Shown in pieces: positions 1-64,000 of a DNA stretch of 64,000 bases. This DNA comes from an uncultured Verrucomicrobia subdivision 3 bacterium. Lineage in GTDB: Bacteria; Verrucomicrobiota; Verrucomicrobiia; Limisphaerales; UBA11358. The position numbers and the translations under genes were made by a program. Numbering within the stretch: position 1 is the first letter of the stretch; the number at the start of each line of letters is the position of its first letter. Where the stretch lies: contig CAIXFY010000027.1 in NCBI GenBank assembly GCA_903918885.1, positions 76,542 to 140,541 of the forward strand. The letters run 5' to 3'. The notes beneath the pieces are model-generated. The model was not told the origin of the DNA, ran no database searches, and saw only the letters and a list, made by a program, of their open reading frames with translations.

Positions 1-8
1 ATTTTGAT

Positions 9-926
9 ATGGGCTGGATCAAGCGAAATCTTTTTTTTGTGATTGTCGGCGGCGTGGCTTTGGGGCTGCTGGGCTTGGCTGGCTTTTATATTTACAGCGG
101 CTGGGCGCGCAATTCCGAGGCTTCCGACAAACTGACTGAAGTTTATGGCACGCTGAAAAATCTTCAGTCCCAATCGCCGTCTCCCGGCAATGAAAAGGTG
201 GATAACGCCAAAATTGCAAAAGAGCAACAACGGCAGGTTCAAGCTTGGATTAAGTCGGCGGAAAAATATTTTCAGCCGATTTCCGGTATCCCGGCCAGCG
301 CGAATGTTACCAGCGAGGCCTTTGCCGGCGCGTTGCGGCGCACGGTGGACGCGTTGCAGCGCGAGGCAGAAAGCGCTGGCGTGACGCTGCCGCCAAAGTA
401 TGACTTTTCATTTTCCGCCCAGCGGCCTCTGGTAAAATTCTCCGAGGGCAGTCTGGATTCATTGGCAATGCAATTAGGCGAAGTTAAAACCATCGCGGAA
501 ATTATTTTCAACGCCCACGTCAATGCCTTGGACAGTATTCAGCGGGGGCGTGTTTCGACGGATGACGCGGCCGGATCACAGGGCGACTACATCGAAGAGC
601 CGTCCGTCACGAACAACTTGGTGGTCATGACGCCTTATGTCGTGACATTTCGCAGCTTCACTCCGGAACTGTCGCGGGTGATTGCCGCATTTGCGGCTTC
701 ATCAAACGCCTTTTTGATTAAGGATATCAACATTCAACCCGCTGGTGCGTCGGTCCTGACGGCGGCGAACTCGATGTCGGCTAGTGCTCCGGGAATGATG
801 GGAATGCCGCCGCCCGCCGCCTCGCCGACCATGGCGGACAAAGGCGTTTTGCCGACGGTTTTGAAAGAGCAATTGCTCCGGATAACGCTCCGGCTTGAAC
901 TCGTGAAACTGCAGCCAAAGAGTTAA
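9..926 (+). CDS. Membrane-anchored type IV pilus-cluster protein, Amuc_1100-like (PilO-like position)
   Basis: 305-aa ORF. It has an N-terminal TM helix (NLFFVIVGGVALGLLGLAGFYIY), a coiled-coil-like segment, a Pro/Ala/Met-rich linker, and a C-terminal strand KEQLLRITLRLELVKLQPK. It lies two genes upstream of a secretin, matching the order I recall for the Akkermansia Amuc_1100/1099/1098 locus. Similarity is from memory and was not computed. Confidence 0.6.
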   Translation: MGWIKRNLFFVIVGGVALGLLGLAGFYIYSGWARNSEASDKLTEVYGTLKNLQSQSPSPGNEKVDNAKIAKEQQRQVQAWIKSAEKYFQPISGIPASANVTSEAFAGALRRTVDALQREAESAGVTLPPKYDFSFSAQRPLVKFSEGSLDSLAMQLGEVKTIAEIIFNAHVNALDSIQRGRVSTDDAAGSQGDYIEEPSVTNNLVVMTPYVVTFRSFTPELSRVIAAFAASSNAFLIKDINIQPAGASVLTAANSMSASAPGMMGMPPPAASPTMADKGVLPTVLKEQLLRITLRLELVKLQPKS

Positions 927-927
927 C

Positions 928-1716
928 ATGCAATTTCTCAAAAAACATTACGAAAAGATTTTGCTGGGCATCGTGCTGGCGGGCATGGTGGGCGTGTTGG
1001 TGTTCATGATTTTTTACATCAGCGCTGACAAGCAGGCGATGGATGACAATGCCAACAGCCTCATCAATCCAACGGTGAAGCCGCTGCCGGATTTGGATTT
1101 GACCACCAATGTGGCGGCGGTGACCCGGCTGCAATCGCTCTACGCACTGGATTTGGATTCGAGCAACAAGGTGTTCAATCCATTTGAGTGGGTGCGGACG
1201 GCAGACAACCAAGTTGTGCGCAAAAACACTAACGTAGGCCCACAGTTTGCCGTAGTCACCAACATCGCGCCGCTATATCTGGTGCTTTCATTGGATTCCA
1301 TCACCACCAATGAATTGGGCGCTCGTTATATTATCGGCGTTGAGAAACAAGCGGCCTCCACCGTGGCTAAGCGCCATAAACAACAGCGCTTTGTTTCCAA
1401 GGGCGACAAGGCCAACGACGCATTTATGCTGGTGGAAGTAAAAGGTGCGCCGGAAAGTCCTGACGCGCTGGTCTTCAAATTAGTGGACAGCGGTGAACTG
1501 GCCACGGTGACGCGAGAAAAAGTATTTCGCCGGGTGGATGCTTACGTTGCTGATTTCCGTTACGATCCCGAGAAGAAAATTTTTCGTGGGCGGCGGGCGG
1601 GAGACAAAGTCACCTTTGCGGGAACCGATTTTATCGTGGCGGATGTGAATCCGCATGAATTAGTTTTAGAAGATCAGTCGAACCAGAAAAAAACCTCTTT
1701 GCCATTTGCTCCGTGA
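928..1716 (+). CDS. Membrane-anchored pilus-cluster protein of unknown function (PilP-like position)
   Basis: 262-aa ORF whose ATG lies 1 nt after the upstream stop. It has a single N-terminal TM helix (ILLGIVLAGMVGVLVFMIFYI) followed by a soluble domain. It sits between the PilO-like gene and the secretin. I recognised no catalytic or named motif. Confidence 0.45.
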   Translation: MQFLKKHYEKILLGIVLAGMVGVLVFMIFYISADKQAMDDNANSLINPTVKPLPDLDLTTNVAAVTRLQSLYALDLDSSNKVFNPFEWVRTADNQVVRKNTNVGPQFAVVTNIAPLYLVLSLDSITTNELGARYIIGVEKQAASTVAKRHKQQRFVSKGDKANDAFMLVEVKGAPESPDALVFKLVDSGELATVTREKVFRRVDAYVADFRYDPEKKIFRGRRAGDKVTFAGTDFIVADVNPHELVLEDQSNQKKTSLPFAP

Positions 1717-4640
1717 ATGTTAAAAATCTTAAATTGAAATCACGCCACGTTGACCAAACAACTATTCCCATGATTAAAGCCGCCATTATTTGCCTCGGGT
1801 TCGCCGCCGTGGTCGCCTTTCCCTCGATTGCGCCAGCCCAAGACAATTCCACTGCCGTTGCCATCAACGAAGCCGTGCTGCGCCAGGCCAACACCATCGT
1901 CTTGCGCCAGAAGCTTGCTGAAGCTCGCCGGGCTCAGCAGGCCGGGGACGTGGCCAACGCCGCCAAGCTCTATCAGGAATCCACCGACCTCATCCAGAAA
2001 ATCGGCTCCGGCATCGATGCGGAATCGGCACAGGCCATCAAGGGTTTGACCGATACGCGGCTGGCGCTCGCCCACGCGGAACAGGCGCGGGGAGATTTGC
2101 ATGCCGCCGCCAATCAGGCGCAGCAAGTGTTGAAAGCCGATCCAAATAATGCCGCTGCGCTCGCCTTCAAAAAACAGAACGATCAGATGATGGCCGCGTT
2201 GAAAGGTAAATTACCCAGCTCCGAGACGATGGATCAGATTCCCCAAGTCCTCGCGCAAAAAACCGACGCGGGCACATTGGTGCAAGATGGAAAATTACTT
2301 TACGAAATGGGCAAGTTGGATGACGCGGAAGCCAAGTTGAGCATGGCGCTTTCGCTCGATGCGGACAACACCTCGGCCTATTATTATTTGAACCTGATTC
2401 AGCAGGCCAAATTCGCCCGCGAAAGTTCGCAGCATACTGTGGACACCCAGATTCGCATGGCGCAGGTTGAAAAACAATGGGTGTTGCCCACGAAGAATGT
2501 AACCGATCCCAGTCGTCCCAATCCCTATGCGACAAATCCTCTCATTTACACCGGCCCCGGACGTCAGGCGATTGTCTCCAAACTGGATCACATTCACTTG
2601 GACAATGTTTCATTTGACGGTCTGCCGTTGACCGAAGTGCTCCGCACATTGAGCGAACAATGCAAACTGCGCGACCCCGAACGAAAAGGAATTAATTTCT
2701 TAATCAACCCCAACGCCGATCAATCCGGACAACCAGCGGGTGGCGGTTCTGGCGGTCCTGGCGGTGCGGCCGCCATTGATCCGGCCACCGGACTTCCGGC
2801 CGCTGCGCCCACAGCTGCCGCCGGTGGTGGCGGCGGTGAGTCGTCCGATATTGGCGCGACCATCATTAAAATTCCCAGTCTTAATGATGTGCGCATGGCG
2901 GATGTGTTGGATGCCATTGTCTTGGTGGCCGATCATCCGGTGAAATATTCCGTCCAAGATTTCGCTGTGGTTTTTTCTGCCAAAGGCCCGGAAACGCCCC
3001 AATTGTTCAGCCGCACCTTCAAGGTTGATCCGAATACATTTTACTCTGGTCTAGAAAGCGTATCGGCTCAAAGCTTCGGCGGTGTCAGCAGCAGTGGTGG
3101 TGGCGGTGGCGGCGGTGGTGGCGGCGGCGGCGGCAGCCGTGGTGGTGGCGGTGGTGGCGGACAAAATCAAAATAACGGCGCAGTCGTTGGGATTGTAAAT
3201 GCGTTTGCCGGCTCCGGCGGTCTTCGCAGCAGTGGTGGCTCCGGCGGTGGCGGCGGTGGCGGCGGTGGCGGCGGCAGTCAAGGTGGTGCTGCGAATCCGT
3301 TGGATAGCACCGGTGGCGCTAATGGCGGAGGTGGCGGAGGTGGTCAAAGTGGCCAAGGTGGATTGCATTATATCACCCAAGTCACGCTGGCGTCTACGCC
3401 CAGCGAAGCGGCCCGAGCATTCTTCACCGCGTTAGGTGTGAATTTGAGCACGCCTCCTGGCAAATCCGTATTTTTCAACGACCGTCTCGGAAAACTTTTT
3501 GTCAAAGCGACCGAACAGGACTTGGACACGATTGAACGCGCCATTGAAGCGTTGAATGAAGTGGCACCGCAAGTTCATATCAAGTCGCGTTTCATCGAAG
3601 TGCAACAGGACGATGGAAAGGCGCTCGGCTTTGACTGGTATCTTGGCCAGTTTGGTAACAGCGTGGTCGCTTCCGGTGGCACAGCTCCGTCCCTGAATGT
3701 GCCCACCACGGCGGGAAGTCCGCTCGGTGCTTTCCCTGGAAATACTGCGGCCAACGTTATTGCCGGTGCCGCCTCTGATCAATTGGTGACCGGCGGGCTG
3801 CGCAGTTCGGGACCGACGGTGGCGACCATTACCGGCATTTTGACCGATCCCAATTTCCGCGTGGCCATCCACGCATTGGAACAGCGTCAAGGTGTGGAAA
3901 CCTTGGCGGAACCGGAAGTGACCACCACCTCCGGACGTCAGACCCAGATGCGCGCCACCACCGTGAAAAATGTGGTGACGGACTTTTCATTTAATAACGG
4001 AACCGCTAACAACGGTGGCGGTGGTAATAATAATGGCAACAATAATGGCAATGGCGCGGTTCAACAGCCGGGGGTCGCCTCGGTTTCCCCTGTGACGCAG
4101 CAGATTGAGACCGGGCCAATTCTCGATGTTGTGCCTTACGTTTTGTCCGACGGCTATACCATCAACCTCGCGTTGATTCCGTCTGTCACCGAGTTCATTG
4201 GTTACGACACGATTACCTCGGGAGAGATTCCCGGTTATAATCCAGGCAGCCAGATTGGCACCTTGAACGGCACGACTTTGCCCGTGGCTTTGCCTAACTT
4301 TACCATTCGTCAAGTGGTGACGACGGTGAATGTTTGGGATAACCAGACCGTGGTGTTGGGTGGTTTGATTTCTTCACAAGTGCAGAGCATTAAGGACAAA
4401 GTTCCTATGATTGGCGACCTGCCGGTGGTCGGCCGGCTATTCCAAAGCCAGAGCAAGACCACATCCAAGAAAAATCTCATGATATTTGTGACCGCCACCG
4501 TGGTGGATCCGGCTGGCAACCGCGTGCATTCAGATGACGATTTGCCGTTTGCGCAGAATGCGGTTCCGCCGCAGCCGCCGGGTGCCGGCAAGATGACGGA
4601 AACCGTGCAGCAGGTGCAGGCGCCCGCCGCCAATCCGTGA
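1713..4640 (+). CDS. pilQ: Secretin (PilQ/GspD family) with TPR-like N-region and poly-Gly linkers
   Basis: 975-aa ORF with a canonical secretin C-domain (VLGGLISSQVQSIKDKVPMIGDLPVVGRLFQSQSKTTSKKNLMIFVTATVV). A signal peptide starts at the internal ATG at 1770 (MIKAAIICLGFAAVVAFPSIAPAQ). The GTG at 1713 overlaps the upstream stop (GTGA), so the true start may be 1770. Confidence 0.85.
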   Translation: MNVKNLKLKSRHVDQTTIPMIKAAIICLGFAAVVAFPSIAPAQDNSTAVAINEAVLRQANTIVLRQKLAEARRAQQAGDVANAAKLYQESTDLIQKIGSGIDAESAQAIKGLTDTRLALAHAEQARGDLHAAANQAQQVLKADPNNAAALAFKKQNDQMMAALKGKLPSSETMDQIPQVLAQKTDAGTLVQDGKLLYEMGKLDDAEAKLSMALSLDADNTSAYYYLNLIQQAKFARESSQHTVDTQIRMAQVEKQWVLPTKNVTDPSRPNPYATNPLIYTGPGRQAIVSKLDHIHLDNVSFDGLPLTEVLRTLSEQCKLRDPERKGINFLINPNADQSGQPAGGGSGGPGGAAAIDPATGLPAAAPTAAAGGGGGESSDIGATIIKIPSLNDVRMADVLDAIVLVADHPVKYSVQDFAVVFSAKGPETPQLFSRTFKVDPNTFYSGLESVSAQSFGGVSSSGGGGGGGGGGGGGSRGGGGGGGQNQNNGAVVGIVNAFAGSGGLRSSGGSGGGGGGGGGGGSQGGAANPLDSTGGANGGGGGGGQSGQGGLHYITQVTLASTPSEAARAFFTALGVNLSTPPGKSVFFNDRLGKLFVKATEQDLDTIERAIEALNEVAPQVHIKSRFIEVQQDDGKALGFDWYLGQFGNSVVASGGTAPSLNVPTTAGSPLGAFPGNTAANVIAGAASDQLVTGGLRSSGPTVATITGILTDPNFRVAIHALEQRQGVETLAEPEVTTTSGRQTQMRATTVKNVVTDFSFNNGTANNGGGGNNNGNNNGNGAVQQPGVASVSPVTQQIETGPILDVVPYVLSDGYTINLALIPSVTEFIGYDTITSGEIPGYNPGSQIGTLNGTTLPVALPNFTIRQVVTTVNVWDNQTVVLGGLISSQVQSIKDKVPMIGDLPVVGRLFQSQSKTTSKKNLMIFVTATVVDPAGNRVHSDDDLPFAQNAVPPQPPGAGKMTETVQQVQAPAANP
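3078..3364 (+). repeat. In-frame (GGY)n simple-sequence tracts encoding poly-Gly runs inside the secretin
   Basis: This stretch encodes SSSGGGGGGGGGGGGGSRGGGGGGGQNQNNG ... SGGSGGGGGGGGGGGSQGG ... GGGGGGGQSGQGG. The DNA is almost pure GGT/GGC repeats. Related low-complexity tracts lie at about 2722-2845 (G/P/A-rich) and 3995-4075 (N/G-rich). Confidence 0.9.
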
Positions 4641-5521
4641 ACCGGTTGCTGATTGTTGACGGCCACGCCTACGCATACCGGGCATTTCATGCCATCCGGG
4701 AATTGCGTTCGCCAACCGGCCAGCCGACGAATGCCATTTACGGCTTCGTCAAGATGCTGGAAAAAATGCAGGCGGCCATTGAGCCGACGCATCTGATGGT
4801 GGTGTGGGATGGTGGCTTGAGTGCGGAACGGCTCGCGGCACTGCCGGATTACAAGGCGCAACGGCCGGAGATGCCGGCGGATTTGCGGCCGCAGTTGGAC
4901 GGGATTGAAAATTTTTTGGCGGCGGCCGGCGTGCCGAGTTATTGCGGCGAAGGCGTGGAGGCGGATGATTATATCGCCACCCTCGCGCGGCGCGCGGCGG
5001 CGGCGGGTTGGAATGTGGTGATTGCCAGTTCCGACAAGGATTTTATGCAGTTGGTCACGGCGCGGATTGGGTTGTTGAACCCGAACGACAAGACCGGCGC
5101 AGTGTGGACGCACGAACAGGTGCAAGCCAAAACCGGGGTCGCGCCGGAGCAGGTGGCGGACTGGCTCGCCTTGATGGGCGATGCGGTGGACAACATTCCC
5201 GGCGTGCCGGGCGTCGGACCGAAGACGGCGGCGGAGTTATTGAAACAATTTGGTTCAGTCGAGTCGCTGTTAGATCGGCTGGATGAAGTGAAGTCGGAAA
5301 AATTGCGCGCGGCGCTGCGGGAGTCCGCAGCGAATGTCCGGCGCAACCAGCGGCTGGTGCGGCTGCCGGAAGTGCCGTGCGAATTTTCGCCGGAACAACT
5401 GGTAGTTCGGTCGGCGAACCGGGAACGGCTGCACGAATTGTTTGGCGGCTGGGGATTCAAAGGAATGCTCGCCGCGTTGGAAGTCACGGCGGTGTCGGAG
5501 AAACAGGCGGAGTTGATTTGA
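4637..5521 (+). CDS. Stand-alone 5'-3' exonuclease (FEN / Pol I N-terminal nuclease domain)
   Basis: 294 aa. It begins LLIVDGHAYAYRAFHAI, and also carries YKAQRPEMP, SSDKDFMQLV and the H3TH motif GDAVDNIPGVPGVGPKTAAELL. No polymerase domain follows. The GTG start overlaps the secretin stop (GTGA). Confidence 0.88.
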   Translation: MNRLLIVDGHAYAYRAFHAIRELRSPTGQPTNAIYGFVKMLEKMQAAIEPTHLMVVWDGGLSAERLAALPDYKAQRPEMPADLRPQLDGIENFLAAAGVPSYCGEGVEADDYIATLARRAAAAGWNVVIASSDKDFMQLVTARIGLLNPNDKTGAVWTHEQVQAKTGVAPEQVADWLALMGDAVDNIPGVPGVGPKTAAELLKQFGSVESLLDRLDEVKSEKLRAALRESAANVRRNQRLVRLPEVPCEFSPEQLVVRSANRERLHELFGGWGFKGMLAALEVTAVSEKQAELI

Positions 5522-5634
5522 AAATGAATTTGCGAAGCTGGATCAATTTGATGGCCGGTGCAATGAAATGCCCGGCGGCCACGACGGATGTTTTTAGACA
5601 AACCCGCCGCAGTGGCTTATTTTCCCCGATTCAC

Positions 5635-7602
5635 ATGATGTCATCATCTGCCCTGCGAATTTTGGCTGTGTGTGCGGTTGGCGCCACGGCGTTTTCTTTC
5701 ATTGCCTCCGCGCAAACCAGTTATTACGGAACCAACGGCGCGGAATACGCCGTTATCGGTCCGTTGGCGGGTGACCAAATGTTTCCCGATGCCGCACTTG
5801 CCACCAATGGCGGCTTTGTGGTCTGGCAGGATAATGCGACGGACGGCAGCGGCTGGGGCATCAGCGCTCGCCGGGTGGACAACACGTTGTCCGGCACCTT
5901 GAGCACTTTCCGCGTGAACGCGCAGGGTTCCAACGATCAGGAAAATGCTCGCGTCACGTTGCTCAAGAACGGCGGCGCGGCGTTTGTGTGGCAGGGCGGC
6001 AAAGAAGGCTACCAACATATTTTTGCGCGCTACCTGACGCCGACGAACACCTGGCTGACGACCACAGACATAGTCGTGAGCACCTTCATAAATAATTTTC
6101 AGGTCAATCCGGCCATCGCCACGCTCAACAACAGCAACCTCGTCGTGGTGTGGGCAAGTTTCAACCAAGCCAGCACCAACAGTCTGCTGGATGTGTATGC
6201 CAAAATTCTTTCGCCGGTGGGCGCGACGGTGAAGAGCGAATTTCTGGTTAATCAGGTCACCAATTACAACCAACGCACGCCGTCGGTGGCGGCGTTGAAA
6301 AGCGGCGGCTTTGTGGTGGCGTGGGTTTCCGAGCAGCAGCGGTTAGCGGTGGCCGCGCAGGGAACCAATTCAACTTATCGCACGGCGAGTTCCTCGTTGG
6401 TTCCGAGCGTGGATATTTATGCGCGGATGTTTTCGAGCAATGGCGTCGCCTCTGGCAGTGAGTTTGTCGTGAATCCAGATTACAATGTCTGCGCGAATCC
6501 TGTCGTGGCGTCGGCTTCGGACGGCAGCTTCATGGTCGCTTGGTCGCGGCGCGATCAGGCCACTCCAGTCAACGGTTGGGACGTTTATGCGCGCGGCTAT
6601 TCTGCTGCCGGTGTGGGTGGCAGCGTAAGCCGGGTGAACACTTTCGTGACCGGCAATCAATATGGGCCCCGGCTGGTTTCCATTGGCTTGGATTATTTGG
6701 TGGTCTGGACGAGTCTGGGTCAGGATGGTTCGCGCGAGGGGGTTTACGGTCAGTTCTTGCACAGCGATGGAACATTGACGGGCAATGAACGCCGGGTGAA
6801 TTCAACGACGGCGAGCCAGCAGATGCAACCGGTGGTGGCTTCGGACGGGGTGAGCCAGTTTCTGGCCGTGTGGACCAGTTATACCGGCAATCCCTACAGC
6901 TTCGATCTTTACGCTCAGCGTTACATGAATGTGAATGCTCTTTTGCAGGCCATGCCGGCGCCGTTCGTCTATGTTCCGTTCGTGGTTAGCAACAATGTTT
7001 ACCAACCGCAGTTGCAGGTGGCGTGGGCTCCGTTGCAGGGCCTGTCGGTTTCCAACTACCAAGTCTTCGTGAATGGCGGTGCCTCGCCGATGGCGGTGAC
7101 GGCGAGCAATATTTGGGTCATGACGGCGGCGAACGGCTTGACCAGCAGTAGCTCGAATTCCTTCCAGTTGAAATATGTGCTGACGGACGGGCGCGTATCG
7201 CCCCTTTCGCCATCGGCCGGCGGGACAACGTGGTCGGGAGCCAACTATTACGGGATTCCGTCCGAATGGGTGCAAGGTTATTACGGTCCCAACATTGCAA
7301 ATTGGCCAGCCAACGCGAACGCTCCGTTGGTCGCGGGCGGGCCAAGCTTGTTGCAGGTCTATTTGAGCGGCGGCAATCCGCTGAACGCCAGCACTTGGCT
7401 GAAGACGGCGCTAACGAAGACCAGTCAGGGTTTCTTCCTGAACTGGAACACCCAGCCGGGCTTCACCTATCAGGTGCAGACGACCGCGAACTTTGTGTCC
7501 TGGCAGAATGTGGGCACGCCCCGATTTGCGGCGGGCACGAGCGATTCAATTTATGTCGGAACCAGTTCGGTGGGTTATTACCGCGTGTATCTGCTCCGCT
7601 AA
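5635..7602 (+). CDS. Secreted protein with seven ~55-aa propeller-like repeats and a C-terminal beta-sandwich ...YYRV module
   Basis: The ORF is open from 5377, but a signal peptide appears only at the ATG at 5635 (MMSSSALRILAVCAVGATAFSFIASAQ). There are seven repeats of the type ...GGFVVxW....DGS..G(I/V)YA(R/Q). The C-terminus reads FTYQVQTTANFVSWQNVG...GYYRVYLLR. Confidence 0.65.
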   Translation: MMSSSALRILAVCAVGATAFSFIASAQTSYYGTNGAEYAVIGPLAGDQMFPDAALATNGGFVVWQDNATDGSGWGISARRVDNTLSGTLSTFRVNAQGSNDQENARVTLLKNGGAAFVWQGGKEGYQHIFARYLTPTNTWLTTTDIVVSTFINNFQVNPAIATLNNSNLVVVWASFNQASTNSLLDVYAKILSPVGATVKSEFLVNQVTNYNQRTPSVAALKSGGFVVAWVSEQQRLAVAAQGTNSTYRTASSSLVPSVDIYARMFSSNGVASGSEFVVNPDYNVCANPVVASASDGSFMVAWSRRDQATPVNGWDVYARGYSAAGVGGSVSRVNTFVTGNQYGPRLVSIGLDYLVVWTSLGQDGSREGVYGQFLHSDGTLTGNERRVNSTTASQQMQPVVASDGVSQFLAVWTSYTGNPYSFDLYAQRYMNVNALLQAMPAPFVYVPFVVSNNVYQPQLQVAWAPLQGLSVSNYQVFVNGGASPMAVTASNIWVMTAANGLTSSSSNSFQLKYVLTDGRVSPLSPSAGGTTWSGANYYGIPSEWVQGYYGPNIANWPANANAPLVAGGPSLLQVYLSGGNPLNASTWLKTALTKTSQGFFLNWNTQPGFTYQVQTTANFVSWQNVGTPRFAAGTSDSIYVGTSSVGYYRVYLLR

Positions 7603-7611
7603 CCATTTTGT

Positions 7612-9927
7612 ATGCAGCCAATGAATAAAAGCATTTTGTGGGTTCTGTTGCTGGCCTCGAGTCTGCAAACCTCGTGGGCATTCTCGCTCGCTGGGCCGGT
7701 GGGTAATGGTGGCGACAACTGGCAGGTTCCGGTCATTGGCTATGGTCCGCCTACCAGCCTTGTCGGTCCTAAAAATATTGGTGAAGAGTTTCGTCGCAAT
7801 GTTCCGGTGGTTTATTACACCTATGACGCGAATTTTTTTGGCTATTTTGGCACGGCGGGCGCGGCTTCGATTGACGGCACAATGACCATCTTGAACGCCC
7901 TGACCAATGTGGATAAATACAGTTCCCAGTTATCCGAATTTCCCGTGGAGTCGCGTCATCAAAATTATCAGGCTCAGGCCTTGGGCTTGTTTGATTTGAA
8001 ATCGTTTGCTCTGGGAGTCATGACAGAACAAGTTGGATTGGCTGATCCGATTGAATGGGCGTGGACGCTGCATGACCGAGTTCTGCCTGCTGGTGGCAAG
8101 TGCCCTGACAATGAAGAATACCTCGTGGTGCAAAGAAATTTCGACTATTTCTCATCCCCGTTGAACCAGTTGCAATACTCCCCTTACATCAACAACACGC
8201 TTTACAGCTACCAGATTTACGAGGCTTGCACGGGCGGCAACCCTCTGGCCTTGTCAGTTCCGTATTCGGCAGATCCGTTGGCCGATTTATACTCGCCCGT
8301 TGCCGCTTTTGCCATTGGTTGGGGCGATTATTATACAGGACTGACGAGAGATGATATGGCGGGGCTGCGCTATCTGCTCAGCACGAATAACATCAACTGG
8401 GAAGATGTAGCGGCTGGAAGTCTGCTGGGTGTGATTAGCACCAATAAAACCAACCCGCAGTCTTTCCCGCCGGTGGGAGCCACGACTGTCAATGCCGCCG
8501 GGTTTTATTATTTTACCGGCAATACCAATGGCGGTTTTGGCTATGGCGATCTGGCGGTTCTGCTTAGTTTTGCCAAAACCAATGATTTGCCAACCCTCCA
8601 AGCCGCTTATCCGGGCTTGGTGATTAACAGCTATTCCAACAGTCTGGTCTGGTCTTCCAACGCGACGTATTCTTCGTATTACACCAATCTGATTGGTTCG
8701 CCTTACGGCTCGCCGCCGACGTTTGTGGTGGTGACCAACTACACTGGTTACTATCAAACGTATTACTACTATCAATTTGGCAACCTTGTCACCAATCACT
8801 ACTACACGAATTCGGTGGCGACGTTGCAGACGCTCAAAGTCAGTGCGCCGATTGGTTCACCTTACGGCACGCCGGTCATTACAAATGTCACGGTGAAATT
8901 AACTAACCAGATTTCCGGCGACTTCTTTGTGCTGCCCTCCTTCCAGAACGGCGTTTGTCCACTGGATATCATTGATGGCACGCATTACAACGTCCTCGCC
9001 ACCACCAATCTCCTGACCGGTGGCAGCACGCTGGTCAGCAACAATACGGCCACGGTGAGCAATGCGGTTTCGCTGGTGACCTACTTCACCAACTATTCTT
9101 TTGCCATCAATCCGGTCACTTGCACGCAGACAACCCCGACGCCGGCGTTGTATCAAGGGATTGGCAACATCAAGTTTGTCCGGGCGGATTACGATTCCTT
9201 GCTGGGCCAGTTCTGGCAGCCGGTGACCAACTATTACACCATGGTCACCGTGACTAACAGCAAGGTGGGGGTTCAACACTTACAACGTGTGGTCACGCAG
9301 CCGGATTTCACTTTCTCGGCGGAAGATTTGACCGCTGGGCCAGCGGCGACACCCATTAATTTCGTATTTGCCCGCAACCTGAATTTTGACACGGCCAACG
9401 TGTTGCCCCGTCTTGCTGGCCCCGGCACGATCACTACCCCGACGACGATTTCGTTCAACAAGGCCGGACCGGTCTTTTTCAATACCCCGTTCAGCACGAT
9501 GGATGGCACGACGTATTTCAACCAGACGCCGGGCGGCGACATAACTGATTTCTTCTATCTTCCGTATTTTGTCTGGGCTTCTTATGACGGCACGACCAAT
9601 GCTCCGGTGGTGTTCCCGAATGGCACGAGCCTGGATAACTTGGCCAATCAAGTTTTAATCCAAGTCTCACCCGCGAGTCCTTTGCCTGACGGCGCGGCGG
9701 GTTTTGACTATGGCACGCAAGCGATTCAATTCACCGCCACCGGTGGAGCATTTACGGCACCCTACACTTGGACGGCGACGGGATTGCCCGATGGGTTGGT
9801 TTTGGATCCCAACTCGGGAATGCTTTCGGGCTTTCCTACTGTATATGGCACATTTGATTTTATCCTGACCCTGACGGACACTGTAGGCAGGTCCGTCCAG
9901 TGGAATTACACCATTACAATTCAATGA
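7612..9927 (+). CDS. Secreted protein of unknown function with C-terminal He_PIG-type Ig-like domain
   Basis: 771 aa with a signal peptide (MNKSILWVLLLASSLQTSWA). The C-terminus PYTWTATGLPDGLVLDPNSGMLSGFPTVYGTFDFILTLTD matches the putative-Ig (He_PIG) pattern. The Tyr/Asn/Thr-rich body has no motif I recognise. Confidence 0.6.
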   Translation: MQPMNKSILWVLLLASSLQTSWAFSLAGPVGNGGDNWQVPVIGYGPPTSLVGPKNIGEEFRRNVPVVYYTYDANFFGYFGTAGAASIDGTMTILNALTNVDKYSSQLSEFPVESRHQNYQAQALGLFDLKSFALGVMTEQVGLADPIEWAWTLHDRVLPAGGKCPDNEEYLVVQRNFDYFSSPLNQLQYSPYINNTLYSYQIYEACTGGNPLALSVPYSADPLADLYSPVAAFAIGWGDYYTGLTRDDMAGLRYLLSTNNINWEDVAAGSLLGVISTNKTNPQSFPPVGATTVNAAGFYYFTGNTNGGFGYGDLAVLLSFAKTNDLPTLQAAYPGLVINSYSNSLVWSSNATYSSYYTNLIGSPYGSPPTFVVVTNYTGYYQTYYYYQFGNLVTNHYYTNSVATLQTLKVSAPIGSPYGTPVITNVTVKLTNQISGDFFVLPSFQNGVCPLDIIDGTHYNVLATTNLLTGGSTLVSNNTATVSNAVSLVTYFTNYSFAINPVTCTQTTPTPALYQGIGNIKFVRADYDSLLGQFWQPVTNYYTMVTVTNSKVGVQHLQRVVTQPDFTFSAEDLTAGPAATPINFVFARNLNFDTANVLPRLAGPGTITTPTTISFNKAGPVFFNTPFSTMDGTTYFNQTPGGDITDFFYLPYFVWASYDGTTNAPVVFPNGTSLDNLANQVLIQVSPASPLPDGAAGFDYGTQAIQFTATGGAFTAPYTWTATGLPDGLVLDPNSGMLSGFPTVYGTFDFILTLTDTVGRSVQWNYTITIQ

Positions 9928-12900
9928 ACAGCATGCAACATCTCCATCGCTCGGCGAACGGTATGAACCGCTTGATGAAATGGCCGCTGTTTTGCGCGTT
10001 GTTGAGTCTGGCCTTGACGCGCCAGTCCTTGCTGGCGGGTGACTTCGCGGGGGACACTTATATTAACGGTACGACCATTACTTATCCCGGCACGGAAACC
10101 CATCCGCCGACGATTGATGCGACCAATTTCATCAATACTGGGACGTTCATCATCAATTTTACCACCTTCAATACCACTCAGCCGTTCTATGAAACTTCCG
10201 ATACGCTGAATTATACGAACACTGGTTCGATGATGGCCAACACCGGTTTCCGCTTCGACCAGCAATCCACCGGCACCGGATTGCGGACGCCGGCGAGTAG
10301 CTTTTTCAATCAAGGAACCATTAGCGGTGGTTCGGTCAATGATACGACCGATCCGTTCGGTGGATTTCTTGGTCTTTTTTACGGTTATTCCCAATGCTTG
10401 ATTAGCGCAACCAACATCGTGAATCCTGGTGCGGTGGTGGCGGGTCTGGACGGCCGGATTCAATTTGCCGGACAGAATGTGGATTTAAGCCATGCCACTT
10501 TGACCATGGAGGGTGCTTCGGCGAATGTGGGTGGCACCGGGAATTTTGGGGTAAATACGAATTTTTGGGATCCGAGTTATTATTTGGGATCGACGTATGC
10601 TCAATCGGCATTTTTCTACGTCCCACCTTACATATTGAGCCTGACCAATTCCAAGGCTTACGTCCATCAGGATGGTCTAGGCACGAGCAATGTCATCTAT
10701 CGCGCCGTTTTCATTCAGGACACCAGCGGGGCGGGTGTTTCCAACAATGTTTATTTCGCGCCGCCGAATTTTTCTGCCTTTGGCACCACCGCCGGTGGCG
10801 TGACGGTTGAATGGATTGGTTCGTATCTAAATCCTGCGGATGGCAGCAGTTCCACTCACTATCTGTATCTCAATGATGATTTGGGAAGAGTGACGTCCAC
10901 CAATCTAGCTACCATCAACGGCATTCCCGATAACTACCAGTTTTTTGAAAGCTCTGCTCCCATCTCGATTGGGGTGAATCCGGCGACACCGGGCTTCTTC
11001 CCCATCTTTCCAGCGGGTTCAATCAGTAACAGTTATTCGTTCGCTAACATCCAACTGATTTCCACCACGGTTTCCACCAACGCGGGCACGGCCAATCCCA
11101 CGGGGGCACTGACGAATCTGCCGGGTCGCATTGAAATTTATGCGAGCAATGAACTGAATCTCGCCTCGGCGCAAATCTCTGGGCCAAACTATTTGTCACT
11201 GCAATCGCCGCACCAATTTGATGGCAGTCCGGGGGCGATTATTGAATCGCCGTATTCGGATTTAAACCTTGGCGTCACGAATGGATTTCTGACCATTTCC
11301 AACTTGTTATCCCCGTCCTTTCCCATTTGGAGCGGCAACGTCCAAGCTTGGAGCACGCGCTGGTTGACGGTGGATAGCTCGGGCGTCACTAACGATTTCC
11401 GGGTTGTGATTATCGGCAGTCAGGTGAGTCCCGCCTCGCTTGCGCAGGTGCAGGATTTGATTTTGCACGGCACCAACAGCATTGTCATCAGCGACACTTT
11501 TAATGTTATCCGCACCTTTACGGCCGACGCTCAAAATCTCACACTGACTACCAATGGTCCCGGCAACGGCGCGACCTCGCTGGATGGCGAATTAAATATT
11601 GGGACGCCTAACATCTTTTGGGCAAATGCACTGCCCAACCTGCGCAACCTGACCAACAACGGCGCGATTCGTTTGCAGAACCAGAATGCTTTCAACGGCA
11701 CTTCGAACAATATCGTCATCACGTCCGGCACCCCGGCGGTGGCGGCGTTCAGCAAACTTTCGGAGTTGGACTCTACCAGAAATGTGGTTGCGAATGACCG
11801 CGTGGCCGTCGGCACCAACTACTATACCTTTGTCACCAAGATTACCAATACGGTTCCCAAGCAGGTTTTGATTGGTTCCAAGTTTGATGGCTCCATGAGC
11901 AACTTGATTGCGGCCATCAATCGTTCCAGCGGCGCTGGCACAAATTACAGCACCAACACCGTTGCCAGCGGCCAAGTCATTGCCAGTCCGTTGACCAACC
12001 ATGCTTTTGTGGTTACCGCGAAAACCGCCGGGACCAATGGCAACGCCATCTACACCGCCTTGGCGGTCTGGACCAAGTATCTGGCTTGGACCGGCAGTTA
12101 TACGAACCATCTTTCCGGCGGCGCGGATGCGACGCCCGGCAGCACCAACATTGCGGGATCATTTTCAACGCCCTACTATAACTTCATCAACAACGGCTTG
12201 TTGACGGATCAAGGATCGACCATCTGGGCGAATAACTTTGCCAACAGCGGCGTCATCACCAACAGCGCGTTGGGCTCGTTCATTTTGAATTCCATTACTT
12301 CCACCTTCACCAACGGAATTGTAATTGCTGGCAGTGATGTCGCCCTCACCGCCAACAGTCTGGTGGTCAGCAATCTCTTCCTCCAAGCGGGACATTCTCT
12401 GACTTTGAAGGCCACGAACTTACTCACGGATACCGGCGTGACCAACGGAAATATTTGGTCCGTTCAAGGCTCCGCCACCACGGGTGGTAATGGTTTGATC
12501 ATGCCCTTCAAACCGGCGCAGGGTGATTTGTTGGGAACGACGATTACGAACCATCTCTTTGGTGTGAGCCAGCTAAGTATCAACCAATGGGCCGGGCAGG
12601 ATCGTGGCGTCAGCGTGACTGGATTTACCAATAACGTGTCCGTCGGCCGGTTGATTTTGGATGTCCATGCGTCGGGCGGCTTGATGAAATTCTCCGGTGC
12701 CAGCGTCAGCAATGCGTTGTATGTGGACAGCCTCGAATTCCGCGATGTGCTGACCAACGGCATTTATAACAACTTTGATTTCACGCCCAATCTGTTCATC
12801 AACACCAATCTCGTCATCTACTTTGCCCAAGCGACGGCGAACGGAATTTCCATCGCGGAAAAAATTGATGCCGCCAGCAAAGCGGGGCGCAACAACGGCG

Positions 12901-13349
12901 GCCGGTTGCGCTGGATTCCGGCGTATGCGGGTCACTTTAGTTCCGCCAACGTAATCTATCCCGATGGCACCACCAACACGGTCAACGCGGCACTGGCCGC
13001 CAGCACGTCCATTGATTCCGACGGCGATGGCACTGCGAATGCCAATGACCCGACACCGTTCTTCACCAGCGCTCAAGTTGGGCTGACGATTTCGGCCACC
13101 AACAGCCCGGTGCTGGCGATGGTAATTCGGTGGAACAGTGTTCCGGGATCCACCAACTGCGTGTATTACATGACGAACGTGTCTTTGGGCGGCAAGTTTA
13201 CGCTCACCAATTTTGTTTCGCCGTCAGCGGTTCCTCCAGCGGGTGGCTGGCCGATTGTCAACACGGTGTTGGATCCGATTAATCCGTCGCAATCGCGTTT
13301 TTACAATGTGAAAGTGGTTCCCAACTCCACATTGATTTACGGGCCATGA
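9924..13349 (+). CDS. Large secreted beta-helix-like (adhesin-like) protein with TSP3-type Ca-binding repeat and C-terminal ...FYNV module
   Basis: The ATG at 9924 overlaps the upstream stop (ATGA). A signal peptide is present (MKWPLFCALLSLALTRQSLLAG). The body is long, Asn/Thr/Gly-rich and repetitive. It also carries DSDGDGTANANDPTPF and a C-terminal IRWNSVPGSTNCVYY...SRFYNVKV. The fold assignment is an inference. Confidence 0.55.
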   Translation: MNSMQHLHRSANGMNRLMKWPLFCALLSLALTRQSLLAGDFAGDTYINGTTITYPGTETHPPTIDATNFINTGTFIINFTTFNTTQPFYETSDTLNYTNTGSMMANTGFRFDQQSTGTGLRTPASSFFNQGTISGGSVNDTTDPFGGFLGLFYGYSQCLISATNIVNPGAVVAGLDGRIQFAGQNVDLSHATLTMEGASANVGGTGNFGVNTNFWDPSYYLGSTYAQSAFFYVPPYILSLTNSKAYVHQDGLGTSNVIYRAVFIQDTSGAGVSNNVYFAPPNFSAFGTTAGGVTVEWIGSYLNPADGSSSTHYLYLNDDLGRVTSTNLATINGIPDNYQFFESSAPISIGVNPATPGFFPIFPAGSISNSYSFANIQLISTTVSTNAGTANPTGALTNLPGRIEIYASNELNLASAQISGPNYLSLQSPHQFDGSPGAIIESPYSDLNLGVTNGFLTISNLLSPSFPIWSGNVQAWSTRWLTVDSSGVTNDFRVVIIGSQVSPASLAQVQDLILHGTNSIVISDTFNVIRTFTADAQNLTLTTNGPGNGATSLDGELNIGTPNIFWANALPNLRNLTNNGAIRLQNQNAFNGTSNNIVITSGTPAVAAFSKLSELDSTRNVVANDRVAVGTNYYTFVTKITNTVPKQVLIGSKFDGSMSNLIAAINRSSGAGTNYSTNTVASGQVIASPLTNHAFVVTAKTAGTNGNAIYTALAVWTKYLAWTGSYTNHLSGGADATPGSTNIAGSFSTPYYNFINNGLLTDQGSTIWANNFANSGVITNSALGSFILNSITSTFTNGIVIAGSDVALTANSLVVSNLFLQAGHSLTLKATNLLTDTGVTNGNIWSVQGSATTGGNGLIMPFKPAQGDLLGTTITNHLFGVSQLSINQWAGQDRGVSVTGFTNNVSVGRLILDVHASGGLMKFSGASVSNALYVDSLEFRDVLTNGIYNNFDFTPNLFINTNLVIYFAQATANGISIAEKIDAASKAGRNNGGRLRWIPAYAGHFSSANVIYPDGTTNTVNAALAASTSIDSDGDGTANANDPTPFFTSAQVGLTISATNSPVLAMVIRWNSVPGSTNCVYYMTNVSLGGKFTLTNFVSPSAVPPAGGWPIVNTVLDPINPSQSRFYNVKVVPNSTLIYGP

Positions 13350-13407
13350 ACCGCTGAACCCGGTCAAAGTGATTTACGGTCAAAGATTTTTTAATTTGAA
13401 ATAATAT

Positions 13408-16400
13408 ATGCAAAAACTCACAAGCTTGAGGTTAGAAAACCTCGTGAGAATTGGTTGTGCAATTCTATTGGCCGGTCTGCTCGTGAACGTCAGCCGCGCG
13501 CAAGACACGTTTGCCACCGCGCAGGTGATTTACGGCGATTCTGGTTCGGTCAATGATGTGGACAATGGTTTTTTTACACCGGAGGCGGGTGCGCCGACGA
13601 TTGCCGGGTTGGCTCCGCAATACACGGCTTGGTTCCAATGGTCTACGACCAACAGCGGTGAAGTGGAATTTGATACCATCGGCAGTGTGGATGACTCCAC
13701 CGGAGTCATCCAGTTGGATACGGTCATGGGCGTTTACACCGGGAACAGTCTGGCCACCTTGAACCTGCTGGCCGCCAATGACGACTTGTATCCGAATTTT
13801 CAAGTGAACGTCTCTTGCCAGAACTACTACACCTTTGCGAATACAAATTTTGCAGCTACCAAAGTGGCGCCGACTAGTTTTCCGCTGGAGAACTTGAACT
13901 TTATTTATCAGCCGTTTTCTGGCGCAATGAATCAACCCTATTATCCAATTAACACCGGGCCGAGCGGTTTGCGTTTCAATGCGGTGGCGGGCAAGACTTA
14001 TTACATCGCGGTGGATACCAGAAATTTGCCCGGTTTTATTTCGCTAAACTGGTCGCTGCATCCTTCGGGCGTTTTTCGCTTTGCCACGGAAAATTCCGAC
14101 TTGAATGGGCTGACTTACGATGATGGCGTAACTCCCATGCTGCTGTATCAAACGGCAGCCACGGAGAGTTCGGGACATACCGTAACAAGTGGTGACCCCA
14201 TCAGATACTCTGTATTCAACAATGCCAACGGTGTGCTGGTGACGGTCACGCGGGTGGCTGGTTCCACCGGAAAAGTATCGGTGGATTACACCACGGTAGA
14301 TTTGCCCACCCAAGGAGGCGATTTTCTCGCCAACGGTGATTTGCCGGCGGTGGCGAATGTAGATTATCTCCCTCAATCCGGGACGCTCACGTTTGATGAT
14401 AATGAAATGAGCAAGACCATTCTCATACCCGTGATAAATTACGATCCATTTAATGCTTTTTTCCAACTTGTTCCGCGTCCCAATCGGGATTTTGGGATTC
14501 AATTGGTGGATGACGGTGGCGACACCAGCCCCTTGGTGGATTCCGCCGAATCGTCCGATGTCCCTCCGCCGCGGGTTGATCCGATGTTTGGCCTGGCGAT
14601 GGTGCGGATTCTGGACGTGAACTCCGACCCGCGCGCTATCACCTCCGTGACGAGCACAAATGGTGCCGGCAATCCGGTTGTTACCTATACCACCATTGCC
14701 ACCAATGCGGTCTTCAATTTTGAAAAAGCCAATTACCGGGTCTATCGGGCTGGGTCAAACCCGGGGCAAAAGTTTACCGTCTATGTTGCTCGCACGGGAA
14801 CGAACACGGATGCGGCAACTATTAACTATACCGTGAATAGTCGCTATCCGTTTGGCAGAAAATCGACCACTATTGAGAATATTAATTATACTTTTCCCCT
14901 CACGCCCGGTTCTGATTATGCCACGCCGGATCCTTCCGGAAAGGTTGGTGGTGTTTGGGGGGTGACTCCTGATTTTACTTTCCCCAGTGGTTACACGGGA
15001 ACCTTAACTTGGGCTGCGAAAGACTTTAGAGCCAAGCCAATCAGCTTCAATATTCTCGATAACGGCTCGCAGCAGTTCAATGAAGATTTCCAGATTGATT
15101 TGTATGACTTGGATACTCAAGGGAATCCTTTGCAAGTGGGCATGGTGGCGCAAACCACGGTGACGATTTTGAATGCCAGTGATTTGGATAACAACGGCGG
15201 CACCAGCAACATCAATCCCCCCGCTGGCGCGGTGGATGAATTATACAACGCCGATTACGGCGCCGACTTTTTTATCAACACGGTTCCGCCGAACATGGCG
15301 CATCCGGGAACCGATGGACAAGTTTACGGTCTCGCGCTGCAACCGGATGGCAACACCGTCGTGGTGGGCGATTTCTTCACCTATAACGGCATGGGTAGAA
15401 ATTGTATCGCCCGAGTAACCAGCTCCGGTTATTTGGATAACACCTTTGACACCAGCGATGGGGCCGACGGTTTCATCAGTTGTGTCACGCTGACGACCAA
15501 CAATGAAATTCTCATTGGTGGTAATTTTACTTCCTTCAAGGGATCGCTCCGTAATTATATTGCTTTGTTGAACACCAGCGGCGGAGTGGATACCACCTTC
15601 AATCCGGGGCAGGGATTCAACGGGCCGGTGTATGCGCTGGCGCAGGAGCCCAACGGTCAGGTGTTGGTTGGTGGTGATTTCACCCAGTATAACGGCGTCA
15701 CTCGCAACCATTTGGCGTTGCTCAATCTGGACGGCACGTTGGATGGAACCTTTAATCCGGGAACTAATCTCACGGCCGCCGTCAGCGCGCTTGGTTTGCA
15801 GCCGAACGGCCAGATAGTCGTCGGCGGTATCTTTACCAATGTGGCTGGTATCCATGGGCAAAACTATGCCACGCGGTTGAATGCCGATGGCACGCTGGAC
15901 ACGACCTTTGACCCCGGCTCCGGTCCGAATGAAGCGGTCTATGCGGTCGGCATCCAGCCGGATGGAAAAATTGTGTTAGGCGGCAACTTCACCCAAGTCA
16001 ATGGCTCTAGCTACAACGGCATCGTGCGGCTGACGACGACGGGCCAGTTGGATCCAAACTTTTATTGCGGAATCGGTCTAGATGGTCCGGTCTATCATCT
16101 CAATATTGCGACCAATACGATTTACTCCACTACCAATTCCAGCGTGGTGGTGCAGACCAATTTCACGATTTATGTCGGCGGGGAATTTACCGCTTACAAT
16201 GGCACACATCGCCTAGGCTTCGCGCGATTGAACGCGGATGGCACGTTGGACACGACCTTCTTGGACACGGCTTACAACCAGTTTGCCGGTCTCACGCGGG
16301 AATATTTCGGCGACCCGGTCGGCTCGGTTCAAGCCTCGGCCATCCAGCCCAACGGCGATGTTTTGATTGGCGGTTCATTTGAGCAGGTCGGCGGCGGTCA

Positions 16401-19400
16401 GTTTGAAGGCCGGGTTCGTCCGAACAGTTTTACCAACGCCTTCACCAGCATCATGACGCGGAGTGCCATCCGCAATCATAGCAACTTTGCCAGGCTGCAC
16501 GGCGGGGCTACGCCCGGGCCGGGCAACGTGGGGCTGAATTATACCAGTTACTCGGTGAACAAGAGCGCGGATTCCATGTTTGTCAGTCTGGTTCGCACCA
16601 ACGGCAATCTGGGGCCGGCGGCGGCAAACTTTTCGATCAATCCCGGTCTGGCGCAGAGCGGGGTGGATTATTTCTACACGGGTGATTACAACGGCGCCAG
16701 CCCGCTGTATTGGATCGAGTGGGAATATGTTGGCCCGACTCGTATGCACAGCGATGCACTATTAGGTCAAAATGCCGTGCCTTTTGACACGGCTTCCGGC
16801 CAATCTTTTTCCGGCGTTTCCTGGCCGGCGGTCAACGTCACCATCGCGGGCAATACCAATTCTTTCAATGACCTTAATGCCCAATTTCAGATGGCCAATC
16901 CGGTGAAAGACCAGTTCTATCTCGGCGGTGAAGATATTGCGCTGGGCGTGGCCCTCGGGGAATCCTCTGCGCCACTGAAAATTATCGAAGACCGGCATCA
17001 GTCCGGCACGTTTGGTTTTGCTTCGCCCGATTATACCGGCACCGGCTTGGCCGCGCCGATTGCCGTGACCCGCACTAATGGAACTTACGGCGTCGTCTCG
17101 GTGGCTTATACCACCACCACCAACGGCAGCACGGCGGTGGCCGGCGTCGATTATCGCGCGACCAGCGGTTCGTTGAGTTTCCAGCCGACCGATACCAATC
17201 GAACTTTCAACGTGACCATTCTAAACAGCAACTACGTCAGCTCGGTTGAAAAGAAGGTGAACCTGCTGTTGACCGGCATTAATCCGCCGGTGAATGGCAT
17301 CGCCAGCTTGGGAACGACGAATGCCGTCTTGCGTATCATCAATCCAAATTATCAAGGCTACTTGAATTTGAGCACGAACACTTACGCGGCCAATTTGAGC
17401 GCGGGCTTTGTCAGCATCACCGTGACCCGCACGGTTGGTAGCAAGGGAACACTGACCTTGATGTGTGCCACCACCAATAACTCGGCGGTCAGCGGCATAG
17501 ATTTCACCGGCTTTACCAATTTGCTGACTTGGAACAATGGTGATGTTGCCCCCAAAACCATCAACATTCCACTGCTCAACAACGGTCAGGTGGGAACCAA
17601 CCGCCAGTTCGGGGTGGTCATCTACAACCCGACCAATGGCGTAACCCTGACGCCTTCCTTGTTTGCCGCCAACGGCACGACCAACGCCACCGTCACCATC
17701 AACAATGACAATAGCTACGGAACCTTCCAGTTCGCCGCGCCCAGCTACGTCGTCAACGAAAACGGCGGCTATTCGACCGTGACCGTCTTCCGCAATGGCG
17801 CGACGAACGGCACGGCCAATATCCAGTTCGCGACCGCTGATGCCACGGCATTTGCCGGCACAAATTATGTCGCCACCAATGGCACGTTGAATTTTGTGGC
17901 CGGCCAACTGGCGGCCAGTTTTAAGGTTCAGATTTTGAATGACGGCGTTTCTAATCCTCCGCCGGCCAACTTCTATTTCACTTTAACTTTGTCCACGACC
18001 AACCTTGGCGTGGTTTTGGGCACGCCCTCAGTGGTCAACAATTACATCGTGGATGATGCCAGTTTCAATCGTCCGCCGGGTGTCACTGACTCATCGTTTA
18101 ATCTGGGCACCGGCATGAACGGCGATGTGTTGGCGCTGGCCTTGCAGTCCACTGGCAAAATTGTCGCTGGCGGCACATTCACCACCGTGGATGGGGTTCC
18201 TGAAAATTATTTGGCGCGGCTGAATGCCGATGGCTCACCGGACACCACGGGCTTTCTCTCCGGTCTGGCGGGCGGCAATGGAACCGTCTATGCCCTCGCG
18301 AACCAGACAGACGACCAGTTGCTGGTGGCGGGAGCGTTCACCTCGTTCAACGGTCTGGTCCGCAACCGCATCACTCGTTTGAACACGGATGGTTCCACGG
18401 ACAGCAGCTTCAAGCCGGGTGCCGGAGCGGATAACACGATTTACGGAATCGCCGAAACTTTTATTGGCGGTGTCCGCAAGATTTATATTGGCGGCGCGTT
18501 CAGCACCATCAACGGTATTTCTCATCCCAATGTCGCGCGCTTGAATAATGACGGCACGGTGGACGGCGGTTTTGCTCCGGGCACCGGTCCAACCGCCACG
18601 GTTTACGCGGTGGCACCCTATCCGACCAATTCATTTTATGCCGGTCAATTGCTGGTGGGCGGCGCGTTCACCAATATCAGTAATTTTGCCGTGAGCGGCA
18701 TTGCGCGTTTGAATGCGAATGGTTCGCTGGATACCAATTTTGATTTCAATCTGAAGACCAGCGGTGCGGTTCGGGCGATTGCGATTCAGCGTGATAACCG
18801 GATTCTCATCGGCGGTGATTTCACTAATGTCAACGGCGTGGCGGTTAGTCACCTCGCCCGGCTGAATAGCGACGGTTCGCTGGACACCAATTTTGTCGCC
18901 AATATTGGTGGGGGCGTCAATGGTCAGGTCAACGGTATCGCGGTTCAACAGGATAGCCGGATTGTGGTCGTCGGCCAGTTTTCGCTGGCCAACGGCGTGA
19001 CCCGCAACGGCATCACGCGCTTGCTACCCACGGGCGTGGTGGATCCGAGCATCAATTTTGGTGACGGCGCGAACGGTGCGGTGGACGCCGTGGTCGTTCA
19101 GCCAAATGACCAGATGATTGTAATCGGTGGCGCCTTCACCCAATACAACGACCAGCCGGCGGGGCGCATCACGCGCATTTACGGTGGGTCGCAAACGGGT
19201 TCCGGCGCGTTTGAGTTCACTTCGCCCACTTATCAGATTGATGAGAACGGCATTCAGGCACTCATCGGCATCCGGCGCACGGGCGGCACCAGTGGCACGA
19301 ATGCGGATGGTTCCGGCAGCGTGGCCGTCAACTTCTCCACCAGCGATGGCACGGCGACCAATGGCATTAATTATCGGGGCGTGAACCAGAGCGTCAGCTT

Positions 19401-21981
19401 CCCCGCTGGCGAGGTGCTCAAGACTATTGCGGTTCCGGTGATGGATGACTCGAATATCACGGCCAATTTGACGGTCAACCTCGCGCTTTCCAGCCCGACG
19501 GCTCCGGCTATCATCGGTGACCAGCCCGTCGCGGTGCTGACTATTATCAATGATGACAACGCGGTGAGCTTCACCTCGGATAATTATCCGGTGGCGAAAA
19601 ATATTCTTACCGGCTTTGGCGAGTTGCATATAGCGCGAATCGGTTCCATCAGCGGCAGTTGCTCGGTGAGCTATTTGACGACGACCAACGGCACGGCTGT
19701 CAGCGGCACGGATTATTATCCGACCAATGGCACGGTCACCTTTAGTCCGGGGGATACGGACAAAACCATCTATGTGCCGGTCATCAACAATAATCTGCCG
19801 GAAGGTGACCGCACGGTGACTTTGATTTTGTCGAATAATGTCGGGGCCTTGATGTATGCGCCTTCAAACACGGTGTTGACTATCAAAGATACGGTGATTT
19901 CTCCGGGCTTGTTGAGTTTCTCAGCCACAAACTACACGGTGGGTTCCGGCGATGGCAGCACCACCATCACAGTGTTGCGCACCAACGGAACTTCCGGCTC
20001 CATCTCGGTGGCGTTCTACACCCAGCCCGGAACGGCGTTGCCGGGCATTGATTATACTCCGGTTAGTGGCACGCTGACCTTCAATGATGGTGACACGCTC
20101 AAGACCTTTGATGTGCCGGTGTTGAATAATCCGGTGGCTCAAATACCGGTCAGTTTGTCTGTGTTGCTCTCCAATCCTGGCGGCGGGGCAACCATTGTTG
20201 CTCCCACCAATTCCACGCTGACGATTTTGAACACGAACATCGGGTTTGCTTTCTTGAGCGGCACGAATTATTTCCGCGAGACCAATGGCAATGCGTTGAT
20301 TTTTGTCCGGCGTGTTGGGAGCGCAAACGGCAGCGCCCAGATCAATTACTCAACCACGCCCGGCACGGCGTTGCCCGGCGTGAACTACAATTCAGTTTCC
20401 AACACCCTGACGTTTGGTGATGGCGAAGCCTTGAAATCCATCGCCTTGCCGTTGTTGCACGATCCGCGAGTGACGGGTGATTTGCTCCTGAACTTGAACT
20501 TGTCCAATCCCGGCGCCGGCACTTCGCTTGTGAGTCCAAGTAATTCGCTCGTGGTGCTGCAGGATGCCGATGCGGGTATAAGCTTCACCAATTCGGCCAT
20601 CAGCGTATTGAAGAATGTCGGTCAGGCGGTCATCACCGTCGTCTGCACTAATCCCGTGGTCGAGCCGCCGGTGTCCAATACCAATCTCGCCCCGATGTCG
20701 GTTCAATATACGACGCTCGATGGCACGGCGGTAGCCGGAGTGGATTATCAGACGACAACCGGAACGTTATTGTTCACCAATGGCAACGGGACGAACACGT
20801 TCAATGTGACTATTTTCAACAACAGTCAGGTGACCGGCGATCACAATTTCTCGGTGCGATTGTTCAATGCCACCGCGCCCGGTCAGGTGGTTGCGCCGAG
20901 CAATCAGGTGGTCACCATTGTGGATAACAATTCTGGCTTGAGCTTCTCCCGTCCGGTTTACACGGTCTTGAAGTCCAGTGCTTATGCCACCATCACCGTC
21001 TTGCGCACCGACTTCACCAACACCGTTACCTCTGTTAACTATGCCACCGCCGACGGAACGGCGTCCGCCGGCGCGGATTATCTGGCCACGAGCGGCACTT
21101 TGGTTTTCACCAATGGCGAGACGAGCAAGACTTTTGCAGTCACCAATCTTCCCAGCTTGACGGTGCAACCGGACAAGACCGTGCAACTACAATTGTCCAA
21201 TCCCACCAATGGTTTTCTCATTGCGCCGTATGCGGCGACGCTCACGATTCACGATACCAGCGGCAGTCTGGTGGTGGCGGCGGGATCTGCATTTGCTCCG
21301 GGCGGGGACCCGAACAACAACGGCATCATTGATACCAATGAAACGGTGTCGCTGATGCTGGCGTTGCGCGCCAGCGGTGGAACCAACGTCAACAATTTGT
21401 CCGCCACGCTGCTGTCTGCCAACGGGGTTAGCGTGACTAACTCACCGAACTTGCCGACCCAATATTACGGCACGCTGACGGTGAACGGCCCGTCGGTTTC
21501 CCGGCCATTCAGCTTCACCGCCGTGGGCACGAACGGCCAGCAGATTTTGCTGACATTGCAGTTGAGCAATGGCGTGACGAATCTCGGCACGGCATCTTTC
21601 ACCTACACACTCGGCACTTGGGCGACCACGTTCTACAACACCAACCTCATCGTCATCAACGATGCGCTGGGGCCGAACAAACCCACGATTGCCGCGCCGT
21701 ATCCGTCCACCATCGTTGTTAGCAACGTGGGCGGCGTGGTCATCAAATCCGTAGTGACGTTGAGCAATCTGTATCACGGGTTCACCAAGGACATCGAGGC
21801 GTTGGTTGTTTCACCGGCGGCGCAAGACACCTTAATCATGGCGCATGCGGGCAATGGCGGTGCCACCAAGATTACTCTGACGTTTGATGATGCGGCGGCG
21901 GGTTCGCTCTCCAGCACCAATCTGCTGCAGACGGGCACGAATAAGCCGACCGCTTACACACCCTTAACCACTTTCCCCTGA
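13408..21981 (+). CDS. Giant (2857 aa) secreted protein: PPC-like N-domain, two 7x delta-60 propeller blocks, many Calx-beta domains, C-terminal P-domain-like module
   Basis: A signal/anchor segment is present (IGCAILLAGLLVNVSRAQ). Delta-60 repeats of the type DGKIV(L/V)GGNFTxVNGxxRNxIARLNxDGSLDTTF occur seven times at about 15300-16400 and seven times at about 18110-19190. There are repeated Calx-beta signatures, for example GTAVSGTDYYPTNGTVTFSPGDTDKTIYVPVINNNLPEGDRTVTLILSN. The C-terminus is IVVSNVGGVVIKSVVTLSNLYHGFTKDIEALVVSPAAQDTLIMAHAG...LTFDDAA. Confidence 0.8.
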   Translation: MQKLTSLRLENLVRIGCAILLAGLLVNVSRAQDTFATAQVIYGDSGSVNDVDNGFFTPEAGAPTIAGLAPQYTAWFQWSTTNSGEVEFDTIGSVDDSTGVIQLDTVMGVYTGNSLATLNLLAANDDLYPNFQVNVSCQNYYTFANTNFAATKVAPTSFPLENLNFIYQPFSGAMNQPYYPINTGPSGLRFNAVAGKTYYIAVDTRNLPGFISLNWSLHPSGVFRFATENSDLNGLTYDDGVTPMLLYQTAATESSGHTVTSGDPIRYSVFNNANGVLVTVTRVAGSTGKVSVDYTTVDLPTQGGDFLANGDLPAVANVDYLPQSGTLTFDDNEMSKTILIPVINYDPFNAFFQLVPRPNRDFGIQLVDDGGDTSPLVDSAESSDVPPPRVDPMFGLAMVRILDVNSDPRAITSVTSTNGAGNPVVTYTTIATNAVFNFEKANYRVYRAGSNPGQKFTVYVARTGTNTDAATINYTVNSRYPFGRKSTTIENINYTFPLTPGSDYATPDPSGKVGGVWGVTPDFTFPSGYTGTLTWAAKDFRAKPISFNILDNGSQQFNEDFQIDLYDLDTQGNPLQVGMVAQTTVTILNASDLDNNGGTSNINPPAGAVDELYNADYGADFFINTVPPNMAHPGTDGQVYGLALQPDGNTVVVGDFFTYNGMGRNCIARVTSSGYLDNTFDTSDGADGFISCVTLTTNNEILIGGNFTSFKGSLRNYIALLNTSGGVDTTFNPGQGFNGPVYALAQEPNGQVLVGGDFTQYNGVTRNHLALLNLDGTLDGTFNPGTNLTAAVSALGLQPNGQIVVGGIFTNVAGIHGQNYATRLNADGTLDTTFDPGSGPNEAVYAVGIQPDGKIVLGGNFTQVNGSSYNGIVRLTTTGQLDPNFYCGIGLDGPVYHLNIATNTIYSTTNSSVVVQTNFTIYVGGEFTAYNGTHRLGFARLNADGTLDTTFLDTAYNQFAGLTREYFGDPVGSVQASAIQPNGDVLIGGSFEQVGGGQFEGRVRPNSFTNAFTSIMTRSAIRNHSNFARLHGGATPGPGNVGLNYTSYSVNKSADSMFVSLVRTNGNLGPAAANFSINPGLAQSGVDYFYTGDYNGASPLYWIEWEYVGPTRMHSDALLGQNAVPFDTASGQSFSGVSWPAVNVTIAGNTNSFNDLNAQFQMANPVKDQFYLGGEDIALGVALGESSAPLKIIEDRHQSGTFGFASPDYTGTGLAAPIAVTRTNGTYGVVSVAYTTTTNGSTAVAGVDYRATSGSLSFQPTDTNRTFNVTILNSNYVSSVEKKVNLLLTGINPPVNGIASLGTTNAVLRIINPNYQGYLNLSTNTYAANLSAGFVSITVTRTVGSKGTLTLMCATTNNSAVSGIDFTGFTNLLTWNNGDVAPKTINIPLLNNGQVGTNRQFGVVIYNPTNGVTLTPSLFAANGTTNATVTINNDNSYGTFQFAAPSYVVNENGGYSTVTVFRNGATNGTANIQFATADATAFAGTNYVATNGTLNFVAGQLAASFKVQILNDGVSNPPPANFYFTLTLSTTNLGVVLGTPSVVNNYIVDDASFNRPPGVTDSSFNLGTGMNGDVLALALQSTGKIVAGGTFTTVDGVPENYLARLNADGSPDTTGFLSGLAGGNGTVYALANQTDDQLLVAGAFTSFNGLVRNRITRLNTDGSTDSSFKPGAGADNTIYGIAETFIGGVRKIYIGGAFSTINGISHPNVARLNNDGTVDGGFAPGTGPTATVYAVAPYPTNSFYAGQLLVGGAFTNISNFAVSGIARLNANGSLDTNFDFNLKTSGAVRAIAIQRDNRILIGGDFTNVNGVAVSHLARLNSDGSLDTNFVANIGGGVNGQVNGIAVQQDSRIVVVGQFSLANGVTRNGITRLLPTGVVDPSINFGDGANGAVDAVVVQPNDQMIVIGGAFTQYNDQPAGRITRIYGGSQTGSGAFEFTSPTYQIDENGIQALIGIRRTGGTSGTNADGSGSVAVNFSTSDGTATNGINYRGVNQSVSFPAGEVLKTIAVPVMDDSNITANLTVNLALSSPTAPAIIGDQPVAVLTIINDDNAVSFTSDNYPVAKNILTGFGELHIARIGSISGSCSVSYLTTTNGTAVSGTDYYPTNGTVTFSPGDTDKTIYVPVINNNLPEGDRTVTLILSNNVGALMYAPSNTVLTIKDTVISPGLLSFSATNYTVGSGDGSTTITVLRTNGTSGSISVAFYTQPGTALPGIDYTPVSGTLTFNDGDTLKTFDVPVLNNPVAQIPVSLSVLLSNPGGGATIVAPTNSTLTILNTNIGFAFLSGTNYFRETNGNALIFVRRVGSANGSAQINYSTTPGTALPGVNYNSVSNTLTFGDGEALKSIALPLLHDPRVTGDLLLNLNLSNPGAGTSLVSPSNSLVVLQDADAGISFTNSAISVLKNVGQAVITVVCTNPVVEPPVSNTNLAPMSVQYTTLDGTAVAGVDYQTTTGTLLFTNGNGTNTFNVTIFNNSQVTGDHNFSVRLFNATAPGQVVAPSNQVVTIVDNNSGLSFSRPVYTVLKSSAYATITVLRTDFTNTVTSVNYATADGTASAGADYLATSGTLVFTNGETSKTFAVTNLPSLTVQPDKTVQLQLSNPTNGFLIAPYAATLTIHDTSGSLVVAAGSAFAPGGDPNNNGIIDTNETVSLMLALRASGGTNVNNLSATLLSANGVSVTNSPNLPTQYYGTLTVNGPSVSRPFSFTAVGTNGQQILLTLQLSNGVTNLGTASFTYTLGTWATTFYNTNLIVINDALGPNKPTIAAPYPSTIVVSNVGGVVIKSVVTLSNLYHGFTKDIEALVVSPAAQDTLIMAHAGNGGATKITLTFDDAAAGSLSSTNLLQTGTNKPTAYTPLTTFP

Positions 21982-21987
21982 CCCGGC

Positions 21988-24549
21988 ATGAAAATGAATC
22001 AAGAAAATATCACCCCGGCGATGGCTATGAAAAACACTCCTCAAATTTTGAAAATGTCCGTGAGGAAAATATTGCTGACCGCTTGCTTGGGACTGGTTGT
22101 GACCGTCATGACCACTCCTTCGGCGCGCGCGGCGGTAACCGTCATGAAGACCTTGTCCGGTCATGTGCCGGCGGTGGTTTCACAATTGAGTGCCAAAGGT
22201 AACGTGGCTGCGGACACCGATGTGAGCCTGACCATCGGGTTGCCGCTGCAACATCGCGAGGCGCTGACGAATTTGTTGGCCCAGATTTATGATCCGGCCA
22301 GCCCCTACTATCATCGTTATCTGGCACCCGCGCAGTTCGCGGAGCAATTTGGCCCGTCGGAGCAGGATTATGCCGCCGTCGCCGATTTCGCGCGCGCCAA
22401 CGGGCTTACCGTGACCGCCACGCATCCCAACCGGATGTTGTTGGAAGTAAGCGGCAAGCCAGCGAATATTCAAAGCGCTTTTCACGTCAATCTGCGAACC
22501 TATAAACATCCGACCGAGAACCGCGATTTCTTTGCCCCGGATACGGAACCCAGTGTTTCGGCGGCCTTGCCAATTCAGGATATCAGCGGACTCAGCGATT
22601 ATGGTCGTCCCCAGCCGCACTACCGGGTCAAGTCGGTGGTCAAATCCTCGGGTTCGGTGGTTTCCAAGGCCAGCTCAAAAGCGAATGCCACCACGGGTTC
22701 CGGGCCTTCAGGAAATTATATTGGCGATGATTTCAGAAATGCCTATGTGCCCGGCACAACTTTGAATGGTTCCGGCCAGACGATTGCTTTGGTTCAATTT
22801 GATGGCTATTTGTCCAATGACATCGCCGCCTATGAAAGTTTGGCGGGGCGTCCCAACATTCCGCTCCAAAATGTTTTGATTGACCGGTTCAACGGTTTTC
22901 CGACCGGCAACGGCGGCGAAGTGGAAGTTTCCCTGGACATTGAAATGCTCATTTCCATGGCACCCGGCTTGTCCCAAATCATCGTCTATGAAGGCAACCC
23001 GTTTAATTTCCATCCCAACAACGTGCTGAACCGGATTGCCACGGATAATGCCGCGCGCCAAATTAGTTGCTCTTGGGGCTGGACCGGTGGACCGACCGCG
23101 ACCACCGACCAAATTTTTCAACAGATGGCATTGCAGGGACAAACATTTTTCACCTCTTCCGGTGATGGCGATGCCTATCCGGCCGGAACGGTTGATAGCC
23201 CATTTGGTTTCGGCACGCCGTCCGATAGTCCTTATGTCACCTCCGTTGGCGGAACGACTTTGACCATGAATGGTGCGGGTGCGTCCTACTCCTCTGAAAC
23301 CGTTTGGAACTGGGGAGTTCGTTTTGGGGCCGATGGCATTGGCAGCAGCGGTGGCTATAGCAGCAGCTACTACTCCATACCCTCCTGGCAGACCAACATC
23401 AATATGGCGGCGCGTGGCGGTTCACAAACTGCGCGCAATTTCCCCGACGTGGCGCTTACGGCGGATGATGTGCTCGTGATTGCCGATAGTGGGGTTCAAT
23501 ATACGGGCGTCGGCGGCACGAGCGTTGCCGCGCCGCTGTGGGCCGGCTTCATGTCGCTGGTCAACCAGCAAGCCACCAACAACGGACTGGCTCCGATTGG
23601 CTTGCTCAATCCGGCAATTTATAAAATCGCCAACAGTGCGGCTTACGCCAATTGCTTTCACGACACCACCACGGGTAATAATACTTGGAGCGGCAGCCCC
23701 AATTTATTTTACGCCACCAATAATTATGATTTGGCCACTGGCTTGGGCACGCCGAACGGAACTAATTTGATCAATGCGCTGGCTTCGGTCGGGGTCAATA
23801 ATCCCATCACCCATATTTCACCTCCGCCCGCGCCCTACGGCACAACCTTGGCCAACTTGAATGGCAGCAACCCGAATGGCAACTGGCAGCTTTTCGTTCT
23901 GGATGATGCGCAATTCAACACCGGCGTCATTTCCAACGGCTGGGCGGTCACGCTGACTTTGGCCAGCCCGGTGGGTTACTCGGCCAACCTCGAGTTGCTG
24001 ATGAGTGCTTCGTCCGCCAGCATCGCCGTGAGCAACAATCTCACTTACACGCTCGCCGTGACGAACTACGGCCCGTCCACCTCCAGCAACATCTTAGTTT
24101 TGGATAACCTGCCGACCGGGGTGACCGTGATTTCCACCGGCGGCGCAGTGCGCAACGGCGCAACTTTGAGTTGGAACGTCGGCACGCTCGCCGTGAATGC
24201 TGGCGTGCAATTAAGTTTCACCGTCCGTCCGGATTATCTCGGCACAATTTTCAATTACGCCTCCGTCTCGGCGGATACCGCGGATGCGAACACGGATGAC
24301 AATTTTGCCTCGCTCCAGACCTTGGTTACCGTTTCCAGCCGTCCGCAACTGTCGGCCGCCTTGCGCAGTGGAAATGGTGCGTTTCAATTCGCCGTCACCA
24401 GCGATCCGGGCGTGACCAACATCATTCAGGCCTCCACCAATCTGGTGAACTGGGATCCGATTTACACCAACATCGGCTCCTTCACTTTCACCAACCTGAC
24501 CGCGACCAACTATCCCCAGCGATTCTATCGGGCGTTGGTCGGCCAGTGA
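21988..24549 (+). CDS. Peptidase S53 (sedolisin / pro-kumamolisin family) with DUF11-like repeat and C-terminal ...FYRA module
   Basis: 853 aa.
- Pro-kumamolisin activation-domain pattern: PLQHREALTNLLAQIYDPASPYYHRYLAPAQFAEQFGPS.
- Catalytic region: EVSLDIEM, SSGDGDAY and the serine motif GGTSVAAPLWAGF.
- Then NPNGNWQLFVLDDAQFNTGVISNGWAVTL, LTYTLAVTNYGPSTSSNILVLDNLPTG, and a C-terminal STNLVNWDPIY...QRFYRALVGQ. Confidence 0.85.
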   Translation: MKMNQENITPAMAMKNTPQILKMSVRKILLTACLGLVVTVMTTPSARAAVTVMKTLSGHVPAVVSQLSAKGNVAADTDVSLTIGLPLQHREALTNLLAQIYDPASPYYHRYLAPAQFAEQFGPSEQDYAAVADFARANGLTVTATHPNRMLLEVSGKPANIQSAFHVNLRTYKHPTENRDFFAPDTEPSVSAALPIQDISGLSDYGRPQPHYRVKSVVKSSGSVVSKASSKANATTGSGPSGNYIGDDFRNAYVPGTTLNGSGQTIALVQFDGYLSNDIAAYESLAGRPNIPLQNVLIDRFNGFPTGNGGEVEVSLDIEMLISMAPGLSQIIVYEGNPFNFHPNNVLNRIATDNAARQISCSWGWTGGPTATTDQIFQQMALQGQTFFTSSGDGDAYPAGTVDSPFGFGTPSDSPYVTSVGGTTLTMNGAGASYSSETVWNWGVRFGADGIGSSGGYSSSYYSIPSWQTNINMAARGGSQTARNFPDVALTADDVLVIADSGVQYTGVGGTSVAAPLWAGFMSLVNQQATNNGLAPIGLLNPAIYKIANSAAYANCFHDTTTGNNTWSGSPNLFYATNNYDLATGLGTPNGTNLINALASVGVNNPITHISPPPAPYGTTLANLNGSNPNGNWQLFVLDDAQFNTGVISNGWAVTLTLASPVGYSANLELLMSASSASIAVSNNLTYTLAVTNYGPSTSSNILVLDNLPTGVTVISTGGAVRNGATLSWNVGTLAVNAGVQLSFTVRPDYLGTIFNYASVSADTADANTDDNFASLQTLVTVSSRPQLSAALRSGNGAFQFAVTSDPGVTNIIQASTNLVNWDPIYTNIGSFTFTNLTATNYPQRFYRALVGQ

Positions 24550-24556
24550 TCGGCGC

Positions 24557-25141
24557 ATGAAGCTCCTCGGTTTGACCGGCGGCGTGGGGATGGGCAAATC
24601 CACCGCTGCCGGTTTCCTTTTGCAGCTGGGCGTCCGCGTTGTGGACACGGATGAAATCGCGCATCAACTCGTTCAACCCGGCCAGTCTGCACTCGCGGAA
24701 ATCCGGCAGGAATTTGGCTGTGCAGTTTTTCTGACCGACGGTTCGCTCAACCGTGCCGCCCTTGCCGAAAAAGTTTTTGCCGATGAAACCGCGCGGCAAA
24801 AACTCGAAGCCATCCTGCACTCACGCATCCGCGAACGCTGGTCGGCGCAGGTGGAATCATGGCGGAAAGAAAATATTCCAATGGCCGTGGTCGTCATCCC
24901 GCTGCTGTTCGAGACGCAGGCCGAAACGGCGTTCGACAAAATCATCTGCGTCGCCTGTTCACCCCAATCGCAGCACGAACGTCTACTGGCGCGCGGCTGG
25001 TCCGGCGACCAGATAGCTCGCCGTATCGCGGCGCAACTGCCGGTGGAACAGAAAATGGCGCGCTCCCATTTTGTTGTCTGGTCAGAAGGCTTGCCGGAAG
25101 TCACCCGCCGTCAGCTTGCCGAAATCATCGGTAAAATCTGA
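24557..25141 (+). CDS. coaE: Dephospho-CoA kinase
   Basis: 194 aa. The P-loop sits at the N-terminus (LGLTGGVGMGKST) and is followed by VVDTDEIAH and IPLLFE, the typical CoaE layout. Confidence 0.9.
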   Translation: MKLLGLTGGVGMGKSTAAGFLLQLGVRVVDTDEIAHQLVQPGQSALAEIRQEFGCAVFLTDGSLNRAALAEKVFADETARQKLEAILHSRIRERWSAQVESWRKENIPMAVVVIPLLFETQAETAFDKIICVACSPQSQHERLLARGWSGDQIARRIAAQLPVEQKMARSHFVVWSEGLPEVTRRQLAEIIGKI

Positions 25142-25266
25142 ATTTTCCCTGTCCCCAGTTTTTCCCGGCGTGTCCCCACAACTGGTGACAAGCCAACCAA
25201 CGCGGATGTGTTACAATTTTGTCGTTGGAAGTTGTGACTCCAACAAAAAATTTAGAGTGTTGTTGA

Positions 25267-25301
25267 AGAGGCCGGAGTAGTGTCCGGCCTCTTTTCTTTT
25301 C
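25267..25301 (+). terminator. Rho-independent terminator closing the 25-kb + strand array
   Basis: An 11-bp perfect stem AAGAGGCCGGA / TCCGGCCTCTT with loop GTAGTG, followed by TTCTTTT. It lies 126 nt after the coaE stop. Confidence 0.8.
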
Positions 25302-25384
25302 CCCAAAAGGTTCCGGCTCCTCAACCCCAACGAAACGTTATTCTTTATCGTGCCTTGTCTGGTCCACTTTGTTAGATTCACCGC

Positions 25385-33796: not shown

Positions 33797-36700
33797 TTAT
33801 TGGTTGGGAAGTTCAATGGGGGCAAAGGTGACATGCTCGAAACGGCCATAGGAGCCGTCTTCGAGCAGGTATGGAATTACATAGGTGACAAAATTGGTGG
33901 TCGCCGCGTTCCAATGGACGATAAACAGCTTGCCTTGGTTTGGAGTAACGTTTTCTCCTGCATCAGCAATCAATAAGTCGCCAACGTAATTCGTGAAATA
34001 ATTCGCGGAGAGCTTTATGAGTCGTCCGTTGCCGTTATCACAGGCATACAGATTTTGATTGGCGGGAATCATGTCAAAGTCTTCGGGATGGATGCCACCT
34101 TCAATCATGTTCGTCGTGTAATAAGTCGCAACCGCACCATTCGTGGCAATAGTATAAATCACGGGACTGGAATTTAGGTTCTGATCTAAGGCATCCTCAT
34201 CCCCCGTAATTATCTTACCCGCCCACGGTCCCCACTTGGCCACATCATTGGTCAGCGTGATGACGCCTTCCAAGTGCTTCGTGTTGATATTGGTGATTAA
34301 AGTCGGGTGTGCCTGTGCGTCCACACGCCACACGCCTTTGTTGCCGAGTGTGACATCCGCCCCGCTGGTCACGGCAATCACTTGGTTGCTAAACGTGCCA
34401 GTCTGATCCACATACAAACTGCCGCGCAGGAGCAGCGGATTGACCACCGTGGCATTGGTCAGCACGCACCAGCTCAAGTTAGAAACGCTGCCGTTGGCCG
34501 AGAGCTTGCCAATACCTGTGTCGCTGCCAAAGTAAACTTCGCCGTTCGTAAAACCGTTCACGGTCTTCTTTACCGTCGCCAGCTTTACTTCTTCCGATAC
34601 GCCGGACACGTTCGACCAGTTGGTCATTAGCAGGTTCGTGCTGGGTGCATTGGTGTAAAGTCGCACAAAGTTATAAGGGCTGCCGGAACTGTAATTGTAA
34701 GACACAATCAATGAGTTGGACGGCGCGTGATAGTCAATCCCCACGGGCGAGGTTATGCTAGTCACCGTTGTGAACAGCACCGTGTCTTGAATAGTATTGG
34801 TTTCGGCGGCAGCGGTGGCAGCCACCATATAGCCGTTCGTGGCCACAAGCGTCAGAATCACCGTCTCATCGCCCTCAATCAAATAATCCAACAGCGGCTG
34901 GATGTTTATATTGGTGGCGGTTTCGCCGGGGGCAAATGTCACCGTGTTGGTGATTTTGGTGTAGTCCACCCCGTTGCTCGCCGTGCCGGAAATCACATAC
35001 CTCACAGTCAGGTTGGTGTAGAAGCCGTTGTCGTCGGCACGCGTCAGGGTAAAGTAACCGGTCTGGCCAGGATAATTATTGGTGTTAAAGCCCGGTTCAA
35101 TGGTGTTTTGAGCATTGTAAATCCCCACAGTGGTGGTGCTGTCGGCAATGGTCGCCGTGCCGGTGGCGTTGTTCGTCTCAATGAAGTAGCCATTCGTCGC
35201 GTTGTCCAGCAGGGTCAAGGTCACGGTCTCCAATCCTTCCGCCAGAGTATCCGCCAGCGGCGTGATGTCTATATTGGTGGTGGTGATGCCCGGTGCAAAA
35301 TTCACTGTGCCGCCCAAAAAGGTGTAATCCACGCCGTTGCTGGCTGTGCCAGTGATGACGTAGCGCACCGGCAGGTTGGTATAAATCCCGCGCGTGTCGT
35401 AACGGGAAAACGAAAACGTGGCGGGCACGGCGGGCGCACCCGGCGGACCATTTGGCTCCACTGCCGCCGCCGCACTTACGCCCATGCTCACGGTGGTGGA
35501 AGAATCATAAATGTTAAGGCTGGCCGCATAGTTGTTGGCATCCACGGCATAGCTGTTCGTCGGCAGCAAAGTGAGCGTCACGCTTTCCACTCCTTCCGGC
35601 AGGTTGTCTTTCAGCGGGTTGATGATGATATTGGTGGCGGTTTCGCCGGCGGCAAAGGTCACGGTGTTGGTGATTCTGGTGTAGTCCACCCCGTTGCTCG
35701 CCGTGCCAGAAACCATATATTGCACCTTCATCGCGTTGGTGTAGATGCCCCGAAAATCGGAGCGATACACACTGAAAGTCCCCGTTGTCGCCGCCACGCC
35801 CGGCGGGCCATCGGGTTCAATCGCATCGTAGCCGCCCGCAGAGATGCTAACCGTGGTGGAACTGTCATATAGATTGATGGTTGCCGTGCTGTTATTCGGA
35901 TCAATGAGATAATCATTCGTCCGCATCAGTGTCAGCGTCACCGTTTCCATTCCTTCCAGCAAACTGTCCGCGATGGGATTGATGACGATGGGTGTGGAAC
36001 CGGTGCCATTGGTCAGTGTCGCCACGCCGGACAAAGCGGTGTAATCCACTCCATTGCTCGCCGTGCCGCTGACGCGATAATAGACCGTGACATTGTTAGT
36101 CACGCCCGAGGCTTGGTAGCCAGATATGTAAAAAAGACCGGCCTGTCCGGGAACGCCGCCAAAAGGTTCCACCGCGTCCAGCGAGGCACTGATGGAAACC
36201 GCCCAACCAGCCTGATGGATGCGGAAAAACATCAGCGGATTATCCGTGATGTCCACCGGGGTAAAGAGCGTCGTGTTGGTCGCCGTATCGCCAAAGCGAA
36301 TCTCGCCCGGTTGCCACCAGTTGTCCAGCAGGTTGGTATTGCTCAAAAGCTGGTAGAGGTTGGTTTCCGAAGTGTTGTGCGCCAGCACCGTCGCCAGTTG
36401 GTTGGTTGTATCCAGACTCGTGACCTCCAACCACAAAGTTGTTGGGCTATAAGACGCCAGCATCGGCGCAAAGCTTCTTTGCTGCTGCGAGGAATCTTCT
36501 TCCATCCCCAAAGCCGTCGCCAACTTCTGCGTCACCTGTGCGCCCAAAACTTGTTCAACCAAATTCGCCACAGAATTGGCCAACGCCTCCACCGCCGTCG
36601 TCACCTGTTCCGCCGTGACCGTCATCCCCGACCGTCCCGCCCGCCGCGAACTGGCACTCATCACCTGTCCGCGCGTGGCATCCACCAGAAAGATGTTGCC

Positions 36701-36994
36701 CGTGATGTTGTAAATCGGCTGGCTTAAATCTGGTGGCGGACAAGGCCAAGGCGCGCTGACGCCATTGGAGGAAACCACCCAGTAAGTGCCGAACCCCGGC
36801 AGATTCGCCGGATCAATCTGCGCCAAACCTTTCGCCTCGGCGGTCACGGCCACAACGGAATCCGGCTGCGCCGGTTGCTCAATGCCGCTGGCTTGAACGG
36901 GTTGAGCCGATTGAAAAGATAGTTGTGCGTGCAGAACGCCCAGAAGTGTCAGCAGTCCCAGCCCGATGAATAATCCGCCTTTGATTGATTTCAT
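33797..36994 (-). CDS. Large secreted protein with four Calx-beta domains and a C-terminal beta-rich domain
   Basis: 1065 aa with a signal peptide (MKSIKGGLFIGLGLLTLLGVLHAQ). There are four repeats of about 118 aa, each carrying Y(R/M)(V/I)SGTASNGVDYT...F(A)PGETATNI.I.PL.D.L.EG.E(S/T)V.LTL, at roughly 34717-36142. The stop lies 5 nt before the PEP-CTERM gene start. Confidence 0.8.
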   Translation of the reverse strand: MKSIKGGLFIGLGLLTLLGVLHAQLSFQSAQPVQASGIEQPAQPDSVVAVTAEAKGLAQIDPANLPGFGTYWVVSSNGVSAPWPCPPPDLSQPIYNITGNIFLVDATRGQVMSASSRRAGRSGMTVTAEQVTTAVEALANSVANLVEQVLGAQVTQKLATALGMEEDSSQQQRSFAPMLASYSPTTLWLEVTSLDTTNQLATVLAHNTSETNLYQLLSNTNLLDNWWQPGEIRFGDTATNTTLFTPVDITDNPLMFFRIHQAGWAVSISASLDAVEPFGGVPGQAGLFYISGYQASGVTNNVTVYYRVSGTASNGVDYTALSGVATLTNGTGSTPIVINPIADSLLEGMETVTLTLMRTNDYLIDPNNSTATINLYDSSTTVSISAGGYDAIEPDGPPGVAATTGTFSVYRSDFRGIYTNAMKVQYMVSGTASNGVDYTRITNTVTFAAGETATNIIINPLKDNLPEGVESVTLTLLPTNSYAVDANNYAASLNIYDSSTTVSMGVSAAAAVEPNGPPGAPAVPATFSFSRYDTRGIYTNLPVRYVITGTASNGVDYTFLGGTVNFAPGITTTNIDITPLADTLAEGLETVTLTLLDNATNGYFIETNNATGTATIADSTTTVGIYNAQNTIEPGFNTNNYPGQTGYFTLTRADDNGFYTNLTVRYVISGTASNGVDYTKITNTVTFAPGETATNINIQPLLDYLIEGDETVILTLVATNGYMVAATAAAETNTIQDTVLFTTVTSITSPVGIDYHAPSNSLIVSYNYSSGSPYNFVRLYTNAPSTNLLMTNWSNVSGVSEEVKLATVKKTVNGFTNGEVYFGSDTGIGKLSANGSVSNLSWCVLTNATVVNPLLLRGSLYVDQTGTFSNQVIAVTSGADVTLGNKGVWRVDAQAHPTLITNINTKHLEGVITLTNDVAKWGPWAGKIITGDEDALDQNLNSSPVIYTIATNGAVATYYTTNMIEGGIHPEDFDMIPANQNLYACDNGNGRLIKLSANYFTNYVGDLLIADAGENVTPNQGKLFIVHWNAATTNFVTYVIPYLLEDGSYGRFEHVTFAPIELPNQ

Positions 36995-37709
36995 TTATTC
37001 CCTTTCTTCGCGAACCCTGTCCCGGAACTAAAGAGCGCGGACTCGACGCACTCTGTCCCAGGCACCGCGAAGCGCCTTCCAACATAGCACGCCAAGCCGC
37101 GCCAGTTGGCGCGTGCTTGGTGATAATGTTGGAGGCTTGGAAATTCGCGGTTTCGGGACAGCCCCGTAGCCAAAGCTACGCAAATATGTTTTAGTTCTTT
37201 GTCGGATATAGCCGACTGGTTTGTTTCTACGCCCGTCACTGCCGATTGACAAGACTTTTTTGGTAAAGTTCCCCTTGCGCGCGAGACTGCCAGATTGGGC
37301 ATTCCCCTTAAAAGACGACGCCTGACCAATCCGCCAGACTCACGCTCTCCCTATGTTTGACGGAGACTATGGAAAGTTGGCACTACCGCGCAAATTGCCG
37401 TGGCGCGTCCATGCCAATTTTCCACAGACTCCGAGGGTTTGAATTGAAAAGTTAGTTGGGTTGTTTGTCTTCGCCTTTTTTAGCTGCCGTCATTCCCCAC
37501 CGTCTGCCGCTCACTCGTCCGACAACCAGCCGAGTTTGGTAGCGAGATCAAAAACCGCGCCAGCGTGTCCCCTTCACCCTCTTCCCCACTGTCACGCTTT
37601 TAGCTTTCGCTTGGTATGGATTGCATTTCATGCACGGCTCGCTGTCTCCCGCAATGGTGAAGCGAGCAGCATACGGCAGGGTGACGGACAGCGGTTTCAA
37701 AAAAAAGCT

Positions 37710-38072
37710 ATGAAAACAACAAATCAAACAATTGAAGCGAAACAAGCTCCGGCGAATGTCCGGCCATCGTCGGCTTCAAAACATCAGATGAATCGGGGAT
37801 TATCCACACAGGCGGTCTTGAACTGCTTGCGGTCAAAGTTGCCGCAGCAATACGAATTGGCGGAAGTTGTCGGCAAATGGGTTTGGCTCGATGTGTCACC
37901 AGCACGGAAGCCGATGCTGGCAAAAATGCTTTGGTCTTTGGGCTTTCACTGGAATCAGCGGCGCGGCGTCTGGCAGCATCCTTGCGGTAGCTTTGACCCG
38001 CTCGGCAGTCATCCCACCGACCCGCGCAGCAAGTATCGCTGCTATTTTCCCGCCGATGTTTTGCCCGCCTAA
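37710..38072 (+). CDS. Hypothetical small protein at the right end of the island
   Basis: 120 aa from the ATG at 37710. The annotated ORF from 37461 begins with TTG and has an implausible leader. The C-terminal pattern VGKWVWLDV...LWSLGFHWNQRRGVWQHP recalls small orphan proteins of plasmids and ICEs. That recollection is unverified. Confidence 0.4.
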   Translation: MKTTNQTIEAKQAPANVRPSSASKHQMNRGLSTQAVLNCLRSKLPQQYELAEVVGKWVWLDVSPARKPMLAKMLWSLGFHWNQRRGVWQHPCGSFDPLGSHPTDPRSKYRCYFPADVLPA

Positions 38073-38216
38073 ACCTAGAAATTCGCCACCGGCACTGTCA
38101 GTGAAAGTGTCAGTGAAAATTCACGCGGGTAGTGAAAAATTGTGGCGCGTTAAACCAAATAGTCTTTAATTTTACCAACGATTTGCTAATTTCCCTTTGT
38201 CTGAATCAATGCTAAA

Positions 38217-38246
38217 GATGTGTTTCATCTATACAAATCTGTGGCT
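38217..38246. repeat. Half copy of the AGCCACAGA-family palindromic element immediately downstream of gcvP
   Basis: Sequence: GATGTGTTTCATCT-ATACAA-ATCTGTGGCT. The last 10 nt are the exact reverse complement of 28871-28880 and overlap the gcvP stop codon (38245-38247). Confidence 0.65.
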
Positions 38247-41157
38247 AAGAATAATTCTCCATCCCCACGCACGAACACACCGGGTTGCGGTCGCCGAAGA
38301 CGTTGTCCACGCGGCTGACGTGCGGCCAGAATTTATATTCGTGCAAACTTTTCGCCGGGAACGCCGCCTGTTCGCGACCGTAAGGACGATTCCAATTGTC
38401 GCTGGCGATCTGGTCGGCGGTGTGTGGCGCGTTTTTGAGCAGATTGTTCTTCGCGTCGGCGGTGCCGTTTTCAATCGCAGTCATTTCAGCGTGGATGGAA
38501 ATCATCGCGGCGCAGAAACGGTCGAGTTCGTATTTGGATTCGCTTTCGGTGGGTTCGACCATCAGCGTGCCGGCGACGGGCCACGAAAGCGTCGGCGCGT
38601 GGAAGCCATAATCCATGAGGCGTTTCGCCACGTCCTCGGCGGTGGTCTCGTGGAATGCGCGCAAATCCAGAATGCACTCGTGCGCCACGAGGCCGTTGCT
38701 GCGGTAAAGCGTCGGAAAATATTTTTCCAAGCGCGCGGCGATGTAATTTGCGTTGAGAATGGCGAACTTTGTCGCATCGGTGAGTCCGTCGGCGCCCATC
38801 ATCGCGATATACATCCACGAGATGGTGCAGATGCTCGCGCTGCCCCACGGCGCGGCGCTGACAGGACCGATGTGTTGCTTGGAATGATCCACGTCTTCGA
38901 GCCGCGAGGTGAACACGGGATGGCTCGGCAGAAACGGCACGAGATGTTTCGCCACGCCGATCGGCCCGACGCCCGGCCCGCCACCGCCGTGCGGAATGCA
39001 AAACGTTTTGTGCAGGTTCAAATGGCAGACATCCGCGCCGATGAAGCCGGGCGAAGTGAGACCGACTTGCGCGTTCATGTTCGCGCCGTCCATATAAACC
39101 TGTCCGCCGTTCGCGTGAATGATATCGCAGATGTCGCGGATGGTTTCCTCGAACACGCCGTGCGTGCTGGGATACGTGATCATCAGGCAGGAGAGTTCCG
39201 CTTTATTCGCCTCGGCTTTTGATTTGAGATCGGCGACGTCGATGTTGCCATTCGTGTCGCACGCGACGGCGACGACTTTCATGCCGGCCATCACGGCGCT
39301 GGCGGGATTCGTGCCGTGCGCGGAAGTCGGAATCAGACAGACGTTGCGATGCTTGTCGCCACGCGATTCGTGATAGGCGCGGATGACGAGCAACCCGGCG
39401 TATTCGCCTTGCGAACCGGCGTTGGGCTGGAGCGAAATTCCCGCGAAGCCGGTGATCTCCGCGAGCCAGTCTTCGAGGTTCTGAAAAAGAATCTGGTAGC
39501 CACGTGCCTGCGACAATGGCGTGAACGGATGCATCTTGGAAAATTCCGGCCATGAGACGGGAAACATTTCCGCCGCCGCGTTCAGCTTCATCGTGCACGA
39601 GCCGAGCGGAATCATCGAAGCCGTGAGCGAGAGGTCGCGTGATTCGAGGCGCTTGATGTAGCGCAGCATCTCGGTCTCGCTGTGGTAGCGGTTAAAGACG
39701 GAGTGCTGGAGGAACGGCGAGGTGCGGTTCAGCTTTTCTTGGAAATCAAGATTGTTGACGACATATTCATTCCTAAGCATTTCCGCAGCGGTAAAATTAA
39801 CTTTTTTTGCCGCGAAGGCTTCCCAAATCAATTCCAAATCTGCAAAAGACGTTGTCTCATCTAGCGAAATCCCAACACATTGTTCATCATCTGGAAATTC
39901 ACGCAAATTAGCTCCACGTCGCCGCGCTTCCTCAACCACCAACTTTGCTGCTCCAGGCCTGACGAGCACGCAAACTGTGTCAAAAAAATCGTAATGCTGT
40001 CGAGGGCCATGGAAGTAGTCTTCATAGCCCAAGCGGTGCAAACCTGCTGAGAGGGCAACCGCCAAGTGATGAACGCGTTCCGCAATCTTCTTCAACCCCT
40101 CCGCGCCATGATAGCACGCGTAAAGTGACGCCATGTTCGCGAGCAACGCCTGCGCGGTGCAGATGTTGCTCGTGGCTTTCTCGCGACGGATGTGCTGCTC
40201 GCGCGTGCCGAGCGCGAGGCGCAAGGCTGGTTTGCCGCGCGAATCTTTGGAGACACCGACAATTCGTCCGGGCATCTGGCGCTTGAATTCATCGCGCGTG
40301 GCGAAGAACGCCGCGTGCGGTCCGCCGTAGCCCAGCGGCACGCCGAAGCGTTGCGCGCTGCCGACGGCAATGTCCGCGCCGAATTCGCCCGGCGGTTTGA
40401 TGAGCGTGAGTGCGAGCAAATCCGTGGCGACGGTGAGCATCGCCCCGGCAGCATGAGCTTTTTCCGCGAAGCCTGAGAAATCGTGAATCGCGCCAAAAGT
40501 GTCGGGATATTGCACGAGCGCGCCAAAAACTTTTTCGGTGAACGAAAATGTTTCGTGATTGCCGATGACGATTTCAATATCAAGCGCATGGGCGCGAGCG
40601 CGCACCACTTCGATGGTCTGCGGATGACACGCCTCCGAAACGAAGAACGTATTCCGACCTTCGCGCAAGCGCAGCGACATGGTCATCGCTTCAGCAGCAG
40701 CGGTGGCTTCGTCGAGCATGGAAGCATTCGCGATGTCGAGCGCGGTGAGGTCGGTAACCATTGTTTGAAAATTCAGGAGCGCCTCAAGGCGACCTTGAGA
40801 AATTTCCGCCTGATACGGCGTGTATTGCGTATACCAGCCGGGATTTTCCAACACGCTGCGCTGGATCACCGGCGGCGTGATGGTGTCGTAATAGCCCTGG
40901 CCGATGAACGAGCGGAACACTTTATTCTCGCTGGCGATGCGGCGGATTTCAGCGAGCGCTTCTGATTCCGTCCGCGCGGGCGGCAAATTTAATTTATTAC
41001 CCAAACGAATTTTGGCGGGAACGGCGGCGTCGATCAGTTCGTCCAAATTTTTGTGACCAAGCAACGCCAGCATCGCGTTGGTTTCTGTCACATCGGGGCC
41101 GATGTGACGGCTGACAAATTGGTCGGGATGCGCGAGCTGATTTTCAGTCAAAGACAT
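38245..41157 (-). CDS. gcvP: Glycine dehydrogenase (decarboxylating), single-chain P-protein
   Basis: 970 aa. Motifs seen: HIGP near the N-terminus, [29 protein letters not shown], and the PLP-Lys region [19 protein letters not shown]. Confidence 0.95.
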
Positions 41158-41278
41158 TCGTCGAAAATAAAGTTGGTTTTGGCAAAAAGCGAGTTGGATT
41201 TATTCACAGGACGGGAGTCTGGCTGGTTTTTCGCAGATACAACATGTTTGGTTGGCAAGTTAAAACCGCCACAACTAA

Positions 41279-43912
<2,634 letters not shown>

Positions 43913-43945
43913 TCAGACTGAAACAATTTTTCCCGAATCCGTATC

Positions 43946-46621
43946 ATGCCAGACGAAACTGAACCTACAGCCCCAGTCCCACCGCAACAGCCAGAGCAGC
44001 ACGCCAGCGGCGGCGCTTACACGCAGGGCGAAAAGATTTCCAAGATCAATGTCGCTGACGAGATCAAGAACTCGTTCCTCGACTACTCGATGTCCGTGAT
44101 CATTTCACGCGCATTGCCCGACGTGCGCGACGGATTGAAGCCTTCGCAACGCCGCATCCTTTACGCGATGCATGAGCTTTCGCTCTTCCCCGGACGTAAG
44201 CCTTACAAGTGCGCGAAAATCTGCGGTGACACTTCCGGTAACTACCATCCACACGGCGAAGCGGTCATCTATCCGACGCTCGTGCACATGGCGCAACCAT
44301 GGGCGATGCGCGAAAAACTCGTGGATGGCAAAGGCAACTTCGGTTCTGTCGAAAATGATCCGCCGGCGGCGATGCGTTATACCGAGGCGCGTTTGACGCA
44401 TCTCGGCGCGGCGTTGATGCAGGACATGGACAAGGATACGGTGGATTTCGTCCCGAACTACGACGAACGTCTCACCGAGCCAAGAGTTTTTCCTGCGGCG
44501 TTTCCGAATTTGCTCGTCAACGGCGGCACAGGCATCGCGGTCGGCATGGCCACGAACATGGCTCCGCACAATCTTGGCGAAGTCGTGGACGGTATCTGTG
44601 CGCAGATAGACAAGCCGGAGATCACGATTCCCGAATTGATGAAATTCATCAAGGGCGCGGACTTTCCGACTGGCGGATTTCTCTGTGGCATCGAAGGCAT
44701 CAAGAATTATTTCACCACCGGCAAAGGTAGTTTGAAATTGCGCGGTCGCATCGGTGTGGAAGAAATGAAGGGTAACCGCGAGCAGTTGGTCATCACGGAA
44801 ATCCCTTACAACGTCAATCGCGCGGGGCTCGAAGAACAGATCGCGAACCTTGTTAATGAAAAGATCATCACGGAAATTTCCGCGATGCGTAATGAGTCGG
44901 ACGAGCATTGCCGCATCGTCATCGAATTGAAACGCGACGCGAATCCGAAAGTCGTCATCGCGAAATTATTTCAGCACACGCAACTCGAAGTTTCGTTCAG
45001 CGTCAACTCGCTGGCGATCGATCACGGACGTCCGAAGACGCTCAATCTCAAAGAAATCATCCAATGCTATATCGAGCATCGCCGCGAAGTGGTTTTGCGC
45101 CGCACGCGCTTTGAATTGCGCAAGGCCGAGGAACGCGCCGAGCTGCTCGAAGGCTACATCATCGCGCTGTCGAATCTCGATGAGTTCATCCACATCATCC
45201 GCTCCAGCAAAACCCGCGACGAAGCGCGTGTGAAGTTGTTGGCGTTTGAATGGTCGCGTGAACAGGTGGAAAAATGGGGCGTGCTCATCCGCAGCGAAGC
45301 GCGCTTGGATGCGGGCCGTTACGCACTGACTGAACGTCAGGTGGACGCGATTCTGGAACTGCGTTTGTATCAATTGACCGGTTTGGAAATCGACAAGATC
45401 GACAAGGAATACAAAGCCTTGGTTGAAGTCATCAAAGACTTGCTCGACATCCTCGCAAAGGAATCACGCGTGATGGCGATCATCAAAGCGGAGTTGCTGG
45501 CCATCAAAGAAAAGCACGCCACACCGCGCAAAACGGAAATTGTGCCGGACGAAGGCGAGATTGCCATCGAAGATTTGATCGCGAACGAAGGCGTCATCAT
45601 CACGCTCACGCACAATGGTCTGCTCAAGCGTACGAATGTCAGCCAATATCGCGCGCAGCGACGCGGCGGGAAGGGCGTCATCGGTATGACCACGCGCGAA
45701 GGCGAGACCGAGGCGGACAATGACTTCGTGGAGCATCTCTTCACCGCGAGCACGCACGACTACCTGATGTTCTTCACGAACACCGGTCGCGTGTATGTCG
45801 AGCGCGTGCACGAGATTCCCGACATGGGCCGTGCCGCGAAAGGTCGTAGCATCGCGAATCTGCTCGAACTGAAAGCGGATGAAAAAATTGCCGCGCTTAT
45901 CCGGATTTTGTCGAAGACAAACGAGAATCGCGCAGACGTGACGTGGTCGCAGCCGGGAGAACTTTTCTTTGCGACCAAGCAAGGCACAGTGAAGAAAACT
46001 TCGTTGAGTGATTTTGGAAATGTTCGAAAGGGCGGCATCATCGCCATCGGCATCGAACCGGGCGATACATTGATTGATGTGAAACTTACGCGCGGCAGCA
46101 CGGGCGAAGGCGACAACGGTGACGACGTGGTTCTAATCACGAAGGAAGGCCAAAGCATACGCTTCCACGAAACCGATGTGCGTTCCATGGGCCGTGCGGC
46201 TGGCGGCGTGCGCGGCATCAGTCTTGAATCCAATGACAAACTCGTAGCTGCGGCGATTGTAGTTCCCGACGCGGCATTGCTAGTCGCAGGTGAAAACGGC
46301 ATTGGCAAACGCACTGGCTTTGACGAATACCGTGTCCAGTCGCGCGGCGGCAAAGGCATCATCACCATGAAGACCGGTGATAAGACTGGCGGCGTGGTTG
46401 GCGCGCTGACGGTGAAGGATACGGATGAAATCATGTTAATCACCGTTGGCGGCCAGATGGTTCGCATCGGCGTCGGCGGCATTCGCGAAGCCGGGCGCAA
46501 CACGCAAGGCGTTAAGCTCATGAACCTCGATGTTGGTGACAAGTTGCAGGCTATTGCCCAAGTTATCGGTGAAGACAAGGACGATGTAGTGACGCCAACC
46601 GAGTCGACTCCGGCCAGTTAA
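43946..46621 (+). CDS. gyrA: DNA gyrase subunit A
   Basis: 891 aa. Motifs seen: RALPDVRDGLKPSQRRILYAM, GNYHPHGEAVIYPTLV, the catalytic Tyr in AAMRYTEARL, and C-terminal beta-pinwheel repeats. Confidence 0.95.
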   Translation: MPDETEPTAPVPPQQPEQHASGGAYTQGEKISKINVADEIKNSFLDYSMSVIISRALPDVRDGLKPSQRRILYAMHELSLFPGRKPYKCAKICGDTSGNYHPHGEAVIYPTLVHMAQPWAMREKLVDGKGNFGSVENDPPAAMRYTEARLTHLGAALMQDMDKDTVDFVPNYDERLTEPRVFPAAFPNLLVNGGTGIAVGMATNMAPHNLGEVVDGICAQIDKPEITIPELMKFIKGADFPTGGFLCGIEGIKNYFTTGKGSLKLRGRIGVEEMKGNREQLVITEIPYNVNRAGLEEQIANLVNEKIITEISAMRNESDEHCRIVIELKRDANPKVVIAKLFQHTQLEVSFSVNSLAIDHGRPKTLNLKEIIQCYIEHRREVVLRRTRFELRKAEERAELLEGYIIALSNLDEFIHIIRSSKTRDEARVKLLAFEWSREQVEKWGVLIRSEARLDAGRYALTERQVDAILELRLYQLTGLEIDKIDKEYKALVEVIKDLLDILAKESRVMAIIKAELLAIKEKHATPRKTEIVPDEGEIAIEDLIANEGVIITLTHNGLLKRTNVSQYRAQRRGGKGVIGMTTREGETEADNDFVEHLFTASTHDYLMFFTNTGRVYVERVHEIPDMGRAAKGRSIANLLELKADEKIAALIRILSKTNENRADVTWSQPGELFFATKQGTVKKTSLSDFGNVRKGGIIAIGIEPGDTLIDVKLTRGSTGEGDNGDDVVLITKEGQSIRFHETDVRSMGRAAGGVRGISLESNDKLVAAAIVVPDAALLVAGENGIGKRTGFDEYRVQSRGGKGIITMKTGDKTGGVVGALTVKDTDEIMLITVGGQMVRIGVGGIREAGRNTQGVKLMNLDVGDKLQAIAQVIGEDKDDVVTPTESTPAS

Positions 46622-46666
46622 TTCTTGCGGTGGTTTTTTGAATTTGTTTTCATCCGCGTTCGTTTT

Positions 46667-47518
46667 ATGAAAAAAGTCAAAAATATCGTTACGCTCGCCG
46701 GAATTCTGGCGGCGCTTGGCGCCAGCGCTACCGCACAAACCAACGTTTATAACGTAACCAATGTGGTCACTGTTTTGGTGACTAATATCGTCACCGTGAC
46801 CAATGTGGTGGCTGCTGCGCCGGTGGCCGCGCCAGTGGTTGAAGCGGTTTCAGCCCTCAAAGCTCCCGTCAAAAATCCGTGGGAAAGTTCGGTTTCCGCC
46901 GGATTGACCCTGACCCGCGGCAACAGCCAGACGATGCTGTTCAGCGCGGATTATCTCACGGCCAAAAAGACGCCGCTCAACGAGTATTCGCTCGGCCTCG
47001 CCGCCGCCTACGGTAATCAAAACGATCAGGACACGGTCAATAATTACAAGGCATTCGGCCAATGGAATCATTTGTTCAGCGAACGCTTTTTCGGTTATGT
47101 GCGCGGCGATGCCTTGCGCGATATTATTGCCGATCTCGATTATCGTTTTAGTATCGGACCAGGTGCGGGTTATTATTTCATCAAGGCCAAGGAAACGACG
47201 CTCGCGGTGGAAGCCGGTTTGGGTGAGGAATTTCAAAAGCTAGGCGGCAAGGATAATGCCTTCACCACGGCGCGTCTGGGCGAACGCTTCGAACACAAGT
47301 TCAGCGACCGCGCGCGTCTCTGGCAGAATGTCGAACTGTTACCGCAGGTGGACAAGTTGGATAACTATGTCATCAATTTCGAGATTGGCATTGAAGCCAG
47401 TATTTCAAAATCGTTTAGCCTGAAAACTTATCTCGACGACAGCTACCAGAACCGTCCTGCGGCGGGTCGCCTTAAGAACGACGCCAAGATTGTCAGCGGC
47501 GTCAGCTATAAGTTCTGA
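46667..47518 (+). CDS. DUF481 (YdiY-like) outer-membrane beta-barrel protein
   Basis: A signal peptide starts at the ATG at 46667 (MKKVKNIVTLAGILAALGASATAQ). The body GNSQT...YKAFGQWNHLFSERFFGYVRGDALRDIIADLDYRFSIGPGAGYYF and the terminal aromatic (YKF) fit the DUF481 pattern. Confidence 0.7.
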   Translation: MKKVKNIVTLAGILAALGASATAQTNVYNVTNVVTVLVTNIVTVTNVVAAAPVAAPVVEAVSALKAPVKNPWESSVSAGLTLTRGNSQTMLFSADYLTAKKTPLNEYSLGLAAAYGNQNDQDTVNNYKAFGQWNHLFSERFFGYVRGDALRDIIADLDYRFSIGPGAGYYFIKAKETTLAVEAGLGEEFQKLGGKDNAFTTARLGERFEHKFSDRARLWQNVELLPQVDKLDNYVINFEIGIEASISKSFSLKTYLDDSYQNRPAAGRLKNDAKIVSGVSYKF

Positions 47519-47524
47519 AATCCT

Positions 47525-48229
47525 TCAGGGCGAAAGCCGGTCAATTTTCCACGAGCCATCCGACGATTTAGTGTAGTGCAACCGGTCATGCAGCCGGCTC
47601 GGCCGACCCTGCCAGAATTCAATCCGCTCCGGTTGTAAAATAAATCCGCCCCAGTTCGGCGGCAGTGGAATCTCGCCGAGAAACTTTTTTTCCAGTTCGC
47701 GCCATTTTGCCTCAAGCGCGGCACGGTCGGCCACCGGTTTGCTTTGGTCCGAGGCCCACGCTGCAATCCGGCTGCCGCGTGGACGTGACTGGAAATAAGC
47801 TTCGGATTCCGCTGCCGGAAGTTTTGTGACGCTGCCTGCCACGCAAACCTGCCGCTCCAATTCAGACCAGAAAAAAGTCAGTGCCGCGTGGGGATTTTCC
47901 GCCAGATCGCGTCCCTTGCGACTATCGTAGTTCGTGAAAAAAATGAAACCGCGTTCGTCTACCGATTTCAGTAGCACGGTGCGCGACGAGGGTTCGCCGT
48001 TTTTATCCACCGTTGCGAGCGTCATCGCGTTGATGTCGGCGGGACGATGGTTGCAGATGGCGCTCCAAAGTTTGTAGAGCGCGATGCCGATTTTGCGCCA
48101 GCGGCTCTGCGCCCTGTCCCCAGTCGCCTCGCGGAACCACGCTTCAAACTGTGTCAACGGATTCGCCTCCAGCGCCGCACGGTCAAGCGCGTCGCGTCGG
48201 TAATCTTCGCGAAAATCACCAAGGTTCAT
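47525..48229 (-). CDS. pdxH: Pyridoxamine 5'-phosphate oxidase
   Basis: 234 aa. Motifs seen: MTLATVDKNGEPSSRTVLLK, FTNYDSRKG, RQVCVAGSV, YFQSRPRGSRIAAWAS and IEFWQGRPSRLHDR. Confidence 0.92.
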   Translation of the reverse strand: MNLGDFREDYRRDALDRAALEANPLTQFEAWFREATGDRAQSRWRKIGIALYKLWSAICNHRPADINAMTLATVDKNGEPSSRTVLLKSVDERGFIFFTNYDSRKGRDLAENPHAALTFFWSELERQVCVAGSVTKLPAAESEAYFQSRPRGSRIAAWASDQSKPVADRAALEAKWRELEKKFLGEIPLPPNWGGFILQPERIEFWQGRPSRLHDRLHYTKSSDGSWKIDRLSP

Positions 48230-48230
48230 G

Positions 48231-48791
48231 TCACATTCCCCGGAACGCCGTCAGGCCGAGAACGATTAAAAACAAATCAAACGCCAGCCTTGCCGTGCAA
48301 CCAATCCGAATAATCCGGTCGTTGGCGGTGAAAAATACCAGCCAGTCGCGCAGCTTCCACGGCGCGATGGTGAACACGATGCCGCCCACCACGAAGGCGT
48401 AGGCCAGCACTTGATTCACCAGCACGAACGGCGATTCGCCGAGATGCGGCCGGCCGGTATCCACCATCAGTTTTGCCAGCAGCAGAAAAATCACCGCCAA
48501 GCCGCGCACTGCCAGAAAGTCGCGGACAAAAATGCACGCGCCCACACCCACGGCGGTGAAGCCGATGAGCATCGCCGGTTTGTAGGCCGAGAAATCCGCG
48601 ATTGGCTCCGCGTTCACGATCCACGTGAACCAGCCCGTGGCCGCCAGCATCAGCACGACGCCGGCCGGATAGTTGCGCGGGAATTTGCGGAAAAAGTTGG
48701 CAAACCACTTGGGGTTTATCAGGCCATAAATCTGGGGACCGCTTAAGACGGCACCAATTAAAATAGTCAGCAACGACAGTTTCATTTTCAA
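48231..48791 (-). CDS. Polytopic inner-membrane protein of unknown function
   Basis: 186 aa with about five or six hydrophobic helices. Its stop lies 1 nt before the pdxH start. I recognised no motif. Confidence 0.55.
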   Translation of the reverse strand: MKMKLSLLTILIGAVLSGPQIYGLINPKWFANFFRKFPRNYPAGVVLMLAATGWFTWIVNAEPIADFSAYKPAMLIGFTAVGVGACIFVRDFLAVRGLAVIFLLLAKLMVDTGRPHLGESPFVLVNQVLAYAFVVGGIVFTIAPWKLRDWLVFFTANDRIIRIGCTARLAFDLFLIVLGLTAFRGM

Positions 48792-48846
48792 AAATTAAAC
48801 CACGAATCCAGCGGAATAGACACGAAGAAATGAAATCTGGTCAAAG

Positions 48847-51800
48847 TTATTTACTCTTATCCGCCAAAAATTTCCACACGCGCAGCGCCTCGGTCGCGCC
48901 CCATGCCTGCGCGTCGCAGCCGCGTTGCGCATGCGGCGCGTCGCCGTCGAGCAGTTCGGGAATTTGGCCGAGACAGCCTTCGTTCAGGATTTTTTCCGAG
49001 CTGCCAAGATAACTTTTCGCCGCCGCCACCGCTTCCGGCGAAAAATTCCACACACGCGCGAGTGCCTCACAAAATGTCGGAAACGTCCATGTCCACGCGG
49101 TTCCATTGTGATACGCGGGTTTGCGGCGCGTGTCCTCGTCGCCCGCATAGCTCGGCCAATACGGTTCCGCCGGATTGTTGAGCAACTGACCATCGCGCCA
49201 GATTGCGAGCGGAACGGAAACCGGCAGCGGCGCGAGCGAACGCAGCGCGCCCGGCACGACCAGATATTTTTGCGCCGCTGCGACGCAGCGTTGCGCACGT
49301 TCACCCGTGACGAGGCCGAGGCTCACGGCAAATAAGCAATTATTTCGCAACGCATCACTTGCCGTCGCGTCGCGTGCAATCACATTTGATTTGGCGATTA
49401 ATACGTCAGCAAACCAGCCTTTGTTTTCGAGCCAGAATAATTTTTCAAACGATGCCGTTGCGTGGTCGGCAAGCTCGCGCCATTTTTTTTGGTCGGTCTT
49501 TTCGGAAATTTTTTCCAGCAGCCGCAGCAGCCGAATCCACAAAACTTGAATCTCGACCGGATAACCTTCGCGCGGCGTGCCAGCGGGATAATTCGTGTCC
49601 ATCCAGGTAAAATGACTCGGGCTCCAGATCAGCGCTGAATCGGCATCCATGCGGATGCCGTTCGGCGTGCCCTTGGCATAATTTTCCGCGATGCTCGTGA
49701 GCACATCGCGGATAGTGCGGCTACCGTCCACGCGCACATTAAAAAACTTTTTGTCCGCTAAATCTTCGCATACGGTGGCAAACCACAGCGGCGCGTCGCT
49801 GGTGTCGCGATTGGAAACGTCGTTGCCATGAATCGTATTCGGCAACGTGCCGTCCTTTTCAAATTTGCCGAACGTGAGCAAAAGTATTTTTACATCTTCC
49901 GTTAGACCCGCTGCCAAAAGTCCGCGTGCGCAAATCAGCGAGTCGCGTCCCCAATCCAAAAACCACGGATAACCGGCGATAACGGTTTTGCCCTCGTCGC
50001 GGCGAACGACGAATTGGTTCGCCGCAAATTCAAGTTGTAATGCAAAATTATTTTCATAATTTTTGACCGACATTTTTTTCTTTCCGCTTTTTATTTCTCC
50101 AAGTTCGGCTGTCAGCACGAGCGTTGTGTCTGCGCCCTTCGCCAGCGGAATTTCAAACCAGCCGGGGCTGTAAGCATCGCCGCTGCCGGTTTGCCCGCGC
50201 GTTTGCTCGATGGGATGCGGAATGTGCTCGCACCATTCCGACTGCGCGTGGTATTCGCCTGCATCGGTGAAGACGCGCAACTGACGGTCGGCGGCGGGTG
50301 TAAAAGCAAAGCCCGACTTCTGTTCAAACAAATGAATGTTTGACGAGAAATGAAAATCCGCGCCGTCATTACGTTTTGTCTCTCTGTGAAAATTCCGGTC
50401 TTCGATGTCTACGCGCACCGTCAGGCGCACGTCGGCGTCGGCGGGCAATTGTTTTCCGCGCGCAAGTTTTGCCGTCGGCCGGCGGAAGTGAAACACGGTG
50501 GTGTTTTCACCTGCGAGCATTTCCGCGCGCAATTCGATTTCCACCGTGCGGCCATCGCCGGCGTTGGCGATGAAATTCCAGACGGCAGGCGAGCCGGCTT
50601 GGAACGACGCGAGACTTTTGAAATCGAGCGGCGAAAGAAAACCGTCGGCGTTCACCCAGGCGCGCAGGCGCTTCACAAAAACGTGGCGATCCACCGGCAC
50701 GCTCGGATGCAGACTCGCACCGAGCGCGCAATCGTATTTGGAATTCACGCGACCGAAATCAACGCACAGCCGCGCCATGCCGCCGATGCCGTTGGTCAGC
50801 AAAACCAAATCGGTGGGAGCTGGCAGTTGGGAGATCGCAGTTGGGATTACTGGCTCGGGCGCAAGAAAACGAATTGTGGAGGAAATTCTTTGCGAAGTTG
50901 CGGCGTAGCGTTCCAAAATTAATTCAAATTGCGCCGCCGAATCTCGTGGCGCAAAACAGGCGATATGGCGGTCACTGAAAGCGATAGACTGGACGTGCGT
51001 TGCTGATTCTGGATGCTTGGTTTTAAGCGTCGCGCGAAATTGCGCGGAATCTTCCACCAGCAGCCAGTGGCCGGGCGGCACGAGCGTCACGCGGCGGGCA
51101 TCGAGCAAAGTCCATTCAATGACGCGCGGAAATACTTTTCCGGCTTCAACTTCAGTCAACAAATCAGCGAGCGAAGTTTTGGCGTTGCGCGTGGCAAATT
51201 CGCTGGCGGCAGCCAGAAAGTTTTTCGGCGATGCGGAAACTTTTTCCGACAGCCAGCGCCAGTCGTATTCGTCCACGGTTTCGGCGGAGACGAGTTTGCT
51301 AAATGATTGCAAGGCAAACGCGGCCTGAGCGCGTGCCCGGCGATAATCTTCTCCGCTCAAGCCAACGGGTGTTTCCGTCAGCGCCAGACAAAATGCGGCG
51401 CCGGGCAGAAGATTTAATTCCGTCGCATTTTTGGCAACGGACATTTTTGGTAGCGGTTGCGCAAGTAAATCAAATTTGAAATCTGAAATCTGGAATTTGA
51501 AATCGTGGGCGAGGGCGATAGCGCTTTCCTGTTCCACATCGGTGTTGACCAAAATCAATACCGTGTCTTTACCTTCGGCAGATTCGCGGAGCAGGGCATA
51601 GACCGGCGAGTCGGGCGCGCTCAAGCGCGTAAGTTTCGCACCGTCAAAAAAGCACGGATGGTTTGAGATGAGTTCGTTGAGCCGCGCGAGTTCGGGAACG
51701 ATGTTGACGACGTTGTCCCAATTCAAACCGGTGGTGCCGTGGACGCGGATTTTTTCGGTAGCGAGCCATTCCACGCCGCAGGTAAAACCGAAGCCGCCGT

Positions 51801-53172
51801 TCGGACTCGTCAGCGCGCAAAGACGATTGCGCAACAGTGACCATGCGCAGCCTTTGTAAGCAAGGCGGCTGTTGTCGTGCGTTTCGGAGTAATTAACGTA
51901 GCTGCCGATGCGTTCGTTCTGGCGGTTGGCGTAGTCGAGATACCACGCGACTTCGCGGCCGGAATAATTTTGGAATAGTTCGGAGTAGGCCCATTGCATG
52001 CCGCCTTCGGTGAGCAGGCTTTCGGTGGCGTCCCACGAACCGCCGAGACCTTCGAGCAAGAAAATGGCTTCGGGGAATTCCTCTTGCACGCGAGCGATAA
52101 TGTATTGCCACGCAGCGGTGGGAACTTTGTAACCGGCGTCGCAACGAAAACCATCCACACCGCGCCGACACCAGACGAGCAGCGAGTCAGCGATTAAATC
52201 CCACAGCTTTACGTCGTGTTGTTCGAGTTCGACTAAATCTTCCCAAACAGTTCCCCACGCGCCGGGGCTGGCGAATTCGCCGTCGGTCTTTTTCAGAAAA
52301 AATTGCGGATGATTTTCCTGCAACGTGGAGCCCCAGCCGGTGTGGTTGATGACGATGTCAATGAACACGCGGGCATTCAGTGCGTGAGCGGTTTGGGTGA
52401 GTTCGCAGAATTGGTCAATGCCGGTGGTGCGTTTGTCGAACTCGACGAGCGCAGGATCCACGGCGGTCAAGTCGAGCGCGGCATACGGACTGCCGGTGCG
52501 ACCGAAACGCGCGTAAGTCGTGGGCGTCGGATGCACGGGCAGCAGATGAATAATTTTGCAACCGAGTTTGTTGACGATGAAAGGTAGTTTCTGCGTGAGG
52601 TCGCGAAATTTTCCCGACGGCGGCAAGGCGGCGTAGCCTTGCGCTTCGAGCGATTTGAGCTGTGTCTCCAATTTCTCATCGGCGGTGGAAGCGAGATTTT
52701 TGGTCGCGCCAAAAAGTCGGGTGAAGGCGCAGTAAATTGTGTTGGCGGTGCGCGCAAAATTTGGGTGGACAGAAATTCCCACGTCGGAACCGTCCGGCCA
52801 GTGCTGCCAGTTTTTGTCATCCAACAAATAAGCCTTAGCCTTGAAATAGCCAACTTCGGCGAGCGGTAGTTCGATTGACCAGCCGTCCGCGGTTTCTTGC
52901 ATTGGCACATCGCGCCAAGAGGAATTGGCGACGACAGCACCACCGGCATGGGCGGCGATGATTTCACGGCGGCGGGCGTTGGCGCGGCCGAGATTGGTGC
53001 GAAGCAGGGCGCGGAGATTTTTGTCGCCGGGTTTCTTTTCGTGACGGAGAGTGAAATGAATTTTGTCGCCGACGAAGCGCACGAGGCGCTCGCCGGGAGT
53101 CGGAGTCATGATCGGATTGAGTGCTTCCACCTGAAATATTTTTATCAGGAAGCGGCAGGGGGCGAAATGCAA
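48847..53172 (-). CDS. Fusion protein: GH13 alpha-amylase-family (GlgE-like features) domain + glycogen debranching enzyme C-terminal (amylo-alpha-1,6-glucosidase, GDE_C) domain
   Basis: 1441-aa ORF. The likely start is the ATG at 53109 (MTPTPGERLVRF).
- GH13 region motifs: IIHLLPVHPTP..GSPYA, FIDIVINHTG, VDGFRCDAGYKVP, IFLLEGLG.
- C-terminal third motifs: VIAGYPWFLDWGRDSLI, ...GYPVEIQVLW, ...YHNGTAWTWTF, ...GCDAQAWG. Confidence 0.8.
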   Translation of the reverse strand: MHFAPCRFLIKIFQVEALNPIMTPTPGERLVRFVGDKIHFTLRHEKKPGDKNLRALLRTNLGRANARRREIIAAHAGGAVVANSSWRDVPMQETADGWSIELPLAEVGYFKAKAYLLDDKNWQHWPDGSDVGISVHPNFARTANTIYCAFTRLFGATKNLASTADEKLETQLKSLEAQGYAALPPSGKFRDLTQKLPFIVNKLGCKIIHLLPVHPTPTTYARFGRTGSPYAALDLTAVDPALVEFDKRTTGIDQFCELTQTAHALNARVFIDIVINHTGWGSTLQENHPQFFLKKTDGEFASPGAWGTVWEDLVELEQHDVKLWDLIADSLLVWCRRGVDGFRCDAGYKVPTAAWQYIIARVQEEFPEAIFLLEGLGGSWDATESLLTEGGMQWAYSELFQNYSGREVAWYLDYANRQNERIGSYVNYSETHDNSRLAYKGCAWSLLRNRLCALTSPNGGFGFTCGVEWLATEKIRVHGTTGLNWDNVVNIVPELARLNELISNHPCFFDGAKLTRLSAPDSPVYALLRESAEGKDTVLILVNTDVEQESAIALAHDFKFQISDFKFDLLAQPLPKMSVAKNATELNLLPGAAFCLALTETPVGLSGEDYRRARAQAAFALQSFSKLVSAETVDEYDWRWLSEKVSASPKNFLAAASEFATRNAKTSLADLLTEVEAGKVFPRVIEWTLLDARRVTLVPPGHWLLVEDSAQFRATLKTKHPESATHVQSIAFSDRHIACFAPRDSAAQFELILERYAATSQRISSTIRFLAPEPVIPTAISQLPAPTDLVLLTNGIGGMARLCVDFGRVNSKYDCALGASLHPSVPVDRHVFVKRLRAWVNADGFLSPLDFKSLASFQAGSPAVWNFIANAGDGRTVEIELRAEMLAGENTTVFHFRRPTAKLARGKQLPADADVRLTVRVDIEDRNFHRETKRNDGADFHFSSNIHLFEQKSGFAFTPAADRQLRVFTDAGEYHAQSEWCEHIPHPIEQTRGQTGSGDAYSPGWFEIPLAKGADTTLVLTAELGEIKSGKKKMSVKNYENNFALQLEFAANQFVVRRDEGKTVIAGYPWFLDWGRDSLICARGLLAAGLTEDVKILLLTFGKFEKDGTLPNTIHGNDVSNRDTSDAPLWFATVCEDLADKKFFNVRVDGSRTIRDVLTSIAENYAKGTPNGIRMDADSALIWSPSHFTWMDTNYPAGTPREGYPVEIQVLWIRLLRLLEKISEKTDQKKWRELADHATASFEKLFWLENKGWFADVLIAKSNVIARDATASDALRNNCLFAVSLGLVTGERAQRCVAAAQKYLVVPGALRSLAPLPVSVPLAIWRDGQLLNNPAEPYWPSYAGDEDTRRKPAYHNGTAWTWTFPTFCEALARVWNFSPEAVAAAKSYLGSSEKILNEGCLGQIPELLDGDAPHAQRGCDAQAWGATEALRVWKFLADKSK
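51467..51505. repeat. Short-period GAAATC repeat embedded in frame in the GH13-GDE gene
   Basis: Sequence: AAATCAAATTTGAAATCTGAAATCTGGAATTTGAAATCG. It is translated on the minus strand as HDFKFQISDFKFDLL and reads SNLKSEIWNLKS on the plus strand. Confidence 0.6.
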
Positions 53173-53259
53173 AAGCGAAATTGGTTTCCGGTTTGGGTTG
53201 CGTTGGCGGTGGGGGCGAATTAACTTGGCAACGAATTTGCTGGAACTATTTCCCTAACC

Positions 53260-54102
53260 GTGAGCGCACCGACATTAAATCCTAGCGAAGAAGCTCAATT
53301 GACGCAGACGATTGAGATGTTCGAGGTCATTGTGCAGTCGCAACCGGGCGACACGCAGTCGTTGGAAATTCTCAAGGAGGCTTATTCCAAGCTGGGTCGC
53401 GAAAATGACGTGGTCAACACGTCGAAGCGGATTGCGCAGGCTTACTTGCAGCAGGGGCAGTTGTCCTCCGCGATTCTCGAATATGAGACGGTATTGCAGC
53501 GGCGGCCGGATGATGCGGACGTGCGAGCGGCGTTGCAGCAGATTGAAGAGAAGGCCAGCAGCTCGGTGGTGCAACCGGCACAGGAAGCGGTGTCTTCGGC
53601 CGCCGAACCTGCTGCCCAACGGCGTAAAGTGCGCACGGCTCCGTCTGAGGAAATTGATGATGGGCGCAAGACGATGTATCGGGTTTTTGTCGACAGCAAA
53701 CTGATAACGGCGGGAGATTTCGATCTGTGCTGGCGGAATGTGGATTTGACAATCTCGCCGACGGACGTGTTTGAACCGTTCATTCAGCTATTGCACGAAA
53801 AAGGAATTTACCAGCTCGAAAAATCTTTGAAATTACTGACGGAGAAATCGCGTTCGGTGTATTTGCCTTTGGATCGTTACGATGTGGACATGGATTTGAC
53901 GCACGGTTTTCCGGCGGATATTTGCCGTCGGTGGTGTGTCATACCCGTGGATCGCATGAGCAAGGCCATCTTGGTAGCCACGGCAAATCCGTTTAATCAG
54001 CAGGCGGCCAAGGAACTCGCCGCCGCCACTACGCACCGGCTGTTGTGGTATGTGGCGCAGCCGATTGATATCGTGGGCAACCTGCGCAAAGCTTTTCGTT
54101 GA
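53260..54102 (+). CDS. TPR-like + T2SSE_N (GspE/PilB N-terminal) domain protein without ATPase domain
   Basis: 280 aa with a GTG start. The N-terminal TPR-like helices include AQAYLQQGQLSSAILEYETVLQRRPDDADV. The C-terminal YLPLDRYDVDMDL...WCVIPVDRMSKAILVATANPFNQQAAKEL matches the T2SSE_N pattern. pilB lies immediately downstream. Confidence 0.65.
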   Translation: MSAPTLNPSEEAQLTQTIEMFEVIVQSQPGDTQSLEILKEAYSKLGRENDVVNTSKRIAQAYLQQGQLSSAILEYETVLQRRPDDADVRAALQQIEEKASSSVVQPAQEAVSSAAEPAAQRRKVRTAPSEEIDDGRKTMYRVFVDSKLITAGDFDLCWRNVDLTISPTDVFEPFIQLLHEKGIYQLEKSLKLLTEKSRSVYLPLDRYDVDMDLTHGFPADICRRWCVIPVDRMSKAILVATANPFNQQAAKELAAATTHRLLWYVAQPIDIVGNLRKAFR

Positions 54103-54104
54103 TT

Positions 54105-55850
54105 ATGGCCAAGGTAAAATCATTTGCCGAACGCATTGCCGACGCACTCGTCGAGGATGGGTTGTTGAGTGCCAATCAAATCGAAGAGCTGCTGGAGCGC
54201 CAAAAAAAAGAAGGTGCTCGGCTGGTAAAGCTCCTGATTGACAAGGGCAAGCAGTATGTGACGCCGGATGATTTGGCGGTCAGTATGGGGCGGGTGTTGA
54301 ATGTCGCGCCGGTCAATCTTGGCCGCATCAATATCCAACCGGAAGTCGTGGAATTGGTTCCCCGCGATATGGCGCACAACCACAAGGTTGTCCCCGTCAG
54401 CCGCTTGGAAAACCGACTGTTCCTCGCGATGGCGGATCCCTTGAACGTCCTTGCCTTGGATGACGTCAAGCGCGCTACGCGCATGGAAATTATTCCGCTG
54501 ATTGCTTCGGAAAAAGCTATTGCCGATAAGCTGACGATCATCGATGCCACCAAGAGTGGTTCGATGGAAGACATCATTCAGGACGCCCAAAAGCGTAATG
54601 ACGCGGATGCCGATGGCGATACCATCGAGTCGGTCAGGGAGTCAGCCGATGAAGTGAACCTTGACCAGCTCGCCGCTTCCAGTGAAGAAGCCCCCGTCAT
54701 CAAGCTGGCCAATCTTATCGTCCTGCAAGCCATCAAAGACCGTGCGAGCGACGTGCATGTCGAGCCGTTTGAAAAAGTCATGCGGCTGCGTTATCGCATC
54801 GACGGCGTTTTGATTGACGCCACGCCGCCGCCCAAGCAGATGCAACTGGCGCTGGCTTCGCGTATCAAAATCATGAGCAACCTTGATATCGCCGAGCGCC
54901 GTCTGCCGCAGGACGGACGCATGCGGGTCAAGGTCAGCGGCAAAGATTATGATTTGCGCGTCTCGGTTTTGCCGACGGTTCACGGCGAAAAAATCGTGCT
55001 GCGCGTGCTCGATAAATCAAACCTTTCGGCCAGTCTCGACAAGCTGGGTTTGGATGATGGCACGCTGAAACAATTCAAGGCGGCCATTGATGCGCCGCAC
55101 GGATTGATTCTGGTCACCGGCCCGACCGGTTCCGGCAAAACGACCACGCTGTATTCTGCGTTGAACGAGCTGAATAATCCGCAGTGGAACATCATCACCG
55201 TCGAAGACCCGGTGGAATTTCAAGTTCCCGGCATCAATCAGGTGCCGACAAAAAAAGAGATTGGCCTGTCCTTCGCCAACGCGCTGCGTTCCATTTTGCG
55301 GCAAGACCCGGACATCATTATGATCGGGGAAATCCGCGATACCGAGACGGCGGAAATCGCCATCGAAGCCGCGCTCACCGGCCACCAGGTTCTCTCCACG
55401 ATGCACTGCAACGACGCACCCGGCGCCATCGCGCGTCTGGACGACATGGGCATCGCGCCGTTTTTGATTTCGTCATCCGTCATTTTGTCCTGCGCGCAAC
55501 GCCTCATGCGCCGCATCTGCTCGCATTGCAAGGAGCCGGTGACGTATCCGGCGAAGATGTTCGAAGATCTCGGTATTGACCCGGTGATGTTTGACGGCGT
55601 CCAGTTGTTTCGTGGCCGCGGTTGCGAGCGGTGTAAAAATTCCGGATACGTTGGTCGTATGGCCATCATTGAAGCGATGACCATCACGGATCAAATCCGC
55701 AAACTCATCATCTCGCGGGCCAGCACGCGGGAAATGGCCAAGCTCGCCGTTAATCAGGGAATGCACACCTTGCGCATGGTCGCCCTCGATCGCGCACGCG
55801 ATGGGGTTTCCACGCTCGAACAGGTCATGGTCGGCACTTCTGCCTATTAA
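54105..55850 (+). CDS. pilB: Type IV pilus assembly ATPase PilB (GspE family)
   Basis: An MshEN-like N-terminus is present (RIADALVEDGLLSANQIEELLERQ). Further motifs are Walker A GPTGSGKTTT, the Asp box, Walker B DPDIIMIGEIRD, the His box and the tetracysteine CSHC...CERC. The TTG at 54099 is an alternative start overlapping the upstream stop. Confidence 0.93.
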   Translation: MAKVKSFAERIADALVEDGLLSANQIEELLERQKKEGARLVKLLIDKGKQYVTPDDLAVSMGRVLNVAPVNLGRINIQPEVVELVPRDMAHNHKVVPVSRLENRLFLAMADPLNVLALDDVKRATRMEIIPLIASEKAIADKLTIIDATKSGSMEDIIQDAQKRNDADADGDTIESVRESADEVNLDQLAASSEEAPVIKLANLIVLQAIKDRASDVHVEPFEKVMRLRYRIDGVLIDATPPPKQMQLALASRIKIMSNLDIAERRLPQDGRMRVKVSGKDYDLRVSVLPTVHGEKIVLRVLDKSNLSASLDKLGLDDGTLKQFKAAIDAPHGLILVTGPTGSGKTTTLYSALNELNNPQWNIITVEDPVEFQVPGINQVPTKKEIGLSFANALRSILRQDPDIIMIGEIRDTETAEIAIEAALTGHQVLSTMHCNDAPGAIARLDDMGIAPFLISSSVILSCAQRLMRRICSHCKEPVTYPAKMFEDLGIDPVMFDGVQLFRGRGCERCKNSGYVGRMAIIEAMTITDQIRKLIISRASTREMAKLAVNQGMHTLRMVALDRARDGVSTLEQVMVGTSAY

Positions 55851-56833
55851 AAATTTCCGGTGTGTGCGGGTGGGCCGCTGCGCAACCACGGCGGCAACTG
55901 TGCCTGCCATTCGGGTCTTTTGGTCGGAGCAATTGAGGCTGGCCGACTGACTCCCGGCAGCGGAAGAATCCCTGTCGGACGGCCAATGTCACTATGCAGC
56001 GGCATCACTGAAGCACCAGATGGATTAAAGCTTGGCAACACTTCTAAATTAGGATTGCGCACAGGTGCAACGGTCACCGTAAAAGGTGTCTGCACCGGCA
56101 TTTTTTCGGGCGGCGCACTCGGTTCCATCATGGCGCGAAAACGTTCCATCGCCGCAATTTGTTCCAAATCCGGTTTAGGTTGGTTGGGTTGGGCAAAAGC
56201 GCTGGCCCAGACCGAATCCTGTTTTTCGTTGGGCAGCGTCTGAGTTTCAGCTGCGTTCAAAAACTGGTTGAAATACTTGCTGTTCCCCGGAGGGAGTTTG
56301 TCTCCGTGCTGTGAAAAATTTCCGTATTCGTCTTTTTGTTGCTTCTGCTCGAATGGATTATTTGCCTGCTCGCGCCAGAATGACGTGCTCATCCGACCAT
56401 TGGTCGCCGAACTTTCGGTCGTCCGGCTTTCGCGCATGAGGTATTGCTCCTCCAACGAAGATTTTTTTTCATCCGTCGGTTTTGTCATGCCGAGGATTTG
56501 TTCCGGCGTCTGCACGCCGAGAATTTGTTCCGGGGTAAGCAACGTCCAGTTTTTCCGCTTGGCTAGCGCCTCTTTTACCGATGGGTCTTGATTGTTTACG
56601 ATCACCGGCGCGGGCGCACCCAAATTGTCCGGTGTGTAATCTTTGAACAAATCGCGCGGCGCACTGAAATCCTTGGCGTTGCCCGGCCGCGGCCCGGAGT
56701 CCATGAAGGAATTGGCCTTGTCCGCTGCTGTGCCCGCTGGCTTCGAGAAAATAATCGTCTGCTGTGCCCGCAGAGAAACCGTCGCTGCGCCAAAGGCGAG
56801 CATCATCAATAATTTGGACGGACGAAAATTCAT
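55847..56833 (-). CDS. Secreted protein of unknown function (Pro/Gln-rich)
   Basis: A signal peptide starts at the internal ATG at 56833 (MNFRPSKLLMMLAFGAATVSLRAQ). The ORF is open from 56863. It contains a 9-aa tandem duplication, TPEQILGVQ/TPEQILGMT. I recognised no motif. Confidence 0.5.
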   Translation of the reverse strand: MNFRPSKLLMMLAFGAATVSLRAQQTIIFSKPAGTAADKANSFMDSGPRPGNAKDFSAPRDLFKDYTPDNLGAPAPVIVNNQDPSVKEALAKRKNWTLLTPEQILGVQTPEQILGMTKPTDEKKSSLEEQYLMRESRTTESSATNGRMSTSFWREQANNPFEQKQQKDEYGNFSQHGDKLPPGNSKYFNQFLNAAETQTLPNEKQDSVWASAFAQPNQPKPDLEQIAAMERFRAMMEPSAPPEKMPVQTPFTVTVAPVRNPNLEVLPSFNPSGASVMPLHSDIGRPTGILPLPGVSRPASIAPTKRPEWQAQLPPWLRSGPPAHTGNF

Positions 56834-56929
56834 CTGCGTTTTATACGCTAAAGCAATGGACAACCTCCGTCAAAAAAGAATTCAAAATGAAATCCGCGCG
56901 CTGCTGGTTTTTTGCTCCCAACTCCGGTT

Positions 56930-57175
56930 TTACTGCCGCTCGTATTCGCCCTTGCCGAGTCGTTTATAGACTTGGAAGCCCGACTTCTTCGCGTCCGAGA
57001 TGGACAGCGGCTTGAGCTTGTGCGGCGTGCTGAAGCCGGAAATGATCTTGCGCACCGGCTTTTTGCACGCCGGGCATTTCGTCAGCGGCGCGGCGGACAG
57101 CGGGCGGTTCAGCGTGAATGTCCCGCCGCACGCCTTACACTCGCCCTCACAGATTTCGTATTCGTAAAGTGGCAT
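56930..57175 (-). CDS. FmdB-family zinc-ribbon protein (CxxC-CxxC)
   Basis: It begins with the MPLYEYE start typical of the family, then CKACG ... CPACK. I prefer the ATG at 57175 over the ORF start at 57226. Confidence 0.8.
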   Translation of the reverse strand: MPLYEYEICEGECKACGGTFTLNRPLSAAPLTKCPACKKPVRKIISGFSTPHKLKPLSISDAKKSGFQVYKRLGKGEYERQ

Positions 57176-57271
57176 GGATGATTTTTTCAACAACCTAACC
57201 TGAAAGTCAACCGGTTGCGTCGCCAATTTTACTTTTCTTTCGCCACCCGAAGTTTAATTTGCCGGACGCAA

Positions 57272-58693
57272 ATGGCCTTGAAACTGTTCAATACGCTGAC
57301 CCGCTCCGTGCACGAGTTTGTCCCGCTTGATTCGCAGAAGAAAAAAGTCGGGATGTATTGTTGCGGGCCGACGGTTTATGACTTCGCGCACATCGGCAAC
57401 TGGCGCACGTTCGTCTTCGCCGATCTCGTCCGCCGCACGCTGGAATTTTCCGACTACGACGTGACGCACGTCATGAACATCACCGACGTGGAAGACAAAA
57501 TCATCAAGCGCGTCCGCGAACAGAAAACCACGCTGCGCGAGTTCACCGGCAAATTTGAAACCGCTTTCTTGGAAGATTTAAAAACGCTGAATTGTTTGCC
57601 GCCAAAACAAACGCCACGCGCCACGGAACACATCCCGGAGATCATCGCGCTCATCGAAAAGCTCGTCGCGCGCGGCGTGGCCTACAAAGCAGCCGATGGC
57701 TCGGTTTATTTTTCCATTGAGAAATATCGCGGCTGCGGTTGCCACTACGGCCAGTTGCTGAAACTGAATCTGGACGAAATGCGCGCCGGCGAACGCGTCG
57801 CCAGCGACGAATACGAAAAGGAATCCGTCGCCGACTTCGCGCTCTGGAAGGCGCGCGTGTCGGACGACGGCGAGGTTTTCTGGCCGAGTCCGTTTGGCGA
57901 AGGCCGGCCCGGCTGGCACATCGAATGTTCCGCCATGAGCATCAAGGCGCTCGGCGAAACCTTTGACCTGCACCTCGGCGGCGAGGATTTGAAATTTCCG
58001 CATCACGAAGACGAAATCGCCCAAAGTGAAGGCGCGACCGGCAAGCCATTCGTAAAATTCTGGCTGCACGGCGCGCATCTGCTCGTCGAAGGCAAGAAGA
58101 TGAGCAAGTCGCTGGGAAATTTTTTCACGCTGCGCGATTTGCTGGCGAAAGGTTTCACCGGCCGCGAAGTGCGTTATCTGCTGCTCACCGCGCACTACCG
58201 CGAAACATTTAATTTTACCCTCGATGGCTTGGCCGGCGCGAAATCCGCGCTGGCGCGGATTGACGAATGCGTGGGCAAGCTGCGCGATATCGCTGGCGAC
58301 TTCAAAACGAGTGAGTTTGCCAAACAAGCCACCGACAGCCTACTAGTAAAAAGTTTTTCTGCCGCACTTGCAGATGATCTGAATATTTCCGCCGCGTGGG
58401 CTTCGGTTTTCGAATGGGTGCGTGAAACGAATAAACACATTGCCGACAATTCAATCCCAGACCATGAAGCCGCTTTTGCTTTAGCCGCGTGGGAAAAAGT
58501 AGATTCCGTCCTCGGCGTCGGCGTGAAAGCCGAAGCTGAAGTTCCCGCTGAGATTTCTGCGCTCGCCGACGAACGCACCGCGGCGAAGAAGGCGAAAGAT
58601 TTCAAGCGTAGCGACGCGATTCGCGACGAGTTGAAAGTCAAAGGCTGGGTTGTCGAAGACACGCCGAAGGGCATAAAGTTGAAAAGGATTTGA
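57272..58693 (+). CDS. cysS: Cysteine--tRNA ligase
   Basis: Motifs seen: MYCCGPTVYDFAHIGN (HIGH), GWHIECS, HGAHLLVEGKKMSKSLGN (KMSKS). I prefer the ATG at 57272 (MALKLFNTLTR). Confidence 0.95.
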   Translation: MALKLFNTLTRSVHEFVPLDSQKKKVGMYCCGPTVYDFAHIGNWRTFVFADLVRRTLEFSDYDVTHVMNITDVEDKIIKRVREQKTTLREFTGKFETAFLEDLKTLNCLPPKQTPRATEHIPEIIALIEKLVARGVAYKAADGSVYFSIEKYRGCGCHYGQLLKLNLDEMRAGERVASDEYEKESVADFALWKARVSDDGEVFWPSPFGEGRPGWHIECSAMSIKALGETFDLHLGGEDLKFPHHEDEIAQSEGATGKPFVKFWLHGAHLLVEGKKMSKSLGNFFTLRDLLAKGFTGREVRYLLLTAHYRETFNFTLDGLAGAKSALARIDECVGKLRDIAGDFKTSEFAKQATDSLLVKSFSAALADDLNISAAWASVFEWVRETNKHIADNSIPDHEAAFALAAWEKVDSVLGVGVKAEAEVPAEISALADERTAAKKAKDFKRSDAIRDELKVKGWVVEDTPKGIKLKRI

Positions 58694-58707
58694 TTTACTC
58701 GCCAACG

Positions 58708-58735
58708 CGTAAATCGTAAATCGTAAATCGTAAAT
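58708..58735. repeat. (CGTAAAT)x4 perfect tandem heptamer between cysS stop and tmk start
   Basis: Sequence: CGTAAATCGTAAATCGTAAATCGTAAAT, with the next base G. The last two bases of the repeat are the A and T of the tmk ATG (58734-58736). Confidence 0.9.
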
Positions 58736-59396
58736 GCCGAAAGGTCTATTCATCACGTTTGAAGGCACGGAAGGCTGCGGCAAGTCTACGCAGATCAAGC
58801 TGCTGGCCGAGCATATCAAGGCCATCGGGCATCGCGTGCGGCTGTTGCGCGAGCCGGGCGGCACGCCCATCGGCGAGGAAATCCGCCACACGCTCAAGCA
58901 CAGTAAGAACAATCAGGCGATGACCGCCGAGGCGGAGTTGCTACTGATGAACGCCAGCCGCGCGCAAATCGTCCGTGAAATCATCCGCCCCGCGCTGGCC
59001 GCCGGCGAAATGATTTTGTGCGACCGCTTTTACGATTCCACGACGGCGTATCAAGGTTTTGGCCGGGAGCTGGATTTGGAAAAAGTGAAGTCCATCATTG
59101 AGTTTGCGGTTGGCGAAACGAAACCGGATGTGACTTTATTTTTGCACGTCCCGGCGGAAGTCAGCGCCGAGCGATTGCGCTCGCGTCAGTCCACCCTACC
59201 TTTGGAATTGCAGCGGGATCGTTTCGAAGAAGCTGATCGCAAATTTTTCGAGCGCGTGGCGCACGGCTACGGTGTCATCGCTGCGAATGAGCCGAAGCGC
59301 ATTAAAGTCATCAACGGTGCGCAGCCAGTTGAAATCGTCTGCGCCCGCATCTGGGAAACCATCCAGCCGGTGCTGCCAAAAATTGGCCGCTGGTGA
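58734..59396 (+). CDS. tmk: Thymidylate kinase
   Basis: 220 aa. The P-loop is FITFEGTEGCGKST, with DRFYDSTTAYQG and the usual LID region. Confidence 0.93.
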   Translation: MPKGLFITFEGTEGCGKSTQIKLLAEHIKAIGHRVRLLREPGGTPIGEEIRHTLKHSKNNQAMTAEAELLLMNASRAQIVREIIRPALAAGEMILCDRFYDSTTAYQGFGRELDLEKVKSIIEFAVGETKPDVTLFLHVPAEVSAERLRSRQSTLPLELQRDRFEEADRKFFERVAHGYGVIAANEPKRIKVINGAQPVEIVCARIWETIQPVLPKIGRW

Positions 59397-59439
59397 TTTT
59401 GTTTGCCGGATTCAAATCGAAGAGTAAGTTGCTTCTAGC

Positions 59440-59772
59440 ATGATCGAAAAAACCATCAGCGAGATTGAGGCGAAAATCGGCGGCGCAGAATCCGTGAACG
59501 CCGAGCACAAGGCGGAGTTGCTGAAATTGCTTGGCACTTTGAAGACTGAAGTCGCTAAGCTTTCCGAAACTCACGGCGAACAGGCGGACAGCATCGCTAA
59601 TTTTGCTAGGCTCTCCGCGCACGAGGCCACGCGCACCGCGCCCAACCCGCAGTTGCGAGAACTTTCCAATCAAGGCCTGCGTTCGTCAGTGGATGGTATC
59701 GAGCAATCGCATCCGCGCCTCGTTCAAATCGTCAACGCTATCAGTAAGACGCTGTCGGACTTGGGGATTTAA
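59440..59772 (+). CDS. Small helical protein, DUF4404-like
   Basis: 110 aa, predicted all-helical. The C-terminal SHPRLVQIVNAISKTLSDLGI resembles the DUF4404 terminus as I recall it. It overlaps the convergent plsC stop by 4 nt. Confidence 0.4.
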   Translation: MIEKTISEIEAKIGGAESVNAEHKAELLKLLGTLKTEVAKLSETHGEQADSIANFARLSAHEATRTAPNPQLRELSNQGLRSSVDGIEQSHPRLVQIVNAISKTLSDLGI

Positions 59773-60407
59773 TCCACCTTCGGTTCCAGCTTCGCAATCG
59801 CCGCCATGATTTCGTTGGCGACCTGCAGGTAAATTTCCTTCAGCCGCGTCTTGTCGCAAGATTTCGCCTCGGCACGCAAGGTATCAAAGTTCATCGGTTT
59901 GCCATATTTCACGACGACCCGATGCGGTCGCGGAAATTTATGATTTCGACCGTAAGCCTCAAAGGTTCCGAACACGCGCACCGGCACCACCGGCGCTTGC
60001 GATTTTATGACAGTGAGCCCGATGCCGGAGCGCGCCGGCTGTAAATTACCGTCTTTCGTCCGCGTGCCTTCGGGAAATAAAATGATGCCGGCTCCGTTGA
60101 GCAGTCGATCTAAAATAATTTTCAATCCTTTCGCGCCGCCGCCATCGCGGTCTACCGGAACAGCGTTCCACGAACGCAGCAGCGCACCGATGCCGGGAAA
60201 GCGGAACAGTGATTCACGGCCAAGATAATTGATATCGCGCTTAAGGCCACAGCCAACCAGCGGCGGATCCAGAAAGCTCGCGTGGTTCGAGGCCAGAATC
60301 ACGCCACCTTGTAAAGGAACGTTTTCCGCGCCAAACACGCGCCACCGGAAATACGTGGCATACATGGCGCGGAAACAAGTCCACGCGATGCGATAGGAGA
60401 GGTTCAT
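59769..60407 (-). CDS. plsC: 1-acyl-sn-glycerol-3-phosphate acyltransferase
   Basis: Motifs seen: the HX4D motif ASNHASFLD, the FPEGTRT motif, and VPVRV. The ATG at 60407 overlaps the cmk stop (ATGA). The ORF is open from a GTG at 60449. Confidence 0.88.
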   Translation of the reverse strand: MNLSYRIAWTCFRAMYATYFRWRVFGAENVPLQGGVILASNHASFLDPPLVGCGLKRDINYLGRESLFRFPGIGALLRSWNAVPVDRDGGGAKGLKIILDRLLNGAGIILFPEGTRTKDGNLQPARSGIGLTVIKSQAPVVPVRVFGTFEAYGRNHKFPRPHRVVVKYGKPMNFDTLRAEAKSCDKTRLKEIYLQVANEIMAAIAKLEPKVD

Positions 60408-61066
60408 TTTTCCACCAACATTAGCCTGCGGATTTCGGCCAACAGCCACGCGCTGGTTTCAGCCGAGGTCATGCTGGAGTTGTTCAGGACTTTTGCACCG
60501 AGCGCGATCATCAGCGGCGCGACCGCGCGCTGGCTGTCGCGCTGGTCGCGCGCGGCGAGATTTTCATTCACGCCGTCAGCCGTGCGCCGCGCCGTGCGTT
60601 CAGCTAGCGAAGCATCGAGGTAAAATTTGTAATCCGTTTCCGGAAAAACATTCGTGCCAATATCGCGGCCTTCCATGACCAGATTGCCAAACTGGATGCA
60701 GTCGCGCTGCGTCTGCTTCATCCATTTACGCACATTGGGCACGGCGGCAACGTGCGATACGGCGGCGGCAGTTTCCGGCATGCGGATTTCTTTCTCCGGG
60801 AAATAGCTATCCACGAGCAGCCGCACCGAGCGCAGACCGTCGTTTTCGGCGCATTCCAGCTTGGTCTTCCACTTGCGACAAGCGGCGGCCACGGCCTTGG
60901 CGTCGTTCACGTCCACGTGCTTGAGCAGGCAATGCCACGCCAGCGTGCGATACATCGCGCCGGTGTCCACATAAACGTAGCCGAGCGCGCGGGCGACGAG
61001 CTTGGCGTTTGTGCTTTTGCCGCTGGCACTTGTGCCGTCAATGGCGATGACAATGTTGTTTTTCAA
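60404..61066 (-). CDS. cmk: Cytidylate kinase
   Basis: 220 aa. Motifs seen: IAIDGTSASGKST, YVDTGAMYR, MEGRDIGT. The start appears to be TTG, as there is no in-frame ATG upstream of the P-loop. Confidence 0.9.
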   Translation of the reverse strand: MKNNIVIAIDGTSASGKSTNAKLVARALGYVYVDTGAMYRTLAWHCLLKHVDVNDAKAVAAACRKWKTKLECAENDGLRSVRLLVDSYFPEKEIRMPETAAAVSHVAAVPNVRKWMKQTQRDCIQFGNLVMEGRDIGTNVFPETDYKFYLDASLAERTARRTADGVNENLAARDQRDSQRAVAPLMIALGAKVLNNSSMTSAETSAWLLAEIRRLMLVEK

Positions 61067-61083
61067 AATAAATTCTTGGTTTA

Positions 61084-61150
61084 GACACAGATTTTACTGA
61101 TCAACACGGATTCAATCCGTGAAAATCCGTGCAATCCGTGTCTCAATCCG
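61084..61150. repeat. AATCCGTG short-period repeat cluster with inverted copy in the aroA-cmk spacer
   Basis: GACACAGAT is at 61084-61092 and the inverted CACGGATT at 61105-61112. AATCCGTG occurs at 61114, 61124 and 61133, and AATCCG at 61145, which overlaps the aroA stop. ATCCGTGTC at 61134-61142 is complementary to GACACAGAT apart from one G.T pair. Confidence 0.75.
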
Positions 61151-62615
61151 CAAACAATTCTTCGTGCGTCAATTTTCTGCCGGTTCGTGCGTCCAAAATA
61201 GTTGCGCCCAAACCATTGGGAGGTGGCCCTGCCACCTTTTGGAAAAAATTCGGGAACGTCTTTTTAACGCAGGCGGGATTTTTAATTTTTATGCCCGGCA
61301 CTTTCAATCCCAGAATCGCAAAACACATCGCCATGCGATGGTCGTTGTAGGTTTCAATCTCCGCGCCGTGAAGCTGCGACGGCCAAACCGTCAGCGTGTC
61401 GCCTTCCTCGACGACTTTCGCGCCGCACTTGGTCAGTTCCGTCCGCAATGCGACGACGCGCTCGCATTCCTGAACGCGCAGGCGGCCAAGATCGGTAAAA
61501 AGAATTTCGCTCAACCCTGTTGCAACTAAAGCGATTAAAGTCATTATGCTGTCGCCGAGATCGTCTTTCCGAGATCGCTTTGGCAGCGCTGGCGCAGGAG
61601 GTTGCCGGGGGGCATTGCGAAGTCTTTCACGCCAATCTGGTTCTCCTTTGGCATCGTTTGACTCTTCAATGCGCCAATTTAATTTCGCCAGAAATATGAT
61701 TTGATCTAGAAATTTGCTATCAATTTGCCAACCAGTAAAATGTGGCCAATTTAGAACATCGACAGGTGAACTTAAATTCCCATTCCGTTCTACAATCGCT
61801 TCCATTTCTTTGGCTGAATACAAATAATTGACTCCTAAAAAATAACTCCCGCTGCTCGCATCCGGCTCGATTTGAAATTCACCGCCTTTGGGAAACGCCT
61901 CGATGAGTTTGCTCGTCATCGCCACATACGGCGATTCGTCCGCGTTCTCGCCAACAATTTCAATTTCCCAGCCGCCATGCTTGGCCGAGAGCAGCAACGC
62001 CGACGCGAACTGCGAACTTTCCTCGATGCTGACGCGGCATTTTTTCTTTTGCCACAGAGGCGCAGAGGACACTGAGTTGGAATTTCCCCCCTCTGTGCGC
62101 TCGGTGTCTCTGTGGCTAATTCTAACGGGCAACTTGTCATTGCCCTGCTCGGATTCCACGCGGTAACCGAGTTCGCGCAGCGCCGAAAACAGCGCGGCCT
62201 GCGGACGTTCGTGCATTCGCGGCACGCCGTGCAACCGATACACACCGCTGCCGAGACAGAGAAACGGCGCGAGAAACCGCGCCGCCGTGCCGGCATTGCC
62301 CACGAACAAATCCAGCGGCTGCGTTTCCGTGCCGCCGCGCGGAACCACGCCACCATTGCCGTAAACCGTGATGGTGCGATTGCAAGTCTCGTTTGGATCC
62401 GCTTCCACATTCACCATGAAGCCAAGTTCCTGCAAACACTCGACCATGATTTGCGTGTCTTCGCTCCAGAGCGCGCCGCGCAAAACCGTTTCGCCATCCG
62501 CCAACGCCGCGAGAATCAGCGCGCGGTTGGTGATGCTCTTGGAACCGGGCACGGTAATTTCCGCGCGCACCGGCGCGGTCAGTGGAACAATTTCGATGAG
62601 TTCGGGAAGCGCCAT
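61143..62615 (-). CDS. aroA: 3-phosphoshikimate 1-carboxyvinyltransferase (EPSP synthase) carrying in-frame insertions
   Basis: Motifs seen: VPGSKSITNRALILAALADG, LFVGNAGTAARFL, SSQFASALLL, DASSGSYF, RVQECERV, DHRMAMCFAILGL. I prefer the ATG at 62615 (MALPELIEI), 7 nt downstream of the tyrA stop (62623), although the ORF is open from 62687. At 490 aa it is longer than the typical 430-450 aa. Confidence 0.9.
   Translation of the reverse strand: MALPELIEIVPLTAPVRAEITVPGSKSITNRALILAALADGETVLRGALWSEDTQIMVECLQELGFMVNVEADPNETCNRTITVYGNGGVVPRGGTETQPLDLFVGNAGTAARFLAPFLCLGSGVYRLHGVPRMHERPQAALFSALRELGYRVESEQGNDKLPVRISHRDTERTEGGNSNSVSSAPLWQKKKCRVSIEESSQFASALLLSAKHGGWEIEIVGENADESPYVAMTSKLIEAFPKGGEFQIEPDASSGSYFLGVNYLYSAKEMEAIVERNGNLSSPVDVLNWPHFTGWQIDSKFLDQIIFLAKLNWRIEESNDAKGEPDWRERLRNAPRQPPAPALPKRSRKDDLGDSIMTLIALVATGLSEILFTDLGRLRVQECERVVALRTELTKCGAKVVEEGDTLTVWPSQLHGAEIETYNDHRMAMCFAILGLKVPGIKIKNPACVKKTFPNFFQKVAGPPPNGLGATILDARTGRKLTHEELFAD
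62051..62116. repeat. 66-nt palindromic AGCCACAGA-family element inside the aroA reading frame
   Basis: GCCACAGAG (62051-59) pairs with CTCTGTGGC (62108-16). GCGCAGAGG (62060-68) pairs with CCTCTG(TG)CGC (62090-100). On the minus strand it is translated as SHRDTERTEGGNSNSVSSAPLW. Confidence 0.8.
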
Positions 62616-62622
62616 TGGGAAA

Positions 62623-63513
62623 TCATTCCGACGAAGTTGAAGCGGAACCGGCGCACCAGTTGTCGCGGCGTTCTTTCGCGGTGGCAAAAAACTTTTCCAC
62701 GGCTTTCGCGTCGCTCTTTTTTAGAGCCGACTGAAACTTTTTCAATTCGCCGACGAATTTGTCTAACGACTGCGACACATTTTTCCGGTTGGCCAATGCA
62801 ATGTCGCGCCACATCTCCGGCGAGCCGGACGCAATGCGCGTCGTGTCGCGAAAGCCTGTTGCACACAAGCCAACCTGTGACTTGGGATGCTTCGGATCCA
62901 AAACCAAGCTCGCGAGCGCGGCAGCAGCGATATGCGGCAAATGACTCGTGCGACTCACCAGCAAATCGTGTTTTGCCGCGTCCAGCCGCAGCGTGCGCGC
63001 ACCCAGCGATTTCCAAAATTGCTCCACTTTGCGGACGGCGGCGGAGTTGGATTTCTTTGTGGGCGTAACGACGCAAACGGCGTTCGCATACAAATCCGAC
63101 TTGGCCGCGAGCACACCCATTTTTTCGCCGCCAGCCATCGGATGGCTGCCGACAAAATGCGCGCCGACTTTTTGCACCAGCGATTCCAGTTCGCGCACGA
63201 CATCGGCTTTCACGCTGCCAACATCGGTGACAGTCGCGCCGCGTTTGAGCGCGGGGAGAATTTGTTGCGCCAGCGCCTGCATCTGCGCTAGCGGCGTGCA
63301 AAGAATAACCAGATCAGCATTGAAAACCGCCGCGAATAAATCTGTCGTGGCATAATCCACTGCGCCCGCCCGCTCACAATCTTTCAAGCTCGCGGCGCGG
63401 CGGACAAAGCCGGCAACTTCGCCCGCCAACCGACGTTGCCGCGCGGCTAAGCCGATGGAGCCACCCAGCAGGCCAACACCGATGATGGAAATTTTCTGGA
63501 ACTGCACGCGCAA
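62623..63513 (-). CDS. tyrA: Prephenate dehydrogenase
   Basis: 296 aa. The Rossmann motif is ISIIGVGLLGGSIGLA, with DVGSVK and GSHPMAGGE also present. The start is TTG (63513) or GTG (63507), as no ATG is available. Confidence 0.88.
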   Translation of the reverse strand: MRVQFQKISIIGVGLLGGSIGLAARQRRLAGEVAGFVRRAASLKDCERAGAVDYATTDLFAAVFNADLVILCTPLAQMQALAQQILPALKRGATVTDVGSVKADVVRELESLVQKVGAHFVGSHPMAGGEKMGVLAAKSDLYANAVCVVTPTKKSNSAAVRKVEQFWKSLGARTLRLDAAKHDLLVSRTSHLPHIAAAALASLVLDPKHPKSQVGLCATGFRDTTRIASGSPEMWRDIALANRKNVSQSLDKFVGELKKFQSALKKSDAKAVEKFFATAKERRDNWCAGSASTSSE

Positions 63514-63603
63514 AAAGATAACGGAAGCGAGGTGGTTCGTGAATCGCTAAATCGTTGAATTGTAAATCCGGCTTCCCATGAACCGTTGGAACGATTCGAC
63601 GAA

Positions 63604-64000
63604 TCACAATGCAACAGTTTTCCCGCTGCGCCCGGCCTCAAGACATGCGTCCAAAACTTTTTGCGTCTGCCGCGCCCACATCGGCCAGTCCTCATTCAAT
63701 TTACCGGAGAAAATTTGGTTGGCAAAATTACGCCACATCCGTGTGTCTTGCGCGGTGGCGTGGCCGAAGCTGCCGGGGTCGGCACCGGGCGGGCATTTGA
63801 CATCAGATTCCGCACGCACTTCGGCGCCATTGAGGTCAAACGCCGATTCGTAGGTGTTGCGGGGGTGGACGAAATCAGGCAGCCGCAGCCAGCCGTTGCG
63901 GCCGCCGACGGTGACCCATTGCTGCTTGGCGGTGAGAAAGGAACTGTAAAATTCCGCCGAGACGCCGTCGTCAAAAAACAGCTCGGCGGAGAATTCCGTC
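63604..64000 (-). CDS. Gfo/Idh/MocA-family oxidoreductase, C-terminal part (5' end outside window)
   Basis: My own translation of the minus strand is open from the window edge: TEFSAELFFDDGVSAEFYSSFLTAKQQWVTVGGRNGWLRLPDF...WARQTQKVLDACLEAGRSGKTVAL*. This extends the 71-aa ORF 63604-63819. The family call is from general pattern only. Confidence 0.55.
   Translation of the reverse strand, partial: TEFSAELFFDDGVSAEFYSSFLTAKQQWVTVGGRNGWLRLPDFVHPRNTYESAFDLNGAEVRAESDVKCPPGADPGSFGHATAQDTRMWRNFANQIFSGKLNEDWPMWARQTQKVLDACLEAGRSGKTVAL

Follow-up and report, generated by a model that had tools for sequence, protein, structure and literature searches.

Does a run of five co-directional genes (g1–g5) in a peat/soil Verrucomicrobium, ending in a peptidase gene, encode a private system for the display or processing of surface proteins, as an earlier note on this DNA had suggested, or is the C-terminal module shared by three of its products (here called the FYR tail) part of something wider? 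Members of the Verrucomicrobiota are major polysaccharide degraders of soil, peat, lake and gut habitats, and we know of no account of the means by which their large exoproteomes cross the outer membrane or are retained there. The host genome (2.46 Mb; 91% complete) belongs to the Limisphaerales (Verrucomicrobia subdivision 3). The window is the whole stretch of DNA that was analysed, 64,000 nucleotides in length.

The junctions between the five genes, 9, −4, 58 and 6 nt, were confirmed directly on the sequence (the g2/g3 junction is an ATGA overlap), and the secretin and 5'-3' exonuclease genes reported upstream of g1 were recognised with Pfam models. A Sec-type signal peptide was found at the N-terminus of all five products, as judged by eye from the sequences rather than with a predictor, and the description of the products as secreted was upheld. 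The dephospho-CoA kinase gene, coaE, follows g5 closely and probably shares its transcript; the only strong terminator-like hairpin on the plus strand of the region lies past coaE. Tight junctions, the lack of an internal terminator and a tail on three of the five products are all features expected if the five genes were a self-contained display and processing system, with the S53 protease processing the co-encoded tails. The coordinates of the features are given in Table 1.

Table 1. Features of the window; positions are counted from its first nucleotide
Feature	Position	Strand	Remarks
Amuc_1100-like context gene (up1)	9..926	+	Membrane-anchored; distantly related to the pilus-like Amuc_1100 family; NF038287 E 4.1e-20, 72.5 bits (cut-off of 180 bits not reached)
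Context gene up2	928..1716	+	Membrane-anchored, no family; lies between up1 and the secretin gene
Secretin, 975 aa	1713..4640	+	PF00263 E 2.9e-27, above its cut-off; Amuc_1098-family relative; NF042912 E 4.9e-105, 352 bits (cut-off of 750 bits not reached)
5'-3' exonuclease (exo), housekeeping	4637..5521	+	PF02739, PF01367; between secretin and g1
g1, 655 aa, exported	5635..7602 (ATG 5635, stop 7602)	+	FYR tail at end
FYR tail of g1	7393..7599	+	...FLNWNTQPGFTYQVQTTANFVSW...GYYRVYLLR-stop; E 1.1e-8, leave-out family HMM
g2, 771 aa, exported	7612..9927	+	Without FYR tail
g3, 1141 aa, exported	9924..13349	+	Asn/Thr/Gly-rich; no known family
Divergent FYR tail of g3	13083..13346	+	E 1.1e-6, full family HMM
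g4, adhesin-like giant, 2857 aa	13408..21981	+	Without FYR tail; ends ...KPTxYxPxxxFP-stop
g5, exported S53 sedolisin	21988..24549	+	Pro-kumamolisin type; PF09286 E 6e-26
FYR tail of g5	24352..24546	+	...FAVTSDPGVTNIIQASTNLVNW...QRFYRALVGQ-stop; E 5.7e-17, leave-out HMM
coaE (dephospho-CoA kinase)	24557..25141	+	PF01121 E 3e-50; start 7 nt past g5
Intrinsic-terminator-like hairpin	25265..25294	+	12-bp stem with 7 GC pairs, then T tract
Internal unit of island Calx-beta gene (33797..36994)	36215..36463	-	Residues ~178-260; marginal HMM match

The genes upstream of g1 matched NCBIfam families of the Amuc_1098–Amuc_1101 'type IV pili' cluster of Akkermansia muciniphila: Amuc_1101 (PilM-like, E 2e-142; gene just upstream of the window), Amuc_1100 (E 4e-20) and the secretin Amuc_1098 (E 5e-105). 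Because all of these matches fell below the curated equivalog cut-offs, the genes are treated as distant relatives of that cluster; by its scores, the secretin is classed as a relative of the Amuc_1098 family and not as an equivalog. A PDB search with up1, able to pick up any solved structure of Amuc_1100, gave no match, and its NCBIfam match is its only link to Amuc_1100. The product of up2 had no match in Pfam or NCBIfam.

The order up1, up2, secretin, exo, g1, g2, g3 was found at nearly every one of 80 loci, and it recurs in eight other genera of the order. The place of up1 upstream of the secretin is kept in 61 or more loci and that of the exonuclease gene in 76 or more; the position of up2 is conserved among relatives, orthologues of g1 were found at every locus examined, and g3 always adjoins g2 in relatives. 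Relatives differ in whether g4 and g5 occupy the slot before coaE, and coaE comes after g3 or after g5; close relatives keep g1–g3 without g4–g5 in this same slot. Four genomes of the genus have g4 and g5 side by side, a conserved adjacency that would speak for a self-contained system. The anatomy and synteny of the block are established, and it is a composite: a g1-g2-g3 trio that directly follows the pilus/secretin operon in all members of the order that were examined, with an accessory g4–g5 pair restricted to the genus and present in only part of it.

The g1 product consists of seven repeats of ~55 aa, an FN3-like segment, a degenerate Ca-loop linker and the FYR tail. Its orthologues align with seven invariant Trp residues spaced ~55 aa apart, and the repeats likely form a beta-propeller; Pfam, NCBIfam and PDB sequence searches gave no match. 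A Ca-loop-like DSDGDGxxNxxE linker directly precedes the tail in the more distant orthologues, and the tail is terminal in 80/80 orthologues. In g2, an N-terminal alpha/beta domain that matched nothing is followed by a long beta-hairpin region and a C-terminal He_PIG/cadherin-like Ig domain (residues 687–770, PF05345). This Ig domain was the sole part matched in a PDB sequence search and, with the AF2 model (pLDDT 76), in Foldseek, the N-terminal 690 residues remaining unmatched. The mature N-terminus, FSLLGPxGNGGDxWQ, is conserved among g2 orthologues, none of which carries the tail (0/70). No match was obtained for g3 in Pfam, NCBIfam or PDB sequence searches; a beta-solenoid fold is suspected. 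Its tail is divergent, with an insertion of ~17 residues and 10 extra residues past FYNVKV, and was detected at E<=1e-3 in 33 of 61 orthologues.

The giant g4 product carries 10 Calx-beta domains and two blocks of delta-60/DUF5122 propeller repeats (PF03160, E 5e-153; PF17164, E 7e-130; TIGR02608). Its C-terminal 130 aa are unique within the genome and conserved in 4 genomes of the genus. That the cluster ends in an S53 protease was borne out: g5 has the pro-domain, the catalytic domain and the Ser/Glu/Asp motifs of a sedolisin. Residues 54–599 align with kumamolisin (MEROPS S53; PDB 1t1e, E 8.5e-54), and GGTSVAAP, EVSLD and SSGDGD line up with the catalytic Ser, Glu and Asp motifs in that alignment. 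Unlike 1t1e, g5 has about 250 extra C-terminal residues past the catalytic domain, made up of a ~45-aa fragment, a DUF11 domain (PF01345, E 4.5e-19) and the FYR tail. The ~45-aa fragment is confined to S53 orthologues that adjoin g4. The idea that the g4 C-terminus and the g5 fragment might share a split proprotein-convertase P-domain (PF01483) was considered and found unsupported by Pfam and by a PDB profile search: the g4 C-terminus had no Pfam match at E<=1 and no P-domain in the profile search, and the g5 fragment scored 16.4 bits against PF01483, below the cut-off of 21 bits.

As first proposed, the products of g1, g3 and g5 end in one common module. It spans ~70 residues, with the consensus ..L.W...G..Y.vQ.STNL..W....RFYR followed by 4–5 residues and often a final Pro. 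An HMM built from the three cluster tails and scanned over the genome retrieved other C-termini at E 1e-6 to 4e-3, and a leave-out HMM (the family HMM built without these three tails) was in turn scored against the cluster tails. The likeness of the tails is more than chance, since the HMMs recover other C-termini and, in the leave-out test, the cluster tails themselves. The g3 tail reached only E 0.018 with the leave-out HMM because it is a divergent copy with the insertion described above. The unit noted as similar in the island Calx-beta protein proved marginal (E 0.037, 14.4 bits, family HMM) and was absent from the iterative-search matches. No Pfam or NCBIfam model matched the three tails, in Pfam even at E<=10, or the whole proteins in the tail region, and no description of the module came up in the literature searched.

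A confident AF2 model of the g5 tail (pLDDT 92.7) is a beta-sandwich of six main strands and one short strand, with the chain ending right past the FYR strand. The nearest PDB folds in Foldseek were FN3 domains, at E values that are not significant (0.011–0.1) and TMq of 0.44–0.62; the best by TM-score was the Fn3 domain of Pel3 (4u49; TMq 0.62, 29% identity), and Tencon was another neighbour. Like FN3 (PF00041), the tail has a Trp in an early strand, a Tyr in the next strand and an aromatic-rich last strand, and its conserved residues are mostly FN3 core positions, among which no recognition surface stands out. None of the tails was matched by the Pfam fn3 model itself, at E values up to 10. 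The T2SS-secreted pectate lyases Pel3 and PelI carry their Fn3 domain at the N-terminus, whereas the FYR tail is C-terminal. We take the FYR tail to be a small, uncatalogued domain with a predicted FN3-like beta-sandwich fold.

The module is not specific to this cluster, as its distribution shows. The family HMM found 40 tail domains in 39 ORFs spread over the whole host genome, where the tail ends about 2% of ORFs. It is present in 20/21 relatives, at 5–147 copies each, and in 34 of 71 sampled genomes of the Verrucomicrobiota, while one genome of the same order carries no copy at all; in public data, 66,083 representative proteins match at E<=1e-3. In the host genome 37/40 copies end within 10 aa of the stop, and 39/40 matches sampled from five distant families end the protein. 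The last copy lay within 10 aa of the C-terminus in 140 of the 149 representatives re-matched in a local HMM re-scan, these being top scorers and multi-copy by selection. The other 35 carriers in the host genome span 57 Pfam families and include nucleases, glycosidases, lyases, a sulfatase and adhesin-like repeat proteins, unrelated to each other; nearly all carriers have Sec signal peptides (by eye). Family membership, terminal position and diversity of cargo are established, and the tail behaves like a tag, being nearly always last on unrelated, Sec-exported cargo. Tandem arrays of 2–12 copies also occur in some proteins, and some small proteins consist of copies only.

This distribution bears directly on the part assigned to the protease. 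The tail occurs throughout the genome and the phylum, g5 itself bears it, and g4–g5 are missing from relatives that have g1–g3. Paralogues of the S53 peptidase number 1–6 per genome in the genus and lie at many varied and unrelated loci; their open frames coincide with module-bearing frames. Outside the genus, no g5 homologue was found at E<=1e-20 in the families searched, except in one genome. A self-contained system in which g5 processes the tails is largely refuted by these distributions, and we consider it highly improbable. The protease is not dedicated to the cluster: the S53 sedolisin is most likely one more tailed cargo and not the processing enzyme of the tail. What survives of the original proposal is a plausible role in display; the private system and its own protease do not. 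For annotation, the lesson is that a tail shared within a cluster is not evidence for a cluster-specific system.

Alternatively, the tail could be what a secretin-dependent exporter (type II secretion or a type IV pilus-like pathway) recognises in its substrates, and so be the PVC equivalent of the C-terminal domain of the T9SS; g1–g3 would then be substrates of the preceding Amuc_1098-type secretin or serve it as accessory parts at the surface. The type A C-terminal domain of the T9SS (Por_Secre_tail, PF18962 / TIGR04183) of the Bacteroidota is likewise a small beta-sandwich, of about 70–80 aa, that comes last in many unrelated enzymes and adhesins exported by Sec, and a single genome encodes dozens of such carriers. 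The two domains do not match in sequence, the phylum is another one, and the FYR tail is also found in internal tandem arrays, which T9SS C-terminal domains are not known to form. TIGR04183 had no match in the genome, a weak negative since no positive control matched, and SprA (TIGR04189) was not found in this 91%-complete genome in a search that also lacked a control match, the control genomes including no Bacteroidota. Sortase (PF04203) had no match in the genome while the controls matched, and the tails are without LPXTG. These absences count in favour of a secretin-dependent route. PEP-CTERM sorting, with its C-terminal PEP motif, transmembrane helix and basic tail, was rejected for the FYR tails, which stop 4–5 residues past FYR and lack a hydrophobic helix. 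As a separate observation, two exosortase homologues are present in the genome.

Within the host genome the gene neighbourhoods favour the export reading. Each of the two secretins is followed by a carrier: ~1 kb separates the window secretin from g1, and 7 nt separate the C75 secretin from a carrier of 1378 aa. The synteny from secretin to g3 is kept across the order. In three other genomes (G037, G058 and G028) a carrier frame apparently starts just past a secretin, as deduced from coordinates and frame lengths. Of seven long pilin-like genes, five lie no more than 5 kb from a carrier where 1.1 would be expected, an enrichment with P about 0.001; such a gene is found near only 5/39 carriers. 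There is also published precedent. The genome of one Verrucomicrobium encodes 67 paralogous pulG-like pseudopilins, and an induced alginate-utilisation cluster includes one of these (PMC13274419), and in Pel3, a T2SS substrate whose Fn3 domain is the neighbour of the tail named above, that domain carries key secretion determinants (PMC7949064).

The linkage to secretins, promising in the host genome, was at chance level in five distant genomes, where ~2 of 29 secretin matches lay within 5 kb of any of 139 modules and ~2 were expected by chance, and it was rejected as a general association. Secretins are present in 70/71 sampled genomes and the module in only 34; the secretin-rich families f19 and f26 (4–16 secretins per genome) have no modules, and several families of the class to which Akkermansia belongs lack the FYR module in the phylum sample. 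Pseudopilins of the H-X9-DG type (TIGR04294) do not track the module across 71 genomes, in a search whose 22-position model missed the host's own pilin-like genes and is thus of poor sensitivity. The conserved synteny also takes in the housekeeping genes exo and coaE, so gene order alone is no proof of a functional link. Internal tandem copies are, moreover, unlike any known export signal. The expectation that secretion or sortase-like machinery would co-occur with the tail was not supported for secretin adjacency, pseudopilins or sortase, and we regard recognition by a secretin-dependent exporter as possible and rather unlikely.

That no machinery was found would suit a passive role, in which the tail is an FN3-like cap or spacer without targeting function, for instance one shielding the C-terminus from periplasmic tail-specific proteases, and owes its terminal place to domain shuffling. 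The conserved positions are FN3-like core residues, and internal tandem repeats are also seen in ordinary Ig/FN3 spacers. The proteins stop 4–5 residues past FYR, and 23/38 have a final Pro, which would fit protection of a free end. Ordinary spacers, however, do not show a 90–97% preference for the very last position; the tail is kept on 57 different cargo families and retained by all 80 of 80 g1 orthologues. A purely passive tail is, in our judgement, doubtful. Of the observations that the earlier note had named as telling against a special system, a generic FN3-like domain and unrelated carriers were found, and no machinery was; a lack of terminal bias was not seen, the bias being extreme.

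We propose instead a composite operon of exported proteins in which the tail serves as a docking or retention module, a reading to which we give an even chance of being right. The tailed proteins would pass through Sec export and then fold, and the folded tail would act as a non-catalytic module by which enzymes and adhesins are docked or retained, either on the cell surface or within the cell's matrix; the S53 peptidase would be held there as tailed cargo, like the other carriers. The surface localisation, the docking and the outer-membrane route of the tailed proteins are what we infer. The tandem arrays are easier to reconcile with a module that binds by avidity than with an export signal. 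Dockerin, SLH and LysM domains are comparable as terminal, non-catalytic modules on unrelated exoenzymes that are sometimes repeated, and the Ca-loop-like linker of the more distant g1 orthologues is a further likeness; they have no kinship in sequence or fold with the FYR tail, and the analogy is one of function only. A bolder version would make the tail the address tag of a new secretin/pseudopilin-dependent pathway of export and display in the Verrucomicrobiota, functionally analogous to the T9SS C-terminal domain. It would see in g1-g2-g3 either extracellular parts of the Amuc_1098-type apparatus or the first proteins exported by it, and would have g4 and g5 dock through the g4 C-terminus and the ~45-aa S53 fragment, tethering the protease to the giant adhesin; this we hold to be a speculative and unlikely combination.

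The docking reading aside, the tail exposes a gap in domain libraries: a ~70-residue domain found in tens of thousands of representative proteins was matched by no Pfam or NCBIfam model. The Amuc_1100 pilus cluster of Akkermansia is of interest in gut-microbiome research, and the present locus ties a conserved trio of exported proteins to a relative of that cluster. If the tail is an address or docking tag, it would represent a new principle of protein sorting for a whole phylum and would provide a simple sequence rule by which the surface proteome of the Verrucomicrobiota may be predicted.

The shared ending of g1, g3 and g5, three of the five co-directional genes g1-g5, is a module of about 70 residues (the FYR tail). 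A profile HMM built from these three tails alone retrieved other C-termini of the source genome (G000), and the iterated search converged at 40 domains in 39 ORFs (carriers), 37 of the 40 domains having their end within 10 residues of the stop. The stop was typically found 4-5 residues past FYR, and proline was the last residue in 23 of 38 proteins. When the family HMM was built without the three block tails, it scored the g5 tail at E 5.7e-17 and the g1 tail at E 1.1e-8; the g3 tail scored only E 0.018 and the internal unit of the Calx-beta 'island' protein E 0.037. The family proposed in the earlier note for the three C-termini is therefore real, with g3 as a divergent member, and because of its score the fourth, 'similar' unit in the island protein is retained as a marginal match only. 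The module was not recognised by Pfam or NCBIfam. An AF2 model (39-sequence alignment) gave a confident sandwich of six main strands (pLDDT 92.7); Foldseek matches to the PDB were all non-significant, the nearest folds being FN3 domains, including the Fn3 of the pectate lyase Pel3.

The module was not a mark of this cluster. The 35 other carriers of the source genome contained 57 Pfam families, including non-specific endonuclease, GH31, amylase, sulfatase, alginate lyase and pectate-lyase-like domains and Ig, NHL and PKD repeats. Sixteen of the 39 carriers had another carrier within 5 kb (7.8 expected, P about 0.02); with such modest clustering genome-wide, three tails in one block are unremarkable. 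The module was present in 20 of 21 relatives (5-147 copies) and, at E<=1e-5, in 34 genomes of a 71-genome phylum sample. Among 1.84 billion representative proteins searched with the profile, 66,083 matched at E<=1e-3. The top-scoring representatives were tandem arrays of 2-12 copies, with the last copy at the C-terminus in 140 of the 149 matched again by a local HMM re-scan; among matches fetched from five distant families, the module ended the protein in 39 of 40. By its model the FYR tail is a folded FN3-like domain, and in nearly every case it forms the free C-terminal end of proteins that are exported by Sec and unrelated in function. G020, a genome of the same order (94% complete, 2.6 Mb), had zero FYR modules, lacked a g3 homologue and gave just a weak g2 match; for phyletic profiling of the missing machinery it offers a natural contrast.

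Features of the block, its surroundings and related loci (window positions, or G000:contig:positions in the source genome)
Feature	Position	Strand	Size	Description
Akkermansia-like operon	G000:C27:74590-76548 (just upstream of the window) and 9..4640			assigned with NCBIfam
Gene in Amuc_1099 position	928..1716			no match at all
Promoter-like site	5595-5623			inside the 113-nt gap 5' of g1
g1	ATG 5635 to TAA 7602	+	655 aa	propeller-like repeats, FN3-like segment, linker, FYR tail
g2	7612-9927	+	771 aa	9-nt gap after g1; recognised part: C-terminal He_PIG Ig domain only
g2 mature N-terminus	7681..7740			directly past the predicted signal-peptidase site
g3	9924-13349	+	1141 aa	ATGA overlap (-4) with g2; no Pfam, NCBIfam or PDB match
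g4	13408-21981	+	2857 aa	58-nt gap after g3; ten Calx-beta domains, two blocks of delta-60/DUF5122 propeller repeats
g4 C-terminal domain	21600..21981		~125 aa	conserved; ...LTFDDxA...KPTxYxPxxxFP-stop
g5	21988-24549	+	853 aa	6-nt gap after g4; pro-kumamolisin-type S53 peptidase, DUF11, FYR tail
g5 residues ~600-665	23785..23985		~45 aa	NGSNPNGNWQLFVLDD...GWAVTLTL
Terminator-like hairpin	25265-25294	+		sole strong one on this strand, 3' of coaE
Phage-integrase-family gene	29116..30141			about 3.7 kb from the island gene
Possible mobile stretch	32001..37000			
Calx-beta island protein	33797..36994	-		four Calx-beta domains
g2 paralogue	G000:C40:62874-64562		562 aa	has FYR tail
Second secretin system	G000:C75:27000-50000			three pseudopilin-like genes, pilM/N/O/P-like genes, GspD/PilQ-like secretin
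Exosortase (EpsH) homologues	G000:C4:45763-46479; G000:C84:1702-2508			

The four junctions, read on the sequence, agreed with those first reported. The block is preceded by a secretin and a 5'-3' exonuclease gene and followed by coaE, which starts 7 nt past g5, and glgB. Matches to promoter consensus across the whole region were not commoner than in shuffled sequence. On reading, all five products appear to start with Sec-type signal peptides. The integrase-family gene near the island and a fall of GC to 0.50 at 32-34 kb make this part of the window a possible mobile insertion.

The g1 protein had no Pfam, NCBIfam or PDB match; seven Trp spaced by about 55 residues were invariant in the orthologue alignment, from which a seven-bladed propeller is predicted. 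More distant orthologues have a DSDGDGxxNxxE Ca-loop as the linker before the tail. The AF2 model of g2 (49 orthologues, pLDDT 76) had an alpha/beta N-domain and long beta-hairpins, and only the cadherin-like end was matched by Foldseek. The motif (A)FSLLGPxGNGGDxWQ was near-invariant at the g2 mature N-terminus in orthologues from 60+ genomes, a conservation that suggests a functional end (processing, docking or strand insertion). Since g2 is tailless and its paralogue on contig C40 is tailed, the tail has been swapped on and off inside one family. Judged from its sequence, g3 may be a beta-solenoid. The g4 C-terminal domain and the ~45-aa g5 piece were each unique in the genome, and their conservation was confined to the g4-g5 pairs found in four genomes. 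Visually the two look like parts of one P-domain (Pfam backing sub-threshold, PF01483, E 0.01), and they might form a split or docking pair.

The block is a composite of a conserved g1-g3 core and a variable slot after g3. The order up1-up2 (membrane-anchored-protein genes)-secretin-exo-g1-g2-g3 was kept in eight other genera of the order (regions fetched from nine genomes), and g2 and g3 homologues adjoin in relatives. A g1-propeller scan of species-representative genomes gave 329 relatives; the best 80 were all MAGs of Limisphaerales or subdivision 3, with peat, soil and lakes as their sources, and nearly all kept this order. The gene directly 3' of g3 was g4 in 36 or more loci, coaE in 17 or more and an S53 gene in 5. 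Four genus members were viewed in detail, and in these g4 was followed immediately by g5, then coaE; in families outside the genus an unrelated protein of ~1330 aa occupied the slot. Among orthologues from these MAGs, which vary in completeness and are non-independent samples, the FYR tail was detectable in 80/80 for g1, 0/70 for g2 and 33/61 for g3. This typically verrucomicrobial locus also occurred, at 57-68% identity (L021, L036, L041, L044, L067, L073, L078 and L092), in public MAG records whose labels read Bifidobacteriaceae, Acidiferrales, Sulfotelmatobacter, Sulfopaludibacter or Acidoferrum; these records are probably mislabelled bins.

The g5 peptidase matched PDB 1t1e (E 8.5e-54), and the catalytic motifs of the two lined up. 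Genomes of the genus had 1-6 S53 homologues at varied loci, and for at least 11 of these homologues the open frame was also a module-bearing frame; the second copy of the source genome is the carrier on contig C9, and outside the genus a close homologue was found in one genome only. Being itself tailed, multi-copy elsewhere and missing from relatives whose g1 and g3 have retained their tails, g5 is tailed cargo and not a dedicated processing enzyme. The self-contained display-plus-protease system of the earlier note is largely refuted and very improbable.

The main rival reading makes the FYR tail an export-recognition determinant of a secretin/pseudopilin pathway. It draws on local gene order and on two precedents, pseudopilin paralogues inside a polysaccharide-utilisation cluster (PMC13274419) and Pel3, whose secretion determinants are borne by Fn3 (PMC7949064). 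Distantly related to the pilus-like Amuc_1101/Amuc_1100/Amuc_1098 cluster of Akkermansia muciniphila, the upstream operon gave NCBIfam matches, all below equivalog cut-offs, to Amuc_1101 (PilM-like, E 2e-142), Amuc_1100 (E 4e-20) and Amuc_1098 (secretin, E 5e-105). A second, GspD/PilQ-like secretin lies on contig C75, where it is part of a pilMNOP-like operon that also includes pseudopilin genes; a 1378-aa carrier begins 7 nt past its stop, with three more carriers nearby. Long pilin-like genes of the source genome were within 5 kb of a carrier in 5 of 7 cases (1.1 expected, P about 0.001). These hints fail to hold more widely. Across five distant genomes only about 2 of 29 secretin hits were within 5 kb of any of 139 modules, the chance level. 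Secretins occurred in 70 of the 71 genomes sampled, and some families had 4-16 of them per genome and zero modules. H-X9-DG pseudopilins, sought with a short model of poor sensitivity, were most abundant in exactly the secretin-rich, module-free families.

Sortase was absent from the source genome in searches whose controls worked; T9SS markers gave no match there, a weak result, the control searches being likewise silent. The two exosortase homologues make it probable that the genome has a PEP-CTERM system alongside its FYR-tail proteins, but nothing in the tails has the anatomy of PEP-CTERM. Export recognition is judged unlikely, and a passive cap slightly more so. Of the export machinery looked for, none co-varied with the module. 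Tandem arrays, and small proteins built of nothing but copies, match avidity-type binding more closely than they match export signals. On these two grounds the FYR tail, which orthologues retain throughout an order and which can repeat in tandem, is tentatively regarded as a non-catalytic module that would serve docking or retention of its diverse cargo, either on the cell surface or within the matrix.

Follow-up and report, generated by a model that had tools for sequence, protein, structure and literature searches.

How does an imperfect palindrome come to lie in frame within the gene for EPSP synthase, and why has it persisted there? Rickettsia has supplied the textbook examples of this curiosity, palindromic repeats read in frame within essential genes. 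The case analyzed here is located in the aroA gene of a 64-kb stretch of DNA (the window), and its features are as follows.

61143..62615 (-): aroA, coding for a 490-aa EPSP synthase (class-I-like; the same protein as P0001)
62051..62116 (-): 66-nt imperfect palindrome, the in-frame repeat element of the 64-kb window
62091..62116 (-): 5' arm in the aroA sense, heptamers CACAGAG, CACCGAG and CACAGAG, coding S-H-R-D-T-E-R-T-E
62077..62090 (-): central loop of the hairpin, codons of the G-G-N-S region
62051..62076 (-): 3' arm in the aroA sense, complementary units CTCAGTG, CTCTGCG and CTCTGTG, coding S-V-S-S-A-P-L-W
62043..62117 (-): 25 codons S167-K191, in place of the 8 codons FGEGAKKG of insert-free orthologs
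Predicted AroA peptide spanning the insert junctions: DTERTEGGNSNSVSSAPLWQK

Sequence and folding of the palindrome

On the + strand, the first half of positions 62051-62116 reads GCCACAGAG-G-CGCAGAG-GA-CACTGAG and is followed by the loop TTGGAATTTCCCCC, after which the sequence continues as CTCTGTG-CG-CTCGGTG-T-CTCTGTGGC. In the aroA sense the palindrome reads GCCACAGAG-A-CACCGAG-CG-CACAGAG, the loop, and CTCAGTG-TC-CTCTGCG-C-CTCTGTGGC. Each arm is 26 nt long and consists of three 7-nt CACAGAG-type heptamers with spacers of 1-2 nt, and the element has the termini GCCAC...GTGGC. A preliminary description of this DNA had reported a two-tier hairpin, and both tiers, an outer stem of 9 bp and an inner one of GCGCAGAGG/CCTCTG(TG)CGC, were found as described. 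The sense RNA of the element folds at -35.6 kcal/mol (z -5.4), with 0 of 200 shuffles folding as well; the antisense RNA folds at -39.3 kcal/mol (z -6.8), and the DNA fold has a z of -5.2. The 9-mer GCCACAGAG occurs three times in the 64-kb window, compared to 0.24 expected occurrences. Sequence, folding and reading frame thus bear out the reported 66-nt palindrome at 62051-62116 in frame within aroA. The 22 codons that had been reported span 62052-62117, one base off the palindrome. An Rfam scan of 60900-62400 with E up to 10 returned chance-level matches only (E of 1 or more), and a terminator and promoter scan showed no signature at the aroA element.

The AroA protein and the encoded loop

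AroA matches Pfam PF00275 (E 2e-70) and, among PDB sequences, the E. coli, Vibrio and plant EPSPS (E about 1e-50), and the top Foldseek matches of its model are all EPSPS structures. The protein has each of the tested attributes of an EPSP synthase, namely PF00275, the two-domain EPSPS fold and the substrate-binding motifs; among 63 orthologs there is no variation in the motif columns K26, R31, G109, R137, S200-Q202, D355, E383, R386, H426-R427 and K452. The surrounding gene order, tyrA-aroA-cmk-plsC, is conserved in relatives.

The palindrome codes for S167-W188 and, as the preliminary description had stated, is placed between the LPVRI and SSQ blocks, where AroA reads ...LPVRI SHRDTERTEGGNSNSVSSAPLW QKKKCRVSIEESSQFASALLL... 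The AlphaFold model of AroA has a mean pLDDT of 84.8, with residues 172-184 below 50. Mapped onto this otherwise confident EPSPS model, the insert is a low-confidence loop between two strands, 164-167 and 192-196. The model therefore predicts that the insert peptide is a disordered surface loop. All catalytic motifs of the protein are intact, and the insert would presumably be neutral for the enzyme. In line with RPE-like coding palindromes, the frame is intact in 28 orthologs, the loop is permissive, and translation is predicted. That the loop is translated is implied by the intact frame, which is kept in all carriers.

Comparison with insert-free orthologs

Alignment with orthologous proteins delimited the insertion into a conserved short turn. 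Compared to the empty site, 75 nt replace 24 nt, so that the net gain is 51 nt, or 17 aa, not 22. This is not a clean insertion, as eight native codons are lost. There is no target-site duplication at the aroA junctions; instead, 24 nt of the target are missing. Between LPVRI and SSQ, the AroA of the window has 33 residues and insert-free orthologs have 16 (LPVKI to SSQ), in place of the approximately 10 that the preliminary description had given for EPSP synthases. The eight-residue turn FGEGAKKG is conserved in deeper-branching orthologs and in some close ones: a loop of eight residues was found in 24 of 49 GTDB representative loci and in 23 of 120 close orthologs, the latter having been chosen by similarity to the insert-bearing query. 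The same CACAGAG-type insert is present in 28 distinct orthologs among these 120. By comparison of these sequences, the 66-nt element is an insertion relative to its orthologs.

A dispersed family of palindromes

The 25-nt arm pattern was found in at least 120 metagenome contigs and in 115 viral-contig stretches, almost always between genes, and arrays recur in short intergenic gaps of virus-like contigs. Among the matches listed, the family members are inverted arm pairs with 4-180 nt between them, plus many single arms. The flanks of the intergenic copies extend the palindrome and hold no direct repeats. Single arms showed no clear 5'-UTR orientation bias with naive ORF calls, which are noisy in GC-rich contigs. 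A literature search with the arm sequences found no paper. On sequence evidence, the aroA segment belongs to a dispersed, mostly extragenic palindromic family.

Possible intragenic copies in the metagenomes were also inspected. Of the 30 full hairpins, ten spanning ORFs were examined; these were antisense or R-rich artefacts or read-through into a downstream gene and were discounted, some of them merely adjoining real genes such as pstS.

The window contains one CACAGAG-type copy and two to three related arrays:

61080..61146 (-): hairpin of the same architecture, 3+3 CAC(A/G)GAT units, 3 nt after the aroA stop
28871..28927 (+): intergenic hairpin of CACAGAT units, has AGCCACAGA in common with the element in aroA
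38220..38246 (-): single array of CACAGAT-like units, ends in AGCCACAGAT, directly after the gcvP stop codon

The terminal signature that the preliminary description had noticed is indeed shared, since AGCCACAGA is found at 28871 (+) and at 38238-38246 (-), both intergenic; the units at these two sites are CACAGAT-type, not CACAGAG-type. No CACAGAG-type copies were present in the flanks of loci L001 and L003, and no Pfam match to a transposase or RAYT was obtained among the 42 ORFs of the window. Because no target-site duplication, transposase or RAYT was found, mobility of the element is proposed by analogy only. A second candidate in-frame element, in cysS of the window at a site that is occupied in relatives, was rejected because it is not palindromic (z 0.15).

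Repeats in the aroA loop of other lineages

The same AroA loop, and no other, is expanded in 97 of the 120 orthologs, and in this set the turn of eight residues takes at least ten different states. The hairpin repeats that occupy it belong to at least five families with no relation to one another (b, c/c', d, e and f), of which the c, d and e inserts start with GGTAG, end with CTACC and therefore resemble GTAG REPs. Matches to repeat-signature motifs in AroA numbered 115 inside the loop and 0 outside. Two other segments of the protein vary in length by up to 37 and 50 residues and never contain repeats. This makes the protein an unusually rich experiment of nature: since one turn is rewritten while two hypervariable segments are repeat-free, a preference for the site can be separated from mere structural tolerance.

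Repeat occupancy of the loop is patchy, even among 95%-identical proteins. P0008 and P0027 are sister proteins of 95% identity, yet near the loop P0008 resembles P0027 no more than it resembles distant carriers, and the modest local mismatch excess between the two is suggestive of recombination, although not decisive. A gene-conversion tract around the insert was not apparent, as the flanks are diverged up to the junctions with only an approximately two-fold local mismatch excess. The patchy distribution requires recombination or recurrent events, which weighs against the explanation preferred here.

Conservation of the heptamers and age of the aroA copy

Ten aroA copies were compared at the DNA level. 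They have in common the junctions ATT/[AGT]GCCAC and GTGGC/[AT]A (the slash marks the junction) and a K-rich stretch, and their loops are 14-20 nt long. The mean pairwise identity was 0.92 for the units, 0.50 for the spacers, 0.60 for the loop and 0.55 for the third codon positions of the gene. Third-codon sites were variable in 5 of 16 cases inside the units, compared to 360 of 411 elsewhere in aroA (p = 6e-7), and conservation tracks the unit period, not the codon period. Pairing was 87.3% in the ten copies and 86.4% in the shuffle control, with 77 of 500 shuffles as high; as covariation was not above this control, only conservation of sequence, not structure-preserving evolution, is claimed. 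The copies in P0010 and P0054 are visibly decaying.

The spacers and loop of the aroA copy have diverged as far as synonymous sites, which argues that the copy is old, and the agreement of the carriers in junctions, frame and similar loop length argues that it arose once. As judged from these alignments, the insert is old and shared, not recent. The heptamers remain 92% identical against saturation (50-60%) of spacers, loop and synonymous sites, so that whatever acts here acts on the nucleotides and not on the peptide. Such strict conservation across saturated divergence is unexpected for a neutral fossil. The uniformity of the heptamers most likely has the same cause as that of the family as a whole, namely sequence-specific recognition or gene conversion. 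Quasipalindrome correction by template switching (Ripley; Lovett laboratory) maintains or perfects imperfect inverted repeats during replication without selection. This process would keep complementarity via paired changes, not the heptamer sequence, and paired changes are not in excess here.

Relationship to known repeats

The phenomenon is already known from the Rickettsia palindromic elements (RPEs) and from intragenic REPs, including those of the verrucomicrobium Opitutus. RPEs (Ogata et al. 2000) are about 100-150 bp long, as summarized in a review (PMC10969869). They resemble the present case as dispersed palindromes that lie in frame in housekeeping genes, are translated at fold-tolerant sites, and belong to families that are intergenic too. 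Their host is an alphaproteobacterium with an obligate intracellular life, in which they are reported from numerous sites in numerous genes, whereas the aroA loop has many families at one site. By description, the aroA element is set apart from RPEs by its 66 nt, its heptamer-array arms, its free-living verrucomicrobial host and presumably its sequence.

REPs inside ORFs are known to encode 20-30 aa, the highest GTAG count is that of the verrucomicrobium Opitutus terrae, different REPs occupy about the same recB site in two Xanthomonas species, and aroA is absent from the list of intragenic REPs (Di Nocera et al. 2013, PMC3733652). The element of the window lacks a GTAG or CGTC tag; because one family of O. 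terrae is reported to have GTGG as a degenerate form of the tag (PMC3733652), this difference is not absolute. In contrast to the single stem of 6-13 bp in GTAG/CGTC REPs, the aroA element has 26-nt arms of three direct heptamers, and its 66 nt exceed the REP unit of 20-40 bp with a stem of 5-13 bp. MITEs with in-frame ORF fusions include ERIC, Correia and Nezha (reviewed in PMC10969869 and PMC2229807). Like MITEs, the element has terminal inverted repeats around a variable center (26-nt arms, and a 4-180 nt core in family members), is small and of non-coding origin, and lies in frame inside a gene, as MITEs occasionally do; it differs in having no target-site duplication, and many family members are single arms.

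The present case goes beyond those known in that many repeats occur in one loop and the heptamers are conserved at the nucleotide level. It also places the same process in free-living Verrucomicrobiota, with a previously undescribed repeat architecture, the arms of three heptamers.

Origin and persistence of the insert

The aroA segment is probably a non-autonomous, hairpin-forming dispersed repeat that entered the gene once, is old, and is read as a disordered loop. The repeat family would normally fill short intergenic gaps in verrucomicrobial genomes (subdivision 3, Pedosphaerales/Limisphaerales) and in other environmental genomes. We infer a mode of insertion in which one copy entered the DNA for an exposed beta-hairpin turn, directly upstream of the SSQ motif that binds shikimate-3-phosphate, and swapped 8 codons for 25. 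The reading frame would have survived because none of the six frames of the arms contains a stop codon and because the net length change is divisible by three. The 17 added residues would be made as a disordered surface loop, with the enzyme staying intact. The aroA copy is now scattered among lineages, beside empty alleles and alleles with other repeats, presumably via homologous exchange of loop segments through the very conserved flanks, hairpin-for-hairpin replacement, or both. The earlier proposal of a REP/MITE-like insertion tolerated as a surface loop is therefore supported. Its REP/MITE label holds by analogy only, and "merely tolerated" is incomplete, since the heptamers are conserved at the nucleotide level far beyond neutral expectation.

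An explanation with the identical insertion origin and a different reason for persistence is that the hairpin or heptamer array is a functional cis element under selection in the aroA message or gene, the peptide being a by-product. Candidates are an array that binds protein, a hairpin for processing or stability of the RNA, a translational pause, and an SD/anti-SD-like (GAGG/CCUC) structure. We regard this as possible, although the balance of evidence is on the other side. It would account for the unit-restricted conservation, with its non-codon period, and for the strong folding of ten of ten copies (z -5 to -12). It is also consistent with the same-architecture hairpins that many relatives have 3-8 nt after the aroA stop or ending 7-18 nt before the start, with the position in or beside aroA of 18-19 of the 23 unit arrays counted across 1.09 Mb of aroA loci, with the unrelated hairpin repeats in the loop of other lineages, and with the arrays in short gaps of virus-like contigs. 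However, 23 of the 120 close orthologs lack the insert, as do most of the deeper relatives, two copies are decaying, covariation does not exceed its control, and neither a terminator or promoter signature nor an Rfam family was detected. The enrichment of arrays in the aroA flanks partly reflects shared ancestry of two or three orthologous insertions, and ectopic gene conversion from other copies could yield the same unit-only conservation.

More tentatively, and with rather low expectation, the heptamer hairpins may be, in place of junk, a cis element that is recognized by its sequence, as bound DNA or at the RNA level, and that serves Pedosphaerales genomes and their viruses as intergenic punctuation, with the aroA turn as a genuine landing pad where such hairpins integrate, displace each other and are swapped between lineages. 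If this is true, it would constitute a natural, repeatedly rewritten cassette within an essential enzyme.

It is doubtful that the aroA loop is a true integration hot spot, in which repeats entered independently and repeatedly through target preference or a resident hairpin serving as landing pad. The confinement of repeats to this loop despite length variation elsewhere argues for it, as do the slightly different junctions of the at least five families, all within the same 24-nt stretch, and nested or composite inserts such as AESGKRKAE inside the loop of a c-type insert. Parsimony on an NJ tree gave at least 53 state changes, but this tree is poorly resolved at a median identity of about 78%, and the 120 orthologs had been selected for their resemblance to a query that carries the insert. 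Also counted in its favor were cysS, with one repeat at one site in three species, and the known IS elements that target REPs (PMC8450116). The CACAGAG type itself points to one event, because its ten DNA copies agree in junctions, frame, eight-codon loss and loop length, compared to intergenic loops of 4-180 nt.

It is very improbable that the protein had this loop ancestrally or that codon choice produced the palindrome by coincidence: the peptide is common to 28 orthologs, but the eight-residue turn is conserved in outgroups and in 95%-identical sister proteins, all ten DNA copies of the loop are palindromic, the arm pattern recurs at hundreds of unrelated intergenic places, and none of the shuffles folds equally well. 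An artefact of assembly or chimera formation is ruled out by the identical protein on 9 contigs from two sources (NCBI and ENA) and by the insert in 28 distinct orthologs, with homologous inserts in independent assemblies from many samples; intron- or intein-like removal of the 66 nt from RNA or protein is, as far as sequence can tell, very improbable, given the frame kept in all carriers, the lack of an Rfam intron match, and a length of 22 residues, which is far too short for an intein.

The conservation of the heptamers at the nucleotide level against a saturated background provides a concrete handle on how repeat families are kept up, whether by selection, conversion or a recognition protein. 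In practical terms, the inserts lengthen AroA and yield spurious low-complexity peptides that confuse annotation and alignment, and they point to a loop in which the target enzyme of glyphosate tolerates 6-35 additional residues.

The hairpin in aroA

The preliminary description had placed a 66-nt palindrome in frame within aroA, and its sequence, its folding and the surrounding reading frame agree with that. The relevant features of the window are:

62051-62116: imperfect palindrome, plus strand GCCACAGAG-G-CGCAGAG-GA-CACTGAG-TTGGAATTTCCCCC-CTCTGTG-CG-CTCGGTG-T-CTCTGTGGC
61143-62615, minus strand: 490-aa ORF, EPSP synthase (PF00275, E 2e-70)
28871 (+) and 38238-38246 (-): intergenic sites sharing the AGCCACAGA signature with the aroA element

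The palindrome ranks third by length among the inverted repeats of the window, and each arm consists of three CACAGAG-like heptamers (units) with spacers of 1 and 2 nt. Folding gave -35.6 kcal/mol for the sense RNA (z -5.4), -39.3 kcal/mol for the antisense RNA (z -6.8) and a z of -5.2 for the DNA, and no shuffle was as low in any of the three cases. The terminal 9-mer occurs 3 times in the window against 0.24 expected, and the common signature is as first reported. The translation (LPVRI-SHRDTERTEGGNSNSVSSAPLW-QKKKCRVSIEESSQFASALLL) was likewise read correctly; the count of 22 codons is right, but these occupy 62052-62117, one base off the palindrome.

Insertion into a conserved turn

A protein search returned 120 close AroA orthologs (426-522 aa), and a genome scan assigned the lineage to Verrucomicrobia subdivision 3 (Pedosphaerales/Limisphaerales MAGs), the best GTDB representative being 72% identical. 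Of 49 representative loci, 24 show an unvarying 30-residue stretch at the loop region, DKLPAVIHGxGPxxGxCxVSIEESSQFASA, and 23 of the 120 orthologs have the equivalent turn without insert, FGEGAKKGK. The nearest empty alleles read ATT TTT GGT GAA GGT GCA AAG AAC GGC AAA TGC where the window reads ATT A[GCCACAGAG...CTCTGTGGC]AAAAGAAA AAA TGC; therefore, 24 nt have been exchanged for 75 nt, a net gain of 51 nt or 17 residues. Against these empty alleles, no target-site duplication was found. Judged from the alignments, the segment is an insertion into a conserved turn, but not a clean one, as eight codons were lost. The 10 or so residues previously expected between LPVRI and SSQ are too few, since insert-free enzymes have 16 (LPVKI to SSQ). 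With codons lost and no target duplication, the segment could have arisen by insertion with deletion, by replacement of an earlier hairpin, or by import through recombination.

An AlphaFold model of the window AroA, built on 63 orthologs, had a mean pLDDT of 84.8, and its top structural hits were EPSP synthases without exception; the closest solved relatives are the E. coli, Vibrio and plant class-I enzymes. The pLDDT fell below 50 only at residues 172-179 and 181-184, all within the insert, between strands 164-167 and 192-196. The surface loop proposed earlier is thus a predicted disordered loop between two strands of the fold; going by the established topology of EPSPS, it would be at a beta-hairpin turn on the outer face, before the helix that begins with SSQ. 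Columns matching known substrate-binding residues, which by motif context we take to be E. coli K22, R27, G96, R124, S169-Q171, D313, E341, R344, H385-R386 and K411, are invariant in the alignment, the window protein included, and the loop may well be neutral for the enzyme. Two other hypervariable segments, at 61785-61808 (residues 270-277) and 61593-61697 (residues 307-341), differ in length across the clade by as many as 37 and 50 residues and are partly helical in the model; neither holds a repeat signature in the 120 orthologs.

One turn, many repeats

At least ten states of this one turn were found across the 120 orthologs.

States of the AroA turn (signature; orthologs of 120; DNA-level hairpin where assessed)
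No insert; 23
Type b; CACAGAG type, SHRDTE.TE...SVSSVPLWQKK; 28; yes
Type c/c'; SRGDEAQT...SQSLLTSAAT and variant SRRESAQT...SRLTSAAT; 32; yes
Type d; RDAFHRVP...GDAVERVPT; 5; yes
Type e; RADLPVGQDARQRVPT; 2; yes
Type f; ERGSVSRS...AAGHRPAP; 1; yes
Type g; AGSPLPAD...RRARSDAPY; 2
Type h; AESGKRKAE; 14; no
Type i; TAGQPP...RKSAPAAP; 6; no
Type j; ...KYQ..LTS; 6
Unclassified; 1

Types c, c', d, e and f form strong hairpins at the DNA level (-42 to -77 kcal/mol, z down to -10), while types h and i show no palindromy there. Extra copies of types c', d, e and f occur elsewhere in their own loci. Types c, d and e start with GGTAG and finish with CTACC, as is characteristic of GTAG REPs (PMC3733652). 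The repeat signature peptides were found 115 times inside the loop and 0 times elsewhere in AroA.

Some aroA loops are composite (P0012, P0037, P0067; L004, L007, L029, L030). The non-palindromic AESGKRKAE, type h when alone, lies within the centre of a c-type hairpin; in L007, L029 and L030 a long f-type hairpin adds 35-38 residues. Their structure suggests nesting and partial deletion.

A dispersed repeat family

The arm pattern CCACAGAGNCACNGAGNNCACAGAG was found on at least 120 metagenome contigs, in at least 157 arms. Among the matches listed, about 30 are inverted pairs like the aroA element under a stricter pairing rule, with centres of 4 to about 180 nt, and the remaining arms are single or in tail-to-tail pairs. 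Ten ORFs spanning full hairpins were inspected, and all were spurious or read through into a real gene starting just downstream (pstS in locus L129, for example). The family is therefore mostly extragenic, as none of the ten was a convincing intragenic copy. The arms contain zero stop codons in all six frames, a direct consequence of the CACAGAG/CTCTGTG sequence that explains how a copy can be read through. Between the two arms of one element, 38 of 78 spacer positions are complementary, against 26.4 +/- 3.9 by chance (reached by 7 of 2000 shuffles). The arm sequences had no Rfam match, and the literature search found no paper on them.

The pattern also occurs in 115 stretches of IMG/VR contigs, in short intergenic gaps and with up to 5 arms per 11 kb, although these records may derive from genuine phages, from prophages still flanked by host sequence or from host DNA wrongly classed as viral. 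The stretches, with triple CACAGAG arms, are in L212-L291 and further loci (e.g. L213, 318-8464).

History and conservation of the CACAGAG insert

The DNA of ten carriers was compared (the window, L001, L003, L202, L205 and L207-L211). All ten share the reading frame and both junctions, ATT|[A/G/T]GCCAC on the 5' side and, on the 3' side, GTGGC with an A-rich run coding for lysine after it; their loops are 14-20 nt long. Compared with the centres of any length in intergenic members, this uniformity argues for one insertion event. All ten copies fold well (z -5 to -12), the window copy, with 3 unit mismatches, being among the weaker folders.

Mean identity between the ten copies is 92% over the 42 heptamer nucleotides, 50% over the six spacer nucleotides and 60% over the hairpin loop, against 73% for aroA as a whole and 55% for its third codon positions. 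Because the spacers and loop are saturated, the insert is old. Inside the units 5 of 16 third-codon sites vary, whereas the remainder of the gene varies at 360 of 411 (Fisher p = 6e-7), or at 193 of 237 where only codons with an invariant amino acid are taken (p = 4e-5). In the heptamers the nucleotides themselves are conserved, in step with the unit and not with the codon. A formal test of stem covariation was not significant (87.3% of cells paired vs 86.4% in shuffles), so the conserved feature is sequence and not merely pairing.

One possible cause of the heptamer uniformity lies in the other family members, through ectopic conversion or a recognition in common with them; about equally plausible, and the leading alternative, is that selection acts directly on a cis role of the hairpin or array. 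Quasipalindrome template switching could keep the arms complementary, but would leave the heptamer sequence unfixed.

On a neighbour-joining tree built from 420 core columns the turn states are intermingled and require at least 53 changes by Fitch parsimony, a figure that depends on a poorly resolved tree. More robust are the state differences between proteins with 95% core identity, P0008 (b) and P0027 (none), and P0010 (b) and P0119 (none); P0013 (h), P0022 (b) and P0028 (g) also differ in state at 88-90% identity. Median core identity is 0.78 both among type b carriers and between carriers and non-carriers. An old, single-origin allele distributed in patches beside ancestral-looking empty alleles implies that lineages have exchanged the loop segment, for which the sequence evidence is modest. 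Over the 90 nt downstream of the loop, mismatches between P0008 and P0027 are about twice as dense as on average, and from -90 to +181 nt P0027 is no nearer to P0008 than distant sequences are, whereas elsewhere it is clearly the nearest.

Relation to known repeats

The best-supported reading, a refinement of the preliminary one, is that a REP/MITE-like hairpin repeat lies in a permissive turn of an essential enzyme. It would have entered the turn, been kept because it preserves the frame, and been translated as a disordered loop. Events of this kind are already known. The Rickettsia RPEs are the classic in-frame palindromic repeats (PMC10969869), and Di Nocera et al. catalogued intragenic GTAG/CGTC REPs encoding 20-30 residues, with the top GTAG count in the verrucomicrobium Opitutus terrae and different REPs near the same recB site in two Xanthomonas species; aroA is absent from their table of intragenic REPs (PMC3733652). 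The aroA element works likewise, but it lacks the tag and unit size that define REPs and the target duplication of a MITE, and is therefore not filed in any named family. The finding is real, and the preliminary interpretation of a tolerated REP/MITE-like insert is supported with corrections. The palindrome, the insertion, the family membership, the loop and the constraint on the nucleotides have been demonstrated, whereas the way the repeat entered, its neutrality for the enzyme and the cause of the heptamer uniformity are inferred. Three features appear to be new: arms built as heptamer arrays, the extent to which several families occupy one turn, and conservation that follows the unit period within coding sequence. 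The locus is a tractable place to study what directs such repeats to a site and keeps them there.

Repeats around aroA and at other loci

Another hairpin built in the same way, from 3+3 CAC(A/G)GAT units, lies at 61080-61146 in the aroA-cmk gap, 3 nt past the aroA stop (sense RNA -33.1 kcal/mol, z -5.8), and this position is also hairpin-occupied in L024, L201 and L204. The tyrA-aroA gap of at least 8 other relatives holds the pair AACCACGGATG.ACACGGAT..ACACGGAT ... ATCCGTGT.CATCCGTGT.CATCCGTGGTT, inverted arrays of CACGGAT units that end 7-18 nt upstream of the aroA ATG.

In-frame or gap hairpins at other positions (locus and coordinates)
CACGGAT-unit pair, tyrA-aroA gap: L004 9849-9994; L015 9831-9983; L022 5040-5171; L059 9836-9994
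CACGGAT-unit pair, tyrA-aroA gap: L053 2604-2750; L008 9908-9990; L003 5590-5700
cysS in-frame hairpin: L059 14725-14790; L029 7105-7170; L018 6550-6615

The centre of the gap pair often nests other hairpins (GTAG REPs, CACGAAT-unit or CGCAGAT-unit), and L202, L204 and L206 carry other families of the same design there, with units GCACCAA, CGCCAAGG or CGCGAAG. Of 23 CAC(N)GA(G/T) arrays across 1.09 Mb of verrucomicrobial aroA loci, 18-19 lie in aroA or within 150 nt of it; common descent of two or three orthologous insertions accounts for part of this enrichment.

The cysteinyl-tRNA synthetase gene cysS carries an in-frame GTAG-tagged double hairpin at one site in three species (GKLRE[IAGRDALPRVQADQQVDPTGL]VKDF). 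At the equivalent site, the window enzyme (57215-58693) has a 20-residue segment that is not palindromic (z 0.15).

Between a hemerythrin gene and gcvP, 9.4 kb are enclosed by the hairpin at 28871-28927 and, in opposite orientation, the array at 38220-38246. Genes in this stretch code for a phage-integrase-family protein (29116-30141), an HTH protein (32342-32719) and a Calx-beta protein (33797-36994). The L202 counterpart is 3.6 kb with a Bro-N gene. The interval 28871-38246 has neither a tRNA nor an unusual GC content and is probably a variable island. A search of 42 window ORFs found no transposase.

Seven contigs with a clearly verrucomicrobial aroA (L002, L005, L006, L033, L036, L058, L062) carry record titles of unrelated taxa in GTDB/ENA (Bifidobacteriaceae, Sulfotelmatobacter, Limnocylindria, Baltobacteraceae) and are probably mislabelled MAGs. 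Unrelated to aroA, the window also has a secretin gene (1713-4640) and several large ORFs that lack Pfam matches, and after these comes a 2857-aa ORF at 13408-21981 containing 9 Calx-beta and 12 DUF5122 beta-propeller repeats.
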